Assembly: GCA_973895155.1 (NCBI GenBank)
Contig: OZ316896.1
Location: 7,895,539 to 7,959,538 of the forward strand
Direction: 5' to 3'
Length of the DNA: 64,000 bases
From: Marsupella aquatica
Taxonomy: Eukaryota; Plantae; Marchantiophyta
Below, one piece after another: positions 1 to 64,000 of this stretch; positions within the stretch are counted from its first letter, which is position 1; each line of letters starts with the position of its first letter. The notes beneath the pieces were generated by a model, which was given only the letters and a program-made list of their open reading frames with translations, was not told the origin of the DNA and ran no database searches. The translations under genes were made by a program, and so were the position numbers.

Positions 1-249
1 AGTCGGGATGCGTGGTGTTCGCATCCGCCATTAGTGCTATGTAATGAGGGTGGCCAGCGTGCTCTCCCTCTGGTTTGGATAGTAAGATTTGCCTGACTTT
101 GCTGTTGGCCCTTTCTCCTAATCTAAAGTATCAGTCTTCGGGTTGGGTGAAACTTATAGCTCCTAACCACTCAAAGAATATATGACAGCATAAACCTAAT
201 CCGGACCGGTATGTCATACCATATTCGCTCATAATTGTCCGAGCGAATG

Positions 250-750
250 GCCCTCTTGTTGATCCCTGCTGCAGCTAAAATAATATGAAGGGTTTTTAAA
301 CCCATAGCTTCATTTCAATTTCAACAGCATTCCGGGATGCTATCTTCTGTCCCATGAATACTCTCTACACGTTGACGCTCACCTTCTTAAGTTGTTCCAA
401 CTTCTTCTTGTGCACCAGATCGGCTAGTGCCTCCTTCTATAATTTAGCAACTGTGGCCACCTCATCTCTCAAGCTCTGTACTTCCAGATCCCAGGCCTTG
501 TAGGTGTCCTTCGGGATCCGAACCACCTTATTGTATTGTTGGATGAGCTCCTTAACAGCTACATCTTGCAGCCATTTTGTCCTCTCTCTCTCTCTATTCT
601 TTCTTTGTCTTTTTCCAACGCAGCAATGTATGCCTGCTTCTCCTCTAATTGCCCTTGTAGCTCATGATTTATTTTCTCCGCTTTTTGGAGCTTCTTCTCA
701 CACTTGAAAGCCCCCAGTCTGGCTGACGCCTCCTTCTTGGCAAGCACTTT
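250..750 (-). pseudogene. Degenerate coiled-coil ORF remnant, probably retroelement-derived
   Basis: ORF 559-747 is E/K/Q-rich with heptad-like spacing and continues past frameshifts and stops toward ~250. It resembles the coiled-coil tails of the TG..CA elements later in the window. No diagnostic domain. Confidence 0.3.
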
Positions 751-759
751 TGCAAAACT

Positions 760-940
760 AAAAGAAGTGGACCCCCTGCGATCAGGCCCTTTTCCTGTTT
801 ACCCCTTGTTATTTCCATTTTACTATTAAAAGTTCCCTTATTACCGGTAATAATTATAATTATTAGTTCAAAATAAATAAAAATTACCCTTTGAGCGTTT
901 GCACGTCCTCCACGTATTAGTTAAGACTGAGGGCCTAGGG
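760..940 (+). mobile_element. MITE family 1, copy 1 (left end truncated)
   Basis: Near-identical to 1011-1212 and ends in TGAGGGCCTAGGG; the left TIR is missing. Confidence 0.8.
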
Positions 941-1010
941 ACTTCTCAATAACGCCTCCCTGACAAAAGAACCCACAGATAGTCTTGTCCTCTTCACCAA
1001 GTGGAAGGAA

Positions 1011-1212
1011 CCCTGGGCCCTCACTTTGTGTAAAAGAAGTGGACCCCCTGCGATCGGGCCCTTTTCCTGTTTACCCCTTGTTATTTCCATTTTAGTATTA
1101 AAAGTTCCCTTATTATTGGTAATAATTATAATTATTAGTTCAAAATGAATAAAAATTACCTTTCGAGCGTTCGCATGTCCTCCATGTATTAGTTAAGATT
1201 GAGGGCCCAGGG
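1011..1212 (+). mobile_element. MITE family 1, copy 2
   Basis: 13-bp TIR CCCTGGGCCCTCA...TGAGGGCCCAGGG; perfect 8-bp TSD GGAAGGAA (1003-1010 / 1213-1220). Confidence 0.92.
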
Positions 1213-1516
1213 GGAAGGAAGCAACAATGCACATCCTTGAACAACTTGCGCACCATGATTGAGCACTGATCGAGTCTATCCCACACTGCAATTTCTTTGT
1301 ACTCAGGAAGAGTGCATTGTCCAAAAATCACAAATGCAAGCCTCCTTTGGTCTCAACAGTCTTAAACCACAAACCTCCCGTAGAAAGCCCAAACTACTAC
1401 TCGAGTCAGCATGGACTACTCCTCATTCAAGTCGTCCAAACCAGTTACATACTTAACGTCCAACACGGCTTGGTTCATCTGAAACGTCGTACATAACACC
1501 ATAACCTTGGTAACGA

Positions 1517-1726
1517 CCCTGGGCCCTCAATCTTAACTAATACGTGGAGGACATGCGAACACTTGAAGGGTAGACAGTCTTTATTAATTTTGAACTAATA
1601 ATAATTATTATTACCGATAATAAGGGAACTTTTAATAGTAAAATGGAAATAACAAGAGGTAAACAGGAAAAGGGCCCGATCGCAGGGGGTCCACTTCTTT
1701 TACGTGTACGGAGTGAGGGCCTAGGG
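1517..1726 (-). mobile_element. MITE family 1, copy 3 (inverted)
   Basis: Reverse complement of copy 2 with the same TIR; imperfect flanking duplication GTAACGA/GTAAGGA. Confidence 0.88.
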
Positions 1727-1919
1727 GTAAGGACTCAACCCATGACGTAACGATTAACGATGTACGAACCTCCACACAAATGTTACATCCTACCACGCGT
1801 CGTTATTGAGGAAACGATGTCACGGACAACGTTCTGGAAAGCTGATACAACGATGATCATTTTATATGTGTTGCACACGATGTTACGAGTGGAGCAATTG
1901 GCGGTCCTGTGTCTACGAG

Positions 1920-2125
1920 CCTTGGGCCCTCAGTCTTCACTAATACGTGGAGGACGTGCGAACGCTCGAAGGGCAATTTTTCTTAATTTTGAACTAATAA
2001 TTATAATTATTATCGATAATAAGGGAACTTTTAATACTAAAAATAATGGAAATAACCAGGGGTAAATAGCAAAAGGGCCCGATCGCAAGGGGTCCACTTC
2101 TTTTACACGAAGTGAGGGCCCAGGG
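1920..2125 (-). mobile_element. MITE family 1, copy 4 (inverted)
   Basis: Same TIR and body; TSD TCTACGAG/TCTACGAA (7 of 8 match). Confidence 0.9.
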
Positions 2126-2229
2126 TCTACGAAGTGTTCATTACGTTGTACCTAATTGTATACGTATATAGTCATGGAAGTCGTTAAGCATATTAACGAT
2201 GTATGTCAAGATTTTCTGTTTGCATTCAA

Positions 2230-2675
2230 CGCAACAAAATCTAGTTGTGTTTGGCATCCCGACATCTTTTTACTTCACTACATTTTACATGATACAACAT
2301 CTTTGGCACCACTACATTTTTAAATTTCTCGACATCGATCTTTTTCCCATGTCTTTTTACTTCACAACATCTTTGGCATCATGACATCTTTGGCGCCACG
2401 ACAGCTTTTTACTTACATCTTTCACATAATGACTTCTTGGCAACACAATTACTTCTTTATTATTAATGACAGTTTTTTCTTGCCCGACATTTTTCATATA
2501 ATGACATTTTTTTTCTTAACAACATCTTCACAAAACAACATCTTGAGCGTAGCGTTTTGTTTTATTTTGTACGACTCTTGATCTACACAACATCTTTTGT
2601 CTCAATGATCTCTTGGCCAACACAACATCAACCATTTTTGTATCAATGATGTCTTGGCCAACACAAATCTTTTGT
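2230..2675. repeat. Degenerate short-motif repeat array (ACATCTT / ACAACATCT / CTTGGC)
   Basis: Many dispersed (G/A)ACATCTTT and TCTTGGCCAACACAA motifs; no fixed period. Confidence 0.55.
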
Positions 2676-2739
2676 TAAACGCAATGGTACTATTGAGCTC
2701 ATATTTAGTTGATATACTTGCCCATGCAAATGCTACGCA

Positions 2740-3146
2740 CATGCGATATTACATGCTTGGCAGAGTCGCGAACATATGACCAATGCAAATAAGCCATGAC
2801 CGCGAGCGTAGTTTTACTACCGCAAACTTAATGATGTTGTGGATTTTGCAATACGTTTGCAATATCAATCGCTTCGCAAACAGGATAAATAGGATGAACT
2901 TTGCAAAGATGTTTGCGAGGCGTGAAGAATCGCAAAGAGTTGCGATAAGTTGCGCATCGCAAACTGATTTTGCGATTGTAAGGGGTTTGCTAATAGAGAT
3001 GCGGGATGGATTGCAATGTGTGCGATGGTAAGGGGTTCGCTAACATAGATGCAGGATGGATTGCAATGTGTGCGATGGATGACATTTCGCAGGGAGTTTC
3101 GGTGCGACGAAATCGCCTTTACAACAAGGCCAAATATGTAGTAGTG
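2740..3146 (+). mobile_element. Orphan right end of a CACTA element of the A/B type
   Basis: Ends CCAAATATGTAGTAGTG, the same as the CACTA-A right terminus at 57603; preceded by dense TCGCA/TGCGA subterminal motifs. No matching left end was seen. Confidence 0.8.
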
Positions 3147-5689
3147 AGTCTTAGCAAGCACAGCAGGAGAAAACCACGAAGCTGCACAACAATGCCAGTA
3201 ATCTGCGTCGTCACGTCATATATTCTATCCTCAGGAGAAGTGAAGAAACTAGGATCAGAACCTCATGATTTAAGAGGACGTCTCATCCACTGCGAGCTAC
3301 GAGAGTCCCCGGTAGGATTGAGATCTATCACAGCTTCCATTCTCTGGTCCATCTGTAGTACAGTCTCCATGCGAGGTGCTGTTTTTTAACAATTGGATCA
3401 TATATGGTCTGCGATGAATTCAGGCAAGGATCTCGGAAGCTTTGAGGAATGAGGCCAACGGAAGCGTCATCGTCAACTCCAACGAATCCTGGAAAGGGTT
3501 CCAAGCGTACCGAGTCAGGTTCCACCTAGCTAGACTAGACTACTCCTTGTGCTGCGAACAAGGCAATGACAAGCGCTCGCCACCTGGTTCGGCCACCGCA
3601 ACTAGAAACTAGAAACTAGCTAGACAAATGCTTTTGTCAACTGCAACCATAGGCTAATACGATCATCAGATTTAAACCAAATCATCATCACCAAAGACAA
3701 CGATGAAATCGATGAGCACATTCCGCTAAAATATCGGACGGGGATTTCAATGGATGCAAATCTGAATTTTTTTTCGATCCGCCATCATCTCGTTTGTGAA
3801 AGCATTTAAAGTCAATGGTTGCAGCCAGCTGCTGGTCGTAACTAGCTACTCCCGTTAGACTTTGCCATAATGCCATGAGAGTCTGGAGTCTGAAGGCGCA
3901 TGTGCTGGGCTAAGTCAGCATCCTAAGTTTGACGCCGCAACATTTGACGTCGCTCTTCATTAATCCCCGCTTTAATTTTAAATTTGATCTACTGTAGCTA
4001 GGATCTTGGGGACAAATGAATAAGCTAAAAATAATCTGTCACCCGTGAACTTACAATTACCAAGGCGACTATTTATGGTCAAATTCCATTAAAAATATAT
4101 ATATCGAGCTGCAATTGTCGTGATCGATCTCTCCCTCCAATTTGCAATACAAAATTTGAGGATATTGTTTGCAGCCTAAGGACGAGGCCATGTCAACGAT
4201 GCGGAAAGCTGGGTAAGCCAAACAAACTACAGTGAGTTTCCTGCAGCTGCATGCTCGTAATTCTCTGTCGAGGGGGGGAGGGGGGGGCGGGGGGGGGGAG
4301 GCTTCCTGCCATGATCATCAAGGGCAAACAATGTTATCCACTTGTATGTTCTTTCAAATCCATCAAGAAATTAGACACAGGTCAGTCCCAACTTCTTCAT
4401 TGAATTCGGCCATTTTATTAAGGTCGATCTCGATCTTGAACCGGAAGCCGTCCTTCTCGTAGTCCTCATTGTCATGCAGCTGAATTTGTTTCTCTGAGAA
4501 ATATATGGCGTGCATATTTACTACTTATTGATCGACGTTCCACCGTCAGAAGGATTGTTGAATCATCTTTTGGAATCAGTTAGACGAGTAGATTGCTGGG
4601 CATTGTATGAGGTTGATCCGCATACATTCGATTTTAAACTTTCCTATGTACAAACGTAATCTGCTCCCTGCTGTAGTTGAACATGCATTTTGGAAGACGT
4701 TGGTTCAAGAACTGAAACGGTTTCTGACCTTGTGTCAAGTGAAAGAAGACCAGAAATTACAGTAGTAGAGACCGGCCAAGAAATCTGATCTTTCGACTCG
4801 ATTTGGTCTCTGCTTCGACTCTGAGTCCCTGGCTACGTCCGTCCACTCTCTTGAAGGTATTCGCAAACTCAGTTTCATTGCAAGGCCAGCGGAAGCTCTG
4901 GTTCACAGCAAACGCCTACACAGCTTGCTACACAGTCGACAGCCACTCCGGGCAAAGAGGTATCTGACCGCTCAATAAGCTTTTGCTGTTACCTTGCTTC
5001 ACTACTGTACCTAGGGGCGATTCCATGGTATCCTCACGTCTCACTGCAGGTTTCGGTTTGCGGAAGCTTTCGATGTTTAGCGGTTGGACTATCTCGGCGT
5101 AAGGGTTACTCTATTGATTGACTCTAGCAACTGAAAATTTCGAGATCCAGGACATGTACTCCCTTTGTTTCCTTAGTTATTCACAGAAGAATCGAAGATA
5201 ACATCGAATAGCAGAGTTTTCCCTGAATGAAATAACTTCCTTCCATTTGAGTGTAGCTTTGACTTTTTCAATCTGAATCTTGAATAATTGAATCACTAAT
5301 ATTGTCTGGCCCGGTTTGCTATCACATGAACAGGAACGTTGTTTGATTCATGAATGTCGTCTGAAACAGGTGAAAAATAATTAACTTTGGTAGAAGCCAT
5401 CATGCTGCGACAATAGCCTAGCTGGCGAAAAACAGGATTTCAACACATCTGCCGACAGCTCCTGTCCATAGCCACGAGTTCGAATCGAAAAATCTCCAGC
5501 TTGAATTGGAGTGCTCTCGACCTTATTGTATGCGTTCTAACGCGGGAGGCCATCAACATTCTTGGATCTCCAGTTAAGAGTGATTTTGCCAAAGGCTCTT
5601 CTGTCGAAACCCTTAGCCCATCGCCGGTGGCGACGTCTTCTAGATAAATACTTCAATTGTCATATATATCTTCAAGCCAACCGGGCGAG

Positions 5690-7397
5690 ATGAATAGTCG
5701 GAGTCTACCGTACAAAGAGAACGAGAACCCGTTTGCATACGATACAGAACAAGCTCAGACGGAGGGCAGACGGACGAATCGCGAAACTCCATTCTCCTTC
5801 TTTGGCGATGATCGGGCCGATGATACTACTACTACTGTGCCAAGAGTAACGGGAACCCGTGATTCAAACAGCTCCAAGGTAATCAGGCTACAACGATGGA
5901 ATATCGCACTCAGACTCGCGACGTGTGTTTTCTGTCTGACAACTATCCTTTTACTTGTATTGTCAAGACAGAGTAAGTCTGGAATACAGCTCACAAATGG
6001 AAACACGGGAAGAGGGACTGCGACGTACAAATTTAGCGGCACATTCAAGTACGTTCAATCTTCCTTGCTTCTCAACCTAAATATTGGGTCGTCTGAAGTT
6101 GTGCATCTACCATGTTTCAGCTTCGTCTTTGGATTCGATGGAAGAGATATGAGCATAACCGAAAATGGTCTGAAGACACCTTTTCATGAAAGTAAGAACT
6201 TATCTACTGAATAGACACAAAGTTATTGGTTTGAAATCCCCTTGTTGACGCTTGTGCTGTCTGGAATTGAACGACTATTCTGCAGGTTCCTCCTGTTAGT
6301 CTACTTTCTCGTATTGCTGTACGCATTGCTACTGTCAGGTCTTGGAGTAGTGATGTGGAAAAAGGGCCTAAGCGCGACAACTCCTCGTACCCTTATGTGG
6401 CCAGCCTTCGTCGTTAACTTGGTAAGCTGTCCAAACTTATTAGCTAGGCTGCCAACTCCAGTGAGAATGTTACGTTGATGTGGAAAGAAAGATTCTCGTC
6501 CAATTCACCTGATCATGAACCAAAACCATTCTTTGCGAAATAATGATAAGACTGCTCTCGGCCCAGGTTAGTAGTCAAACACCATAAGAGTGGATGACTT
6601 ACAAGTTCTGAAAACTAAGCTTAATGGGTCACAAACGAACCTTGTAGCTAAACTGTTCCCAAACTAAGATATCAATATGAATCCGTGCTCATTACGACTA
6701 CGTATATGTATGGTGGTTCCACCGTAGACAAAGCCCAATCGCGAGGAACAGGTGCCTTTAGTATCTGTAGTATCTATTACGTTGGGTCCCGTGAGTGTTT
6801 CATGCAACGGTTCTTCCTACAGTAATTGCAGTGCAGGGATCATCAGTTGCACTATGAATTTGGTAGTTGTAACTTTTGTGTCTGTAACCCTAAATCCAAA
6901 AAGTTTTGGACTATGAATTTGGTAGTTGTAACGTTTGGTGTCAATAATCCTAAACCCGTAACAACTACGGAGTTAAGTTGCATCAAATTACTAACTTTGA
7001 GACACCCTATTGGTCCACCTAATGGCTCCAAATTAATATTGATAACCCTAAACCCGTAACAACTACGGAGTTAAGTTGCATCAAATTACTAACTTTGAGA
7101 CACCTTATTGGTCCACCTAATGGCTCCAAATTAATATTGATGATTGATTTGAATTTGTACCTACTCCAGGTTACTACGGGCTTTTTACTTCTGGCATTCG
7201 CTGCTGCTGTGGCAGTGGAGGTGGTGGCCAGACAAGGGCTTGTGCTGGGTGACATACATTGGCAGGCAATTTGCCACTGGTTTAATTTTTTTTGCTTCAT
7301 CAATGAGCTTGGGTTAGCTGCTGCTGCGGTTGCCTACTTATGCCTCGCCGCAAGCACCAGTATTGACGCCTACTTCATCCACATCCGTGAGGATTAG
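5690..7397 (+). CDS. CASP-like (CASPL, DUF588/MARVEL superfamily) four-transmembrane protein; exons 5690-6048, 6286-6421, 7170-7397
   Basis: TM1 'IALRLATCVFCLTTILLLVLS'; 'ATYKFSGTFK|FLLLVY' spans a GT-AG intron; the last exon has the CASPL signature 'WQAICHWFNFFC'. The three exons join in frame, matching the usual 3-exon CASPL structure. Confidence 0.88.
6949..7141. repeat. ~98-bp tandem duplication in CASPL intron 2 (also a 60-bp-period duplication at ~6851-6950)
   Basis: CCTAAACCCGTAACAACTACGGAG...AATTAATATTGAT occurs at 6949 and again at 7047. Confidence 0.9.
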
Positions 7398-8844
7398 GCC
7401 ACCTATACAGTTTGTAACACGTAACCGAGGAATACGAAAATACTTCAACAACAATTAGGTCCTTCCAGAGAGATTTGTAATAGATCGATATACCGCTTCA
7501 GAAATGTTTAACGAGTTGTTGGTTTTCTGTAATTTCTTCTGCTTCACTTTCGTTCCTTAATGATATTAAGCATCGAGATGTTTGAACTGGACCACGGTAG
7601 ACATTTTCAAAATTAAGCAGTTATTAATAGCCAGGAGAGCTGATCACTCAACTCCACTTGGATCATTGCCAAGGTATGAATGTTTACAGTACTTCAGATT
7701 ACAATAGGGAATCAATGGTTGTCACCGCACCTTTAGATCACGCTGTTACACTTAGCTTTAAGTGACTTTGACATGTTTAGTGTCCCAACAGTGCGTCAGC
7801 CTAGATGTGACCGTCCATGACTGGACATCTTCGGCACAATGGCAGGTAAAGTAATGAACGCATCACGTGGCTCTCCTGTTCATCTTAAAGATATATGTAC
7901 AACTACACACAACAGTAAGTCATCATGTTTAAGGTTAAGATGCTACCAGACTCCAGAGGTCTAAGGCCTTCATTGAGGTTTAAACGTTTGAACCTGATAT
8001 AACCATCATGATTGAGTGCCATTGTGATTTGCTACCACGTACTAGACTCAACGCTGGTGTATTTGGCATGCTCAGGAGGAAGAAGTGTAGTATAATTATG
8101 TGGGTGATATAATTATATGGAAACCTAGCCCCACCAGCCCCTACTATTGGAAAGACTCGAAATCACAAGACAGAGTGCTTCTCTTAAAGATATCTCTTTC
8201 TTAAATTGTTGTGTGAAGAAGACTAAACAAGATGCGGCTTCAAAGGCAGCAAGGATATCCTCAAGTAGGCTAGGAGGAATGATTTTTTCATCCTCATGAT
8301 ACATGTCATAACTAAAAAAATTAGTTTGGAACCAACTGATAAAATGCAAAGATCCCACTAGGATTTGCAGAGTCATATGTGCAATTTTCTTTCCAGTTTA
8401 CCATTGCTTTCCATAAGTGTTTGGGTTTACATTGGCTATGTTTACATGAAATGAAGCACATACAAGAATGTAACAGTTTAATTATACCCAAATCCTTTGT
8501 ACATTCCCCGGTATTTCTCAATCATGCATGATTGTATGTTGAATCCTGTAGGGTGCTATGTAGAGCTCTAGAGTTAGAGAACCAAATTGACAAACTAAGC
8601 AAACTTAAGGTGGTACAAGCTGTTGCATATTAAACAAGAGTTTCATTCTACTAAGAACGGAAGTGATTTAGCCCTTCAACATGGAACTTGAGGAGTGCAA
8701 TTTCATTGTTTGAGAGTTGCAATGTGAATACTATGTCACTGACTCCATAACATAATAAACCCAATTATTTTGTTTAAATCAGTTTATGATGTTATTCTAA
8801 GGATGTATCTGGCTTTTGATGCGCAATTACCAGGGTGCAAAAAT

Positions 8845-9186
8845 TATTGAGCATAGACGACACTCGTAACGGTAAGCACATGACACATCCAACGCGCAAG
8901 TAGTCGACAAAGAGATACGTGGTTCACCTCCTCGAGGCTACGTCCACGGGAACACACAAGAGAGCTTTACTGAACTCTAAGCCCGTCGGCCATACCAAGT
9001 CTCCACAGTGTAAGCTCTCCTCATCTCTCAAGTGGCTCCATAACAATGAGCCTAAGTTCCACTTATCCAAGCAAACACCGCTTGGCATATAGTGTGCATC
9101 CTAGTTAACCTAACCATGTCTCCGACTACGGTTAGTCTAACTACGGTTATATGTCGTAACCCTAGACCTTGAGTAAATACCTAACA
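8845..9186 (-). mobile_element. 3' LTR of the Copia element
   Basis: Minus-strand polypurine tract AAGGGGGAGAT (~9187-9197) directly precedes TGTTAG at 9186. The left boundary is approximate (TATTGAGC, probably a mutated TGTTGAGC). Confidence 0.7.
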
Positions 9187-9402
9187 ATCTCCCCCTTGAG
9201 TCTGGTCTAGGGGAGGGTAATACTGCTTAACCTATATGATTCCTCAGCGGGAAGTTTTGGATGAAAACCAACATGGTTTCCCCTCTCTAACTAGAGCAAA
9301 CCAGAACTAAGCCGTAGCCTATAATTACTAAGAGTGAAGAAGAGCATATATCAGTAATTACAGCGAATGGTAAGCAAAACCCTTGTGACGCAATTGCAAA
9401 AC

Positions 9403-10684
9403 CTACAGCACATCACGATGTCTAGAGAAACTTTCCAAAGGAATCACTTTGGTAAATGCGTCAGCTGGGTTGAGTTTACCGTCTATCTTGACTAGCTCAA
9501 ACAAATTATCAGACAGAGCCTGTCTGATAAAATGGTACCTGACATCTATGTGCTTCACTCTACTGTCCATCACCTGGTTCACAGCAAGGTGGAGCGCACT
9601 CTGACTATCACAATGGAGCTTCACATTCCCCTGTGACAATCCCATTTCAGTGATAAGTCTATCCAACCAAATCGCTTCCTTCACTGCTTCCGCTGCTGCA
9701 ATATACTCTACTTTTGTAGTAGACTGAGCAATACACTTCTGCAAAGTAGACCTCCAACTTATGCATCCACCGCCAAGTGTGAACACATACCCTGTTGTTG
9801 ATCTCCTTTGGTCCAGATCTTGTCCATAGTCAGAATTTACATAGCCAATCAATGATCTAGAATTCTTTGCATTCGCATCAAATAGAAGACCATGATCCAC
9901 GGTACCCTTCAAGTACCTGATAATCCACTTCACTGCTTCCCAGTGTACCTTCTCTGGATTCGACATGTACGTGCTCACCTTGCCCATAGCCATGGCAAGA
10001 TCAGGTCTAGTGCAAGTCATCAAATACATGAGACTTCCCACTGCCTTATCATAAGGAACCTTTGACATCAGCCCCTTCTCCATCGCATCTGTGGGACAAA
10101 AAACTGATGACAATTTGAAGTGTGCAGCCAAAGGGGTACTTACTAGTTTACTATCCCCCGTGTTGAACCTAGCAATTACCTTCCTTGCATAACTACTCTG
10201 TGTCAACCATAGCTTACCAGCCTCCAAGTCCCTAGTGATCTCCATACCCAAAATCCTCTCTTAGTTGGCCCTAGGTCTTTCATCTTAAACTCTGCACTGA
10301 GCAGTACCTTAAGCTTAACAATTTCAGACCTGTTTCAGACCTATCCTTGGCCGCAATAAGCATGTCATTCACATAAAATACTAAAATAATGAACCCAAAG
10401 ACAACATTTTTCACCGGTTTCAAATATACACAAGGGTCAAACACACTCCTGTGAAAACCTTGTGACCGAATCCAATCATCAAACCGCTTGTTCCACTGTC
10501 TTGGTGACTGCTTCAACCCATACAAGGATTTCAGCAATCTGCAAACCAATTCCTCTTGTCTTCTCTTCACAAAACCTAGCGGCTATCTCATGAAGATCAC
10601 CTCTTCCAAGGTGCCATAGAGGAAAGCTGTGATAACATCCATCTGATCTAGCAGTAGACCAAACATTACAACAAGCACACACAA
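9403..10684 (-). pseudogene. Ty1/Copia pol: RT C-terminal part and RNase H
   Basis: Motifs LKSLYGLKQSPRQW, YVNDML, VGSLMYLMTCTRPDL, RRSTTGYVF, CDSQSA, KHIDVRYHFIR; contains frameshifts. Confidence 0.96.
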
Positions 10685-13600
10685 TGTGACACGGGTGATA
10701 TATCACTTAATCGAACATAGGTCCTAGATTAGGACTTATACGGTCGTTAGGACCGTAGCCGTAGCATAGAGTAGTACGAATAGCCATCTTTGCCATTATG
10801 AATAGGTTAGGAGTAGGTTAGTTGACTGAATGATTATGAATTAAGGGAAGAAAATTATTACGATCAGCCGAGATACGGTGGCAACGGCGGAGTAAAATTC
10901 TGTTAGGAGATCACGCTTGGACCGAGACACCCAACTTCGGGGCCATAATCAACAACCAAAACGGCCTTGCCTTCTCACGCTCGGGCTCACCCTGGCACCT
11001 CCATAAGAGCTGAGTCGATGGCGCCACGGCCCATTTGCTTATTCATACCTTTTGGAATTTGCGGACGCTGCCATTCACTCTTGCCTTTTGCTCAAATCAA
11101 GCTAACTTTTACAAGGAAATTATCGAAGGGTAAGAGCGGATTATGGCGGGATTTAGTCAGGGCGAGTAAGACCTCCACCAGCAAGCAAAATTGTCCGGCG
11201 GGGACGCAGACTCGACAAACCAGACTACAAAGGTTAGTATGACCCTTACAACCTTGGGATTTTGGACCTTATTTGGCGAGGTAGGTGCTAAGTTCTCCAA
11301 GACTTACTGGTACTCTTGCCCCGAGAAAGCCGCTTACGAACAAAGATACGCAAAGTTGGTGGCCAAGGTAGCACAGGTTAATTGTGAGAAGATAGCCATC
11401 ACCAAAGATTCCAGCTACAACGAGCTACGGGACTACATCACCGAGCTATATCTCCGAGAGGAGGGGCTTAGATCGGTAGCAGAGGCGATTCTTGAAGTCC
11501 CCGCAAAGTTCTTTAGGCTGAAGGGTAGCCAGAGGCTGACTCAAGCAGAGTTCGACAAGATCCCGGGTTATATCGACCAGCAGATTGCAGCCGAAAAGCG
11601 CCAAGAAGACATCAACAGACAACAGGAAGCGGCGTGTAATCTTATGTTTCTCGGGGAAAGCTCCAATGCCTTCAACTGGGATATGGCTACCCCGACGCCA
11701 TCCCCAGCCCCTCAGCCGATGACCACCGGCGTACCACCAAACCGGTCCCAAGTCCGTCCCGTGAACAACATTGAGTGTTCCTTGGGTTCCAAGCATGTTA
11801 GTCCGCAGCTTTAGCAGCATTCTCGGAAGCGGGCAAGGACGACGCCGGCCCCCAAACCAATGACGCAAACCAACGCTGCCCCTACACCTGCATCGGCCAA
11901 CCCGCCAACTAACCAGTCCTGACGATCCTTGGATAATCAACCGCCCAACTTATTACAGGTAAGCCACGTCCCCGAGGTAGTCTGGACAGCGATCAAGAAA
12001 CCCGACCACGCGAACTATCTCAAGGAGCATCAGTTGGAGCAGTTTGCTCACTTGCTATGGAGACCTAACGCAGCCAGACCAAGGGAGGTTTATGAGTTTA
12101 TCTCCAATTTTGACATCGATGCGGCGACCACCAAGGTTTCAGGGCAGACCTTATCACTTACGAAGTCAATTGGCATAGATCTTTTGTCTGCCAATCGGGC
12201 CGGTGTCGGTAGAACTTCGAATTCGGGATAAAGAGTATACATCCCGACACTTCAAACCCAAGGGTAAGAAAGACAACGAGTACAAGCAGGGGTCATGCAC
12301 CAACCTAGTCTGTATGGAGCGACTTAACTTCATACGGACTACCCTACACATGATTGAGCCACGATCCAAGATCTCCCTCTGTACGATCGTACAGGTGGAA
12401 CAATACAAAGGGCGGAATTGGGCCCAATTCTTTTGCCGTAGGTTCTTGGGGGAGCTTAGGCGGGCTCAAGGAGGTATGTCTATTGGGGGAAGGACCTACC
12501 TAGGAAGTCACATCGCCATCATCCTCGCCTGGTACAAGGCGCAACGGGAGACCAGGGGAAAGAATATGGCCACCTCAGCCCCGACTAGCGTCGCCCCCGC
12601 TACGGAGGAGGCTACCCCGAGCAAGCGGACCACTATGCCTTAGGCAAACCCCAAGCCTGTGGCCCCGACTAATACTCCGTCACCTCCTCCTGTTGAAATC
12701 CCGCCGCCCCCTTCCGTCGAGCCTCCGCTGCCCCCAGCTAGTACAACCACCCCCAATCCCTCCACCACCTGAAGAAACCTTCCCCTCCCCATTGCAGACT
12801 ATGGAGGAGCTTGCCTCCCCTCCCGAGGAACCACCAGTGCCCGAGAGGATGGAGGACTACCAAGTAGCCCCGAGGACCATGGCCTATGACCTGGTCCAAA
12901 ATTTTAGCCAGACTATGTCAGGGGAATTGGCGACGTACATCGGGCAACAGGTCTTGGCGTACTTCCAACCAGCCTTCTTCATGTTAGAGCACCAACCACG
13001 GATCGTAAGCCGCTCAGAGGAAGAACTCATGGCAAAGGGGAACGAGATTGGGTGCCTCCAAATGCTAGTGGAACACCTCGAATAGGAGGCTACCACCCGC
13101 CGTGAAGAGTTAGTCCGCACCATTGAACAACGGGAAGGACTCAACCAGGAGTTGAGCGCGGCGCAAGCAGATCTCAAGAAGCTGGACGACACTATGCTTC
13201 AGTTGCGCTCAAAATCCTTGGCTTGGGTTACCAGCCTGACCGACCTCAACAACCAATTCCTGCAGGCAGCTCAGCAGGTGGCTAGTCTCTCCGCCGAGCG
13301 AGATAAATTGCTGGTGCAAAACCAGACCCATCGTGACTCCATCGGCCAGCTCAGCCTAGAGGTAGCACGGCTCCAGACCGAGGCCGACAAAGCTATGAAC
13401 GAGGCAAAGGAGGCGGTACGGGATAACAAGGCCTTGCAGGACCGCATTACCCTGCTCATCAGCCAACGGGCAAGACCTGGACCCACCTTTGATCAAGGCG
13501 GCTTGAGGTCTTGCCCCGACAAGGGAACAAACCCTGGTCCGACCACAGCACGCATATAAGGGGTGGTTAGCGGAGGGTGGGAGCGAATGCCACGCGAGGC

Positions 13601-14553
13601 AGTTGAGTCAGCGGCATCTTTTTGATTAGGCTTAACGACAGAATAGCTATCATTAGACATCGATTAGCGGCACACTAGGAAGAATTAAGGCAGGATCAGT
13701 TAGGATCAGCCGATGTAGGATAGAATCCATCAACGGACTAGAATTTTGGTCAGTAGACTTAGCTACTGCCACCCTGATCAGCGCCCCTTGCCACTGACGG
13801 TCAACTGGTCAGAAGGAGTGCGGCCAGTTAGTCAGAAGGTAGTTAGTCAGTAGGCATTGCCCCGGGAGGTAGTATCTTCCGGCTCCCTTCCGCAAACGTA
13901 GTATTTAGGCTTCCCCTTCCGTTGTGGGAGGGGGAGAAGACTTAGTTCACCTTAGCGCTAGAAAAGGCGAGGCACGAGGAGTCCCGGCCTGAGCAAGGTC
14001 AGAGTGCCCTAAGGAGTGAGAGCTAGAGTCAAGCTTGCTGGGCAAGCGCAAGGCAGGGCCTCGTAGAGACAGGGCATCGACTGCCGTTAGGCCTGCTGAC
14101 CCCTTAGAAGTCGAGTCAACTATGTAAACCGATTCTTTGCTGAGTAAAATGTAGTCTTTTCTCTCTGATTCTATCGCGAGTAACTGGTGTTGTATGCATG
14201 CTTTGTCTGGGCAAAGGTGCCATTTGAAGGGCTGTACCTGGTGCGGACTAATGGTAGGGATTGCCTCGGGTTGCATGTCACAAGGTTCTAAGTCGCGTTG
14301 ATGGCTTGAAAGCCCCAAGCCGGGAGTTAGTCCAAGTCACTAACTGTGGGAATATTCCAGAGGTGGAAAACAAATATACCTATGACCAGTATGAGTTACG
14401 TAAGGATTATACCGGCAAGTATATCGACTTAGCCCGACTTAGGGCTAATCAGGACCACTACACACCTCCTTGCCCGAACCCTCACCCCTACTAGTGGTCG
14501 TGGTCGCCCCAGGGAACTAACTTGGATTTAAGGCCCGAGTTATAGGCGCAACA
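10685..14553 (+). mobile_element. L1: 3.9-kb coding solo-LTR-like element inserted in the Copia RT
   Basis: Termini TGTGACAC...GCGCAACA; 5-bp TSD CACAA (10680-10684 / 14554-14558). The Copia RT frame (KYSTIRLLC|VLVVMFG) rejoins across it. No gag/pol, PBS or terminal direct repeats seen. Confidence 0.88.
11239..13559 (+). pseudogene. L1 ORF: N-terminal helical region, PMD/Transposase_32-like domain, Pro-rich linker, coiled coil (disrupted)
   Basis: ORF pieces 11191-11814, 11929-12231, 12203-12643, 12693-13085, 13152-13559. The block 'YLKEHQLEQFAHLLW..EFISNFD..TKVSGQTLSLT..LHMIEPRSKIS..SHIAIILAWY' aligns by eye with the L2 and L3 proteins. Confidence 0.7.
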
Positions 14554-14558
14554 CACAA

Positions 14559-15533
14559 TAGCCGTATTGTTGAGTACTTAGCAATTGGTGAGAAGACCTC
14601 ATTGTAATCCACACCTTTTACCTGTGTGAATCCCTTGGCTACCAACTAGCCTTGTAGACCTTTGATCCACCTCCCGTAGACTGATCCTTCAGCTTGTATA
14701 TCCACTTGTTGTCCACCACTTGCTTCAGGCCCTTAGGCAGCTTAATAAGCTCCCAAGTTTTGTTGTCCTTCAGTGACTGCATCTCCGTTTGCATTGCTGC
14801 AGTCCACTTTTGCTTCTCCTTTGAAGCACTTGCCTCATGAAATGAAGAAGGTTCCCCTTCTTCCAAAATTAATGCATCACCTTCATCATCAGCCGCAAAA
14901 TTGTCCTCTTGCAGTTGAGATGAATCAACCCACTGTCCATACCTAGGAGGAGCGCGTACAGTGTGACCAGATGTTCTTCTAGCCAATGACTCCGGTTGAA
15001 TTGCGTCTATTGGTACAATTTAAAGCTCAGCAGCATCCACTTGTTTCTCACCAGCATCAACAAACTCCTCTTGTTCCTCTGGCATAGGAACCAACTTCAT
15101 GCTTGGAGCACCTCCTTCTCTCCGATCATGCACTTCATGATCAATCTCCCCCTCAACGAGATTCAGGATAGGAGATTTTCCTTTGTCAGTACGGGAGACC
15201 TGAGTATTCTCCCCCTCCTTCAATAATCTGGATTCATTGAAGGAAACATCCCTACTGACAACGAGCTTACAAGCAATAGGATCCCATAGCCTGTAGGCCT
15301 TCACACCACTCTAGTACCCAAGAAAAATACATTTCTTGGACATAGGATCCAACTTGGTCCTATTCTGCTTTGGTGTGAGAGCATATGCATCACTTCCAAA
15401 AATACCAAGCCATGATAGTCTGCTTGCCGCTTATAACGCATTTCAAATGGTATTTTGAAATTGATTGCACTAGAAGGAGAAAGATTTACCAAATAAGCTG
15501 CAGTATTGACAGCTTCTGCCCAAAATTCCTGTG
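14559..15533 (-). pseudogene. Copia pol: integrase C-terminus, linker and RT N-terminus
   Basis: FWAEAVNTAAYLVN, KAYRLWDP..VVSRDVSFNE, EPSSFHEA..WTAAMQTEMQSLKDNKTWEL, KWIYKLK. Confidence 0.95.
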
Positions 15534-15654
15534 CACTACAACACAAATGGGGTCTTTTGCGAAGCTACCACCTTCTCAATCAACAAAGAAACATGGGATA
15601 TATTTATGAACAATGCGAATCAATCCGCATCGCAATTTCTTCGCAAAATGCAAA

Positions 15655-15951
15655 CTCGGGGGTTTCACTTCCACAAAAATGGCATATCACGTGCGACGAA
15701 GGATAGGGTCATTTTATTGGTTCTAAGGGAAGACTTAAGAATTTTTGTAGAAGAACAATAGGGTCTTTTAAATTCAATTTTGAGACTTATAAGAACATTA
15801 GGGTCCTTTTAATCCAATTTTTAGAATATTCCAAGAATATTCCAACTTTATAGGGGTTAATAAATAAATTTTTTTTCTTACATTTTAGGGGGTCCGAGGC
15901 CTAAAAACGTCGCAGGCGATGGGGAGGTCCCCATATAGTGAGACCCCTGAG
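15655..15951 (+). mobile_element. MITE family 2, copy 1
   Basis: TIR CTCGGGGGTTTCACT...AGTGAGACCCCTGAG; perfect 8-bp TSD AATGCAAA. Confidence 0.93.
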
Positions 15952-16594
15952 AATGCAAAGCTAAAGACTTTGCTTCCGTACTTTCGCAACGATTTTGCAA
16001 TGTGCAAAATTTAGTTTATCGCACACTTGCGATTTAGTGTGATCGCACATTCTTGGCAATATTGCAAAATAAAACAAATTGCAAACGCTTCACACATTTG
16101 CGACCTCGCAAGGATTGCGACCTCATTGCGACATGGTTGGCATCCGTTTCTGTTGCGATTCAGATTGTTTCACAAATAGTTTGCGAAGGTTGCATATTGA
16201 CAAAACTTAGATGGTTTATGCTTTGCATATTTGAGATACATCGGTCATCGCAAGTTTCCCATTCGGAGAGAATGGCAATGTTGAGAAGCATTTTGAATGG
16301 CAATATTGCAATTTTGTGAGGATTGGTCATTTTCGATGACTCTAATTTCTTAAGTATTTTGCAAATGCTTCACGCTTGAGATTTAGGGTTTAATTAATGG
16401 TTACTAGGATACATTGGAGGTAGGGTATACCCAAAAATATGTATAATGAAGAGGCAAAATGCCTGAAGGTACAAAAATTAGGGTTTGAAAGAACCCCACC
16501 TATATAGATAGGGTGGTGCACATATGCATAACTACAGCTAACAAGCATAGCATACCCATATGTAGCTCTAGAAGGCTACCTCCACCAACAACAT

Positions 16595-18585
16595 CTAGAA
16601 TGGGGTCTTCCTACTCCTCTTTTTGGTCCGGGCCCTCTCCCCTCCTCGACGGGTCACAGCCACCCGAGCGGGCACGGGCTCTGGCTCCGGCTCTGGCTCT
16701 ACCTCCCCTGTACCCTCCTCGAGGCCACCATCCTCCTGCCCCTCCTTGTCCTCCTTGTCCTCATCCTCATCCCCTGGCTCAGGTGCTGATCCACCTCTAG
16801 GACGTGAACTACTACCACCTCCAGAGGATGTAACCTGCCTGCTACTACGATGACTATGACTATTGCGCTCATCCACATCGCTGCTGCTAACATCAGAGCC
16901 TGGCTCCTCAGCCCCCTCCGCATCCGTCTCATCGTCATCCTACTTGAAGCATGCAATTAGGAGAGGTCACCAATAAAAGAAGGAAAACTTAATAAAACCT
17001 TGCATAATGAAGACATGCACACAATTTAGAAAATTAAAGTGTTGAGACTTACACTAGCCAATGCTGCATCCGTGATCTCAAAGAGATGCTTTGCCCCAAA
17101 CTTTGCCCCTATCTTCATCTCTTCAAGGTGATTTTGTGGCGATACCTGTTATACTATCAAAGGCCACAATTTAACCAACCCACGTAATTAAGCCTAAAGT
17201 GACCCAAATTAATGCACATAATTCACACCCCACACAAGACTTTAACACTTAGAAAAATTTCAAAAAAATTTGAATTTGCGAATCGATGTACTTCGTAAAA
17301 TATGAAGCTCCATCAGTTGCGAAGCTGTTGTGATATTTTTTGCAAAGCGAACTTCATCGCAAAGCCTTCGGCAAAAATGTTCATGATTGGCTTTGCAAAG
17401 CTTTTGCAAAGCAATCCTCTTTGCAAGAGCTTCGCAAAGCCTGTTATGCAATAGATTAAAAAAAAGGTACCTTGTGCGTGTCAGAGCATATTAGGGCAAG
17501 GCAAAAGCAAGAGGATAGGAAAGAGGTTGGGGCATTGCACATCACAATATATTGAGGAAAGAGGCCAAGTAGTAGGGAAAGAGGAGGACACTCACAAAGG
17601 CTGCCTTTAGGCCGGGGAGTCCACCTTGCCCCATTCTGTGAGTGACCTTGGAACGGCTGGTCACTCGTGCAGCAACTTGGGAGAACTTCTTGGGTGGCTG
17701 ACCCTCTTCGTCCACAATTTGCTGCATGAGTTCTACTTGCTGCTCCAGGGGCTTCAAATCGCGGGTTGTCTTCCCGACCTCCTTTGCTTGGGTGAGCTCG
17801 TCTAACTTCTCCTTTGCTGCTTGCAGGTCCCTACTGGCCCTGATTTGCACCTCAACCTGGTAGAAGGCCTTCCACATGTCTTATGAGAATTGCAGAGGCC
17901 TCTTCAACCTCTTGTAGTTGTCAAGCTCCTTCAGGTAGGCCCTGATCTTCTTCCTGTCATGATATCGAGCCTGAGACATTGAATTTGAAATTCTGTCTGC
18001 AATCCATGTTTCATCCAGGTCTGGTCCATTTCGAAATGCATCTTTGACTTGTGTGGTCACTCTCTTCTGATCCTCACTGGAAAGCTTTCCCCATTCAACA
18101 CCTCTAGGGAAGTTAATGGCCACAATGTGCTTTATGGTGCTCTTAGCCCCTGTGTAAGCAAGCTCCAAAGGCAGGCCATGGGCCTCTACAAGAAGAATAG
18201 GGAGCTTCTTTTGCTCCTCCTCCTTCTTCTGCTGCTCCTCCCTGCTCTTTAGAATCTCATCCCTCTCCTCCTTTCTTCTCTTTTTCTCTAGGGCCTGAGG
18301 AGAGAGGACTCTTGCCTTGGCGCTCTCCTCCTTCTTCCTCTTCTTTGCTTTTCCCTTCTCTTTAGCTGCCTTCCTTGCTTCCTCATCTCTTGCAGCCTGC
18401 CCTGCTTCCAGTCCAGTTTGCAAAGCTTGCCCCAAGATTGCAATCAAGGAGGCCATCCCTGCAGGAGTACTCAAATCCAAGGTACTCAACTCTGCAGCCG
18501 TCACATGCTGAGATACCATGGCAATCAATCTATTCCTCTCCTCCTCTCCATTGTCCCCGCTGCCATTGCCACTACCTGATGCCAT
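16595..18585 (-). pseudogene. CACTA-A second gene, TnpA/Transposase_24-like; exons ~18585-17596, 17145-17053 and a last exon ending at 16595
   Basis: ORFs 17881-18585 and 17542-17877 are in frame across one TAA. Contains the HRMGQGGLPGLKAAF motif followed by a GTGAGT donor and ends KKRSRKTPF. Homologous to the genes in CACTA-B and -C. The TnpA label is inferred from the HxxG motif and context. Confidence 0.7.
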
Positions 18586-19435
18586 AGCTCCTCACCCAAG
18601 ACACCTTGAATCCTCTCTCCCTTTTTCCAATGCCCTTCACCTCGCTCCCTCCCTTGCGCTTTGATCGCGCCGCGAGCGCTAATGAGCCCCGACCCGCCCC
18701 TTTCGGATTTCAAATCGCGTAAAAACAGGCATTGTGAAGCTTTCCGCATCGCAATTTGAGAACCCATGAGCTTTGCAAACACCTTCTCAAAGTTGCAAAG
18801 ACGTCAACTGCGACGCTATTAGTATCGCAACAACATCGCAACTTACTTTAAATTGAATTTGCGAAGCGTTTGCGAAGCGGATAGTATCACATTCTAATGT
18901 TTTAATTGCGATGATGTTTGCGAAGCATCAGGCTTTGGTATAACTTGGCAAACTGAGTGCCATATTTCCACAAGTGCCCATTTTGCATTTTTGGTAAGGT
19001 TTATTGCCACACCCCAATCACTCACTTGTTATGGATGGTTTGTTGAATGTTTAAGGATTTTTTGGACGAGATGATTTGTATGCATATATGCAGGTTTTTG
19101 GGGTTTTGGGTATGATTGATTAACTAAGATGAGTGCTTGTTACCTTTTTTATTGTAAAATAGTCTAGGTTGTTAGATAGTTTAAATGATTAAGAGGGGTT
19201 TGGGTTATTGTTACTTTGTAGGTTTGGAAGGGTTTAACATATTACATTAATTAGTTTTGGAGGGGAATGAGGTTTTAAGATGGGTTAGGTAATTAGAAGG
19301 GGTTTAGGTTCGTTGTTTGGACATATGATAAAGAAGGGAGGGCAAACACAAATTTATTAGGAGGGGTTTGTGGTGTTGGGGTTTAGGGATGACATAAGTA
19401 ATTAGCTAGGAGGGGTTTGGGGTTTAGGGAATGAT

Positions 19436-22400
19436 TGTCACGCCATCGGCCTAGTCCTTAGGCCGATCTACATCTAAGACGGACACTTCCCTTGTTAGTA
19501 TTCGAGTTCAGGCAGGGAGGGACGTGCAGAGTGCGTATAATTCTCCCAAACTAGCGCTAAGTGCGCATACATTTACTTACAAGCATGCTTAGGTATACTT
19601 TGTGTTCCGTCGCTGGAACGTACCTTAGTCAACACGGGGTCGATCCCGGCTTACGGACTTCTAAGCCTTTGTGTTACCGCCTTCGATCCGGATCCATTAG
19701 TACAAGTGCTCAACCCCGGCTCGCAACACCATACCCGTAACCTGCACCCTGTGCATGCTTGGCATAACGTGTTTGGCCTAGCATTGATACTTGCACACGA
19801 GACTCATACATGCATTCATACATAAACATAAATCTCAATTTACACAAAGGAATTGAGGGGAAAAGATTTCATTCATATATGATCATACACTTACGATTGG
19901 GTGACCCGACACCTCGTGAATGAACGGGCCGAAGGCCGAGGGGTATACACTACAACGGAGCCCGGCTCTGCACTCGCCCGACGAGCTTAGTTGTATACCC
20001 TCCCCTTGGCACTCCGGCACTTCACCGAGTTCGGGACTCCCCGCGCGTACCGCAAATGGCCAACTTCTGAGTCTAAAATCCCCCCCTTGCCTCTACCAGG
20101 GGGCTGCTAAATACTAAGGGCTGAGGACCAACCCGGCCTCGTGCCTGAATCTACGCTAACTTATATCCTTGCTAAGCTGGTTACGGCTTGTCCTATTAGT
20201 CTAACCTATTCTACACAGGCTGGCTAATGTGTCAGCGCCGCTATCTTTTGGCCGGCACTTGTCCTAACAGCCTGTTTTAGCTACTTCTAGTTCTATTCTA
20301 ATCCTAACTCTTCGCTAATGCCTGGTGCGCTTGCCAGAGCCGTCCGAGTGGGAGAGGCCATCCCGTTGCCTACGGAGTCTATTGTTGTCCATCTTGAGGA
20401 GCTGGACTTGGTCTAGTAGAGATTCATTCTCTCGCTTTGCCGCGTCCGTCTCCTCAGCTGCCTCCTGGCATGCCTCTTCCAATTGCTGGGCTTTGCTTGT
20501 CAGCTTGTCCACCATTTGGGTCTGCTTCTTGGCTTTGGTTTGAAGCCGCGCTACTTTGGCCTGTAGGGTGGCAATCTCCGCAGTGTCATGCTAGGCCTGT
20601 TCTTCGGCCTCCTCCAGGTCTTTTCTGCCAGATGACAGTTTGATTCTTCAAACTGTCAACCTGGGTCCGGAGCCGTGCAATCTCGGCCTCCTTCCCAGCT
20701 TTGGCCTGTTTGGCTAAGGTGGTAAGGGCATGCGCATTTGCTAACAACTCATCGGCGGCTGCAACCTTGGGTTGTAGTTGCAGAAGCTCAGCCTCTTGAG
20801 TCTCAATTTTTCCCTTTAGGTACACAGACTCAACCCAGTATCGTTCTATCCTCTGAAGGGCCTCCGACTGGGCCCGGCCTGCCTTTACTACGGTAACCAA
20901 CTCCTGGTCAAAGAAGTAGGCTACCTTCCGGGCCATGAACTCCCCGATATCCCAATCAATCTGTTGGGAGAAATCTCCCAAAAGCCCGTTCAGAAATGTA
21001 CCCGGTACGAAGAGTTCCGGGTGGTCCAGGTTGTGCCCGTCCGGAGTTGGGCATGGGCAGACGTCAACCCTCACGGGAGCCGGGGTAGTGACATCCAGCA
21101 CTAGGGATGTAGTGTTGGAAGGGGCTGGAGTGCCCTCCTCCATCATCGTGCTGTCCTCTGGAATAGCCACCGGTGGGTCTTCTAGACCCTTGGGCTCTGG
21201 CAAGGCCTCCACCGCCCCGACTTCTGCACTCGGCCTGGTCTGGTTGATCGCGTCTAAGGTGGCGATCACTGCCTCGTCCGGTACCTCTTTGGCCACGGCT
21301 ACGGCTACTTGTGGAGGTGGGGTGGGTGAGGCCTGCGTGGCCGCCAGACTTTGGGCCTTGGGTTGAGGCCGTCTCTCCAAGGCCGGGAAGACCCACCTAG
21401 TCGAAACCAACTTAGTTACGTTGGCCCGGGGAAGGGTTGGTCGATCAAACCGGGCGTACCACTTGAGAATGATCTCGATGTGGCTCACAAAATATGCCTT
21501 CCCGCCAATGTACAGCGCCTTCCTTTGCCGTTCCATCTCTTCATGGAACTTCTTAGCAAAGTACGACGCCCACTTCCTAGGCCGATAGTTCTCGACCTGG
21601 ATAACCTGGGCAGCGGAGATCTCGTCCCGGGGTTCCATCATGTGGAGGTCGTACCTATGGAACTCCAGCCACTCGGCTATCTCGGGGATGAGGCAGGTCC
21701 TCATCACGAACCCATTGTCCACTGACCCCTCGGAGGGAAAACTCAAGGATTGGTACTTGGCTCCTTTGCCCCCAGGAGCCCGTGATTCAACTCGTTGATC
21801 TCCCTTGGGTAGCCCGTAGATCATCCTGAGCCGCTCCTCTGTGAGGGAAATATTTCTCCCCCGTAGCCGAGTCTGCTGACAGACGTCGTCATAATTCTTG
21901 ACGAACTTTGTCATGTACCTGTAGGTGTTCCAGGGGAGAGAGGCGAGGTGCTCGAACCCCTGAGTCTTCAAGTACACCGCATGTTTGGGGTGGAGGATGT
22001 TCTTATGCACGTTTTCCCCCATGCGGTGCATTGTTACCTTGGCTGCGGCTACCGTGGCCATGGTTAACCTGGATACAGCTGCGGGTTCTTTCCTCTTCTT
22101 TCCCCGAGACTGGCTCCCGTGATGGCTTGGAGAGGGTGACATTTCCCCATCCTCCTGATTGGGTATGGGTAGTGCCACCGCCATTAGTATTGGGGCCGGG
22201 GCGGCTATGGTCACCGTGTTGTCCACCGGAGCCGGTACTCAGGTCTGGGCCTAGGGAGGGGGCGATGTAGTGCTGGCTCCCTGGGTGCTCGCTCCTCTGG
22301 GCCATCTGAGCAGGGGTGGGGTAACCTCGTTGTTGTCGCTGAGGTCCACAGTGTTGACGACGGATCACACTTGTATGGGCGGGGCGACCGGCGGTGGGGA

Positions 22401-23420
22401 CCGGCTAGGCTGAGGCGAAGCCTGAGCCTGAGTCTGAGCCTGAGCTGGTGTTGGTGCGGGTATGGGCACGGGCTTGGCTGGGCCAGCACTGGTGGTTGAT
22501 GGTCTGGTTCCCATGAAGTTTTGCAGGTGCCGGTAGAGGTTTTCTAAAGCAATTGTAGGCGGTCTTGTCGACCGGGTAGTGTTGAACTCGTTGTTGATGA
22601 TGGCCTGGACCCGAGCGGGAATGTGGTCGAAGTGGTGCTGATGTAAGTCAATCATGCCCGGGATAGTGAAGATCGCATCCGGAAGCCAAAGCAATGCCTC
22701 CCAGAAGCCTATGTATTTGGCCCCGTCGAAGAAGTACCCTGATATTCCTTCGGGTCGGTAAAGCTCGCTCTGGGATGGGTAATCAAAGTTAAGGAGGTAG
22801 TGGTGGCGGCCTATTAGGAGGATGGCTCTCTCGTACTCGCGTTCGATTTCGTATCGGCGCGGGTTGGCATGTTTCAATAAGTCGGCCAAGTGCCCCCCGA
22901 TAGACAGGAACTAGGTCCAGAATTGTATGGCCAAACTGGAAAGGATCATGTGTGACATTCAGAGGCGATAGAAGGCGACTAAGGATGGGCGAGATAATTG
23001 GGGTCGAAGCTGGCGCGTGGACTGAAGAATTGGTGCACTGCAAAGGATCGGCCCCCTTTTATACCCTGAGAGCTCGTCGGTCGCCTGACGCCTCCTCGTC
23101 GCTTATAGGCCGAGCCTTTCACGCTTGCAGTGTACCGGCCACTCTGCCAGTCCGGGTCAACGCGTGTCAGTAGCCGCCTCCCGGAGTTTGTTATACGGAC
23201 CCGAGGGGGGCCCATTACACGCTCACAACCCGGGCGTGCAAATGATGACCCGCCGCCAGTCCGAACACGAATGCCCCTTATTGACTAATGATTTCCTACT
23301 CATAATGGCTACCTAAATACTGTTGTTATGCTAATAATTATGGCCTAAGATACCCCTAACGCACGTGCTAGGCGTGGTTAGGCCGAATCACTCATTACCC
23401 GTCGTACCGGCGGCATCACA
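19436..23420 (-). mobile_element. L2: 4.0-kb coding solo-LTR-like element
   Basis: Termini TGTCACGCC...GGCATCACA; 5-bp TSD ATGAT (19431-19435 / 23421-23425). No gag/pol or internal LTR pair. Confidence 0.9.
20315..22889 (-). pseudogene. L2 ORF: PMD/Transposase_32-like domain plus coiled coil (frameshifted)
   Basis: ORFs 22365-22889, 20586-22226 (546 aa) and 20315-20515; motif 'YLKTQGFEHLASLPW..FVKNYD..RLRGRNISLTEERLRMIYGLPKG'. Confidence 0.72.
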
Positions 23421-24017
23421 ATGATGATATAAGTAATTAGGAGGGGTGTTGGGGTTTAGGGATGAGATAAGTAATTTACTAGGATGGGTTTGGGGTTTTC
23501 AAACACGATAAGTAATTAAGAGGGGTTGGGGGTTTAGGGAATGATGAGATAAGTAATTAGGAGGGGTTTTGGGGTTTAGGGATGAGATAAGTAATTTACT
23601 AGGAGGGGTTTGGGGTTTTCAAATAGGATAAGTAATTAAGAGGGGTTTGGGGTTTAGGGAATGATGAGATAAGTAATTAGGAGGGGTGTTGGAGTTTAGG
23701 GATGAGATAAGTAATTTACTAGGAGGGGTTTGGGGTTTTCAGATAGGATAAGTAATTAAGAGGGGTTTGGGGTTTAGGGAATGATGAGATAAGTAATTAG
23801 GAGGGGTGTTGGAGTTTAGGGATGAGATAAGTAATTTACTAGGAGGGGTTGGGGTTTTCAAAAAGGATAAGTAATTAAGAGGGGTTTGGGGTTTAGGGAA
23901 GTGTGATGCCTAGCCAGGAATCACTAGGCCGGTTTACATGGTAAAAGCAGGAGTGTACCCTGGAAACACCTTAGTATAGTAACAAGACAAGGAAAATATA
24001 AACAATTAAGGGTGACT

Positions 24018-27000
24018 ATGGAACCCGGGCCGAGGCCGGAAGAAAGGACGCCGGGGGAGAGAACACGATTAGGGTTAGGGCGCGCTAAGCGTCGGTGGCT
24101 AGGGGTGACCAACGGGTGGGAATACCAGTGGAGGAGAGGGGTAAGGACCGCTCGCGAGGAATAGTGGCTCATTTGCAAGCACAAACTGAGCAGACAACTA
24201 CGGGAGGCCAAATACTGTCAGCTGCTTAGGCAAGCACTCTGGGTGGGAACAGATACCAATGATCGACTCAAGGAGGGTATGAGCAACGTCAATCAAGCGG
24301 CACATTTTTGGGGATGCCTGTTCAAACGGGCAGGTGAGTACGTCAGGACTTACGAGGACGAAGAATCGGAGAGAGCAGCTCGAGAATGGCAGGAGCTTGC
24401 TCGGCTCTGGGAACTGTAGAAGACGGCTTTCTTAGGAGGAGAACTTATCAAGGCCAAGTTCTTGTGGACTCCTACTGCCAATCAGCTCGACCACCTTCTG
24501 TTTTGCGAAAATAGAATCGTTAGCATCCGGGAAGCCATCAATCGCTGCAACGACCTACACTGGGAGTTGAAGGGTAGCACGGAAGGGTGGACAAGGGCAA
24601 CCTTGCTAGGAGAAACATCCACGGCAGCCGAGATGAAGAGGAAAGGAAGCAACAATGAAGAGGCCACCCCGGCAAAAAGAACGAGGTCGGCGGCACCAAG
24701 GAAGCCAGCAGAGCAGCAAAGCAGGAGGCAGGGAGAAGCCGAAGAGGAAGAGGTCAATCCCATCAATGCCATTCCAACAAACGATGACACCTGGAAAGGC
24801 TGGGCAGCGACCCTACCGGAGGAAGTGCAATTACACTTTGCACGGGAGGAGGATGCATGCTTTACGGCCATGCAGACCAAGAAGTACCAGGGCTTCATGG
24901 CCGGATCCGGCTTGGAAGCCTTCGTAAGATTACCATGGCTGAAGCCGGAGGTGCCGGACTCAGACTTATTAGAATTTGTGGGATCATGGGAACCCGAGAC
25001 CAATTCCACGAGGGTGTATGGGAAGGATTTCTATCTCACTCCCCGGGTGATTGCCGAGGTGTTTGGCTTGCCGATGGGTAATAAGACCAAGGTTGATACC
25101 AGGAAGACCTTACCTGACAAGGAGTTCCGGTCATTCCTAGGGCCATCAACAAAGAATGGCTTCTTCCGGAACACCTGCACCAACCCGCACATCGGAGAGA
25201 TGATCAATTTCTTACGAGTGACCATGCATTGTAACTTGCCGAGGGCAGAGATCGGCAAGGCTCAGGTCTACCTGGCAGAAAGGCCAGACCCAAGCCGGGA
25301 TTACAACGGGTACCTCCTCAACCAACTAAAGAAGATCTTGAAGGAGGAACAGCAGGTGATCGGCGTGGGAAGCGTGTCCCGGCTTGGCTATCACATGCCG
25401 TTGTTGTGCCGGTATGCCAGAAGTCAAATCTTTGCCCCAGTACTTCCCCTATCGGCAAGGGCACCGGAGGAAGTTCTGGAGCAGAGGCCGGCAACAAAAG
25501 AGCCCAACCAACCTATCAGTCCTACGATCGAGCAGGTGTTTCGGCCAAGGAAAGAAGACTTGCCGATGCAGCAATCAGGCATGCAGAATCTGCTGAAAAT
25601 GCTGGAGAAGGAGAGAACGGCACCAGCAACGACAACGGCACCGGTACAGGACACTGCCCCAGAGGCCGGCCTAAGCCGACTCAGGAGGGGAAACCCCTTT
25701 ACCGGAACCAAGGAGAGAAGGAGGCCGGAACACAAGCCGGGAGTGCGAATGTATGTGGGAGCCTCAAGCCCCGAATCGGAGGCAAAGTAGCCTAAGGCTC
25801 CTTCCCGCGGAGAGCAAAGGGAGAGGACAGCCTCAAACCCAGAGGAGGAACAAGGGCCAGTGATCTGTGAGGCCATTTTCACAGGTGGACCAGGGGAACA
25901 GAGGGGGAAGCTGGGAGTCCAAGCAATGGAGGAGACGGTGGAGGACTACAGCAATGATAACTCTGGCTATGGGTCGGATCATCATGTTCCAGGAGTAAGG
26001 ACCTGTGGCCGATTTATCCCCACGCTTCCAAGAGTAGTTTGAGGGGACCCCACCCAGCAGAGTAGCCCCGAGTCTCCCCCACCAGAGGTTGCTCCCCCGA
26101 GCTTTGACGGCATAAAGCAGACGGCAGAAGACTTTTAGGAGAGACTCAGGCCGGGAGGAAGAGTGGGCAGCCCTGGCTAGGGAGAAAGATTTACCAGGAG
26201 GAGATTGGCCGGAGGACATCAGGCAGCTTGCCAAAAAAAGAAGCAACCCTCTTGCCACCATAGAAGAAATCCGCAAGGCGGCTTGGGAACAGAGGCCGAG
26301 ATGGTTGATGCCGATGAATTCTACTTACTCCACCTATGCTAAGGATAGAGCCATGGAGTACAGGGAGATGTGTGGGGACCTGGCGCTCAGCATCTTTGGG
26401 GAGGAGTTGGAGCAGGGACCTTTCTTCTAGAGGGAGAGGTTGGAGAAGCATCGATTAGAAGAAGCAGTGGCTTTGGAGAGAAGCAAAAAGGACGAGGTCA
26501 TCCGGCGGCTTAGGGAGAAGGAAGCCGAGGTGGAAGTCCTGCAGGCGGCCAAGAAAGCCCAAGATGAGCTACGGATTAAGCGGCATGAGCTAAACATCAT
26601 GCAGGGGCAGTTGGATACCGCTCAGTCTGACAATCAGATTATCAAAGATAAACTGACTCGGACCCAAGGAGAGTTGGCCGGCGCAGTCAAGGAAAGAGAG
26701 AAATGGAAGCGGGAGCTGAGGGACGCAGAGGAGGCCCACTTAACCGCCAACAACCGGGCCATGGCGGAGACTCAGAGAAGGGAGAGGGCGTTGAAAGGAG
26801 AGATCGAAGATATCCACGGAGCCCTGGAGCAGAAGGAAGCAAAGTTAGGGAAATCATATCAAGGGATTATTGCGCTGCAGCAGGAGCTTGCATCCTTGAC
26901 GGCCAGCTTCAAGGCTGACCTGCGTGAAAAGGACGACCAGCTTGACCAGACTTATGCCAAGATGAATAAGATGGAGTCTGTGGTCATAGCAGAGCTCGAC

Positions 27001-28033
27001 CAGTAGCTAAGAGCAACCCAAGAGCTCGGGGGTTTCACTTCCACAAAAATGGCATATCACGTGCGACGAAGGATAGGGTCATTTTATTGGTTCTAAGGAA
27101 AGACTTACGAATTTTTGTAGAAGAACAATAGGGTGTCTTTTAAATTCAATTTTGAGACTTATAAGAACATTAGGGTCTTTTTAATCCAATTTTTAGAATA
27201 TTCCAAGAATATTCCAACTTTATAGGGGTTAAAAAATAAAAAAAAATTCTTACATTTTAGGGGGTCCGAGGCCTAAAAACGTCGCAGGCAATAGGGAGGT
27301 CCCCATATAGTGAGACCCCTGAGCCCAAGAGGAGAGGGCTACCTTAAAGAAAGAATTGGAGGAAGCCGAAAAGGAGCTGGAGGAGGCGCGCAAGGACCTG
27401 GACGAGACCCAGGAGGAGTTGAAGGAAATCACAAGGAAGATGGAGAACCTACAGCGGTGGGCCGACAACCAAACAGAGCGGCTGAAGAAACAAGCCGTAG
27501 TATTTAAATGCTTGGCTTCATCAGGTCCAACTCCAATTGGGGCAACCCAGTTACCAGGGGTAGTATTGGCCGAAGGGCAAGCCGAGACACTCACCCTGGT
27601 GCCGGAGGTAAGTGGCAAGGGGAAGGAACCGGCTGTCGAAATAGGGAAGAAGAAGAAGCGGAAACCTTCTAGGTCTGGGAGTTATACGGCTTCTCAAGCC
27701 GTTGTGACCGAGAAGGTAAACCCGGCACCAACCTCCGACATCGACACGGCGGTGGGTCCACCAGTCCTAGGAAGTGGGGATGGCCAGGCCGAGGCCGGGA
27801 CAACCAGTAATAAAGTTGAGGTACCGGATCCTCCACTAGAACATGTCGGGGAGGCCGTAGCCGTATCGGAGGCCGTGGCCGATGCTAAGGCCAAAGCCGA
27901 GGGTGGACCCAATCAGGCCAATGAAGAGTTGACTCGGTCAGGGGCAGGTAATCTGTCAGAGGACGGACCAACGGCAGTGGCTGCGGAGGAAGCGTTGGGG
28001 GCGTCCATTGAGGACCAGCCACCAGTTTCGTGA
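24018..28033 (+). pseudogene. L3 ORF, reconstructs to ~1230 aa: PMD/Transposase_32-like domain, long coiled coil, disordered tail
   Basis: Pieces 24462-25790, 25860-26042, 26440-27006 and 27356-28033 join after allowing for in-frame stops, a small insertion near 26150 and the MITE. Motif 'GLEAFVRLPW..LLEFVGSWEPETNSTRVYGKDFYLTPRVIAEVFGLPMG'. Confidence 0.75.
27025..27323 (+). mobile_element. MITE family 2, copy 2
   Basis: Same TIR; 8-bp TSD CCCAAGAG. The empty site is visible in L4 at ~63833-63840. Confidence 0.95.
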
Positions 28034-29657
28034 CGGTGCAAGGGCGCCGTTCCTTTTAGGAAGGGCGGACGTGGAGGTAGGAGGCGTGAGTGGGCAGGGC
28101 GGGCGCTGATCTCCAAGTTTAGACTAAGGATCAGGACCAGGCGATGACCCTGACACTTAGATTAGTGGGATTGCGGATCCACGAGTGAGGGCGACACTTG
28201 TGCTCCTACCTCATTGTACATAGGTAGATTACAGTTAGGTAGATTACAGATAGGTAGATTAGGCTTACACTGCAAGGAATCAGGCGGATCCACAACCAGG
28301 ATAAGTACCTGGGCTGCGGGGAGTTCAGGGCCTCTTCTTTAGCAAGTTTTTAGTTGCACCAGTAGGGCTGGGATCAAGTAGTAAGAGAAGCTCTCGGTTA
28401 GTTATACAGTGACCCTTGTGTATATTCATGTTTCCTCATGCCTAAGAGCTGAATAGAGTTGGTCTCATGGCTTAGTTTGCAGAGCTTGTGTATGAGATGT
28501 ACTATTTGTATGGCAAGTGCATGGTATAACTCAGTCAGAATGAGTCATTTTGCTATTTGTGTGTTGCATTAACTTGTGTGAAGAGTACCCACATCAACAA
28601 GTAGAAGAAGGGAAGTAAGCAAGGGAGTGAGAGTTGGATGTGTCGAGCTGAGAGAGGTCTTAGCGGCTTAACCAAGCCAATTGGGGATCATTCCGGCGGC
28701 GGAATCCAAATATACCTAACCAACAGGAGGGAAAGACAAGAGAAGGCCTAGATTAGGCCGGCTACGTATCTCATGACCCGATGAAGGATCTGTCCAGTAT
28801 ATGTGTGTAAAATGTTAATAGTACTAGTAGAGGAGGTTAGCAGCGTCCCATGCCGCTAAGCCTCGCCGAGCACGAAACCTGCGGGAATCGGCTTGTGCGG
28901 GGGGGTTTCTTGGGTTTGGGGAGCCATGGGACGCACCACAGGAAGGATAAGATAAGTAATTAGGAGGGGTGTTGGGGTTTAGGGATGAGATAAGTAATTT
29001 ACTAGGAGGGGTTTGGGGTTTTCAAACAGGATAAGTAATTAAGAGGGGTTTGGGGTTTAGGGAATGATGAGATAAGTAATTAGGAGGGGTGTTGGGGTTG
29101 TTACTAGGGGTTTAGGGGTTGAACACAACTTTACTAATTAGAAGGGGTTTGGTTTGTAAGGCAGGTTTATTTCAAAGTTGGTATGACTTTTGGATTAGGC
29201 TACAAAATTTTATGCTAACAAATTAAGGTTGGTTTTCTAAATGCTACCCAGTTCAGGGTCATTTAGATTTTCAGCATCGTACAGTAAATAATGCTTATGC
29301 ATTGCGAGAGTCTGGGCATCTGAAAGGTACAAGGGCAATAAATATGCAATTTCTTTCTTACATAATACTCTTTGTTGTCAGTATATTTTTAGGGGACCTA
29401 TATTGTTCAATCCCTTTTAAGTATAGGGTATAACAAGTTCAAGTTCACTTGTTGGTTTGCAGTTTTTCCCTCTTACTTTTGGATTGGGCTCATTTACTTT
29501 GAGCCACAAGACCTATAGGCATTGTTGAGCCTAGATCTCATAAAGGTACTTCTTCACCTTTTGCCAATTTGGGTTTGGTTTTAAAAACCAATTTAGAGTT
29601 GTTAATTTCTTGCCCCTCTTCCTAATTACCATTTTGCAATTAACCCATGCAGTGGCC

Positions 29658-29873
29658 ATGTCATCAAGTTCTGAGTTGTCATCCACAAACTCATCTTCCT
29701 CTGATGAAGAGGATCCACCTCCTCCACAACCTCCTCGTGGTCCACCCCGCCAACTTTGTGTGTGTACCCAATGAATGGGTCAGGTCTCCCAGAAATCTTA
29801 TGTATGAGCTGAACATATAGAGAGATATGGGCGCCATGTACAAGGTCATTCTGGAGCTTCTTCCTCCCATATG
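29658..29873 (+). pseudogene. CACTA-A exon 1: Ser/Pro-rich leader and CxCxxC..H Zn-ribbon (Transpos_assoc-like)
   Basis: Translates MSSSSELSS...LCVCTQ*MGQVSQKSYV*AEHIERYG...HM followed by a GTGAGT donor; homologous to 40496-40729; two TGA stops. Confidence 0.75.
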
Positions 29874-29991
29874 GTGAGTTTCCAAAATTGTATGGCTAGC
29901 TTCTTCATTTAGGGAAGCATCTTTTACGTTTTTAAGGTAGAGAGTACATTGTATTTTTTGTTAATTTATTTGGTTTTGTTGGAATATATAG

Positions 29992-30813
29992 GTATCCAAT
30001 AGGCTTAGACCTGCAGGACCAGCACCATATGTACCATCACAGGCAGTTGTAGATGCTATAGGCCAAGCCTTTCCACGTGTCTTCAATGGTCTAAGGGTAG
30101 GGGCTACCAATGTTGAAGGGGAAGTTGAGGAAGAGCCAGTAGTCCCAAGAGGGAGAAATCGGTCAAAGAGGAGGCCAAGAGGGGCCACCGATGCATATAA
30201 GTGTGTGGTTGAGGGTAGGTGGGGTAATTGTGAGTTCACAGGAAGATGTGTTCCTATTATCACGGATTGGGATCCTACAACTCTTGGGTTGCCAAACAAT
30301 CTGGCCCATGGTGAGCAGGTAGAAGTTTGGGGGAGACGTTGGGTTGTCAAACCCTCCACACTTGGAGACAGACATGGGTATGGAGTTTTTGCTTGTGAGG
30401 ACATCATAGTGGACTATGAGGTTGGTAGAGGTGGCCGTAGTGTAGAGGGACCTACTTTGTTTCCATATGGTGGACCCATCTACAAGAAGAGGCATTGGAA
30501 CATGATCCTCACACAACACCCTGAGTGGAAGACATATGCATTGGAGATGGATACTCATGAGGCCAACACTAGGTGCTATAGTGATCAGCGAGTGATAGAT
30601 GGGGACCCAATTCGAACTGGAAATATTGCTGGTTTTATTAATAGTACCGTGGGGTCTCAGCCTAAGCGTAGGCGGAACTGTGAGTGGGTATTCATTGAGG
30701 GTCCCCCACCGGCACCATATGGTCAAAGTTATCATCATGACCATTGTCTAGTTGTAGCTACCAGGACCATTTTAGCTGGTGATGAGTTGTTTACTCACTA
30801 TGAGTGGGATTAG
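29992..30813 (+). CDS. SET-domain exon of CACTA-A
   Basis: Open from the AG acceptor (29990-29991). SET motifs: VKPSTL..HGYGVFA, FPYGG, Y.L..D, IDG..GNIAGFINS, NCEW, VATRTILAGDELFTHYEW. Confidence 0.9.
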   Translation, partial: VSNRLRPAGPAPYVPSQAVVDAIGQAFPRVFNGLRVGATNVEGEVEEEPVVPRGRNRSKRRPRGATDAYKCVVEGRWGNCEFTGRCVPIITDWDPTTLGLPNNLAHGEQVEVWGRRWVVKPSTLGDRHGYGVFACEDIIVDYEVGRGGRSVEGPTLFPYGGPIYKKRHWNMILTQHPEWKTYALEMDTHEANTRCYSDQRVIDGDPIRTGNIAGFINSTVGSQPKRRRNCEWVFIEGPPPAPYGQSYHHDHCLVVATRTILAGDELFTHYEWD

Positions 30814-30848
30814 GGATAGGGTGACTAAGTTGGAATATATTTGTAGAG

Positions 30849-32700
30849 TGTGATACCTGTAGTTTGCCATAGAGAACCAAAAATCACATTTTAAAGTCTC
30901 CAAACTCGGTATTCGTTCCCTTTAAGAACAAGATGGGGTTGGTTTGATGTAATAAACTAAAAACAAAGCTTTAAGCTCTTGTGTCACACATAGTAATCAA
31001 TCTTGACTACTTTAATCAGGTACTTTGAAGATCGCTCCACAGCGGTGAGTAGTTTTTGATGATAACTCAACATCAGATAACCTTCAATTAAGCAAAAGAT
31101 TGCAATTAACAAAACACAAGGAAAAATCTCTCAGAGTATGCTTAAGGGAGTCTGGAATAGACCAAGGTTACTCCTTAGACATAAGTAATAATGGAATGAC
31201 TTTAAAGGGAATCCAAATCCACACGGCTTTTCAGATCTAAACTGCATACTAGAGTATCCTTTTAAAATGCCGGCAACATGTCTTGACCTTTCTTCCTAAG
31301 TGATACTTAGTCAAGATCTAAAAGGATAAATACTTCAGCATTTAGATGGTACTAAGCAACATGAAGGTGAAAACATCATTTCCAATGTAACTTAAACTCA
31401 ATGAGTTAACTCTAAGAACTTGTGAGATTACAATGTGTCACCAAAGCGGAATCTGACATTATAATTCACGAGATTCATAACTGAGGTTTTACTTCAAGTA
31501 TTTGGGTTCCAAAATACAAGAAGGAGGTAAGTCTCTCCAAATGTTAAACCTGATCTCGAACTCATAGATTCATGATCAACTAGTTTAACACAAGGGAGAG
31601 GCAAAACTGCAAAACTTAACCATCTCTCTACACTAGGGAAAGAGGTATAAATAGTGATGAACTACAGAATAAGAGGTCACAGGGTCGAAGAGACATGCCT
31701 CTTCATAACCCTCAAAAAGTCAAAACGACGATTCAATAAGTGGAAAGCCGGAAAAAATGGCTAAGTATGAACTCTTAAACTCTTAAAAACTTAAACTCTT
31801 AAAAACGTAAAAACTTAAACTCTTAAACTCTTAATTTCGGTATACTAAAAATTGAGTAGATTCAACTATTTTTAACTTTCTACTCCTGGTTCGGAAAACT
31901 CTGAAATTTTTCCAGTAGGGTTTCCTAGGTACAGACTACACACTAAAGAAGTATGACAGCTTCTAAAGCTCTAGAACACATTTCTAAAAATCAGATAAGA
32001 TGCACTACTCTAAAAACTAACTAAGAACACTTAGAGACTTCTTCAAGCTTGCTGTCGGATGTCCTCTGGTTCTAGTAACTCCACAAGGGTAACAATTCAG
32101 TTTTGGGTAACCTCTATCAGCTTAGCTTGGCGTGGGGATCCTCTGGAGTATGGTAGGCACCTCAGTTGTCTCTCAGGATACATCAAAGGCATTCTCTTCA
32201 TCAAATAACAGGAATCTATACGAAGAGCTTCTCTGTATATCCCTAGTACATCATAGTTGTTGCAGGTGGCAGCATATACTTGGGGATAGTGATGCAGAAA
32301 CTCATCACTATTCATCATCCTGGAATAGAAGGGTCGAAGTCTCCATTTGACATCTCTGAAATACCGGTTGAAGCTGGGCAGAGTTTGAGAGGTAAGGTGG
32401 AAGAGAAGTCAGTAATGAGCGCCTATGTCTTGCATTCCTTCCCTTTCAAGGTGAGCTCTTCATCCGTTGTGGAGTCCCGTTGAACTAGTTGTAAGATGTC
32501 ACGATCACAGAGTCGCCAAATCTTAAGGTGTAACTCGTAAAGAAGTGAACTAGTAAACTCGTAAACTGAGTTTACTCGTAACTTAGGAACTTAGTAACTT
32601 TGAATGCTGTTTTAGTTACAGTTAGCAATAATTGCAGTCTAAACACCGTAAAAAATTTAAAAATTTTCAGTTTCTTCATGCTTTTGGAATTACCCACTAC
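30849..32700. mobile_element. Unclassified LTR-retroelement-like fragment between the SET and Tnp2 exons of CACTA-A
   Basis: This spacer is ~2 kb in A versus ~120-150 bp in B and C. It has TGTGAT(30849)...ATCACA(32509), a TATAAATAG box, AACTCTTAA microrepeats and a PBS-like TGGCGACTC on the minus strand (32510-32518). No clean TSD; boundaries uncertain. Confidence 0.45.
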
Positions 32701-35700
32701 TTACAATACCATTATATATATATGGCGTTTGCCCGCATTTTGTATTTATTATTCATTGCCCACCATTTGTGCATTTTGAATATGTATTTTTTGTTGTGAG
32801 TCTAAAATAGATTGAACATGATTTTTTTTCATAGAATGTGCGCCCCTCTCAAAAGATGTTACCACGGAGGTTGAGGGCAACATATGAGCAAATGGGTATC
32901 CATCAGAAGGGCAAGGGTCACCGCCTGGTTCATCATCAAGTGAAGATGATACCCATAGCGTTGAGGATGTGCCACAACAAAGGGATGATGAGGCCATGGA
33001 GCCCCAAGACAGAGCCATGGATGAGTTCATGGTAGATTGGTTTGGAGCTGACCCGACACATGAAGTGGAAGACCTTGTACATGAAGAACATGCCACATCC
33101 AATGACCCACGGCCATGACATACACCAGAGGGACAACGCCAATGGGAGGAAGCAGAGAACCATGCCCAAACACCTATCTATGAGGGTGCACGACTGAGTA
33201 GACTTTCAACAATCTTGGGGTTGTTGAATCTTCAGGCCAAACATAAGGCCAACAATGCCTTACTATTAGATATGTTTGCATTTTGCCATGACTTCATGTT
33301 ACCCAGTGAGAACAATTTGCCAGGAACTCGGAAGGAGGCAAAGAGTGTGTTGTCATCCATTGGCACGGAATATCATATCATTCATGCATGTGTGAATGAT
33401 TGCATGTTATTTCATGGGACTACTGAAAACCTAACAGAGTGTACAACATGTCATGAGCTTCGGTATGACCCTAACATGTTGACAAAGAAGGTGCCAAGGA
33501 TATAAGGCTTGCTCCACTTGTGGCCCAAGCTTTGAGGACATGGCCAAATATTGTGCATGGCTTAGAAAAATTGTTTACATCGGGCATACAAAGTTTCTTC
33601 CAATGGGGCATGACATGAGGTCTGACCCACTTTTATTCTCCTCCTTTGACATGCCCCTTGGTGATGAGCGTGAAAAACCTGATGCAACCAGTTTTGCATA
33701 TTGGAAGTCGCTAGCAGATAGGGTGGCAGACCCACTTGATCCTCTCACCTTTGATGGGACCGGCTTAACACGTTGGAGTATACTAGCCACTTTGCCTTAT
33801 TGGTCTGAGATGAAGATCCGTCATTTGTTAGACCCCATGCACATAGAAGGAAATGTGGGGAAGGCATTGATTAAGGCTTTCTATGGGGATAAAGAGACTA
33901 ATTTCAGGGAGGCATGTGAGGATTTGGAAATGCATCCAGATGTATGGATAATTGTTGATCCTATTACAGGTATAGAGCATCGTCCTTCTGCTCCTTGGGT
34001 GCTCAGTGTTGGTCAAAGACGGGAGTTTTGGAATTGTATAGGAGAGATGCAATTTCCTACAGGATATGGAGCCAATCTTCAAAAGGCTTTTGGGATGGAG
34101 GACAATCACAAGTGGCCATGATATCTCGAGACACATGACTATCACCGGTTATTGCAACATATATTGCCAGTGGCAATCATAGGTCTTGGCAGTGAAGAAG
34201 TGCAAGATGCCATTTGGTCATTGGGTTGTTTGTTGAGATGGATATGCTCAAAGGAGATAGATGTAGAGGAGATCCCTAGGATGGAGATATTGGCAGCTGA
34301 GGTGGTGTGCAAGTTGGAGAAGGCCCTCCCTCCCTCCTTCTTTGATTGTCAAATTTACTTACTTGTGCATCTTGTGCGTGAGGTTGCTATTGCTGGTCCA
34401 GTGCATTGTCGATGGATGTATTGGTTGGAGCAATACATGGTTGTATTGAAGGCTTATGTACGTAATCGTGCACGGGTGGAGGGGAGCATAATTACAGGAT
34501 ATTTGGCAGTGGAGAGCATGTTTTATTGTAGTAACATCTTGGCCACAATTGATCCTACTTGCCCACGTACTTGGATGGAGGAGAGGGATGTGGAGAAGGA
34601 CCGTTTAACTGGAGCAAAAAAGACACGCATGTTGACATCAACAGAGTGGTCACAGTTGACAACATTCATGTTGAATAACAGCAATGTCATGGATGAATGG
34701 AGGGAGTTTTATGAGAATGCCAAAAGTATGAGTACAAGGGCAAGGATTTTTCCTAAATTGCATGACTATATGAAGCTGAAGTTGGTTGAGTTGGATAACA
34801 TGGTGGCACAAGGAGGAGATGTATTGATCAGACTTTCCGGGTATCACGGATGATGTGCGGAGCATTGTTCATGGCCCTTTGAGAGAAGTAACATCTCGGA
34901 CGGCAATGTGGACACAAGGGAGGCATTTCAGGTCCCACTAGTATCTAACCTTGTTGCCATTACAATTATTGTGTTCATTTATCTATATTGACCTTGGGGG
35001 TGTTAATCCCCATTTCTTTTGAGCTTCTTTTCATTGGGGTCTATACCTTTGATGCTTTGTTTCTCGCTTCCCTTTTGAACATTAAATTATGATTTTTGTC
35101 TTTTTCTTTCCCTCTTACTTTTGGTTTTGTTAATTTTAGGATTTCTTCCCTTGATGAGAAGAGAGGCTGTACCTTTGATTGTGGAGTTCAAGGCCAGTTC
35201 TCTCAAGACTCCTGAAGTAGTTGCCATGACAGGAATATTGTTCGAGATGTGGTGCCACACTATGGAAAGATAGAGGAGATCTTGGTGGTATCATATGACA
35301 CCCATTCAAAGTTTGAGGAGTATGTCTTGAAGTGCAAGTGGTTCAAAGTAAATCTTGCTGGTCAGAATTGAACTGTACTTCAAGATGAGAGTGGGTTCAC
35401 TACTACATATTGGCCCCTTTTGCGAAGCTTTTTTTTGACGCCGGGATGGTCTTGCGATGTCATCGACTTCAGATATTTTGTGATCAAACACGCATCACAA
35501 TAAACCATGCTCAAAGGTTCGCAACATAGTGTTGCGAAGCTAAATACCTCGCAATTTGTTTGAGATCGGATTGAATTTGCAACTCTTTCAGATACTATTA
35601 GTCTCACAAAGTATTTGTGGATCCGCGACCATCGCGACTGCATTTGGATCTCTTTTGTTTCATAATTTAGCGATAATAATGTACTCAAATATATCTTGTG

Positions 35701-36152
35701 AACCTATTAGCTTCGCACAATATTGTGAAGTATAAATAGTTGCAAGTTAGCGAAGCCAGTTGATTCGCAAAGTTGAGAACCCATTGGCATCACAATTACC
35801 GATGGTGTGTTATTCACAAAGTGTTCAGAAGTTGCTTCTTGACAAGCTTGAAAATGTTTTGCAAAGAGAGTTGTTTGAAAAGTTTGTAGAATGGAAATGT
35901 TTGAGAGAGTTTCTTTACAAGATGGAGAATGCATGTGTTTAGGTTACAGCTAGGGTTTTCAAAAAGGTGGCATGCATGAGGATAGCTTTGGAAACGGCTA
36001 GGGTTGCATATATAACAATGAGATGAAATTTCAAAGTCCAATTAAGTGTTTGTAAAACAAAAGAAGAAAATTAATATGTTAATATAAATAAAACCATGAT
36101 AGTTAGTTTAGGGTCAAATTCTGGGCCCACAACAAGTTTTACTACTAGTGCA

Positions 36153-39100
36153 TCAAACCTGGTCCTCATCCTCTCCTCCATTTGACACAATAATAACGTT
36201 AGGTTTTTCCGAGATAATGGAACGGGACCGTGGCACATACGGTATAACAACTGACCACTCTGGGTCTGGTGGGTACGGAATATAGAAACACTGCTCAAGG
36301 TGACTTGGGAATGTAAATGGTTCAGATGTTTGCCAATGAGATGGTTGAAAGCTAGTTGCTGATGTCTTCAGTCGAGTAAACCCACACTCATCAAGAAGTA
36401 CCGTGCGATTATCCAACCAGGTGAATTTTGAACCACTTACACTTGAAGACATACTCTTCAAATTTGGAATCGGCATCATAGGATATGATCAAGATCTCCT
36501 CAATCTTCCCATAGTGAGGCACCACAACTCTGATCACATTAGTGTCATGACGGCTACTTTGTGAATCTTGCATGAACTGCCCTTGAACTCCACAATCAAA
36601 AGTTCTTCCCCTCTTCTCATCAAGGTCAGAAATCCTGAAATGCCTCCCTTGTGTCCACATTGTTTTTCTGGTCTGAACAAGTCTTAAAGGACCATGAACA
36701 ATTGTTTGAACCTCAGGAGTCATATCTGGAAAATGTGATACATTCTCACCTTGGGCCACCATAGCATCCAACTGAAGTACTTTCTCCTTCATATACTCAA
36801 GGAACTTTGGAAAGATCCTTGGGCGACGACTCTCCCTCTTTGCATCCTCATAAAACTCTCTCCAATCTTCCATCACATTGCTGTTACTCAACATGAAAGT
36901 ACTAACCTGTGTCAACTCCACTGTGGTTAGTAAGCGTGTTTTTTTTGCACCTGTTAAACGGTCCTCCTCCACTTCCCTCTCTTCCATCCAAGTGTGTGGA
37001 CAACTAGGATCAATGGTAGCTAAGATGTTACTACAATAAACATACTCTCAGCTGCCAAGTATCCAGTTGCCATGCTCCCCTCCACTCGTGCACGGTTCAG
37101 TACATAAGCCTTTAACACGGCCATATACCTTTCCAGCCAATACATCCACCTACAATGCACCGGACCGGCAATGGCAACCTCCCTCACAAGATGAACGAGA
37201 AGATGCACCTGTCAATCAAAGAAGGAAGGAGGGAGGGCCTTCTCCAACTTGCATACCACCTCTGCTGCCAATACCTCCATCCGTGGTATCTCTTCTTCAT
37301 ATATTTCCTTTGAGCATATCCATCTCAACAAAGTGCCCAGTGACCAAAGGGCGTCTTGCACTTCTTCACTCCCCAAACCTATGATTGCCACAGGAAGTAT
37401 ATGTTGTAGTAAACGATGATAGTCATGTGTCTTGAGATACATTGGCCATTTATGACTGTCCTCCATCCCAAAAGCCTTACGTAGATTGGCACCATAGCCT
37501 GTAGGAAACCGCATCTGCCCTATGCGTTGTTGAAACTCTCTTCTTTCACCAACACTCAAAACCCATGGAGCTGAAGGACGATGTTCCATCCCTGTGGATT
37601 CATCAACTGTTATCCATACATCTGGATGTCGTTCTAGATCCTGGCATGCCTCCCTAAAATTAATGTTCTTTTCCCCATAAAAGTGCTTGATCAAAGCCTT
37701 CCCAACATTTCCCTCTATATGCATGGGGTCTAACAAGTGATGAATCTTCAACTCAGGCCAATAGGGCAAAGTGGCCAGTATACTCCACCTTGTCAATCCA
37801 CTACCATCAAATCCCATGGCATCTTCAGGGTCTGCCACCCTATCAGCTATGGATTTCCAATACGAAAATGTTGTGCGGTCAGGTATCTCACGCTCATCAC
37901 CATTGATCATGTCAAAGTCTAAAAACAAAAGGGGGTCAGACCTCATGTGATGCCCAAGTGAAAGAAACTTGGTATGACCAAGGTAGATTATCTTGTGCAG
38001 CCATTTTGAGTACTTGGCCATATCGTGAAGGCTTGGACCACAAGTGGAGCATGCCTTGTACCCTTGAGTTTGGAACCCAGAAACAAACCCAAACCCTGCT
38101 CACAAAATAACATTCTCAATTAGAGTCAAAGGAATTGAAAAGTTCATGTACATAGAATTAAAGAGGGACTTCCTTCCAAACAAACTTGATCTCCAATACA
38201 TGAAAAAAATACAAATCCATACCACTCACCTGGATAGTCATGCATGGTCCACATAATGATTCCCTTCAATTGGAAGACACGTGGTAACCCTCCTGTAGTT
38301 GTCCGACCATCATATGCCCATACACCCCCCCATAATTTATGGAGTTCCCCAACCAAGAGCGCCAAGTAGGTGTCCATGTTTTTTACCTTAGATGGACCTG
38401 GGATAATCAATGATAGCAATAAGAATCCCTTTTTCATGGACAACCATGGGGGAAGGTTGTAATTCATAACAACCACCGGCCAAACCAAAGTAGGGCACCC
38501 TTTCCCTCCAAGGGAGTGTGGGCTCACCCCATCTGATGCCAACCCCAACCTCACATGACGAGGGTCACGTGCAAACTCTGGCCATTGTGACTCCACATGC
38601 TTGTGAGCAGGGGAATCAATTGACAACCGCATGACACCGGCCTCTGATCGATGTGTCTTATGCCATACCATCAATTCTGCCAAGTCAGAACATCGGTACA
38701 TGTGCAACAATCGAGGAATAATAGGAAACCAACGAACAGCTTTTCTAGGCACCTTTGAGGTCAACATGTTGGTTTCATATCGAGGCTCTTGACAAATTGG
38801 ACACTCAGTTGCGCTGGCATTGGTCTCATGATAGAGAATGCAGTCATTCACACAAGCATGAATGATATGGTATTCCATGCCAATGGATGATAGAACCCTC
38901 TTTGCCTCCTTCCAAGTTCCTGGCAACACATTTTCACTGGGTAACAAGAGATCATGGCAAATTGCAAACAAATCCGATAGTAGCGCATTGCTTGCCTTGT
39001 GTTTTGCCTGAAGATTCATCAATGCCAAGATGGCAGATAGTCTATTCAAACGAGCACCCCCATAAATAGGTGTTCTAGCATATGCCTCAGCTTCTTCCCA

Positions 39101-39418
39101 TTGTTTTTGTCCTTCAGGTGTACGTTGAGGCCTTGGATCATGTGCAACATTTGGTGGAGGATCTCCTTCATTGGGTGGGACACCTCCTTCACCACCAATG
39201 TCTACACCAAACCAATCTGTCATGAAGTCATCCATGGCTGACTCTTGGTCTTGCATGACCTCATAATCTGTCCGAGGTGCCCCTTCATCTGGACTGTCAT
39301 TATCATTGTCACTTGATGAGGAATCTGCTGATGATGTTTCCCCGTCTTGTGGCAAGCCCATTTCTTGATATGTAGCTCTCAACCTCCTTGGCAACATATC
39401 TTGACTAGGCCGCACATT
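36153..39418 (-). pseudogene. CACTA-B Tnp2/TnpD transposase; exons 39418-38230 and 38095-36153
   Basis: RHVRLGLASDG, VWPVVVMNYNLPPW, WTMHDYPG, DPMHIEGNV, HDYHRLLQ, GPVHCRWMY. One TGA (37212) and two frameshifts (~37037, ~36410). Confidence 0.95.
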
Positions 39419-39568
39419 CTATAGACAATACAATAAAGCATTCACAATGAAATTAACTCCAAATATAGTAGTGCTCGAAACATATTATTAACAATATAAA
39501 AAGAACATGTCATTACAAAACATACGTTCACATACGATGAACATATAATACATGTCCCTAAAGTAATC

Positions 39569-40383
39569 CTAATCCCATTCATAATGTGTAAACAACTCCT
39601 CTCCAACCAGAATGGTCCTATTAGCTACAACTAGACAATGGTCATGATGATATCTCTGCCCATAAGGGGCTGGAGGGGGACCATCAACAAAAACCCATTC
39701 ACAGTTTTTCCTATGCTTAGGCCGGGTCCCCACAGTACTGTTGATGAAACCGGAAATATTCCCACTACGGATGGGATCACCATCAATTATACGCTGGTCA
39801 CAATACTTTCTGGTGCAACCATCAAAAGTATCCATGTCCAATGCATAGGTCTTCCACTCAGGGTGTTGAACAAGGATCATGTTCCAATGTCTCCTCTTGT
39901 AAATGGGTCCACCATACGGGAACAACGTTGGTCCATCCAAAGAGCGCCCTTTTCCACCCATATCATCCACAATAATGTCCTGACAAGAGAAAATCCCATA
40001 CTCATGCCTCTCCCCTAGGGTCGAACTCTTGACAACCCAACGTCTTCCCCAAACTTCTATCTCCTCACCATAGGTTATATCACATGGCAAACCAAGGCAC
40101 TCCGGATTCCAATCCTTTATGATAGGAACACACTTCCCTATGAAGGTACAAGGGCCCCATCTACCATCAACCCTACAAGTGTACTGATCCACTTCCCCTC
40201 TAGGCTGTCTTTTTGAATTTTTTTCCCTCTTGTAACAATACCGTCACCCTGAATTGTCCCAACACTACCTTGCCCTGCTGCCACTAAACGAAAAGCTTGT
40301 GAAAGTGCCGAGCCTATAGCATCTAGAACTCCTTGTGAGGGAACATAGGGTGTTGGTGTAGTGGGTGTAGGCCTACTGGATAC
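39569..40383 (-). CDS. SET-domain exon of CACTA-B (frameshift in an A-run near 40220, upstream of the domain)
   Basis: HEYGIFS, FPYGG, IDGDPIRSGNISGFINST, NCEW, VANRTILVGEELFTHYEWD; acceptor CTATAG ends at 40384. Confidence 0.88.
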
Positions 40384-40495
40384 CTATAGGAAGAAATGGA
40401 ACCAAGTGAGTGTGATGAACCTCCCAAATTTTATTTTATGCTACCTAGCAAGATTTACAAAATAAAATGGAAATCACAGTAAGTTTACAACTCAC

Positions 40496-40729
40496 CATAC
40501 GGGATGAAGAAGCTCCCGGTGTAAGACCTCGATGTTGGCCATATCGAGCAATGTGCTCCACACATACATATGACTTTTGGACAACCATCCCCACACATTT
40601 TTTACAACCACAAAGTTGGCGTGGTGGACCACTAGGTCGACGTACGGTTGGTTCAGGCTGAGGAGGAGGACGACTTTCTTCATCGGAAGAGGAATCTGAT
40701 GTGGTGGAAGTTGTAGAGGATGAAGACAT
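40496..40729 (-). CDS. CACTA-B exon 1: Zn-ribbon (Transpos_assoc-like)
   Basis: LCGCKKCVGMVVQKSYVCVEHIARYG; ends ATG followed by a phase-0 GTGAGT donor. Confidence 0.8.
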
Positions 40730-41164
40730 CTGACAAGTATAGCAATTGGAAGGCGATTAGTAAAAACTTCACCAAAACCATCATTGATAATCCCTACCTA
40801 AACATATTAAAAAGAATTGACAGAAAAATACCTTTATGAGACCCGGGCTTAGCAATGCCTTGACGGATCTTGTGGCTCAAATTTCATGAACCAAATCTGG
40901 AAGAAGGAGGGGAAAATCTGCCAATATACAATGAATTAAGCCATGCCTTATGGTGAACCAGAAAAAAAGGATGATAGATTGTAACCCTCCATGTTTACAG
41001 CAATGACTAGAAATGCATGAGAAAACGTTATACCTTTCAGATGCCCGGGCTCTCGCAAGGCATGATCATGCATTAGCCAAAACTTTAAAAAACATGGGGA
41101 AGTGCCCTACAACGCCACAGAGTTTTCCACTCCATGTTAATGAGATAGAGAAAGAAATATAAGT

Positions 41165-42110
41165 AACCCAAACCCTACCCTAAACCCAAACCATGAAATG
41201 AAACCTTCATTAAAACCTAACCCAAATCCCTCAATCACCCTAAACCCTTACCCTCACCCTAACCAATACCCAAATCCCTCATTAAAAATTCAAACCTTTA
41301 CCCTAAACCCAAACCCCTACCCTAAACCCAAACCATGAAATGAAACCCTTCATTAAAACCTAACCCAAATCCCTCAATCACCCTAAACCCTTACCCTTAT
41401 CCTAACCAATACCCAAATCCCTCATTAAAAATTCAAACCTTTACCCTAAACCCAAACCATGAAATGAAACCCTTCATTAAAACCTAACCCAAATCCCTCA
41501 AGCACCCTAAACCCTTACCCTTATCCTAACCAATACCCAAATCCCTCATTAAAAATTCAAACCTTTACCCTAAACCCAACCCAAATCCCCCAATTACATA
41601 TAAAACCCTTACCCTATCTACACCTTACTTTACCTATATAGGCCAACCCCCACCCCTATAGTTATTCTAAACTTCCCCCTAACCCCTACATTGAGGCCCT
41701 TTTTAAAAACTTAAGCAAAAATTGTACCCCCTCAATTAGAACCAAATCCAACCCTATATCATGTTACACCCCAACCCAAACACTTACATTAGAAACCCAA
41801 CCCCTTTAAAAAAACCACAATTAAACCCCCCAACTAAAAACCAAACCCAATCCCTTTAAAAAATAACCACAATTCAACCCCTCAACTAAAACCAAACCCA
41901 ACCCCTGTAATTACTCACAACCTAATGCAAACCTCTACCTTGAACCCTAAGCCAAACCCATTAATTTAAACCCTAAGCCAAACCCATTAATTTAAACCCA
42001 ACCCTTTTATTCCAACCTAACCCAAGTTTTAACCCCCTTAATTAAACCAAATACTCCTACATTAAAACCAAATATAAACCTAACCTTTAATTAAACCCAA
42101 ACCTTTGTTA
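41165..42110 (-). repeat. Telomere-like CCCTAAACCC-rich spacer of CACTA-B with ~123-140-bp tandem repeats (41165-41590)
   Basis: About 3 copies of CCCTAAACCCAAACCATGAAATGAAACC..., followed by a C/A-skewed tract. Confidence 0.88.
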
Positions 42111-42602
42111 ACTTATATTCTAGTTATCCTTACAACCCAAACATCCATTGACACCCCTTCCATGTTAACTTATGGGCACTTAACATACCTTAAATGTCGT
42201 TTGACAAACCTTAATAGACGTTTGACACCCCAAAGTGTTTTCCAACCCTAAACCGATAAGACCTGCCTCGCAAATTATTTCACAAGTTAGAGAATCTTTT
42301 TGCGAACCTACGGCCTTCGCACTTACTTCGCAAAAACAGAGGTCGAGAACTATTTTTTGGGTCTTCAGCGGGTTGCGATGGTCTTGTGAAGGGAATAGAT
42401 TCGGAAGTGCCTCGCAAGTTGCGAGACTATTTGCGAGGGCACGGGCTTTGCAATTTCCCATGCGTATGTCATCGCAAACCCGTTTTTGAACAGCGTAAAC
42501 ATCGGCGGGAGCTCGCATTCGGGCTCATTTCAGTTTTTGAGCGAGACGAGGAGGGCCGGGGCGCGCGCGACAGTACGAGGGAGACTGTGAGAGAGGGGAG
42601 CT

Positions 42603-44618
42603 ATGGCTACCGGTGAGGGGAGTGGAGGGCAAGGTGGTAGTGGTAGTGGTAGTGGCAATGGGGGAAATCCAGAGAAAGAGAAGAATGCCTGGGCAGACTT
42701 AGTGGCCCAACATCTCAGTGCTGCACAATTGGGAGAAGTGAATCTCAATTCTCCAGCAGGGCTTGCCTCTTTGAGTGCCATTCTTGGACAAGTTTTGCAA
42801 ACTGGGATTGTAGCAGGACAAGCTACTAGAGAGGGGGAGGAGAGGGCCGCAGCTGAAGAGAAGGCTAGAGAGAAAAAAAGGAAGAGAGAGGAAAGAACTA
42901 AGTCGGGAGTTGCCTCTCCTCAAGCCCTAGAGAAGCAGAAGAGAAGAGAGGAGAGAGATTCAATTCAAAAACAGAGGTAGGAGCAACGTCAGAAAGAGGA
43001 AGCAAGAAAAAAACTTCCATTCATTGCCTTGGAGACGAGTGGGACTCCAACTGAGCTAGCGTATGCAGGGGCTAAGAGCACAATCAAACAGATTATCACA
43101 AGTAATTTCTCACGAGGCATGCAGTGGGGGAAGATTGAGAAGGCAGAGCGAAAGAGGGTCATCAACCAAATCAAGGATGCATTTCGCAATGGGCCTGACA
43201 TAGATGAGCAATGGTTGGCAGATAAGATTTCAAATTCTATGTCTCAAATGCGATACCATGACAAGATGAAGATTAGAGCCCACCTGAAAGACTTGAGATC
43301 ATACAGGAACTTGCGCAGACCCCTCCACTTCACCGAGGACATCTGGAATTTGTTTTACAAGATTGAGGTGCAAATTAAGGCAGCTCACGAGTTGGAAGAG
43401 TGGAAGGCCAATCTAGATCGAGCCTTGAAAGCAAAGGAGGCCGAAGCTCCCCCCTGACCACGACCTGAAGCCACTTGAGCAGAAGGTAGTTGAGATGCAG
43501 AAGGTGGTCGACCAGGAGGGAAAGCCACCCAAGCGTTTCACAGATGCAGCCAAACGAGTGAAATCCACCCCCAATCCAGTCCACAAGTTGGGTCAAGGCG
43601 GGCTCCCCGGCCTCAAGTCACACTTTGTGAGTGCCTCTTGCTCCTCCCTAACCTCTCTGTTCCTTTCAGAGTTGTGCAATGCAAGTGAATGACATCCCCG
43701 AATGTTCTTGCTATTGTGCATGCTTGCTTGGTTACTAGTTTAGGGCAACTCTGACACTTAGAATTTTTGGCAAATTTTTAAAAACTCTCGGGAACACAGT
43801 TTGCGAAGGTGTTGCGATGCGCATTTGTTCGCAAACCCCTCGCAAAGTCTATCATGGACTTTTTCCATTTCAATTTTCCGATGCCTTTGCGAACAAATGC
43901 GCATCGCAAACTCCATCGCAACTCCTTCACAAAAAATGTGGTTCGCAAGTTGCCATGCTTATAGGTTCGCAAATTTGAATTTTAAATTTTTTTTGGGTCG
44001 TGTTTAGTAGTTGAGGATTTAGGCGTCACTTGTGGCTATAGGGTATGCTTAAGGGCAAATTTAACCAATTTTAATTGGTTTTATGCATGGCAGCATCGGA
44101 GGTACAAAAGGAAGATATCAAAAAAGCATATTGAGGTGGCGATAGAGCATGGACGAAAGTACCTCTTTGCGATGGTAGATGCCGAGTTGGCTACTGTAAG
44201 TGTCTAAGTGTGAACCATATGATTAGCATGCGAACATTGTGAGTGACCCTTTATGTCTTGCGAAAACTAATGATATGTAATGGATGCAGGATTCGGATGA
44301 GCCTGAGGGGTCGGGTGCTGATGTGAGCAGTAGTGATGATGATGAGGGGGCTACTCCTGGTACTAGTGGTGCTCGGGGGGGAGTAGTCGTGAGGTAGGTT
44401 CTTCCCACCGTGGTAGTGGTGGTAGTCGTGTGTCATCAGCACACGTTGATGACCAGGGGGAGGAGGAGGACCCTGAGGATGAGGAGGAGCCAGAGGAGCA
44501 GCAGGAGCAGGAGCGCCGATGGCCATCACGCACCCGTCACCAACAGGATCCCCGGAAGGATAAGGGCAAGAAGCCAGCCAAGAAGCCAACCAAGAGGAGC
44601 CGCAAGAGCCCATTCTAG
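42603..44618 (+). pseudogene. CACTA-B second gene, TnpA/Transposase_24-like; exons 42603-43626, ~44094-44195, ~44290-44618
   Basis: Clear homolog of the A gene (PAGLASLSAILGQ, AYAGAKSTIK, FRNGPD, HKLGQGGLPGLKSHF + GTGAGT donor, ..RSRKSPF). TAG at 42978 and a frameshift near 43455. Confidence 0.72.
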
Positions 44619-46548
44619 TTATTTTGTAGAGATACATGCATGAGAGTGACTTGTCATGCCGGAGCTCAGGGTAGGAAGAGGCAGCATAGGTTTAGAAGGG
44701 CGGACCTAGCATCAGATATTTCCCCCCTCTTCTCCATGTATAGGGTTCTTTGAAGCCCTATCATTTTGTTCATGCTTTTCCATTTTATAAAACAATAATT
44801 TTGCCTTCCACTTTGGGTCCCAAGGAAAACCCCTCGCAAATAATGTATTGAATCCTCTGTGATCATAATTTTGCAAACCCTTTAAGAACTCAATCCCATC
44901 GCACAATATAAACCCCAAGGCGTCGCACTTTTTGAGTCAATTCACTTCAGAACTTCACATCCAAATACGTCGGGTTTTTGTGATACTTCTAAGATCGCAC
45001 TTTCCTAATCGAAACCGTTCACAAACTTCTGAAATCATCGGTATCGCTCTTTATCATACAATCCCCATGAAAACAATTCAACCAGTATCTTTCGCAAATA
45101 TGATGCGATGGTAAATCCTTCTCAAATATCGACACCCGTGCGGGACGTGTGCATGTATGTTTGCGAACCTTATGCGACGTATAATGGATCGCACAAAGTA
45201 TTGAATCTTGCGAACCTCTCAGCTTCGCAGTTTGCCATGTGGTTGCGATGCCGTTGCGATGGTCCGCATGCGAAGTTATTAGGTTCGCAAAGTGCGAAGG
45301 TGGTGCGATGCGCGTATGTTCGCAATGGCCAGAATGATGAAAATCAGGGGCTTGTTAGTTGCGATGAGATTGTCTTCGCAAAACCGACCGATAGTGTTGT
45401 AGTGGTTCACACGGTTGAAGACATCTGCCACTAGTTTCCAGACATCTCATTGGCAAACATCAGAACCATTTGCTTTCCCAGCTCATGTAGAGCAGTGTTT
45501 CTACATTCCATACCCCCCCGACCAAGAGTGGTCACTGGTCATCACATATGTGCCACGGTCTCGATCCATTGTTTCAGAAAAACCAGATATAATTGTTGTA
45601 TCAAACATAGATGACCCTAAAGGTGAGGACCAAGTGTGAGGGATATGTATCACTAGTACATTTTCGGGCCTTTATTCGATAGGATTTACATCGGATCCCT
45701 TCAGGAAAATTGACGCAAAAATTTCTATCATCCGATGCAATTCCCAACGCACTTTGCGATGCGCAAACCATCGCATATCGACCATCGGACTTCCATCGGA
45801 CTTTCCGATATTTTTTACGACGGACGTTCCATTGTAACGTGTTACGGATATTTTATGTCCGTTGTAAAATGAATCGGATAACTAACACGCGACGGCACAC
45901 GACGATTTCCTATGTCCGATACTATTTAAATCGGTATGTCCGATATATTTGACATGGCAATTTGCGAAGTAATTTGTATCGGTATGTCCGATATATTTGA
46001 CATGGCAATTTGCGAAGGAATTTGTATCGGACATTGCGTTATTTATAATAACGGAAAGTGCGTTACTTTTTGTATCGGACTATCCGATATATTTAAGATG
46101 GGAACCTTGAAGGAGGGGTCCGATGCGTTGGGGATGGGAAAGTTTGAAGGCAACAGCATCGGACACTGCTACATTACCGATACGGATGGTAACGGACTTG
46201 CAACGGATTATCAAATGTTCTGGGGGTGGAATACAGGGTTTCATGGGTGGTTTTTTGGGGGTTTGGGTATTGGTTTAGGGTTGAAGGTGACATACACCAA
46301 TTAGGAACCAAAGATAATGCTATAAACACGAGGTCAAAATATCATATTCAAAAAGGAGATCACCCCAATATGTACAAAATGGATTAGGCCTATTGGGTAG
46401 ACCCATTCTGGTCGTGATGGCATGATAGAAGATGTAAAGAGAGCTTTGACTAGAGACTACACTGAGCTATATACAAGGTACCTCCGAGTGAGTGTCTAAT
46501 CAAAGTTGTCTAGCACTAGATACCCGACCACCTAAATGCAACTAACCT

Positions 46549-49236
46549 CTAAAAAGGTGTGTTGCGTCCCTTCTTCTTCTTTGGGCGAGAACGAAGGGTG
46601 GGTACATGTCTAGCATCATGAGAGCCCTCCTCCCTCTGGCTGCCCACAACCGTGGCAGCCACCTGCTCACCAGATGGCATGGGTTGGCCTGATGCAGGCC
46701 TAGACCCTGACCCACTAGATGCACCGCTAGGGTGGTCAGGCAAGGTAGATGTCCCACCAACCCCCGACACGGCAGAGTGAAAGGACGCCTTAGCTCCTCC
46801 CGCAGACCTGCTAGAGTGATGGGATGGTGCGCCAACAGATCCTGTGGGTGGCCCATGTCGTGCTGTACTCCCACCAGACTCACGAGATGGTGCGCGCCCT
46901 CTAGATCCACCATCCGGCACGTCGCCACTACCTCGTCGGGAAGGGCCACCTGCACCAGATACTCCTACGCGATCGCCTCGTCCCATGCCATCACCTCTAC
47001 TACCCCCTGAGTGCCTGGGCCCCGCACCCCGTGATGCTCCACAGCGATGGGAGCCCACACCATCAGCAGCATGTGACCCACCCCTCCCTGCTGATGGGGC
47101 AACGGCACCAAATGGGGCAACAACACCCTCGGGGGGGTCACTTCCACGGAAGTGACACATCACGTGCGACGAAGTATAGGCCCATTTAAATGGGTGTGGC
47201 GGAAGACTTCCAAAGTTAGGTGGAAGAACACATAGGGCATGTTTTATTGATTGGTCGACTTTAAAGAACACATAGGCCTATTTAATTGCAAAAAATACTT
47301 TCTATAAAGTTTTTAGGGGTTTTTTAATAAAAAATGACAAAATTTTAAGAAAGAAAGGGCTTTGCAAAAAAATATTTTTCACTTTAAAGTTAGGGGGGTC
47401 AAACCCTAAAACGTCGCACGCGATGTATGACCCTCCATATAGTGACCCCCCCGAGACAACACCTCGGACCTGAGGAGTAGGGGTGACTGTGGGCACCCTC
47501 CCCAACCCTGCCTCAGCATCCTGCTCAGAATCTGAGTCCAGCTCCTCCGACCCAGACCCCTCCTCATCCTGCGCAATAGGGTTTAATTGCAGTTAGAATG
47601 AATGGTCCCGACCATAACTCTAACAAATTCATGACAACCTTAAACATTATATCACCCTAGGGTGAACACTTACCTCTCCCAACTCATCCTCAAGGTGGCG
47701 CTTTAGAGCGCGGGGTCCATCCGTCTTTGCCAAATTCCTCTCCAACGGCGCAATAGGGCGACCATACTCCCGCTCCTGAAATTTAAAGATCCAAACCATA
47801 GAGGCCAGGTTAATATCAAATCTAGTATTAGCGTGCCCTACCCTAAACCAAGCCACCCTACATAGCCCTAATGTAACCTTAAACCATAGTTCACCCTAAC
47901 TTATACTCTACCCTAGTAAAAAATTAACGTTAAGTACGTTCATTCAAAAATTTAAATGTTTTGCCGAGGGGTCCGATTCAGAGTCCGATACAGCCTGCAT
48001 CGGACGTCTATCGGATGCGTAACAAGAAAAATGGCATGACACGGTGTCCGATGCTGCTTCCGATGCAAAACCTATCGGATGAGTATCGGAAAGAACAAGC
48101 CCGAGAGCAAAAATGAGTTTTGCAAAGGGTTTAAACAAAAGACATAAGGCACAAACAACTCATTCTTCGTGCGAGGAGTCAGGTGATCAGGGAGTCGAGG
48201 TGGGGAGGAGAGGGAGGGCACTTACAAACTCAGCCTTCAATCGATTGGAGCCGCCTTGCCCCATCCGGTGAGTGATGGTTGGCCTCCCCTGCACTCTCTC
48301 CAATGCTGCTATGATGTGCCTTGGTGGTTTGGGGAGTCTTGCTACCTGAGCTGCCCATTGTTGCAGGTTCTGTTGAAGGGGGAGGATATCAACATTCTCC
48401 CCAGCCTTTCGCTTCTCCTCTGCCAGCCTAATTTCGTTGTCCCAATGTCTTCTTTTCAGCCAGGCACGGACTGAGAGTTCCTCCTCAAGCCAAGCCGCCC
48501 ACTCATCCGGGGAAACATCGTCTGGACAACCCTCCTCCCTGATCACCTCTGCATCCACTGCCATATCTCCAAGGTACTTTCTGAATTTCTCTCGCTGATG
48601 ATTGCGCATGTCTGAGAGTGATGCTGAAATTCATTTGTTTAGGAACCTGTCATCAATGTAGGCCCCGTTCCTGAACCGTTCCTTCACCTGCTCTCTGATT
48701 CTCAATCTCTCTTCCTCCTTCTTCTTGCCCCAGTAATCCAGTGGCCCCAAATTGGCCCTCAGCACCTGCTTGAATTGGCTTCGGAATAGATGGTAGCTCT
48801 TAGGCAATGGACCACCACCCGAATTGAGAGCTAGCTCAGGCCTGAGAGCTCTCTCTGCCTCCTTTCGCCTCTGCTCCTCCAATCGCACCTTCTCAATTGC
48901 CCTAGCTTCTTTTCGAAGCTTTTTCTCTCGTTTTCTTGGAGACAGTGTCTCCTCTACATCCCCCTTGCCTCTCTTTGCCTCTTTCTTCCTCTTCTTTGCC
49001 TCCTTCTCACTTGCAATGCTTGCAGCAGCAGTCTTCTCTGCCTCACGCCGAGAGGCATCAATCAGCGTTTGGAGGAGTGGGACTACTCTCTTTGCGTCCT
49101 CCACACTCAGCCCTGCCTTGGCCACAAAAATGTCCCTCATAACTTCATTGTATGGCTGGGACGGTCCCCCTTGCTCTCCACCACCACCTGATCCCCCTTC
49201 GTCTCCCCCACCACCTGATCCCCCGCCCCCCTCCAT
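46549..49236 (-). pseudogene. CACTA-C second gene, TnpA/Transposase_24-like; exon 1 49236-48226, then two further exons
   Basis: QVKERFRNG, HRMGQGGSNRLKAEF + GTAAGT donor, C-terminus KKKKGRNTPF. TGA at 48631; MITE in the last exon. Confidence 0.7.
47128..47455 (+). mobile_element. MITE family 2, diverged subfamily
   Basis: TIR CTCGGGGGGGTCACT...AGTGACCCCCCCGAG; 8-bp TSD ACAACACC; shares ATCACGTGCGACGAAG and AAAACGTCGCA with the other copies. Confidence 0.92.
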
Positions 49237-49898
49237 CTCTCCTCCTCCTTCAAGCTCTCCTCCTTGATCCAGCTTCAAAAAATTTGAAAAACACCAAGTG
49301 CAAAACGGGGCCCGACGCGCGGGTCTTCGCACCTGCATCGGTTCTTTTTTCCGAAACAAAACCTGCTGCTTCCGATTCTTTCTATTTCGGACTTTGCGAA
49401 ACCAAAGGTATCGGACACGCAATCGGACTTTCCGAAACTATGTGCTTCGGACCCCTCGTCCTTTTCTTGTGGCCGTGTATTTACCAAGTGTGGCCCGTTT
49501 CCTATTGCATCGGACCCCTCATGAATTTATATCGGATACCTCTTGGCTTTCCCAAAGGGGGTCCAATATAATGTTTTGAATTTGGGTTGGGTATAATGGG
49601 ATTGGAGGGTTTAGAGTATAATTTAGGATATTTAGGTTTTGTATGGGGTAAGGGCACATGGTTGGAGTTATTATTTGCTTTCATATTTGAATCCGCGTTT
49701 TGTAGGGCTCTACATATGTGAACGGGATAGTGAACGTGTCATGCATGTAGAGGGACCTCTTGCAAGTTTCTTTGTTGCGGAGAACAAATTTTGGGGTTTG
49801 TACCGGACTATGTAATTTTTTTGATAAGCTATGGTCTTGCATGCTTAATATATTGGGCTCTAATTAATGATGCAATTGTGTATAGAGTCTTGGTGTTT

Positions 49899-50608
49899 TA
49901 GGGGTGGTTGTGGTGATGGGAACTCAATACTATGATATGTAATATAGGATCAAGAAAATACTACAAGAAGTTTTTGTATGAACCATTTTCGGGTGAAAGC
50001 CTTTTGTTTCATTTCTTTATAGGGGATTATGGGTGTACGTAGAGGTTTTATTAGTATAACATTATACCTTTTGATAGGATAATATTAAACCCCTTCATTA
50101 GGCTAATCTTTGTGTTTGGATTTGATGTGTAGTACCTTGCTTTTGGAGGGGTGGTTAACTTTTTTTGAGGGGGTAGGGAGGTTTCGATTTTGGACAATGC
50201 ACTATGCATGAAACCGTGCATCCAGGAGGTATGATGTCCTCTTGCAAGTTCCTTGCAAGTTTAGGGATGGTTGTGGTGATGGGAACTCAATACTATGATA
50301 TATGATAGACAAAATACTACAAGAAGTTTTTGTACGAACCATTTCTTGGTGAAAGCTATTTGGATCATTTCTTTGGAGGGGTTTATGGGCTTAGGGTTAT
50401 GGGGTTTTACTAGGATAAGGTTACACCTTTTCTTAGGATAAGGTTCAACCTCCATATATTAGCTAGGCTAATGGTTGTGTTGGATTTGATGCACAGTACC
50501 TTGCGTTTGGAGGGGTGGTTCAATGTTTGTGAGGGGGTAGATAGGTTTTGTTTTGGACAATGCACTATGCATAGTGTGAGACCGCGCATCTAGGAGGTAT
50601 GATGTCCC
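49899..50608. repeat. ~360-bp diverged tandem duplication in the CACTA-C intergenic spacer
   Basis: GGTTGTGGTGATGGGAACTCAATACTATGATAT ... GGAGGTATGATGTCC occurs twice (from ~49900 and ~50262). Confidence 0.8.
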
Positions 50609-50925
50609 CGCTTCACGAGCCGCATCATTTACACTTAATTTGTATGTTGGAATTTTTTTATATGTGGTGTGTTCTTCCTACACTCTTTCGCACTTACAGA
50701 TTATGTATGCTCATTAGCAAAATGCTCACCCATATATGCAGAGATTTTGGATGTCCCACACCTTGTGTGTAGAAAATACGACACAGTAAGCTGGCAAAGC
50801 GCGGGTATCATTGAGGTACAACAGGACTTTTGTATCTCATGCATTAATTATTCTATTTTGATACTCCAACACTTGTCTTCTTTTATGCAGCTTACATGAA
50901 TTCAGAGTGTACTTCATGCATGCAG

Positions 50926-51160
50926 ATGTCTACTTCTGATAGTTCCACGTCAGATTCAGACTCAGACACAAGCTCGTCTGAGGGGGAGGTTCCTCCACCC
51001 CCTCCTCCAGATCGTCCTCGTGCTCCACTAGGACCCATACCTTGCTGGTGTGTGAGATGTAAGGGACTTGTGGTTCGACATGCGTGGGAGACTGTCTTGT
51101 GAGCACATCGAGAACTATGGCCGCCACGAGGGTGATATGCCAGGGTATTTGCCTAGCCAG
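50926..51160 (+). pseudogene. CACTA-C exon 1: Zn-ribbon (Transpos_assoc-like), frameshifted near 51095
   Basis: MSTSDSS..PCWCVRCKG...(fs)CEHIENYGRH..SQ followed by a phase-0 GTATAT donor. Confidence 0.72.
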
Positions 51161-51298
51161 GTATATATATGTTTATGTCCCCTATTCATTCCATATATGC
51201 ATTCCAATTTAGGGTATTGCTTAATTATCTTGCATTTACATCCTGGCACTACTTAATTTATTGATTTGTGTAAAACCATTGTACGTGTGTTGAAATAG

Positions 51299-52560
51299 GT
51301 GCCTCGTAGGCCCCCACCTCCTTTGGTTCCTGAAGCTGTGTGGTTGGAAGGGTTTCTAGCAAGGGCCAGGGAGTTGCTTGCAGTTCCTCCTGCCCAGATG
51401 CCTCTTAGCCCACCTGCTCCTATCCCCACTCCCGTGCCCACACATGAGCATGTAGAGGGGGAACCGGTCTCTCGGCCCGAGGTTGTGACTACTAGAGTCC
51501 TACGTACACGACCACGATCTGGTAGACGTAGACGGCAGTATGGACCACTGGACCAGGTAGACAGACGAGAGGAGGTGTTAGGTACTAGTGATCGACCAGC
51601 CGGTAACGTAGATTATATTTGCGTTGAGGGCAGGTTTGGACTATCCTATCTCACTGGTAGGGCTGCCGAAGTTTTGAAGGACTTTTCTCCAAGTCTCTTC
51701 AAATTTCCAGATTTTATTCCTACAGATGAACCAGTTCAGATATGGGGTCGCCCTTGGATAGTGAAGGCATCCTCTATTGGTCATGATATAGGATATGGTC
51801 TTTTTGCTTTGGAGGATATTGTGGTCCCTCCAAAGCCATGGAGACGTGGTTATGATGGAGAGCACCTCTTTCCTTACATTGGGGCTGTATATAACTCCAA
51901 GAGTTGGAATATTTTGTTGCGTCAACACCCAAGTTGGGGGGTGTATGCATTGAGGATGGACTCAGACCCGGATGAGGTCTTCACTAGGCCGTGGCATTGC
52001 CGGATGATTGATGGTGACCCTATTCGGAACGGTAATTTAGCAGGGTACATCAATAGTACCACAGGTAGAGATAGAGGTTTGGAGGCTAATGTAGAGTGGA
52101 TTCAAATGTTTGGTCCATCTAGACATCCATATTTTGTGAAACATATGGACGACCATATCATGACAGTAGTTGTTAGGACCATTAGAGCCTCGGGGGTTTT
52201 ACTTCCACAAAAATGACATATCACGTGCGACGAAGGATAGGGTCATTTTATTGGTTGTAAGGGAAGACTTAAGAATTTTTGTAGAAGAACAATAGGGTCT
52301 TTTAAATTCAATTTTGAGACTTATAAGAACATTAGGGCCTTTTTAATCCAATTTTTGGAATATTCCAAGAATATTCCAACTTTATAGGGGTTAATTTTTT
52401 TTTTTTAAATCTTACATTTTAGGGGGTCCAAGGCCTAAAAACGTCGCAGGTGATGGGGAGGTCCCCATGTAGTGAGACCCCCGAGATTAGAGCTGGTGAG
52501 GAGTTATTGTGTGAGTATGAGTGGGATGCACCAAAATTGTCCTTGCGTTGTCGTCCATGA
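51299..52560 (+). pseudogene. SET-domain exon of CACTA-C, interrupted by a MITE
   Basis: IGYGLFALEDI, FPYIG, IDGDPIRNGNLAGYINST, NVEW. Removing the MITE and one TSD restores VRTIRAGEELLCEYEWDAPKLSLRCRP*. Confidence 0.9.
52189..52485 (+). mobile_element. MITE family 2, copy 3
   Basis: Same TIR; 8-bp TSD ATTAGAGC. Confidence 0.95.
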
Positions 52561-52681
52561 TAGTTTCTTGGACTTACATACATGTATATATATGTCAATT
52601 TATTTTACATGTTTACATGAGAATGATGTTGTTCAGCAGTGCATGTGTTGATGAGATTAATTAATTGATGTTGTATGATAG

Positions 52682-55600
52682 AATCAATATGTAACGCCTG
52701 ATATTGGGGTAATATCACGAGCTATGCGACAACACCTTGTTGAGGCCATGGTGGCCAACCGTGGGCATGAACCACAAAGGCAAGAGGATGGGGTACGACA
52801 TGATGGTGATGATCCTATCCAAGACCATCTTGATGAGGAGAGGGCCATGGATGAGCTCATGGACCAATTCTATGATGATCACGATGACATTGGTTTGGAG
52901 GACATTGGTTCAACCCATGAAAGGACTAGTCATCCACATCCTTCTAGGGGGTCCCAAGACAAGCAATGGGAGGAGGCGCAACGTCATGCCCGTACTCGCA
53001 TATTCGAGGGGAGTAGGTTATCTCGGCTCTCATCAATAATGTTGTTGCTCAACTTGCAGCAAAGACATGGGGCAAGCAATCTACTTTTGGATGATGTTTT
53101 CCGTACCTTGCATGATCGTATTTTGCCAGTAGGCAATGCATTGCCAGCCTCTTGGAAAGAGGCTAAACAGGTGTTGAGGTCCATTGGCCTGAAGTATGAG
53201 GTGATACATGCATGTGTGGATGATTGCATTCTTTTTAGGGGTGAGCATGAAAATGCCACTACATGTCCTAAATGTCAGAGGCCACGGTACCGTGATGACA
53301 TGTTGACGGGGAAGGTACCGCAAAAGGTTATGAGGTACTTTCCTCTTATCCCTCGATTGCGACATCAATTCCGATGTGCAGAGTTGGCTGAGATGATGGT
53401 ATGGCACTCACAAAATCGTTCTGATATGGCTGTACCCTCTAGTGCCATGCGGATGATGGTTGACTCTCCTGCCAATCGATTTGTAGAGGATAGATGGGGA
53501 GAGTTCAAAATTGACCCACGACATGTTCGACTAGGCTTGGCAGCAGACGGTATCAGCCCTTTTGCTTTGACAGGAAAAGCCAAACCATATTCGGTGTGGC
53601 CAGTAGTGTTGACAAACTACAACATCCCTCCTTGGATGGCCATGAAGAAAGGTCACCTACTACTCTCCATGATTATTCCGGGTCCTAAGCAAGTTAAAAA
53701 GATTGATGTGTACTTGCAGCCATTGATTGATGAGTTGATACAACTGTGGAGAGGAGTGGATTGTTATGATGGACGTCACAACACAGGAGGTTTATCCTGC
53801 GTATTTACTCTAAAGGCCATCCTTATGTGGACCATGCATGATTTACCAGGTATGGTAAACCCTTATTTCCTCTAGTACCTAAACCTTGTATTTAATTGCA
53901 ATTATGCAGATTTTTGCCTTGATGAACCTTATTTTATGAATGTGTTTTCTATGCATTGGGCAGGGTTTGGATATGTTTCTGGATTGCAAACATCAGGCTA
54001 TCGAGCTTGCTCTACATGTGGACCCGATTTGGAGGGGGTGGCCAGGCCCAAGTCAAGTACTCTGCAAAAAATTGTTTACATTGGTCATACTAAATATCTT
54101 CCACCAGACCATGGAGGAGTGATCCATTCCTTTATGATACTGATGAGGGCCAACCTGATATTCGTCCTCAACCTCAGCGGAAGGATCCAGCATATTGGAG
54201 AGAGGTATGGGGGAGAGTTCAGGATCCGAGTGATCCATTACCATTATTCAGATGTGGCATGACCCGTTTGTCTGCATTGTCACAATTGCCATATTGGTCA
54301 GATATGCCCATTAATCACTTGTTAGACCCTATGCACATTGAGGGGAATGTGGGGAAATCATTGATTCGCCATCTATATGGGGAGAAAAATAACAATTGGA
54401 GAGAAAGTTGTGAGGAGATGGGGATGCATGGTCTTTTGGGTTTTTGGCCATCTTTGGACCCCCCTGGTGCTCCCCCTAGCATCCATCCTCCTTGGGTTTT
54501 GACAAGGGTAGAGCGCATTGAGTTTCGCAGACGTATTGGGTTGATGAGGTTTCCCACAGGTTATGGTACCAATCTTCGGAAGGCATTTGGGGGGGAGGAT
54601 TCTCCAAAATGGCCATCTTTCTTGAAGACACATGATTATCATCGGTTGCTTGAACATGTTCTTCCAGTTGCTATTATTGGATTGGGTAGTGAGGAACTTC
54701 GTGATGCCCTTTGGTCATTGGGTAAGCTCTTAAGATGGGTATGTCAAAAGGAGGTACAGGAGTCCGATGACATTGCTGCTATGGAGATATTTGGAGTAGA
54801 GGTTGTCTGCAAGTTGGAGAAGGCACTCCCTCCCTCATTCTTTGATGGTCAGGTTCATTTCCTCATACATTTAGTGCGCGAGGTTGCAATTGCAGGCCCA
54901 GTACATTGTCGATGGATGTATTGGGTAGAGCGTTATATGGGGGTGATGAAGTCATATGTCTTTAATCGCGCTAGGGTGGAAGGTAGCATTGCGGAGCGTC
55001 ATCTTGGAGCAGAGAGTATGTTTTACTGTACAAACATAGTTGCCACACTAGATCCTAGTGCTCCTAGGGGATGGATAGATGAGGCAGCACGAGAGGCTGA
55101 CTACGAGGATGATAGACTCACTGGGGCATCTGGAGAGCGTCTCATAGGCTCAGCAGAGCGTTTACAGCTCACAACATTTATGTTGTATAACTCACCCGAG
55201 GTTGTCGGGGAGTGGACAACATTTTATGAGGAGGAGAAGCAAAATAGTCGACGCCCACGGTTATTTCCCAAGTTTCACCCATACATGAAGGAGAAGTTGT
55301 TAGAAGTGGATGCCCTGGTGGGTACCGGGGAGAGTGTATTACACTACCCAAACGTGACAGATAAACTTTGTACCTTGGTTCATGGTCCACTACTTATAGT
55401 CACGACTCGGACTGCCATGTGGTCAAAGGGGAGACATTTTCGTGTGGAACGACTTGATGAGAAGAGGGCAGCTACACAGGATTGTGGGGTGATGGGTTGG
55501 TTCACCCAAGATTCCCAGAGTAGCATGTCAGACATGAATCCCATTCGCTCCACCGTGGCCCATTATGGGAAGATTGAGGAGATCCTAACAGTGAAGTACC

Positions 55601-55923
55601 ATGCACATACTACTTTGGAGGAAGTGGTATTCAAGTGCAAATGGTTCAAGATGAATCTTGTAGGCCACAATCGTACTTGTGAAGATGATGCATGCGGTTT
55701 TACTCGTTTGAAGACATCCGCAAATAGTGTCATCAGTTCCAACTGGAGGTCCTCAGATCCCTTTGCCTTCCCACATCACCTTGAGCAATGCTTTTACCTA
55801 CCCTATCCCAATGACCCCGAGTGGTCCATTGTCATGCCGTATATTCCCAGATCACGGTCCATAGTCCAAGAGAGACCCAACGTAGTTGTAGTGGAAGATA
55901 GAGACATACCCCCCACGAGTTAG
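52682..55923 (+). pseudogene. CACTA-C Tnp2/TnpD transposase; exons 52682-53849 and 53964-55923; one frameshift near 54115
   Basis: YEVIHACVDDCILF, RHVRLGLAADGISPF, YSVWPVVLTNYNIPPW, WTMHDLPG, DPMHIEGNV, RWMYWVERYM; 554-aa open 3' part. Confidence 0.96.
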
Positions 55924-57606
55924 TATAAATTGTAGACCCCACCATCTTCATGTATATTTTTACCGGCACTATCTTTTTATCGGCATTCTACGATTTTTCT
56001 CATTGTCCACAATTTCATGTAGTATACATATCTATTGATTAAAGTATGCCCCATATCTGAATCCATTAATTCCATGCAACCTATACATTGTAAAACACTA
56101 AAGTCCCATATGTCCCATTCAAATACCATCGGAAACATATCGGACACACATCAGTACTGCCAAAGCCAAAAACCCCTTCCCATCCTCAAAGTATCGGATT
56201 TTCCGATACTATAAGAATCGGAAGCCACTATCCGATACTCCACAGATCGAACACTTAAGCCCGAGGCCGAGGAGGGGTCCGATAGAAATTTCAACGGATA
56301 ATAACCGATACCTAAGCCTTCGCAAATGATTTCCGTTGTAACTAGTATCGCAAAAATAAGTCCGATAACACTTGTATCGGTAAATGTCCGAAAGCAAACC
56401 TATCGGAATTAGCTTTCGAGACTATTCTTATCGGACGTCTGAAAAACATGTCGGCTCTCAATTTGCGATACAGGATGTTTCGGACATTGTCCGATATGAT
56501 GGGGATTGGATAAGGTTTTCGATACAAAAACTATCGGATAGTAATATCCGATTTTGGTAGTATCGGAAGTTCCGTAGCTGAGAGTATCGGAACGTTTCCG
56601 TTGTGTTTAGTATCGGGCGCGTTGAGAAACGCGTGTTTTTAGTATCGGAAAAGTGCCTAAAATGTACTAGTGTATATATATATATATATATATACACTTT
56701 GGTCCAAGCCTAGACTATTACGCATGTCATACTTCTCGGTTATTATATATATAAAGCATTTCTATATTTCCATTTGACGGTTTAATTTGAAATGATCTAT
56801 ATGACACATATAGTGATTGATAATTTATGTCTATTTTACACTATACATTTTTAACATAGACATACTTGTTTCTCTCTCCTTCCTTATTTTGCCAATATCA
56901 CCCATAACCACCCTAAACTCCCCCTTTGCATCCTTGAACCTCCCTCCTCCCTCCTCCCTCCAACCATTCTACCTTGGTGTTTTTCTTCATATAAGTCGGT
57001 TCTAAGTTTGCGAGTAATTTGCGAACATGAATTCATCTCAATGGCTTCACAAAATGGCCATGCAATACGTTATAGACTTTTTCCATACTACGCGTTTCCC
57101 TAACTTGCAACATGAATTGCTTCTCAATCTTTCCATTCTAGTTTAATCTCAAAAAACCCATTATAATAATTTCATAATTTATCCATGGCTTTCATATGGT
57201 AACTCTTCCATATTCTCTGTTTTGTAACATCTCTGAAGCTCACACCATCGCAAACGTGTCATTCTTTCACCTTCGTTAAATTAGCGAAGCCATTTTATTC
57301 AGAATTGGTTTGCCATGAAAATGGTTTGGTAACAGTATAAAGCGGAAAGGTTCGGAAGCGCGGAGCGATTGCGGCGCCTTCTTACACAGGTCTCGCATTT
57401 TAGACGTTTCACTTTTTTATACAATGCGATTAGTTTCGCATGCAGTTAGCGAAGCCACCGACATTGAAACCTGGTGTTGCAATGAAATGGGCATCGCAAG
57501 TTGCAAAGCGGGTTGTTTTGCAACCGTTGCAATGTGTTTTGAATGGCAAATCTCTGAGGGGCTAAGAAATAAACTTTGCAAAATGACCAAATATGTAGTA
57601 GTGGTG

Positions 57607-58221
57607 GTAAACCTGATTGGCTCAGCATAATCCGTGACCGCTCCAATAGTGTTTGATTGAGCCTCTCAGCAACACCATTCTGCTGCGGAGTATAAACTAT
57701 GGTGAGATGACGAGTTATCCCTTGTTTTGCATAGTACTCTTCAAATTCTATTGAAGTGTACTTCCCACCGTTGTCTGACCTCAGACTCTTCACCGTGGTA
57801 TCCAAACACTTAACCGTGTTTCCCGTCTGATTCTCCACTTGGGCCTTCCACTTTGTAAAAATGGACAAGACATCAGACTTATGCGTCATAAAATAAATCC
57901 ATATAAATCTCGAGTAATTATCAATAAAGGATACATAGTACAATTTTCCAGAATGTGAGGGAGTCGGGGATGGTTCCCACACGTCACTATGTATGTACTC
58001 AAGAACCGCTTTGGAACGATGAGTTCCAACACCAAAAGCACGACGATGCTGCTTTCCAAAAATGCAATGCTCACAAAAATCCAATTTACAAGAATGCAAT
58101 CAGAAATGAGCCCATTCTTCCGCAAGATAGCCAAACCCTTCTCACTCATGTGGCCTAGCCGTGAATGCCATAGTTGAGTCATTTCCTCATGAGACTTGGT
58201 TACATTGGCCTCTCCACATAT
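57607..58221 (-). pseudogene. Copia GAG-pre-integrase and integrase core
   Basis: LWHSRLGHMSEKGL, CEHCIFGKQHR, LEYIHSDVW, LRSDNGGKY, PQQNGVAERLNQTL; continues the frame broken at 15533. Confidence 0.95.
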
Positions 58222-58229
58222 TGTATCTT

Positions 58230-60698
58230 TGAGGTTAACAGTTAATTATCTGGAAAATCCGGACGAAAGGGAGGAATATGATTATGACCCCACCTACGTT
58301 ATACAGACGGTAGTCGGAGGACAATATTTTCCTCCTGCACTTGCACCTCTTCCTAATTGGACGCCTCCCAAGCCGGCTTTTAATAGACCAGTTCCCCGAC
58401 CGCCCATGGGACCACCAGGAGGGTATCCTCCGAGAGGAGCCCCACGGCAACGGGGAGCTTGTTGGAATTGTGGTCAAACTGACCATTACTCTCCTCAATG
58501 TCCATATCCTAAAAGGGAAGAAGGGTACACCCCAGTCTGTGGAAATTGTGGAAAAGAAGGACATTTGTCCGTCGAATGTCCAAGTCCACCCAAACCCAAA
58601 ATGATGGTCCGGTTTGCTCAGGAACCAGTAAAAGAAGAAAGCAGGCCAGAAGCTAAGGTCAGAATGGTGTACTCAGAAGAGGTGGAGCATTGTGGAATGA
58701 TTCAACACTCAGATGTAAATCGAGTGGAGTTGAAGTCGAATTCTGTGTTTCACCAACCCTTAGCAGGGGTTGTACCTGATGTACTGGTAGATCATTTGGT
58801 AAAGCCCGAAGTGGTTGGTATGCCCAATACTCAAGTTCAGGATCGAGACAAAGTTCTAACCAACATATATGCCACTACTCGCTCTAAGAAAAAGGAGGAG
58901 AAGAAACTGGACGAACGGCAATCCAGGAACATCCCAAAGGGCAAGAAGCGTACCCCTTCTGAAGAAGGACTCCCCAAGGAAGACGACCCGGCATATGATC
59001 GCTATAACCCAAAGTATTTCTTACCGGATATTTCACCAGAGGTAAAAGCGCACTTGGAGGAATTGGTTAAAGATCAAGTACTTCAACCAACACCCCCAGC
59101 GGTAGCAAAAGCAGATGCATCACCAACTCCAAGAGCTCAGGGATATGACATTGTTGAGGATGTGAAAAATCATCCTGCTCATATTACAATTGGTGAATTA
59201 TTGCAAGATAATCCAATTTATAGACAACAATTAAGGGGACTAATTACAGGTAAACGACGTAAACGGAAATTACCTCTTGTGGAGGTTTTGCGATTAGAAT
59301 GGGAAGATAAAGGCCCTATGGAGATTGAGATCCAAATTCAAGGTTGCGTTGTCTGAAGCGTCCCAGTGGATGGTGGATCAAGTGTTAACTTGATTACTCA
59401 GCAGATCAGCGTTCAACTTGGGATTCACTAAGTTTGAAGCTACTCCAAAAATTCTGCGCATGGCAGATCAATCTCGGGTGGTTCCGGTGGGCAAACTAAG
59501 TCAAGTAGAAACACTCATTGTTGGAGTGCCCTTCTTTCTGGACTTTGTGGTCATCAACCCAGAAGTTCCGTCTAGTTTTCTTGTTCTGCTGGGACGACCC
59601 TGGCTCTATAAAGCCCAGGTGCAAGTCAATTGGCAAGCTCAAGAGCTGTCCTTTGGGAAGCCTAAGGTTACGGTTAGCTGGGTTCCTGAGATACATAGGG
59701 GAGAGACACAGACGGATGATGGCTATACTTCGGATTTCTTTGACTCTAATCTTATTTTGCAACCCTTGGAGTTTGATCTGGAAGAGGTCCGATACTTAGA
59801 AATTTATTTTTTAGAAGGCACTAATGACCCTGCATCACAAACCATGGAGCCCTCTTGACAATTAAACTGGGAAGGGACATCCTCTACAGTAACAGCTAGT
59901 TCCCCCGTTGACAATTACATTGGTGGGCCTGGTGTCCGTAGGACCCCCTTTCCCCTATTAGGCTCACCATCGGAGCAGACCGAATTCCCACCTTCACTAA
60001 CCGAACTAGAACTTCAACCGGCAAATCTTACTGACGGCATTGTTGATCCTAAAGCTTGTCAACGGGTGGAAATTGAGCCAAGCAAGTTCCTTAATATTGG
60101 CAAGCACATTCAAGGGAAATTACGGGACCAGTATATCAGTTTGTTGACCCAGTATAAAGATGTCTTTGCTTGGAGTCATTCAGATTTAAAAGGCATACAT
60201 CCACATTTAGGTGAACATCACATTGATTTAATGGAAGGAGCAGTGCTGGTCAGGCAGAGGCAATATCGATTAAACCCCAAATACTCAGTACTTGTAAAGG
60301 AGGAATTGGACAAGTTAACAGCCGCAGGATTTATTTACCCAGTATTAAGTAGTGAATGGGTGTCCCCGATAGTCATTGTCCCTAAGAAACCAGGACCAGA
60401 TGGCAAGACCAAGATTTGAGTTTGTCAGGTTTTTCAAAAATTAAATGTCGCCACTCGGAAGGACCACTACCCCTTGCCATTCATTGATCTGGTACTGGAT
60501 TTGGTAGCTCTGCATGAATTATATAGTTTCTTAGATGGCTATTCTGGTTATAACCAGGTGTCTATCAGGAAAGAGGACAGAGACAAGACCACTTTCACCA
60601 TGGATTGGGGAACATATGCATTCACAATGATGCCATTTGGCTTGTGTAATGCTCCCGACACCTTTCAGTGTATTATGATGATTATTTTTTAGGAATAT
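58230..60698 (+). pseudogene. Ty3/Gypsy gag-pol fragment: two CCHC knuckles, aspartic protease, RT N-terminal half
   Basis: CWNCGQTDHYSPQC and CGNCGKEGHLSVEC; VDGGSSVNLI; LLGRPWL; YKDVFAWS, EWVSPIVIVPKK, FLDGYSGYNQV, MPFGLCNAP. In-frame stops; no 5' LTR. Confidence 0.93.
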
Positions 60699-63600
60699 TG
60701 TGATGCCTAGCCAGGAATCACTAGGCCAGTTAAGTGGGGAAAACGGAGGTGTACCCTATAAACACATTAGTATAGTAACAAAAACAAGGAAAATATAAAC
60801 AATTAAGGCTGACTATGGAACCTGGGCCGAGGCTGGAGGTAAGGACGTCGGGGGAGAGAACACGATTAGGGTTAGGGCGCACTAAGCATCGGCGGCTAGG
60901 GATAACCAACGGGAGGAAAGACCAGAGGAGGAGAGGGGTAAGGACCGCTCACGAGGAATGGTGGCTCATTTGCAAGCACAAACTGGGCAGACAACTATGG
61001 AAGGCCAACTATTGTCAGTTGCTTAGGCAAGCACTCTGGGCGGGAGCAGATACCAACGATCGAGTCAAGGAGGGTATGAGCAACGTCAATCAAGCGGCAC
61101 ATTTTTGGGGATGCCTGTTCGAACGGGAAACTGAGTACATTAGGACTTACGAGGATGAAGAATCGGAGAGAGCAGCTCGATAACGGCAGGAGCTCGCTCG
61201 ACTATGGGAGCTGTAGAAGTCTGCCTTCTTAGGAGGAGAACTCATCAAGGAGGAGAACTCATCAAGGCCGAGTTCTTGTGGACTCCTACTGCCAATTAGC
61301 TCGATGACCTTCTGTTTTGCGAAGACAAAATCGTCGGCATTCGGGAAGCCATCAACCACTGCAACGACGTGCACTGGGAGTTGAAGGGTAGCACGGAGGG
61401 GTGGACGAAGGCAACTATGCTAGGAGAAACATCCATGGCAGCCGAGATGAAGAGGAAAGGAAACAACAACGAAGAGGCCACCCCGGCAAAAAGAATGAGG
61501 TCGGCGGCACCAAGGAAGCCAGCAGAGCAGCAGAATAGGAGACAGGGAGAAGCCGAAGAGGAGGAGGTCGATCCCATCAATGCCATTCCAACAAAGGATG
61601 ACACCTGGAAAGGCTGGGCGGCGACCCTACCAGAGGAAGTGCAATTACATTTTGCACGGGAGGAGGATGCATGCTTTACGGCCATGCAGACCAAGAAGTA
61701 CCAGGGCTTCATGGCCGGATCCGGCTTGGAAGCCTTCGTAAGATTACCATGGCTGAAGTCAGAGGTGCCGGACTCAGACTTATTAGAATTCATGGGATCG
61801 TGGGAACCCAAGACCAATTCCACAAGGGTGTATGGGAAGGATTTCTATCTCACTCCCTGGGTGATTGCCGAGGTGTTTGGCTTGCCGATGGGTAATAAGA
61901 CCAAGGTTGATACCAGGAAGACCTTACCTGACAAGGAGTTCTGGTCGTTCCCAGGACCATCAACGAAGAATGGCTTCTTCCGGAACACCTGCACCAACCC
62001 GCACATCGGAGAGATGATCAATTTCTTGTGGGTGACATTGCATTGTAACTTGCCGAGGGCAGAGATAGGCAAGGCTCAGGTCTACCTGGCAGAAAGGCCA
62101 GACCCAGGCCGGGATTACAACGGGTACCTCCTCAACCAACTAAAGAAGATCTTGAAGGAGGAGCAGCAGGCGATCGGCGTGGGAAGCGTGTCCTGGCTTG
62201 GCTATCACATGCCGCTGTTGTGCCGGTATGCCAGAAGTCAAATCTTTGCCCCAGTACTTCCCCTATCGGCAAGGGCACCGGAGGAGGTTCCGGATCAGCG
62301 GCCGACAATAGAAGAGCCCAACCAGCCTGCCAGTCCTACGATCGAGCAGGTGTTTCGGCCAAGGAAAGAAGACTTGCCGATGCAGCAATCAGGCATGCAG
62401 AATCTGCTGAAAATGCTGGAGAAAGAGAGAATGGCACCAGCAACGGCAACGGCAACGGCACCGGTACGGGACACTGCCCTAGAGGCCGGCCTAAGCCGAC
62501 TCAGGAGGGAAAACCCCTTTACCGGAGCCAAGGAGAGAAGGAGGCCGGAACACAAGCCGGGAGTGCGAATGTATGTGGGAGCCTCAAGCCCCGAATCGGA
62601 GGCAGAGCAGCCAAAGGCTCCTTCCCGTGGAGAGCAGAGGGAGATGACAGCCTGGAACCCAGAGGAGGAACAAGAGCCCGTGGTCTGTGAGGCCGTTTTT
62701 ACGGCAGGACCAGGGGAGCAAAGGGGGAAGCCGGGAGTCCAAGCAGTGGAGGAGGCGTTGGAGGACTACAGCAATGATAACTTCGGCTATGGATCGGATC
62801 ATCATGTTCCAGGAGTAAGGACCTGTGGCTGATTTATCCCCATGCTTCCAAGAGTAGTTCGAGGGGACCCCACCCAGCAGAGTAGCCCCGAGTCACCCCC
62901 ATTAGAGGTTGCTCCCCCGAGCTTTGACGACATAAAGCAGACGGCACAAGAATTTCAGGAGCGACTTAGGGAGGAAGAGAAAGCAGCCCTAGCTAGGAAG
63001 AAAGATTTGCCAGGAGGAGATTGGCCGGAGGACATCAGGCGGCTTGCCAAAAAAAGAAGCAACCCTCTTGCCACCGTAGAAGAAATCCGCAAGGTAGCTT
63101 GGGAACAGAGGCCGAGGTGGTTGATACCGATGACTTCTACTTACTCCACCTATGCTAAAGATAGAGCCATGGAGTACGGGGAGATGTGTGGGGACCTGGC
63201 GCTCAGCATCTTTGGGGAGGAGTTGGAGCAGGGACCTTTCTTCTAGAGGGAGAGGTTGGAGAAGCACCGATTAGAAGAAGCGGTGGCTTTGGAGAGAAGC
63301 AAGAAGGACGAGGTTATCCGGCGGCTTAGGGAGAAGGAAGCCGAGGTGGAAGTCCTACAGGCGGCCAAGAAAGCCCAAGATGAGCTGCGGATTAAGCGGC
63401 ATGAGCTAAACATCATGCAAGGACAATTGGATGTTGCTCAGTCTGGCAATCAGATTATCAAGGATAAACTGACTCGGACCCAAGGAGAGTTGGCCAGCGC
63501 GGTCAAGGACAGGGAAAAGTGGAAGCAAGAGTTGAGGGACGCAGAGGAGGCCCACTTAACTGCCAACAACCGGGCCATGGCAGAGACTCAGAGAAGGGAG

Positions 63601-64000
63601 AGGGCGTTGAAAGGAGAGCTCGAAGATATCCGCGGAGCCCTTGAGCAGAAGGAAGCCGAGTTAGGGAAATCCTATCAAGGGATTATTGCGCTGCAGCAGG
63701 AGCTTGCGTCCCTGACGGCCAGCTTCAAGGCCGACCTGCGTGAAAAGGACGACCAGCTCGACCAGACTTATGCCAAGATGAATAAGATGGAGTCTGAGGT
63801 CATAGCAGAGCTCGACAAGGAGCTAAGAGCAACCCAGGAGGAGAGGGCTACCTTAAAATTGGAATTGGAAGAAGCTAGAAAGGAGCTCCAGGAGGGACGG
63901 AAGGACCTGGAGGAAGCCCAGGAGGAGTTGGAGGAAACCACCAAGAAGATGGAGAACTTACCTCGGCGGGCCAACAACCAAACGGAGCCTCTGAAGAAAT
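60699..64000 (+). mobile_element. L4: second copy of the L3 family, inserted in the Gypsy RT and running off the window
   Basis: Starts TGTGATGCCTAGCCAGGAATCACTAGGCC as L3 does; colinear ORF from 60815 (including the 487-aa ORF 61369-62832); lacks the MITE. Confidence 0.93.

Follow-up and report, generated by a model that had tools for sequence, protein, structure and literature searches.

A VANC21-like predicted fold in the genes of TG...CA elements, probably solo LTRs, from the liverwort Marsupella aquatica

Plant DNA transposons have in VANC a characterised means of sequence-specific anti-silencing, for which capture from MAIN-like host genes is described as probable (PMC13547354). VANC21, of the Arabidopsis Mutator-like DNA transposon VANDAL21, recognises a nine-base motif of the element that encodes it and brings about loss of methylation (PMC5735166), and is reported to be structurally similar to PMD-C/MAIN, proteins of the plant mobile domain (PMD) type (bioRxiv 2024.09.27.615353; PMC13547354). 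Extra ORFs of the PMD and Transposase_32 types are also known to be encoded by gypsy retrotransposons (PMC5418596; PMC6317226; PMC11728184), including the gypsy-encoded PMD-A (PMC5418596), which occurs in 57% of Ogre elements (PMC6317226). Such extra ORFs are described as lying in the internal region of their elements (PMC7264820; PMC11963269), their role is given as unknown (PMC7264820), and the question of gypsy versus genic ancestry of PMDs is called fully open by one of these sources (PMC5418596). A literature search, conducted largely among papers outside subscription journals, returned nothing relevant, either on plant LTRs containing an ORF or on the occurrence in liverwort elements of the fold described below.

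The stretch of DNA analysed here (the window) comprises 64,000 nucleotides of contig OZ316896.1; it is plant DNA and consists almost entirely of nested transposons, with a CASP-like host gene fragment near 5650-6400 (Pfam search) and no tRNA genes. Four elements, L1 to L4, are lodged within it. L1 (10685..14553, + strand; 3869 bp; TGT...ACA; 5-bp target duplication CACAA) is flanked by pieces of a copia pol region, including an RT/RNase H frame at 9406-10260 (ORF list and Pfam). L2 (19436..23420, - strand; 3985 bp; TGT...ACA; 5-bp duplication ATGAT) and L3 (23902..28940, + strand; 5039 bp, counting a 300-bp insert acquired later; TGT...ACA; 5-bp duplication GGAAG) were both inserted into one host 120-bp tandem array, which is seen at 23421..23901 and continues before 19436 and after 28940. 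L4 (60699..64000, + strand) is 92% identical to L3 and runs off the window; its start cuts the reverse-transcriptase region of a gypsy element (58193-60698, +) in which a gag with two zinc knuckles is accompanied by protease-like and RT frames, the RT wording being presumably Athila-like. L4 was considered as the 3' LTR of that gypsy element and rejected, on the grounds that there is no purine tract and that L4 cuts the RT region.

All four elements start with TGT. ACA closes each of the three that are complete, and each of these shows TG...CA ends with a 5-bp target duplication; the scan for ends and duplications also gave four chance-looking pairs, and the assigned ends rest on further evidence too. 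Units of the L1-L3 type have short imperfect inverted ends of 7-9 bases, and the three families (L1, L2 and L3/L4) have a common layout, in which a 0.4-0.55 kb leader is followed by one gene and a 0.9-1.0 kb trailer; in L2, TATAAA lies 358 bases from the gene-sense start. Within L1-L4, self-comparison at word size 7 found no internal direct repeat or LTR pair, Pfam found no gag-pol, and the ORF list together with Pfam contained no transposase frame. Identification as CACTA or Mutator elements was rejected because the ends and the duplication length differ, the Mutator target duplication being of a length other than the 5 bp of L1-L3. In three of four sequencing runs, summed contig depth (which is not copy number) rose from 48-323 in bins flanking L2 to 410-240,000 inside it, and some contigs cease to match exactly at 19436 or 23420 while their record continues; these data are read only as pointing to a repeated unit with sharp ends. 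In run X4 (19300-23560), one contig joins an L2 end to an L2-internal position, as a copy-in-copy insertion would; no RNA run was present among the holders listed.

The window also contains candidate CACTA elements with 3-bp duplications, at 15534-57603 (GTG), 35398-45404 (GTT) and 45651-56672 (TAT), from a boundary listing that also gave other chance pairs; the outermost would enclose L2, L3 and both inner candidates. SET-domain frames adjoin CACTA transposase genes at 29992-30810 (+), 39572-40243 (-) and 51299-52213 (+), two of them above the cut-off of Pfam SET, at 27.1 and 24.9 bits, and the third with no Pfam match. Related small helical proteins internal to the CACTA elements (17884-18591, -; 42981-43454, +; 48634-49437, -), with no significant Pfam match, are possibly a second CACTA gene. 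Copies of a 300-bp repeat, 91-95% identical and with longer flanking duplications, lie at 15655-15952, 27025-27323 and 52189-52486, and a weaker copy lies near 47127. The original prediction placed the proteins of L1-L4 in one locus with these SET-CACTAs, as a second family of transposon-encoded chromatin-related proteins. A joint system of the two was considered and rejected: nested insertion accounts for the proximity, and the shared location is no evidence of one.

The same prediction held that a block of about 190 residues is common to the proteins of L1, L2 and L3/L4, families with no obvious DNA similarity, and both statements are borne out. The block is about 193 residues long in each element: in L1 at 11962..12535 (+), with one frame change near 12166-12180; in L2 at 21456..22031 (-), open; in L3 at 24837..25415 (+), open, E 5.1e-42; and in L4 at 61651..62229 (+), open, E 2.4e-40. 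Between families, DNA similarity is limited to scraps of 31-35 nt, and tblastn joins the blocks of L2 and L1 at E 6e-25, L2 and L3 at 1e-16, and L3 and L1 at 3e-8, with local scores 28-55 standard deviations above 1000 shuffles. A profile of 59 relatives, built without the window's own rows, recovers L2 at E 2.8e-56, L3 and L4 at the values just given and L1 in two frames at 2e-12 and 1.2e-35, and finds no other window site below E 0.9; since the window's profile had served to find these relatives, the test is not fully independent. Four of the motifs first read by eye are present, N.(F/Y)....C, H...PR..I and (I/V)G......H in all four blocks and GLP.G in L2-L4 (CLPIG in L1). T..DV occurs in none of the four; T..DV...GLP..G is taken here to be the PMD signature.

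Upstream of the block, the proteins share a further domain, about 105 residues long, which the original prediction did not contain and which matches no Pfam family. A profile built from five relatives chosen by hand locates it in L1 at 11245..11559 (+; E 9.6e-13), in L2 at 22611..22934 (-; E 4.5e-11; in the block's frame, with stops) and in L3 at 24291..24593 (+; E 1.6e-5; one stop), with only weak pieces in L4. The element boundaries are likewise new. Downstream, the predicted proline-rich linker (27% proline in L1, 17% in L2, 13% in L3) and long coiled coil were both recovered: a helical and coiled-coil region lies at 12774..13556 in L1 (+; one internal stop) and at 20318..21002 in L2 (-; split over two frames), a long coiled coil at 26431..27520 in L3 (+; interrupted by the 300-bp repeat at 27025-27323), and a coiled coil at 63247..63999 in L4 (+). 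A crude ad hoc heptad score gave long coiled-coil stretches in all four proteins and none in two control blocks. Broken coiled-coil frames at 1-760 (-), running off the window start, may be the tail of another such element, the fifth; no match to the block profile lies there. The protein begins with the N-terminal domain and a low-complexity linker that ends in a K/R run; the block follows, and then the proline-rich linker and the coiled coil. Stops or frame changes disrupt all four copies in the window; P0109 (906 aa) and P0093 (787 aa), two relatives that are intact, carry both domains and the coiled-coil tail in a single frame, and residues 211-805 of P0109 align with L2 at 30% identity.

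A comparison of L3 with L4 gave dN/dS of 0.22 for the N-terminal domain, 0.22 for the block, 0.10 for the coil and 0.47 for the linker. Neutrality was simulated, because transitions dominate the changes between the two (174 of 221); against simulated neutral medians of 0.48-0.69, the N-terminal domain, block and coil fall below at P<=0.01 and the linker does not. The two domains and the coil have therefore been under purifying selection in the past, and this largely refutes the reading of the gene as a captured host PMD-like fragment carried neutrally, a very improbable one: the broken copies and the linker's dN/dS, not below neutral, would suit it, but three families without DNA similarity retain two domains and a coil, 85 relatives exist at E<=0.001, and the alignment of L2 to the intact 906-aa relative needs no intron.

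Those 85 relatives were found only by a full HMMER search; word-index searches gave nothing for the L2 block (156 candidates) or for a five-row alignment (2065 candidates). Of 30 relative clusters looked up, 11 bear an organism name, 10 of them Calypogeia fissa and one Riccia sorocarpa, both liverworts. Viral contigs held no relative of P0012, and the metagenome locus L001 was rejected as a chance match to bacterial-looking DNA. PF10536 (PMD) matches none of the 85 relatives at E<=0.01, and no window protein matches PF10536 or PF20167 (Transposase_32) in searches at E<=1 and E<=10. Transposase_32 matches 7 of the 85 relatives at E 1.6e-7 to 6e-3, all under the 45-bit cut-off (best 31.8 bits), and hhalign, run with 54 core rows and 12 bridge proteins whose own PF20167 match is sub-threshold, gave a probability of 97.9 (E 4.7e-13, 160 columns). 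There is no Pfam match to DUF1985 or DUF287 in the window or among the 85 relatives; the Atlas scores for the block, 0.84 each for a PMD and a DUF1985 cluster, fall under 0.9 and are leads only. A midpoint-rooted tree was built from 47 of 64 rows, after removal of those shorter than 115 residues. In it, L1 and L2 lie apart from L3 and L4, and the Transposase_32-leaning group is set apart; the tree's deep nodes lack support, and no order of events is drawn from it. Among the relatives, a divergent pair (P0036, P0042, P0096; one annotated in Calypogeia fissa) branches with that group and could be a domesticated host copy. P0076, from Riccia sorocarpa, has the block behind a weak DDE_Tnp_4 match; either a fused gene model or a carrier of a second type may explain this.

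A first structural model of the block, from 5 sequences, was unusable (pLDDT 43). The model of the L2 block matches only VANC21 (PDB 9LNJ/9LNK), at 10-11% identity, 4 A rmsd and Foldseek E 0.35; viral structures gave no match, and sequence searches of the PDB gave nothing real, the T-cell-receptor rows being noise. On this predicted model the block very probably belongs to the VANC21/PMD structural superfamily, the link to the PMD fold running through VANC in two papers. The identity first proposed, PMD/Transposase_32, thus stands at the level of the superfamily, on the profile and model matches, and fails at that of the Pfam families. By the model, the nearest solved relative, which is also the sole structure solved for this fold, is no host silencing protein but the anti-silencing factor of a transposon, in its DNA-bound form. 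Within the PMD/VANC/Transposase_32 superfamily these proteins form a liverwort branch, outside all three Pfam families and unusual in its carrier position and its extra domain.

Compared with VANC21, which shares the predicted fold, the carrier here is a TG...CA unit with a 5-bp duplication and no MuDR transposase, and the N-terminal domain is additional. VANC is described as dicot-specific (PMC13547354), whereas the named relatives here are liverworts. The nearest sequence family is Transposase_32, with the Athila ORF1-related extra ORFs; both would be retrotransposon accessory ORFs (PMC11728184), but in Athila the ORF is found in the internal 3' region, whereas the present gene lies inside a unit bounded by a target duplication. 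PMD-A and MAIN-type PMDs have been described from angiosperms, unlike the liverwort relatives found here. The extra ORFs of Ogre, Retand and Athila are internal and stand beside gag-pol, whereas the present gene stands without it. The PMD ORF of Ogre presumably lies outside the LTR. Solo LTRs of giant-LTR gypsy elements such as Ogre have the same size, TG...CA ends, 5-bp duplication and lack of gag-pol; the difference is that about two thirds of each unit here is one selected gene, and that the parent is not seen.

If the block acts like VANC21, each element should bear its own word, and enriched words were sought with synonymous-codon shuffles for coding and dinucleotide shuffles for other sequence, using a maximum statistic over 300 shuffles. 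L1 has 6 copies of ACTAACT against 0.4 expected, L2 has 9 of AGGCCGA against 1.2, and L3 has 19 of AAGCCG against 4.5, values reached by none of 300 shuffles in each case; in L4 no word is enriched (P 0.40), and of 11 L3 word sites it retains 6. Among five control sets (CACTA, gypsy, copia), 1 of 10 tests reached P 0.033. The words, enriched 4-8-fold and in one case about 15-fold, occur on both strands, in all phases and also in non-coding parts; in the non-coding ends alone the enrichment is borderline (P 0.02-0.05 uncorrected, 12 tests). They are dispersed, with none of the tandem arrays seen in VANDAL elements, and those of L2 and L3 partly overlap. They may be a compositional habit, and they weakly support family-specific binding; a DNA-binding role for the block is rather probable.

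The best explanation of these observations, given about an even chance as a whole, is that L1-L4 are solo LTRs of three gypsy-type families, each occupied almost throughout by a single gene, now broken, whose product had a VANC21-like fold and countered silencing of its own family through sequence-specific DNA binding. The basic patch ahead of the block would serve as a nuclear signal, the block would bind short words dispersed across the element, the coiled coil would oligomerise the protein, and binding would shield the LTR promoter from host silencing; with the gene within the LTR, a solo LTR would retain gene, promoter and binding sites after loss of the internal region. The anti-silencing role itself is put at even or slightly less: a shared fold at such low identity shows no function, and the fold occurs also in host PMD proteins and Athila extra ORFs with no shown anti-silencing role. 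The missing L4 word, the partial retention of L3 sites there, the dispersal and overlap of the words and the broken state of all four copies also count against it.

An alternative, considered unlikely, is that the proteins have the PMD/VANC/Transposase_32 fold but serve another retrotransposon step, such as particle assembly, nuclear import or integration tethering to chromatin, as extra ORFs of Athila, Ogre and Retand might. The nearest sequence link is to Transposase_32, present in the Athila extra ORF; ORFs of this sort often have long coiled coils and nuclear signals, with function stated to be unknown (PMC7264820); and all four insertions lie inside other transposons, which a targeting factor could explain. 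The DNA-bound anti-silencing structure and the presence of an own enriched word in three of four elements argue against this alternative.

The identity of the carriers is a separate matter. They are rather probably solo LTRs of non-chromoviral gypsy elements, because TG...CA ends, 5-bp duplication and 4-5 kb length all fit; since no parent element was seen, nor a primer-binding site or polypurine tract, that identity is inferred, and the internal position of described plant extra ORFs (as those sources have it) counts against it. A still less probable alternative is that the units are complete non-autonomous TG...CA elements, moved in trans by a foreign integrase or transposase with the gene as cargo. 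One layout in three unrelated families, the absence of an internal region from all three complete copies, the lack of any visible parent and the short inverted ends would suit such elements; but imperfect ends of this length with TG...CA and a 5-bp duplication are the usual LTR integration signature (PMC6317226), the sizes match those of known giant LTRs (1.9-6.5 kb in Ogre; PMC6431247), and an RNA route would have to operate without its repeats, no LTR pair being present inside the units.

A diverse, selected and Pfam-invisible liverwort family of this fold provides a deep branch for the question of PMD/VANC ancestry, a candidate function for retrotransposon extra ORFs, and new protein-motif pairs for sequence-specific epigenome work. 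A wider proposition is offered as speculative and rather doubtful: that liverwort retrotransposons carry a VANC-type gene and a family-specific word in the LTR, making the solo LTR a self-contained anti-silencing cassette, and that the transposon-borne PMD/VANC fold predates seed plants. If true, retrotransposons would become a candidate origin for VANC as well as for MAIN/MAIL1; and if the gene really lies in the LTR, solo LTRs would be trans-acting genes and not inert scars.

Follow-up and report, generated by a model that had tools for sequence, protein, structure and literature searches.

We identified three CACTA transposons in the liverwort Marsupella aquatica whose transposase genes each contain an exon for a SET-domain protein, placed after a short exon 1 with a zinc motif and ahead of the Tnp2 exon. 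That this exon is element-encoded and under selection is nearly certain. More tentatively, the elements may represent an ancient, bryophyte-wide CACTA clade in which the TnpA-type splice product was replaced by a self-encoded anti-silencing histone methyltransferase guided to family-specific CG-containing repeats, with a single promoter and a single zinc-finger exon serving both this enzyme and the transposase. Within the window, the whole stretch of 64,000 nucleotides that was analysed, the features are:

15534 to 57603, plus strand: CACTA element A, the outermost, with CACTA termini and target-site duplication GTG at either side
17542 to 18585, minus strand: ORF2 of A, a divergently oriented, helical accessory exon with one internal stop, 68% identical in DNA to ORF2 of B
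29658 to 29873, plus strand: exon 1 of A, Ser-rich with a CxCxxC..H motif and a phase-0 GT donor; this copy has two in-frame stops
29992 to 30813, plus strand: SET exon of A, intact, 273 codons and a stop, with a phase-0 AG acceptor
32835 to 35397, resuming at 45405 to 45650, plus strand: Tnp2/DUF4218 transposase exons of A, interrupted by B
35398 to 45404, minus strand: CACTA element B, 10007 nt, target-site duplication GTT
36153 to 39418, minus strand: Tnp2 transposase exons of B (Transposase_21, DUF4218), with stops and frameshifts
40383 to 39569, minus strand: SET exon of B, 815 nt, frameshifted near 40217 (5' end)
40496 to 40729, minus strand: exon 1 of B, 78 codons, intact
42591 to 43637, plus strand: ORF2 of B, antisense to the transposase, with TTGCGA clusters on the flanks
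45651 to 56672, plus strand: CACTA element C, 11022 nt, a divergent family with ATCGGA repeats, target-site duplication TAT and TIR CACTAGTACATTTT
48187 to 49250, minus strand: ORF2 of C, with one internal stop
50926 to 51160, plus strand: exon 1 of C, frameshifted in this copy
51299 to 52560, plus strand: SET exon of C, split by a 297-nt MITE
52189 to 52485, no strand assigned: the hAT-like MITE in the SET exon of C, with an 8-bp target duplication
52682 to 55923, plus strand: Tnp2 transposase exons of C (Transposase_21, DUF4218, DUF4216)

All three elements have 5'-CACTA...TAGTG-3' termini with short TIRs and 3-bp target-site duplications. Element A houses B, C and several further insertions and spans well beyond the coordinates first assigned to it; the 3' part of its transposase gene holds both B and C, and the empty site for B (joint 35393-45404) was seen in 4/4 sequencing runs. 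The original prediction of a SET exon in each element was confirmed; what had been missed is that this exon follows exon 1 within the transposase gene. TIRs and subterminal repeats had also been expected to differ among the elements, which holds for C, whereas A and B share a TIR type and the hexamer TTGCGA. These hexamers are clustered at 4-16 per end against shuffle means of 0.2-0.3, the motifs having been chosen by eye from these same regions. By blastn, homology between A and B is confined to ORF2, exon 1, the SET exon and the Tnp2 exons (68-78%), with none in promoter or terminal DNA, in agreement with the expectation of a conserved SET exon amid diverged flanks.

The transposase is of the TnpD type, with Pfam domains Transposase_21, DUF4218 and DUF4216. 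The first-Asp and CxxC motifs are present in B and C, and C also has HxxxH and the Glu; the second-Asp motif was identified by direct reading of the sequence. Exon 1 of B weakly matches the Transposase-associated domain PF13963 (E 0.012, below the cut-off). All window copies are defective, the Tnp2/DUF4218 exons of A carrying a frameshift and a deletion of roughly 680 nt. Those lesions of B and C that were checked do not appear in other copies of these elements: in 4/4 sequencing runs each, other copies of the SET exon of B differ by one inserted base near 40217, those of exon 1 of C show a 4-nt difference at 51092, and those of the SET exon of C have a MITE-free joint.

The SET exon lies just upstream of Tnp2, as predicted, in B (150 nt) and C (121 nt) but not in A, where an insertion extends the spacing to 2021 nt. 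In A and B, the exon 1 donor and both acceptors (SET and Tnp2) are in phase 0, and the SET exon closes with a conserved stop, so that splicing likely yields either TnpD or a zinc-motif-SET protein. We consider it probable that exon 1-SET is a separate spliced protein, a reading supported by independent gene models, since Calypogeia and Sphagnum models contain exon 1 plus SET. Three Riccia models fuse divergent SET parts to Transposase_21. Given the conserved SET stop, we read Riccia models of 625-773 aa that hold SET parts and Tnp2 as gene-prediction fusions. No longer fused SET forms were found at E<=0.001 among 1615 candidates, which is weak evidence. A cassette-exon model was also considered and rejected: the donor-like motif after the SET stop is absent in 5/5 peat-moss-like spacers, and the donor-like motifs in A, B and C are scattered and not shared, which favours a terminal exon, although a search for a poly(A) signal gave no clear one. 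Codon 8 of the Tnp2 exon is an internal Met from which TnpD could begin without exon 1.

The original prediction regarded the SET exon as old, selected cargo, and the evidence bears this out. Between A and B, dN/dS is 0.18 for SET (0.11-0.27, 211 codons), far from the neutral value of 1, and 0.15 for Tnp2; between A and nine loci, it is 0.22-0.29 for SET. Among near-identical copies of one family, the values are 0.24-1.33 and every interval includes 1, as expected if active elements are under selection and copies decay once inserted. Beyond the window, the anticipated linkage to Tnp2 was also found: the Tnp2 exon lies 143-188 nt beyond SET in 23/23 loci with a complete SET end and at least 400 nt downstream, and exon 1 is present in 14/14 loci with a complete SET start. 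These counts exclude L024, L025, L032, L033, L039, L040, L041 and L043, in which a truncated SET lies beside unrelated DNA. As 43 of the 44 loci belong to a single family (91-95% to L030), the 23/23 stands for about one lineage rather than 23. A peat-moss-like family shows the exon 1-SET-Tnp2 layout too, as do gene models from Riccia and Sphagnum.

The SET and Tnp2 trees had been expected to be congruent, and their distances do co-vary (Mantel rho 0.68, exact p 0.003, 7 lineages), but the order of A, B and L015 differs between them. The SET tree is weak, with 1/4 inner branches starred, and two of its Riccia rows are proxies at 88-91% identity; an earlier tree from partial Riccia sequences had zero starred branches and was rebuilt with these proxies. 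At depth, SET evolves faster than Tnp2 (44% versus 56% between A and C). Distant members of the SET family include Ginkgo Gb_21150 and Calypogeia P0105, and a search with the distant subfamily returned 7 proteins. A viral origin was rejected, as 120 pattern matches in viral contigs included 0 relatives.

These data largely refute passive capture of a host fragment in the Pack-CACTA manner, and likewise a domesticated gene of the host that happens to lie near transposons; we regard either as very improbable. Three families separated by dS 1-2 keep SET at the same intron position under purifying selection; the elements are bounded by TIRs and target-site duplications, their copies decay neutrally, and the 5' TIR is present at five loci with flanking triplets of four kinds. 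The domain is complete, the elements are of autonomous type and their spread is deep. The distant Ginkgo and Calypogeia proteins might, depending on their genomic context, be compatible with capture.

The SET fold predicted from the sequence is supported by profile and model alike. The Pfam SET profile (cut-off 22.4) matches A (E 5.8e-6, 27.1 bits) and B (in-frame 224 aa; E 2.8e-5, 24.9 bits); the profile check thus succeeded for these two but not for C, whose SET exon gives no Pfam match at E<=0.1. The C exon is 39% identical to that of A, and P0043, a close relative of C, is recognized by Pfam SET. The AF2 model (pLDDT 71, pTM 0.74) matches solved SET enzymes, with SET proteins throughout the best 40 Foldseek rows (best E 2.9e-6). 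A PDB search by single sequence gave 0 matches, and one by profile recovered SET enzymes. Motif I GxG, the YxG tyrosine and the terminal ELxxxY tyrosine are all present. Counted over the aligned stretches of 130 representatives (protein clusters), conservation is high at G129 (81/87), G131 (84/90), G161 (85/91) and N217 (87/98) and at Y159 as Y or F (90/92), and E265 (75/75) and Y270 (68/68) are invariant. By analogy with SET8 and EZH2, these positions would include the SAM site and catalytic tyrosines.

We consider the predicted SET protein to be probably an active methyltransferase. A catalytically dead reader or decoy, which would bind a histone tail or a SAM-enzyme partner and block silencing without writing, is improbable, although several features fit it: the His of the NHS motif is replaced by Ser family-wide (91/97), the YxG tyrosine is Phe in 28/92, and the Pfam scores are close to the cut-off. 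However, the NHS motif retains its Asn (87/98); this Asn, the GxG, the Glu and the terminal Tyr scarcely vary even among members that share only about 25-30% identity; and LegAS4, which likewise lacks the NHS His in the alignment made here, is an active H3K14 methyltransferase according to a published abstract.

The fold comparison gives no clue to the substrate. The best VIA match is human SET8 (Z 10.8, rmsd 4.0, 144 aligned), and EZH2 (Z 10.0), SET8 and COMPASS all fall within 1 Z unit; matches scatter over H4K20, H3K4, H3K27, H3K14 and H3K9 enzymes at 15-27% identity. The mark written might equally be repressive, or the substrate might be a non-histone protein. The latter, an enzyme tuning transposition by modifying a silencing factor of the host or one of the element's own proteins (TnpD or that of ORF2), is unlikely. 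In its favour, catalytic conservation is equally compatible with it, the model contains no pre-SET or post-SET zinc region and shows no clear affinity to a histone class, and exon 1, common to TnpD and the SET protein, could unite both. Yet histone enzymes are the best structural matches, and the published transposon-borne SETs are interpreted as histone methyltransferases, with no assay in the passages compared (PMC12730594, bioRxiv 10.1101/2025.02.11.637652). A repressive mark on the element itself, either as self-limitation or as a reversible state (H3K27me3) in place of permanent silencing, would accord with EZH2 being among the best fold and profile matches and with reports, in the sources compared, that many Marchantia transposons bear H3K27me3. 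It appears rather improbable given the tie of EZH2 with SET8 and COMPASS, and the known transposon chromatin factors described in the compared parts of PMC12730594 and bioRxiv 10.1101/2025.02.11.637652 act as anti-silencing agents.

To a histone anti-silencing role for the predicted enzyme we give slightly less than an even chance. Exon 1 would be spliced alternatively, to Tnp2 to produce the transposase or to SET to produce a protein of about 350 aa, predicted to be a lysine methyltransferase, which may mark histones on the element's own chromatin and sustain expression. Targeting could be provided by the shared zinc-motif exon, or by the antisense ORF2 protein together with the family-specific CG-containing repeats. 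The ORF2 model has three helices and resembles Myb, BEN and homeodomain folds only weakly (Z 5-6.3); Pfam finds no Transposase_24/23 in ORF2, and profile comparison with SET gives no match either. ORF2 as a TnpA gained no support from Pfam, Atlas (best 0.79) or Foldseek, none of which gave a match, and the best VIA Z of 6.3 is within noise.

Both transposon-encoded chromatin enzymes and alternative splicing in Spm have precedent in the portions compared of PMC12730594, bioRxiv 10.1101/2025.02.11.637652, PMC13547354 and bioRxiv 10.64898/2026.08.24.746577. The original prediction cited no described SET-bearing CACTA clade; red-algal Plavaka elements with SET (PF00856) are filed under EnSpm/CACTA, with an ancient association and a proposed chromatin role (PAG2; bioRxiv 10.1101/2025.02.11.637652). 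As described there, PAG2 is a separate accessory gene of giant Plavaka elements with SET fused to an N6-adenine methylase, whereas here the SET exon lies inside the gene of a Tnp2-type (Transposase_21) transposase, the exon 1-SET protein has no methylase domain, and none was found in the 44 proteins scanned. A SET lysine methyltransferase is likewise encoded by HarbingerS and by MuDR elements of oomycetes (Kojima and Jurka 2014, Repbase Reports, via PMC12730594) and by SET-capturing Helitrons (cited in bioRxiv 10.1101/2025.02.11.637652); by these accounts they belong to other superfamilies and hosts. SET-bearing transposons as such are thus already in print, and the novelty is smaller than first thought. 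For land-plant Tnp2 CACTA elements with SET, or their exon-sharing layout, we found no description in the openly accessible literature, although Repbase may hold such families.

A parallel in gene organization is maize Spm and Arabidopsis Spm3, in which, according to the parts compared of PMC13547354 and bioRxiv 10.64898/2026.08.24.746577, alternative splicing of one gene yields the transposase as well as an accessory regulator, and En/Spm elements share CACTA termini and clustered subterminal motifs. The accessory isoform described there is the HTH DNA-binding TnpA, in contrast to the predicted SET enzyme here, where ORF2, which may bind DNA, lies on the strand opposite the transposase. VANC of VANDAL (via PMC12730594, bioRxiv 10.1101/2025.02.11.637652) is similar by analogy only, as a transposon factor linking short element motifs to epigenetic state; as described, it belongs to the MuDR superfamily and acts through DNA hypomethylation, with no SET enzyme. 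SET8, MLL1, EZH2, ATXR5 and LegAS4 share the fold and motifs I-IV, but at 15-27% identity no subfamily is assignable, and the post-SET zinc knuckle is lacking here.

Many Sphagnum, Calypogeia and Riccia models annotated as 'SET domain-containing protein' are likely transposon exons, which would inflate host methyltransferase counts. No transposon-borne SET enzyme with demonstrated activity was found in the passages of the literature compared, and the clade offers a compact test case for transposon-written histone marks, with a protein of about 350 aa, many natural variants and tractable liverwort and moss hosts. It could also inform how CACTA regulation worked outside flowering plants, to which TnpA-like proteins are apparently limited according to the parts compared of bioRxiv 10.64898/2026.08.24.746577.

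The window holds three CACTA elements, two of them (B and C) nested in the first (A), together with a family of small hAT-like elements whose four copies all reside within other transposons.

Transposable elements of the window, by position
15534-57603: CACTA element A; target site duplication GTG
35398-45404, minus strand: CACTA element B, located in the transposase of A; target site duplication GTT
45651-56672: CACTA element C, located right after the final transposase codons of A; target site duplication TAT
15655-15951, 27025-27323, 47128-47455 and 52189-52485: hAT-like MITE family, four copies of 300-330 nt, bounded by CTCGGGGG termini and with target duplications of 8 bp

A, B and C share a common order, namely the 5' terminal inverted repeat (TIR) with its repeats, the antisense accessory frame ORF2, a repeat-rich spacer, exon 1, the SET exon, the Tnp2 transposase exons, and the 3' repeats with the TIR. 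All three are damaged: in A, two stops interrupt exon 1, an insertion follows the SET stop and Tnp2 bears a deletion; B has a SET frameshift and Tnp2 stops; C has an exon 1 frameshift and a MITE within SET. Contigs from four of four public runs (two studies; run kind unrecorded) contain the empty site of B. Among the matches listed, contigs of all four runs also differ from B at its frameshift position and are without the MITE and exon 1 lesion of C, so these particular lesions are copy-specific. B (35398) and C (45651) entered the transposase gene of A at points of its 3' end that lie about 250 nt apart, a clustering that possibly reflects a preference for related elements, or else chance in a region rich in transposons.

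The original prediction of a SET domain in these elements was borne out by several lines of evidence. In a Pfam scan of 22 ORFs, the exons of A and B matched SET above the curated cut-off, and the truncated ORF of C gave no match; the C exon is 39% identical to that of A and resumes downstream of its MITE with the motif ELLCEY and then a stop. An AlphaFold2 model of the SET core of A (33 input sequences; pLDDT 71, pTM 0.74) retrieved 186 chains at E<=0.001 in Foldseek, exclusively SET proteins among the matches listed. The best rows of a VIA structure comparison likewise held SET proteins only, with SET8 at the top (Z 10.8) and EZH2 and COMPASS tying with it, and an Atlas search also returned SET clusters. 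A profile search of 1.84 billion representatives yielded 130 clusters at E<=0.001, and residue conservation was counted over their aligned stretches, so that denominators vary. The motif I glycines are kept in 81/87 and 84/90, the YxG position (n=92) is Tyr in 62 and Phe in 28, and Asn217 (87/98), Glu265 (75/75) and Tyr270 (68/68) are retained; we take these positions to serve SAM and lysine binding. The His of the NHS motif is replaced by Ser in 91/97. LegAS4, the top PDB match of the family profile (E 8.7e-6, all motifs covered by the alignment), carries Phe at that position, and it is reported to methylate H3K14 (bioRxiv 10.64898/2026.05.29.728679). Since the motif residues are kept and LegAS4 is reported to be active though it lacks the NHS His, the predicted methyltransferase activity of the SET exon product is plausible; fold comparison by Foldseek and VIA points to no particular substrate.

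The association of SET with Tnp2 recurs in further copies. A metagenome scan gave 44 SET loci, 43 of which belong to a single family (91-95% identity), so that locus counts do not represent independent lineages; eight loci with a truncated SET next to unrelated DNA are excluded from them. A Tnp2 exon lies 143-188 nt downstream in all 23 loci where the SET end is complete and followed by no less than 400 nt of sequence. Exon 1 is present in all 14 loci where the SET start is complete and preceded by 400 nt, and ORF2 in 8 of the 9 that reach 2.2 kb upstream. Five long loci have a CACTA 5' TIR, with flanking triplets of four different kinds. Among 44 scanned proteins, Transposase_21 follows SET in three, all Riccia sorocarpa models, whose SET parts are 30-43% identical to that of A. 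The nearest named relatives of the A exon are in the liverwort Calypogeia fissa (74%) and then Sphagnum (56-73%), and the SET of one metagenome locus (L002) shares 89% identity with a protein of Sphagnum jensenii. Nine of 30 clusters checked had a species name (Riccia 7, Calypogeia 1, Ginkgo 1). A distant branch of this SET family (P0157, Ginkgo Gb_21150; P0105, Calypogeia; P0102; P0113) reaches a gymnosperm, either transposon-borne or as a host gene.

Exon 1 spans 72-78 codons, bears a CxCxxC..H motif and weakly matches the Transposase-associated domain (E 0.012, under the cut-off), the customary N-terminal portion of plant TnpD. Its 3' border in A and B is a phase-0 GT donor, and the SET and Tnp2 exons each begin in phase 0 behind an AG. 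In all three elements and in the loci the SET exon closes with a stop, and comparison of these sequences revealed no common donor downstream of it. Given this donor, the two acceptors, the stop and the lack of a common donor behind it, the simplest reading of the sequence is that SET is an alternative terminal exon: splicing of exon 1 to SET would give a zinc-motif and SET protein, and splicing to Tnp2 the transposase. Independent Calypogeia and Sphagnum gene models (P0001, P0005 and others) predict the exon 1 and SET protein.

The view that this cargo is old and selected held up, given its linkage across the clade and its Nei-Gojobori dN/dS (SET core, bootstrap 95% intervals). Between A and B this ratio is 0.18 (0.11-0.27), close to the 0.15 of Tnp2, and between A or B and nine loci it is 0.19-0.29; pairs of C with A and B give about 0.3, with dS close to saturation. 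Eight near copies within one family give 0.24-1.33, every interval spanning 1. This pattern would fit a gene that is under selection as long as its lineage transposes and that decays in the inserted copies. Congruence of SET and Tnp2 trees was found in part: identities co-vary across seven lineages (Mantel rho 0.68, exact p 0.003), and both trees group A, B and locus L015 as well as two Riccia lineages, but the order within A/B/L015 differs and the SET tree is weak (one of four branches starred; two rows are proxies). Between A and the peat-moss-like family, dS amounts to 0.75-0.85. SET cores of P0001 (Calypogeia) and P0005 (Sphagnum) are 76% identical, and Calypogeia-Riccia pairs 35-43%; the high liverwort-moss likeness may stem either from slow evolution of an ancient paralogue or from horizontal transfer among bog plants.

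CG-containing hexamers, each specific to its family, form clusters at either end of the element and to each side of ORF2; a cluster holds 4-16 of them, compared with means of 0.1-0.3 in shuffled sequence. CpG observed/expected is 1.2-1.7 in the three terminal regions measured, compared with 0.26-0.49 in coding exons. ORF2 has a predicted fold of three helices, with Myb, BEN and homeodomain matches at noise level; as modelled, it is a candidate TnpA-like binder, and a connection between ORF2 and SET would be speculation. Telomere-like AAACCC(T) arrays in the spacer between ORF2 and exon 1 of A and B (19100-19435, 23420-23900, 28943-29163, 41164-42100) could act as telo-box-like promoter motifs.

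Two large insertions in the spacer of A (19436-23419 and 23900-28940) hold long ORFs without a clear Pfam match; the second recurs at 60781-64000 with 91-95% identity, and all three segments are probably retroelement-related. Between the SET stop and Tnp2 exon of A lies an insertion of about 1.9 kb (30850-32760) with solo-LTR-like ends, for which a search found no target duplication. Elsewhere there are an extra A/B-type CACTA 3' end at 3146 (2276-3146) with TTGCGA-type repeats, host-like exons with transmembrane segments (5648-8397) that presumably resemble a CASP-like protein, and fragments of Copia-like and Gypsy-like retrotransposons (9403-15467, 57446-60500). The latter interval has integrase and zinc-knuckle Pfam matches, and its 57446-57603 portion overlaps the 3' end of A on the opposite strand.

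Transposon-borne SET as an idea already has precedent. The portions of PMC12730594 covered here describe SET genes in Phytophthora HarbingerS and MuDR families (citing Repbase Reports), and those of bioRxiv 10.1101/2025.02.11.637652 describe PAG2, an adenine methylase and SET gene of red-algal Plavaka elements, placed in the EnSpm/CACTA superfamily, with Helitrons as another case of SET capture. In section 6 of bioRxiv 10.64898/2026.08.24.746577 and the portions of PMC13547354 covered here, TnpA and TnpD arise by splicing and TnpA-like proteins appear confined to flowering plants; these accounts make no mention of SET. The portions of 10.1101/2022.10.24.513474 and PMC11982613 covered here add chromatin context only. 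Our search of openly readable articles and preprint texts found no description of a SET-bearing Tnp2-type CACTA clade of bryophytes, and within the searchable literature the exon-sharing layout in land-plant Tnp2-type elements appears undescribed. The SET exon within the bryophyte CACTA transposase gene is real, old and selected.

Follow-up and report, generated by a model that had tools for sequence, protein, structure and literature searches.

Three transposons in the 64,000-nt stretch of Marsupella aquatica DNA analyzed here (the window) carry a SET-domain exon between a short Cys/His-finger exon and the transposase exons. The elements (A, B and C; Table 1) belong to the CACTA (En/Spm) group: they are multicopy, all have CACTA...TAGTG termini and 3-bp target-site duplications, and they code for a Tnp2-family transposase (PF02992, DUF4218, DUF4216). 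Element A contains B, C, retroelements and MITEs. B is inserted in the transposase of A, whose Tnp2 frame resumes beyond B, and this insertion is absent from other copies, as loose ends at 45404 indicate. C represents a family divergent from A and B. Every copy in the window is broken. All three elements have the same exon order, i.e., Cys/His-finger exon, short intron, SET exon, spacer, TAG^AAT (the caret marks the splice junction) and Tnp2 exon.

Table 1. Positions of the three CACTA elements and their parts in the window
Feature	Positions	Strand	Remarks
CACTA element A	15534-57603	+	termini CACTAC...GTAGTG; 3-bp target duplication GTG
A ORF2	17456-18585	-	divergent accessory ORF, limits approximate
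A exon 1 (finger)	29658-29873	+	two premature in-frame stops
A SET exon	29992-30813	+	open, 273 codons; Pfam SET E 5.8e-6
A spacer insertion, solo-LTR-like	30858-32705	.	TG...CA ends; 5-bp duplication ATACC
A Tnp2 from TAG^AAT	32835-35397	+	frameshifted, internally deleted, cut by B; 3' end at 45405-45650
CACTA element B, 10,007 bp	35398-45404	-	termini CACTAC...GTAGTG; 3-bp duplication GTT
B Tnp2 exon 3	36153-38095	-	one stop and two frameshifts in window copy
B Tnp2 exon 2, TAG^AAT to phase-1 donor	38230-39418	-	open frame; PF02992 E 7e-37
B spacer, 150 nt, 73% A+T	39419-39568	-	predicted 3' UTR/poly(A) region of SET and last part of long intron
B SET exon, phase-0 acceptor to stop	39569-40383	-	frameshift near 40217; Pfam SET E 2.8e-5
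B exon 1	40496-40729	-	78 codons; Ser/acidic tract and CxCxxC-x13-H finger; phase-0 donor
B non-coding 5' exon, inferred	40832-40917	-	AG/GT sites kept in A, B, L002, L045, L033
B second non-coding exon, inferred	ends at donor 41034	-	AG/GT sites kept in A, B, L002, L045, L033
B ORF2, first exon	42603-43640	+	end approximate; premature stop in window copy
CACTA element C, 11,022 bp	45651-56672	+	14-bp terminal inverted repeats CACTAGTACATTTT; duplication TAT
C ORF2	48187-49300	-	divergent accessory ORF, limits approximate
C exon 1 (finger)	50926-51160	+	frameshifted near 51092 in window copy
C SET exon	51299-52560	+	broken near 3' end by MITE (about 52188-52486)
C Tnp2 exons 2 and 3	52682-55923	+	intron 53849-53964; PF02992 E 3.5e-40, DUF4218, DUF4216

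The sequence-only reading had named nine splice positions, and all nine (9/9) are correct in the sequence. The donor that ends exon 1 reads ATG^GTGAGT at 29873 and 40496 and CAG^GTATAT at 51160, the SET acceptor reads TAG^GTA at 29992 (A) and 40383 (B) and TAG^GTG at 51299 (C), and the Tnp2 exon starts at TAG^AAT in all three elements (32835, 39418 and 52682). The claim that each of the three donors is in phase 0 held in position, but not in frame for C, where exon 1 measures 235 nt from ATG to donor and the donor is therefore out of frame in the window copy; it is in phase 0 solely in family contigs, which are 4 nt shorter near 51092. Similarly, the valine described at the SET acceptor is present in A, B and C, but Sphagnum-type loci have Gly and locus L033 has Ala.

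Since A, B and C are homologous, their agreement in phase alone amounts to a 1-in-9 event and not to three independent ones. What counts as evidence is that these predicted splice sites persist between sequences whose synonymous distance ranges from about 0.7 up to saturation. The phase-0 sites are also kept in Sphagnum-type loci. Among metagenome loci, counted here as about two independent lineages, GT stands at the phase-0 position in 34 of the 35 that reach the donor, the AG of the SET acceptor is kept in 16 of the 22 that extend to it (4 mutated, 2 rearranged), and all six loci reaching the Tnp2 acceptor have CATAG^AAT (6/6). Exon-1 donors match the donor consensus at 7-8 of 9 positions, a crude count of matches; by the same count, no phase-0 GT scoring >6/9 is kept in at least six of the seven SET exons compared.

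Exon 1 had been read as a Zn-ribbon and set beside Transpos_assoc (PF13963), a Zn-ribbon that normally makes up the N-terminus of Tnp2. The CxCxxC..H finger is indeed present, and the motif CxCxxC-x13-H is kept in divergent relatives, but B exon 1 scores 16.2 bits against a Pfam cut-off of 27.7 (E 0.012; the match spans positions 36-64 of the 74 in the profile). Another, divergent finger member matches the same region below the cut-off (14.9 bits), and these two sub-threshold matches come from 12 finger members tested. The exon-1 finger is likely a shortened relative of Transpos_assoc. C exon 1 matches a finger profile built without C (E 4.7e-13), which is the only match to this profile used as evidence: six of its 12 rows also occur, as such or as near-identical sequences, in the set of 127 proteins searched, which makes the matches in 11/127 partly circular.

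The second exon codes for a SET domain in A and B by Pfam (PF00856, above cut-off), while no Pfam match was obtained for the SET exon of C, the core of which is 42-47% identical to other SET cores. The frameshift of B near 40217 is absent from family contigs, where the exon is in frame. That the SET exon ends in its own stop was borne out in A, B and C, although in C the apparent stop at 52214-52216 belongs to the MITE (~300 bp, with an 8-bp duplication); the frame truly ends at 52558-52560, and family contigs skip the MITE. The predicted structure is a confident SET fold (pLDDT 86.6), with Set1, EZH2, SET7/9 and SET8 aligning at Z 11-12.4 (best match: Z 12.4, rmsd 2.5, 124 aligned; Foldseek E 7e-7) and the SET domain of SETMAR at Z 8.3. 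A single-sequence PDB search with the SET exon found nothing, and a PDB profile search with the family gave weak SET matches only (best E 5e-5). Among Set1/MLL, EZH2, SET8, SUV39 and Set2, top Z values lie within 1 and identities range from 15-28%, and no subfamily stands out as closest in sequence or fold; a tree of 37 rows picked from full-length members does not resolve the deep branches.

Of the SET motifs, namely motif I (GxG), the YxG motif, motif III (Asn) and motif IV (ELxxxY), GxG is found in 47-48 of 49 aligned members, the G and last Y of YxGxxY in 49/49, the Asn in 44/49 and the terminal Tyr in 45/49. Ser follows the motif III Asn in 46/49 members, in place of the N-H of most SETs. 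Post-SET cysteines are absent, and this small SET family also lacks pre-SET cysteines. The predicted fold is that of a protein-methylating enzyme, and the finger-SET product would, by prediction, mark chromatin.

Relatives of this SET domain form 127 clusters at 50% identity. Many gene models annotated as "SET domain-containing" in Sphagnum and Riccia belong to these transposons, with 360 members in one cluster. None of 12 pattern matches in viral contigs and none of 17 in prokaryote genomes were confirmed as relatives of the SET family, and viral SET folds fit the transposon SET no better than cellular ones; together, these comparisons give no leaning for or against a viral or bacterial origin. 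SET exons of moss and liverwort are 68-71% identical (dS about 0.7-1.2), and this distance gives no sign of recent horizontal transfer between them.

Downstream of the SET stop, a spacer of 120-170 nt precedes TAG^AAT in all three elements (168 nt in A once the solo-LTR-like insertion is removed). The seven codons from TAG to the first Tnp2 Met encode a conserved peptide, N-V/I-R-P-S-Q/E-D/K, and differ by synonymous substitutions, among them TCT versus AGT for Ser, whereas the intron just upstream aligns poorly. The finger was not found in the Tnp2 exons. Gene models of Calypogeia, Sphagnum and Riccia have the same exon order, and exon 1 is joined to SET in those of Calypogeia and Sphagnum. 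All 11 exon-1 proteins retrieved run into SET, linker or intron and none joins exon 1 directly to Tnp2, in a search that was insensitive (12 candidates only, with known exon-1 proteins missed). Family contigs from five sequencing runs are DNA-like, and the absence of intron-like joints at the predicted sites in them says nothing on expression.

These observations could be explained in several ways. Exon 1 might serve SET only, with the transposase starting at its own Met, either on a transcript that has its own promoter or after splicing of a non-coding exon to TAG^AAT. In A, B and Sphagnum-type loci the eighth codon of the Tnp2 exon is an in-frame Met, in C the fifteenth; conserved non-coding donors lie upstream, and this reading would agree with the lack of an exon 1-Tnp2 join in the retrieved models. 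We nevertheless consider it improbable, because the codons ahead of that Met are conserved as protein, an out-of-frame ATG lies at +2 in A and B, the corresponding N-terminal stretch of Riccia relatives lacks a Met, and the spacer leaves just 120-170 nt in the window. The converse arrangement, in which exon 1 belongs to the transposase only and SET is a gene nested in intron 1 with another start, or is very rarely expressed, seems barely more probable. In three relatives (P0003, P0011 and P0033) a Met does follow within a few codons of the start of the SET exon, but A and B have none ahead of motif I (in A, first Met at 171 vs. motif I at 129), the AG and phase of the SET acceptor are conserved, and P0057, a protein of unstated source type, has finger and SET within one open frame.

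Just as improbable as a separate transposase start, in our estimate, is a donor within the SET exon that joins Tnp2 and yields a single, SETMAR-like finger-SET-transposase protein. In several gene models of Riccia and Sphagnum a portion of SET runs on into Tnp2, and fused models among the relatives are P0027, P0080, P0100, P0101, P0123, P0127, P0129, P0131, P0135, P0156 and P0174; moreover, 6/7 SET exons retain a sequence resembling a phase-1 donor within the NCEW motif, and the Tnp2 exon of B and Sphagnum-type loci has an AG in phase 1 at 19 nt from its start. However, the join positions vary among the models, most of which lack the terminal catalytic Tyr, in A this second AG (directly before the codon-8 Met) has phase 0, the stop after SET is conserved, and a weak search found no relative of 479-2000 aa among 1615 candidates. 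A domesticated fusion of the SETMAR type was rejected on account of the conserved stop after SET and of the multicopy elements with termini and target duplications. That the SET exon is a passively captured host fragment without a role for the element is the least credible explanation. All window copies are broken and close copies drift neutrally (dN/dS 0.98 for L002 vs. L045), but between families SET is under purifying selection (dN/dS 0.18-0.40 across 14 pairs, near the 0.09-0.22 of Tnp2), its relatives are numerous at the cluster level, the exon order is the same in moss and two liverwort orders, and the active-site residues are almost invariant.

We therefore return to the proposal of the sequence-only reading, that SET is an alternative terminal exon sharing exon 1 with Tnp2. 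The phases, the constraint on the Tnp2 codons ahead of the Met, the lack of a conserved phase-0 donor in SET and the lack of an early Met in the SET exons of A and B all speak for it; the exon 1-Tnp2 junction itself appears in no retrieved model. Conserved codons ahead of the Tnp2 Met, together with SET exons that have no conserved phase-0 donor, make exon 1 the likely partner of both. This shared-exon model is the best fit to the DNA, and one pre-mRNA probably serves for two alternative proteins, finger-SET and finger-transposase, depending on the acceptor used. In such a transcript, two non-coding exons would precede exon 1. Joining exon 1 to the near SET acceptor would remove an intron of 112-138 nt, place the 3' end in the A+T-rich spacer and yield a protein of about 350 aa, whereas joining it to the far TAG^AAT acceptor would remove SET within an intron of 1.1-1.5 kb and yield about 1,120 aa.

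A resemblance to SETMAR had also been noted. SETMAR (Metnase) of primates is one fused, domesticated host protein of SET and mariner transposase. As in SETMAR, SET and transposase coding sequences lie in one gene, here within mobile DNA, but the comparison is a loose one since each product is predicted to contain only one of the two domains. The parallel to Spm could be kept in part. In maize En/Spm and Arabidopsis EN/SPM3 and EN/SPM7, TnpA and TnpD are described to come from one gene via alternative splicing (PMC13547354; 10.64898/2026.08.24.746577), and the bryophyte elements share with En/Spm, as there described, the CACTA termini, 3-bp duplication, Tnp2 transposase and, likely, two proteins per transcript. 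Their second product, however, is a SET-fold enzyme and not a helix-turn-helix DNA-binding protein as in Spm, and SET is coded upstream of the catalytic exons. In addition, a homologous divergent ORF2 occupies the equivalent place in A, B, C and most metagenome loci. It has no Pfam or PDB match, and its model is helical with a middling pLDDT of 64 and generic helical structural matches only. Given this separate accessory ORF, SET would be a third product and not the counterpart of TnpA.

Transposon-borne SET genes and Spm alternative splicing, as the sources describe them, are each known already. PAG2 of red-algal Plavaka (EnSpm superfamily) combines an N6-adenine methylase with SET (bioRxiv 10.1101/2025.02.11.637652), so that in both cases an EnSpm-superfamily transposon bears a SET domain kept over long times; compared by description, PAG2 is a separate gene fused to a DNA methylase, whereas SET here is an exon inside the transposase gene without a methylase. 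HarbingerS and MuDR of Phytophthora and SET-carrying Helitrons are likewise DNA transposons with SET methyltransferase genes, for which counter-silencing was proposed (PMC12730594), but they belong to other superfamilies and hosts, and their descriptions mention no exon shared with the transposase. VANC of VANDAL elements is a possible functional analogue, being encoded by the element whose chromatin it targets; according to the descriptions, it is a protein of its own that binds DNA and the activity of which has been tested, whereas the role of finger-SET is predicted from sequence. A literature search returned no paper on the combination of a SET exon with Spm-like splicing.

Plant anti-silencing factors such as TnpA and VANC are described as DNA-binding proteins, and in plants of the kind studied here transposons are reported to be partly repressed by H3K27me3 (10.1101/2022.10.24.513474). 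The shared finger would guide finger-SET to the chromatin of its own element or to the transposition complex, and finger-SET would counter host silencing there. That finger-SET is a SAM-dependent lysine methyltransferase brought there by its finger is conceivable from the model, although we would put its chances somewhat short of even. More speculative still is the full picture of an old bryophyte CACTA lineage in which a splice and polyadenylation switch selects between a histone-writing, anti-silencing finger-SET and a finger-transposase, with the finger as common address tag.

For annotation, it matters that transposon parts pass as "SET domain-containing" genes in Sphagnum and Riccia. A small SET family without pre- and post-SET cysteines should be easy to express and assay, and the shared exon would make chromatin marking versus jumping a single splice choice that is measurable by RT-PCR. 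A conserved transposon SET enzyme in moss and liverwort would be a different anti-silencing route from VANC and TnpA; if true, this would be enzymatic anti-silencing in a land-plant transposon, tied to transposition via one splice choice.

All nine splice positions quoted by the sequence-only reading, which described a phase-0 layout allowing exon 1 (a Cys/His finger) to be joined to either a SET exon or a Tnp2 exon, are present as stated in three nested CACTA elements (A, B and C). The layout holds as the family state; of the window copies none (0/3) is intact. Exon 1 of A contains two stops, the SET exon of B a frameshift near 40217 and exon 1 of C a frameshift near 51092; the SET exon of C is interrupted by a MITE of ~300 bp, which supplies the apparent stop previously taken to be the exon's own. 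In contigs from public runs, the B family is in frame at 40217 in all but one run, and the C family is 4 nt shorter at 51092 and has a SET exon without the MITE. Therefore, the phase-0 layout represents the state of the family. The long spacer of A is due to a 1,848-bp solo-LTR-like insertion.

The window sequence is plant DNA rich in repeats, and the elements qualify as members of the CACTA group. A contains B, C, retroelement-like blocks (about 19500-28900), the solo-LTR-like insertion and MITEs, and the span at issue (38230..40729) covers B from exon 1 through the first Tnp2 exon. The MITE family (~300 bp) has ends CTCGGGGG...CCCC(C/T)GAG and 8-bp duplications, whose length suggests a hAT-like family.

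Features located in the window (window positions)
Feature	Position	Strand	Remarks
CACTA A	15534-57603		3-bp duplication GTG; 42-kb nest
CACTA B	35398-45404		3-bp duplication GTT; within transposase of A
CACTA C	45651-56672		3-bp duplication TAT; within 3' end of A
5'-exon end motif, A	29300-29330, 29520-29547	+	
5'-exon end motif, B	41034-41070, 40832-40870	-	
ORF2, A	17456-18585	-	
ORF2, B	42603-43640	+	
ORF2, C	48187-49300	-	
GGGTTTAG-rich arrays	41160-42100, 28940-29160, 23420-23900, 19150-19440		
MITE copies	15655-15952, 27025-27323, 47127-47455, 52188-52486		4/4 inside other transposons
CASP-like host gene	5648-7400	+	CASP_dom matches below cut-off; repeats on flanks
Retroelement-associated ORF region	23892-27024, 60688-63840		two copies, 92% identical; without Pfam match
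ORFs related to this region	11170-13559, 20586-22238		

Pfam matches identify the downstream exon as Tnp2 in B and C, and in A and B the SET exon scores above the Pfam threshold. The modeled SET structure (mean pLDDT 86.6) is predicted to adopt a SET fold, matching solved SET domains (Foldseek E 7e-7; Z up to 12.4), with no subfamily standing out in the structure comparison. Of 49 members, 44-49 retain the motif I glycines, the segment YxGxxY, the Asn of motif III and the terminal Tyr. For SET, 14 between-family comparisons gave dN/dS values of 0.18-0.40, and the single within-family comparison gave 0.98; values were 0.09-0.22 for Tnp2 and 0.14-0.35 for exon 1.

Among named proteins, those closest to the SET protein belong to Calypogeia fissa (74% identity) and to species of Sphagnum, which makes a bryophyte host probable; in the tree, A and B cluster with Calypogeia and Sphagnum members, and C lies in a separate branch. 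A SET profile search yielded 127 clusters at 50% identity. Among these relatives, Riccia sorocarpa protein models carry a CxCxxC-x13-H finger N-terminal to SET (P0053, P0077, P0097) or Tnp2 downstream of it (P0100, P0123, P0129). Three distant members, one annotated in Ginkgo (P0168, Gb_21150) and two from Calypogeia (P0112, P0115), have no finger; they may be domesticated genes or may be carried as cargo by other transposons. A metagenome motif scan gave 45 loci, mostly of one Sphagnum-type family (94-96% alike), so that they add about two lineages. The exon-1 donor has a phase-0 GT in 34 of the 35 loci reaching it, and the SET acceptor AG is kept in 16 of the 22 that extend to it (4 mutated, 2 rearranged). 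Seven loci have a SET stop; six extend to the next acceptor, all with CATAG|AAT. One locus, L024, is a deletion derivative that lost SET and continues from exon 1 directly into the 3' part of the transposase. We conclude that the SET-exon layout is a real, conserved feature of these CACTA elements.

For the joining of exon 1 to SET, no Met precedes motif I in the SET exons of A and B, so an upstream coding exon is required; some relatives have an early Met. The intervening intron is 112-138 nt long with ordinary ends, and Calypogeia and several Sphagnum gene models, themselves predictions, join the exons at the predicted place.

The Tnp2 reading frame opens right at TAG|AAT. Ahead of its first Met stand seven codons (NVRPSQK in A, NVRPSQD in B, NIRPSED in metagenome locus L002) that are conserved as protein and differ synonymously in the codons for Arg, Pro and Ser, whereas the upstream intron aligns poorly, the pattern in sequence of an internal coding exon. 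Such an exon would need a partner ending in phase 0. The 3' end of exon 1 is a strong phase-0 donor; within the SET exon, conserved phase-0 GT sites score at most 6/9 and the better conserved GT sites are phase 1. In other plant CACTA transposases the finger is N-terminal (Pfam Transpos_assoc). Here it is not present in the Tnp2 exons, and exon 1 matches Transpos_assoc below the Pfam cut-off. Counting against exon 1-Tnp2 joining, not one of the 11 exon-1 proteins retrieved runs straight on into Tnp2, and in several gene models a part of SET is fused to Tnp2, with the point of fusion differing from model to model. On balance, a splice switch giving finger-SET or finger-Tnp2 products is likely.

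Conserved splice sites further point to two putative non-coding 5' exons. At their ends the two exons share similar copies of a conserved motif, GCATTG..GAGCCCGGGCATCT..AAG|GT, also seen in Sphagnum-type loci and, degenerate, in C; it is possibly a regulatory site. Telomere-like tandem arrays lie between ORF2 and the transposase gene, the presumed promoter region. ORF2, a separate and conserved accessory ORF, is divergently oriented with respect to the transposase in all three elements and in most metagenome loci. Its residues from about 100 to 210 form a confidently predicted helical domain, and neither Pfam nor PDB yields a match. ORF2 may encode a DNA-binding protein akin to TnpA, here outside flowering plants.

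The sources establish alternative splicing of Spm and, in other groups, SET genes carried on transposons, but not both in combination (PMC12730594, 10.1101/2025.02.11.637652, PMC13547354, 10.64898/2026.08.24.746577, PMC4158355, 10.1101/2022.10.24.513474). Full-text searches outside subscription journals and Repbase listed no paper describing a SET exon carried by CACTA elements of bryophytes; Plavaka and TET/JBP transposon tables could bear on novelty. Sphagnum, CACTA and SET domain were likewise not found together in full texts outside subscription journals. For the elements themselves, a self-directed chromatin role of the predicted SET enzyme is possible, and we suggest it tentatively.
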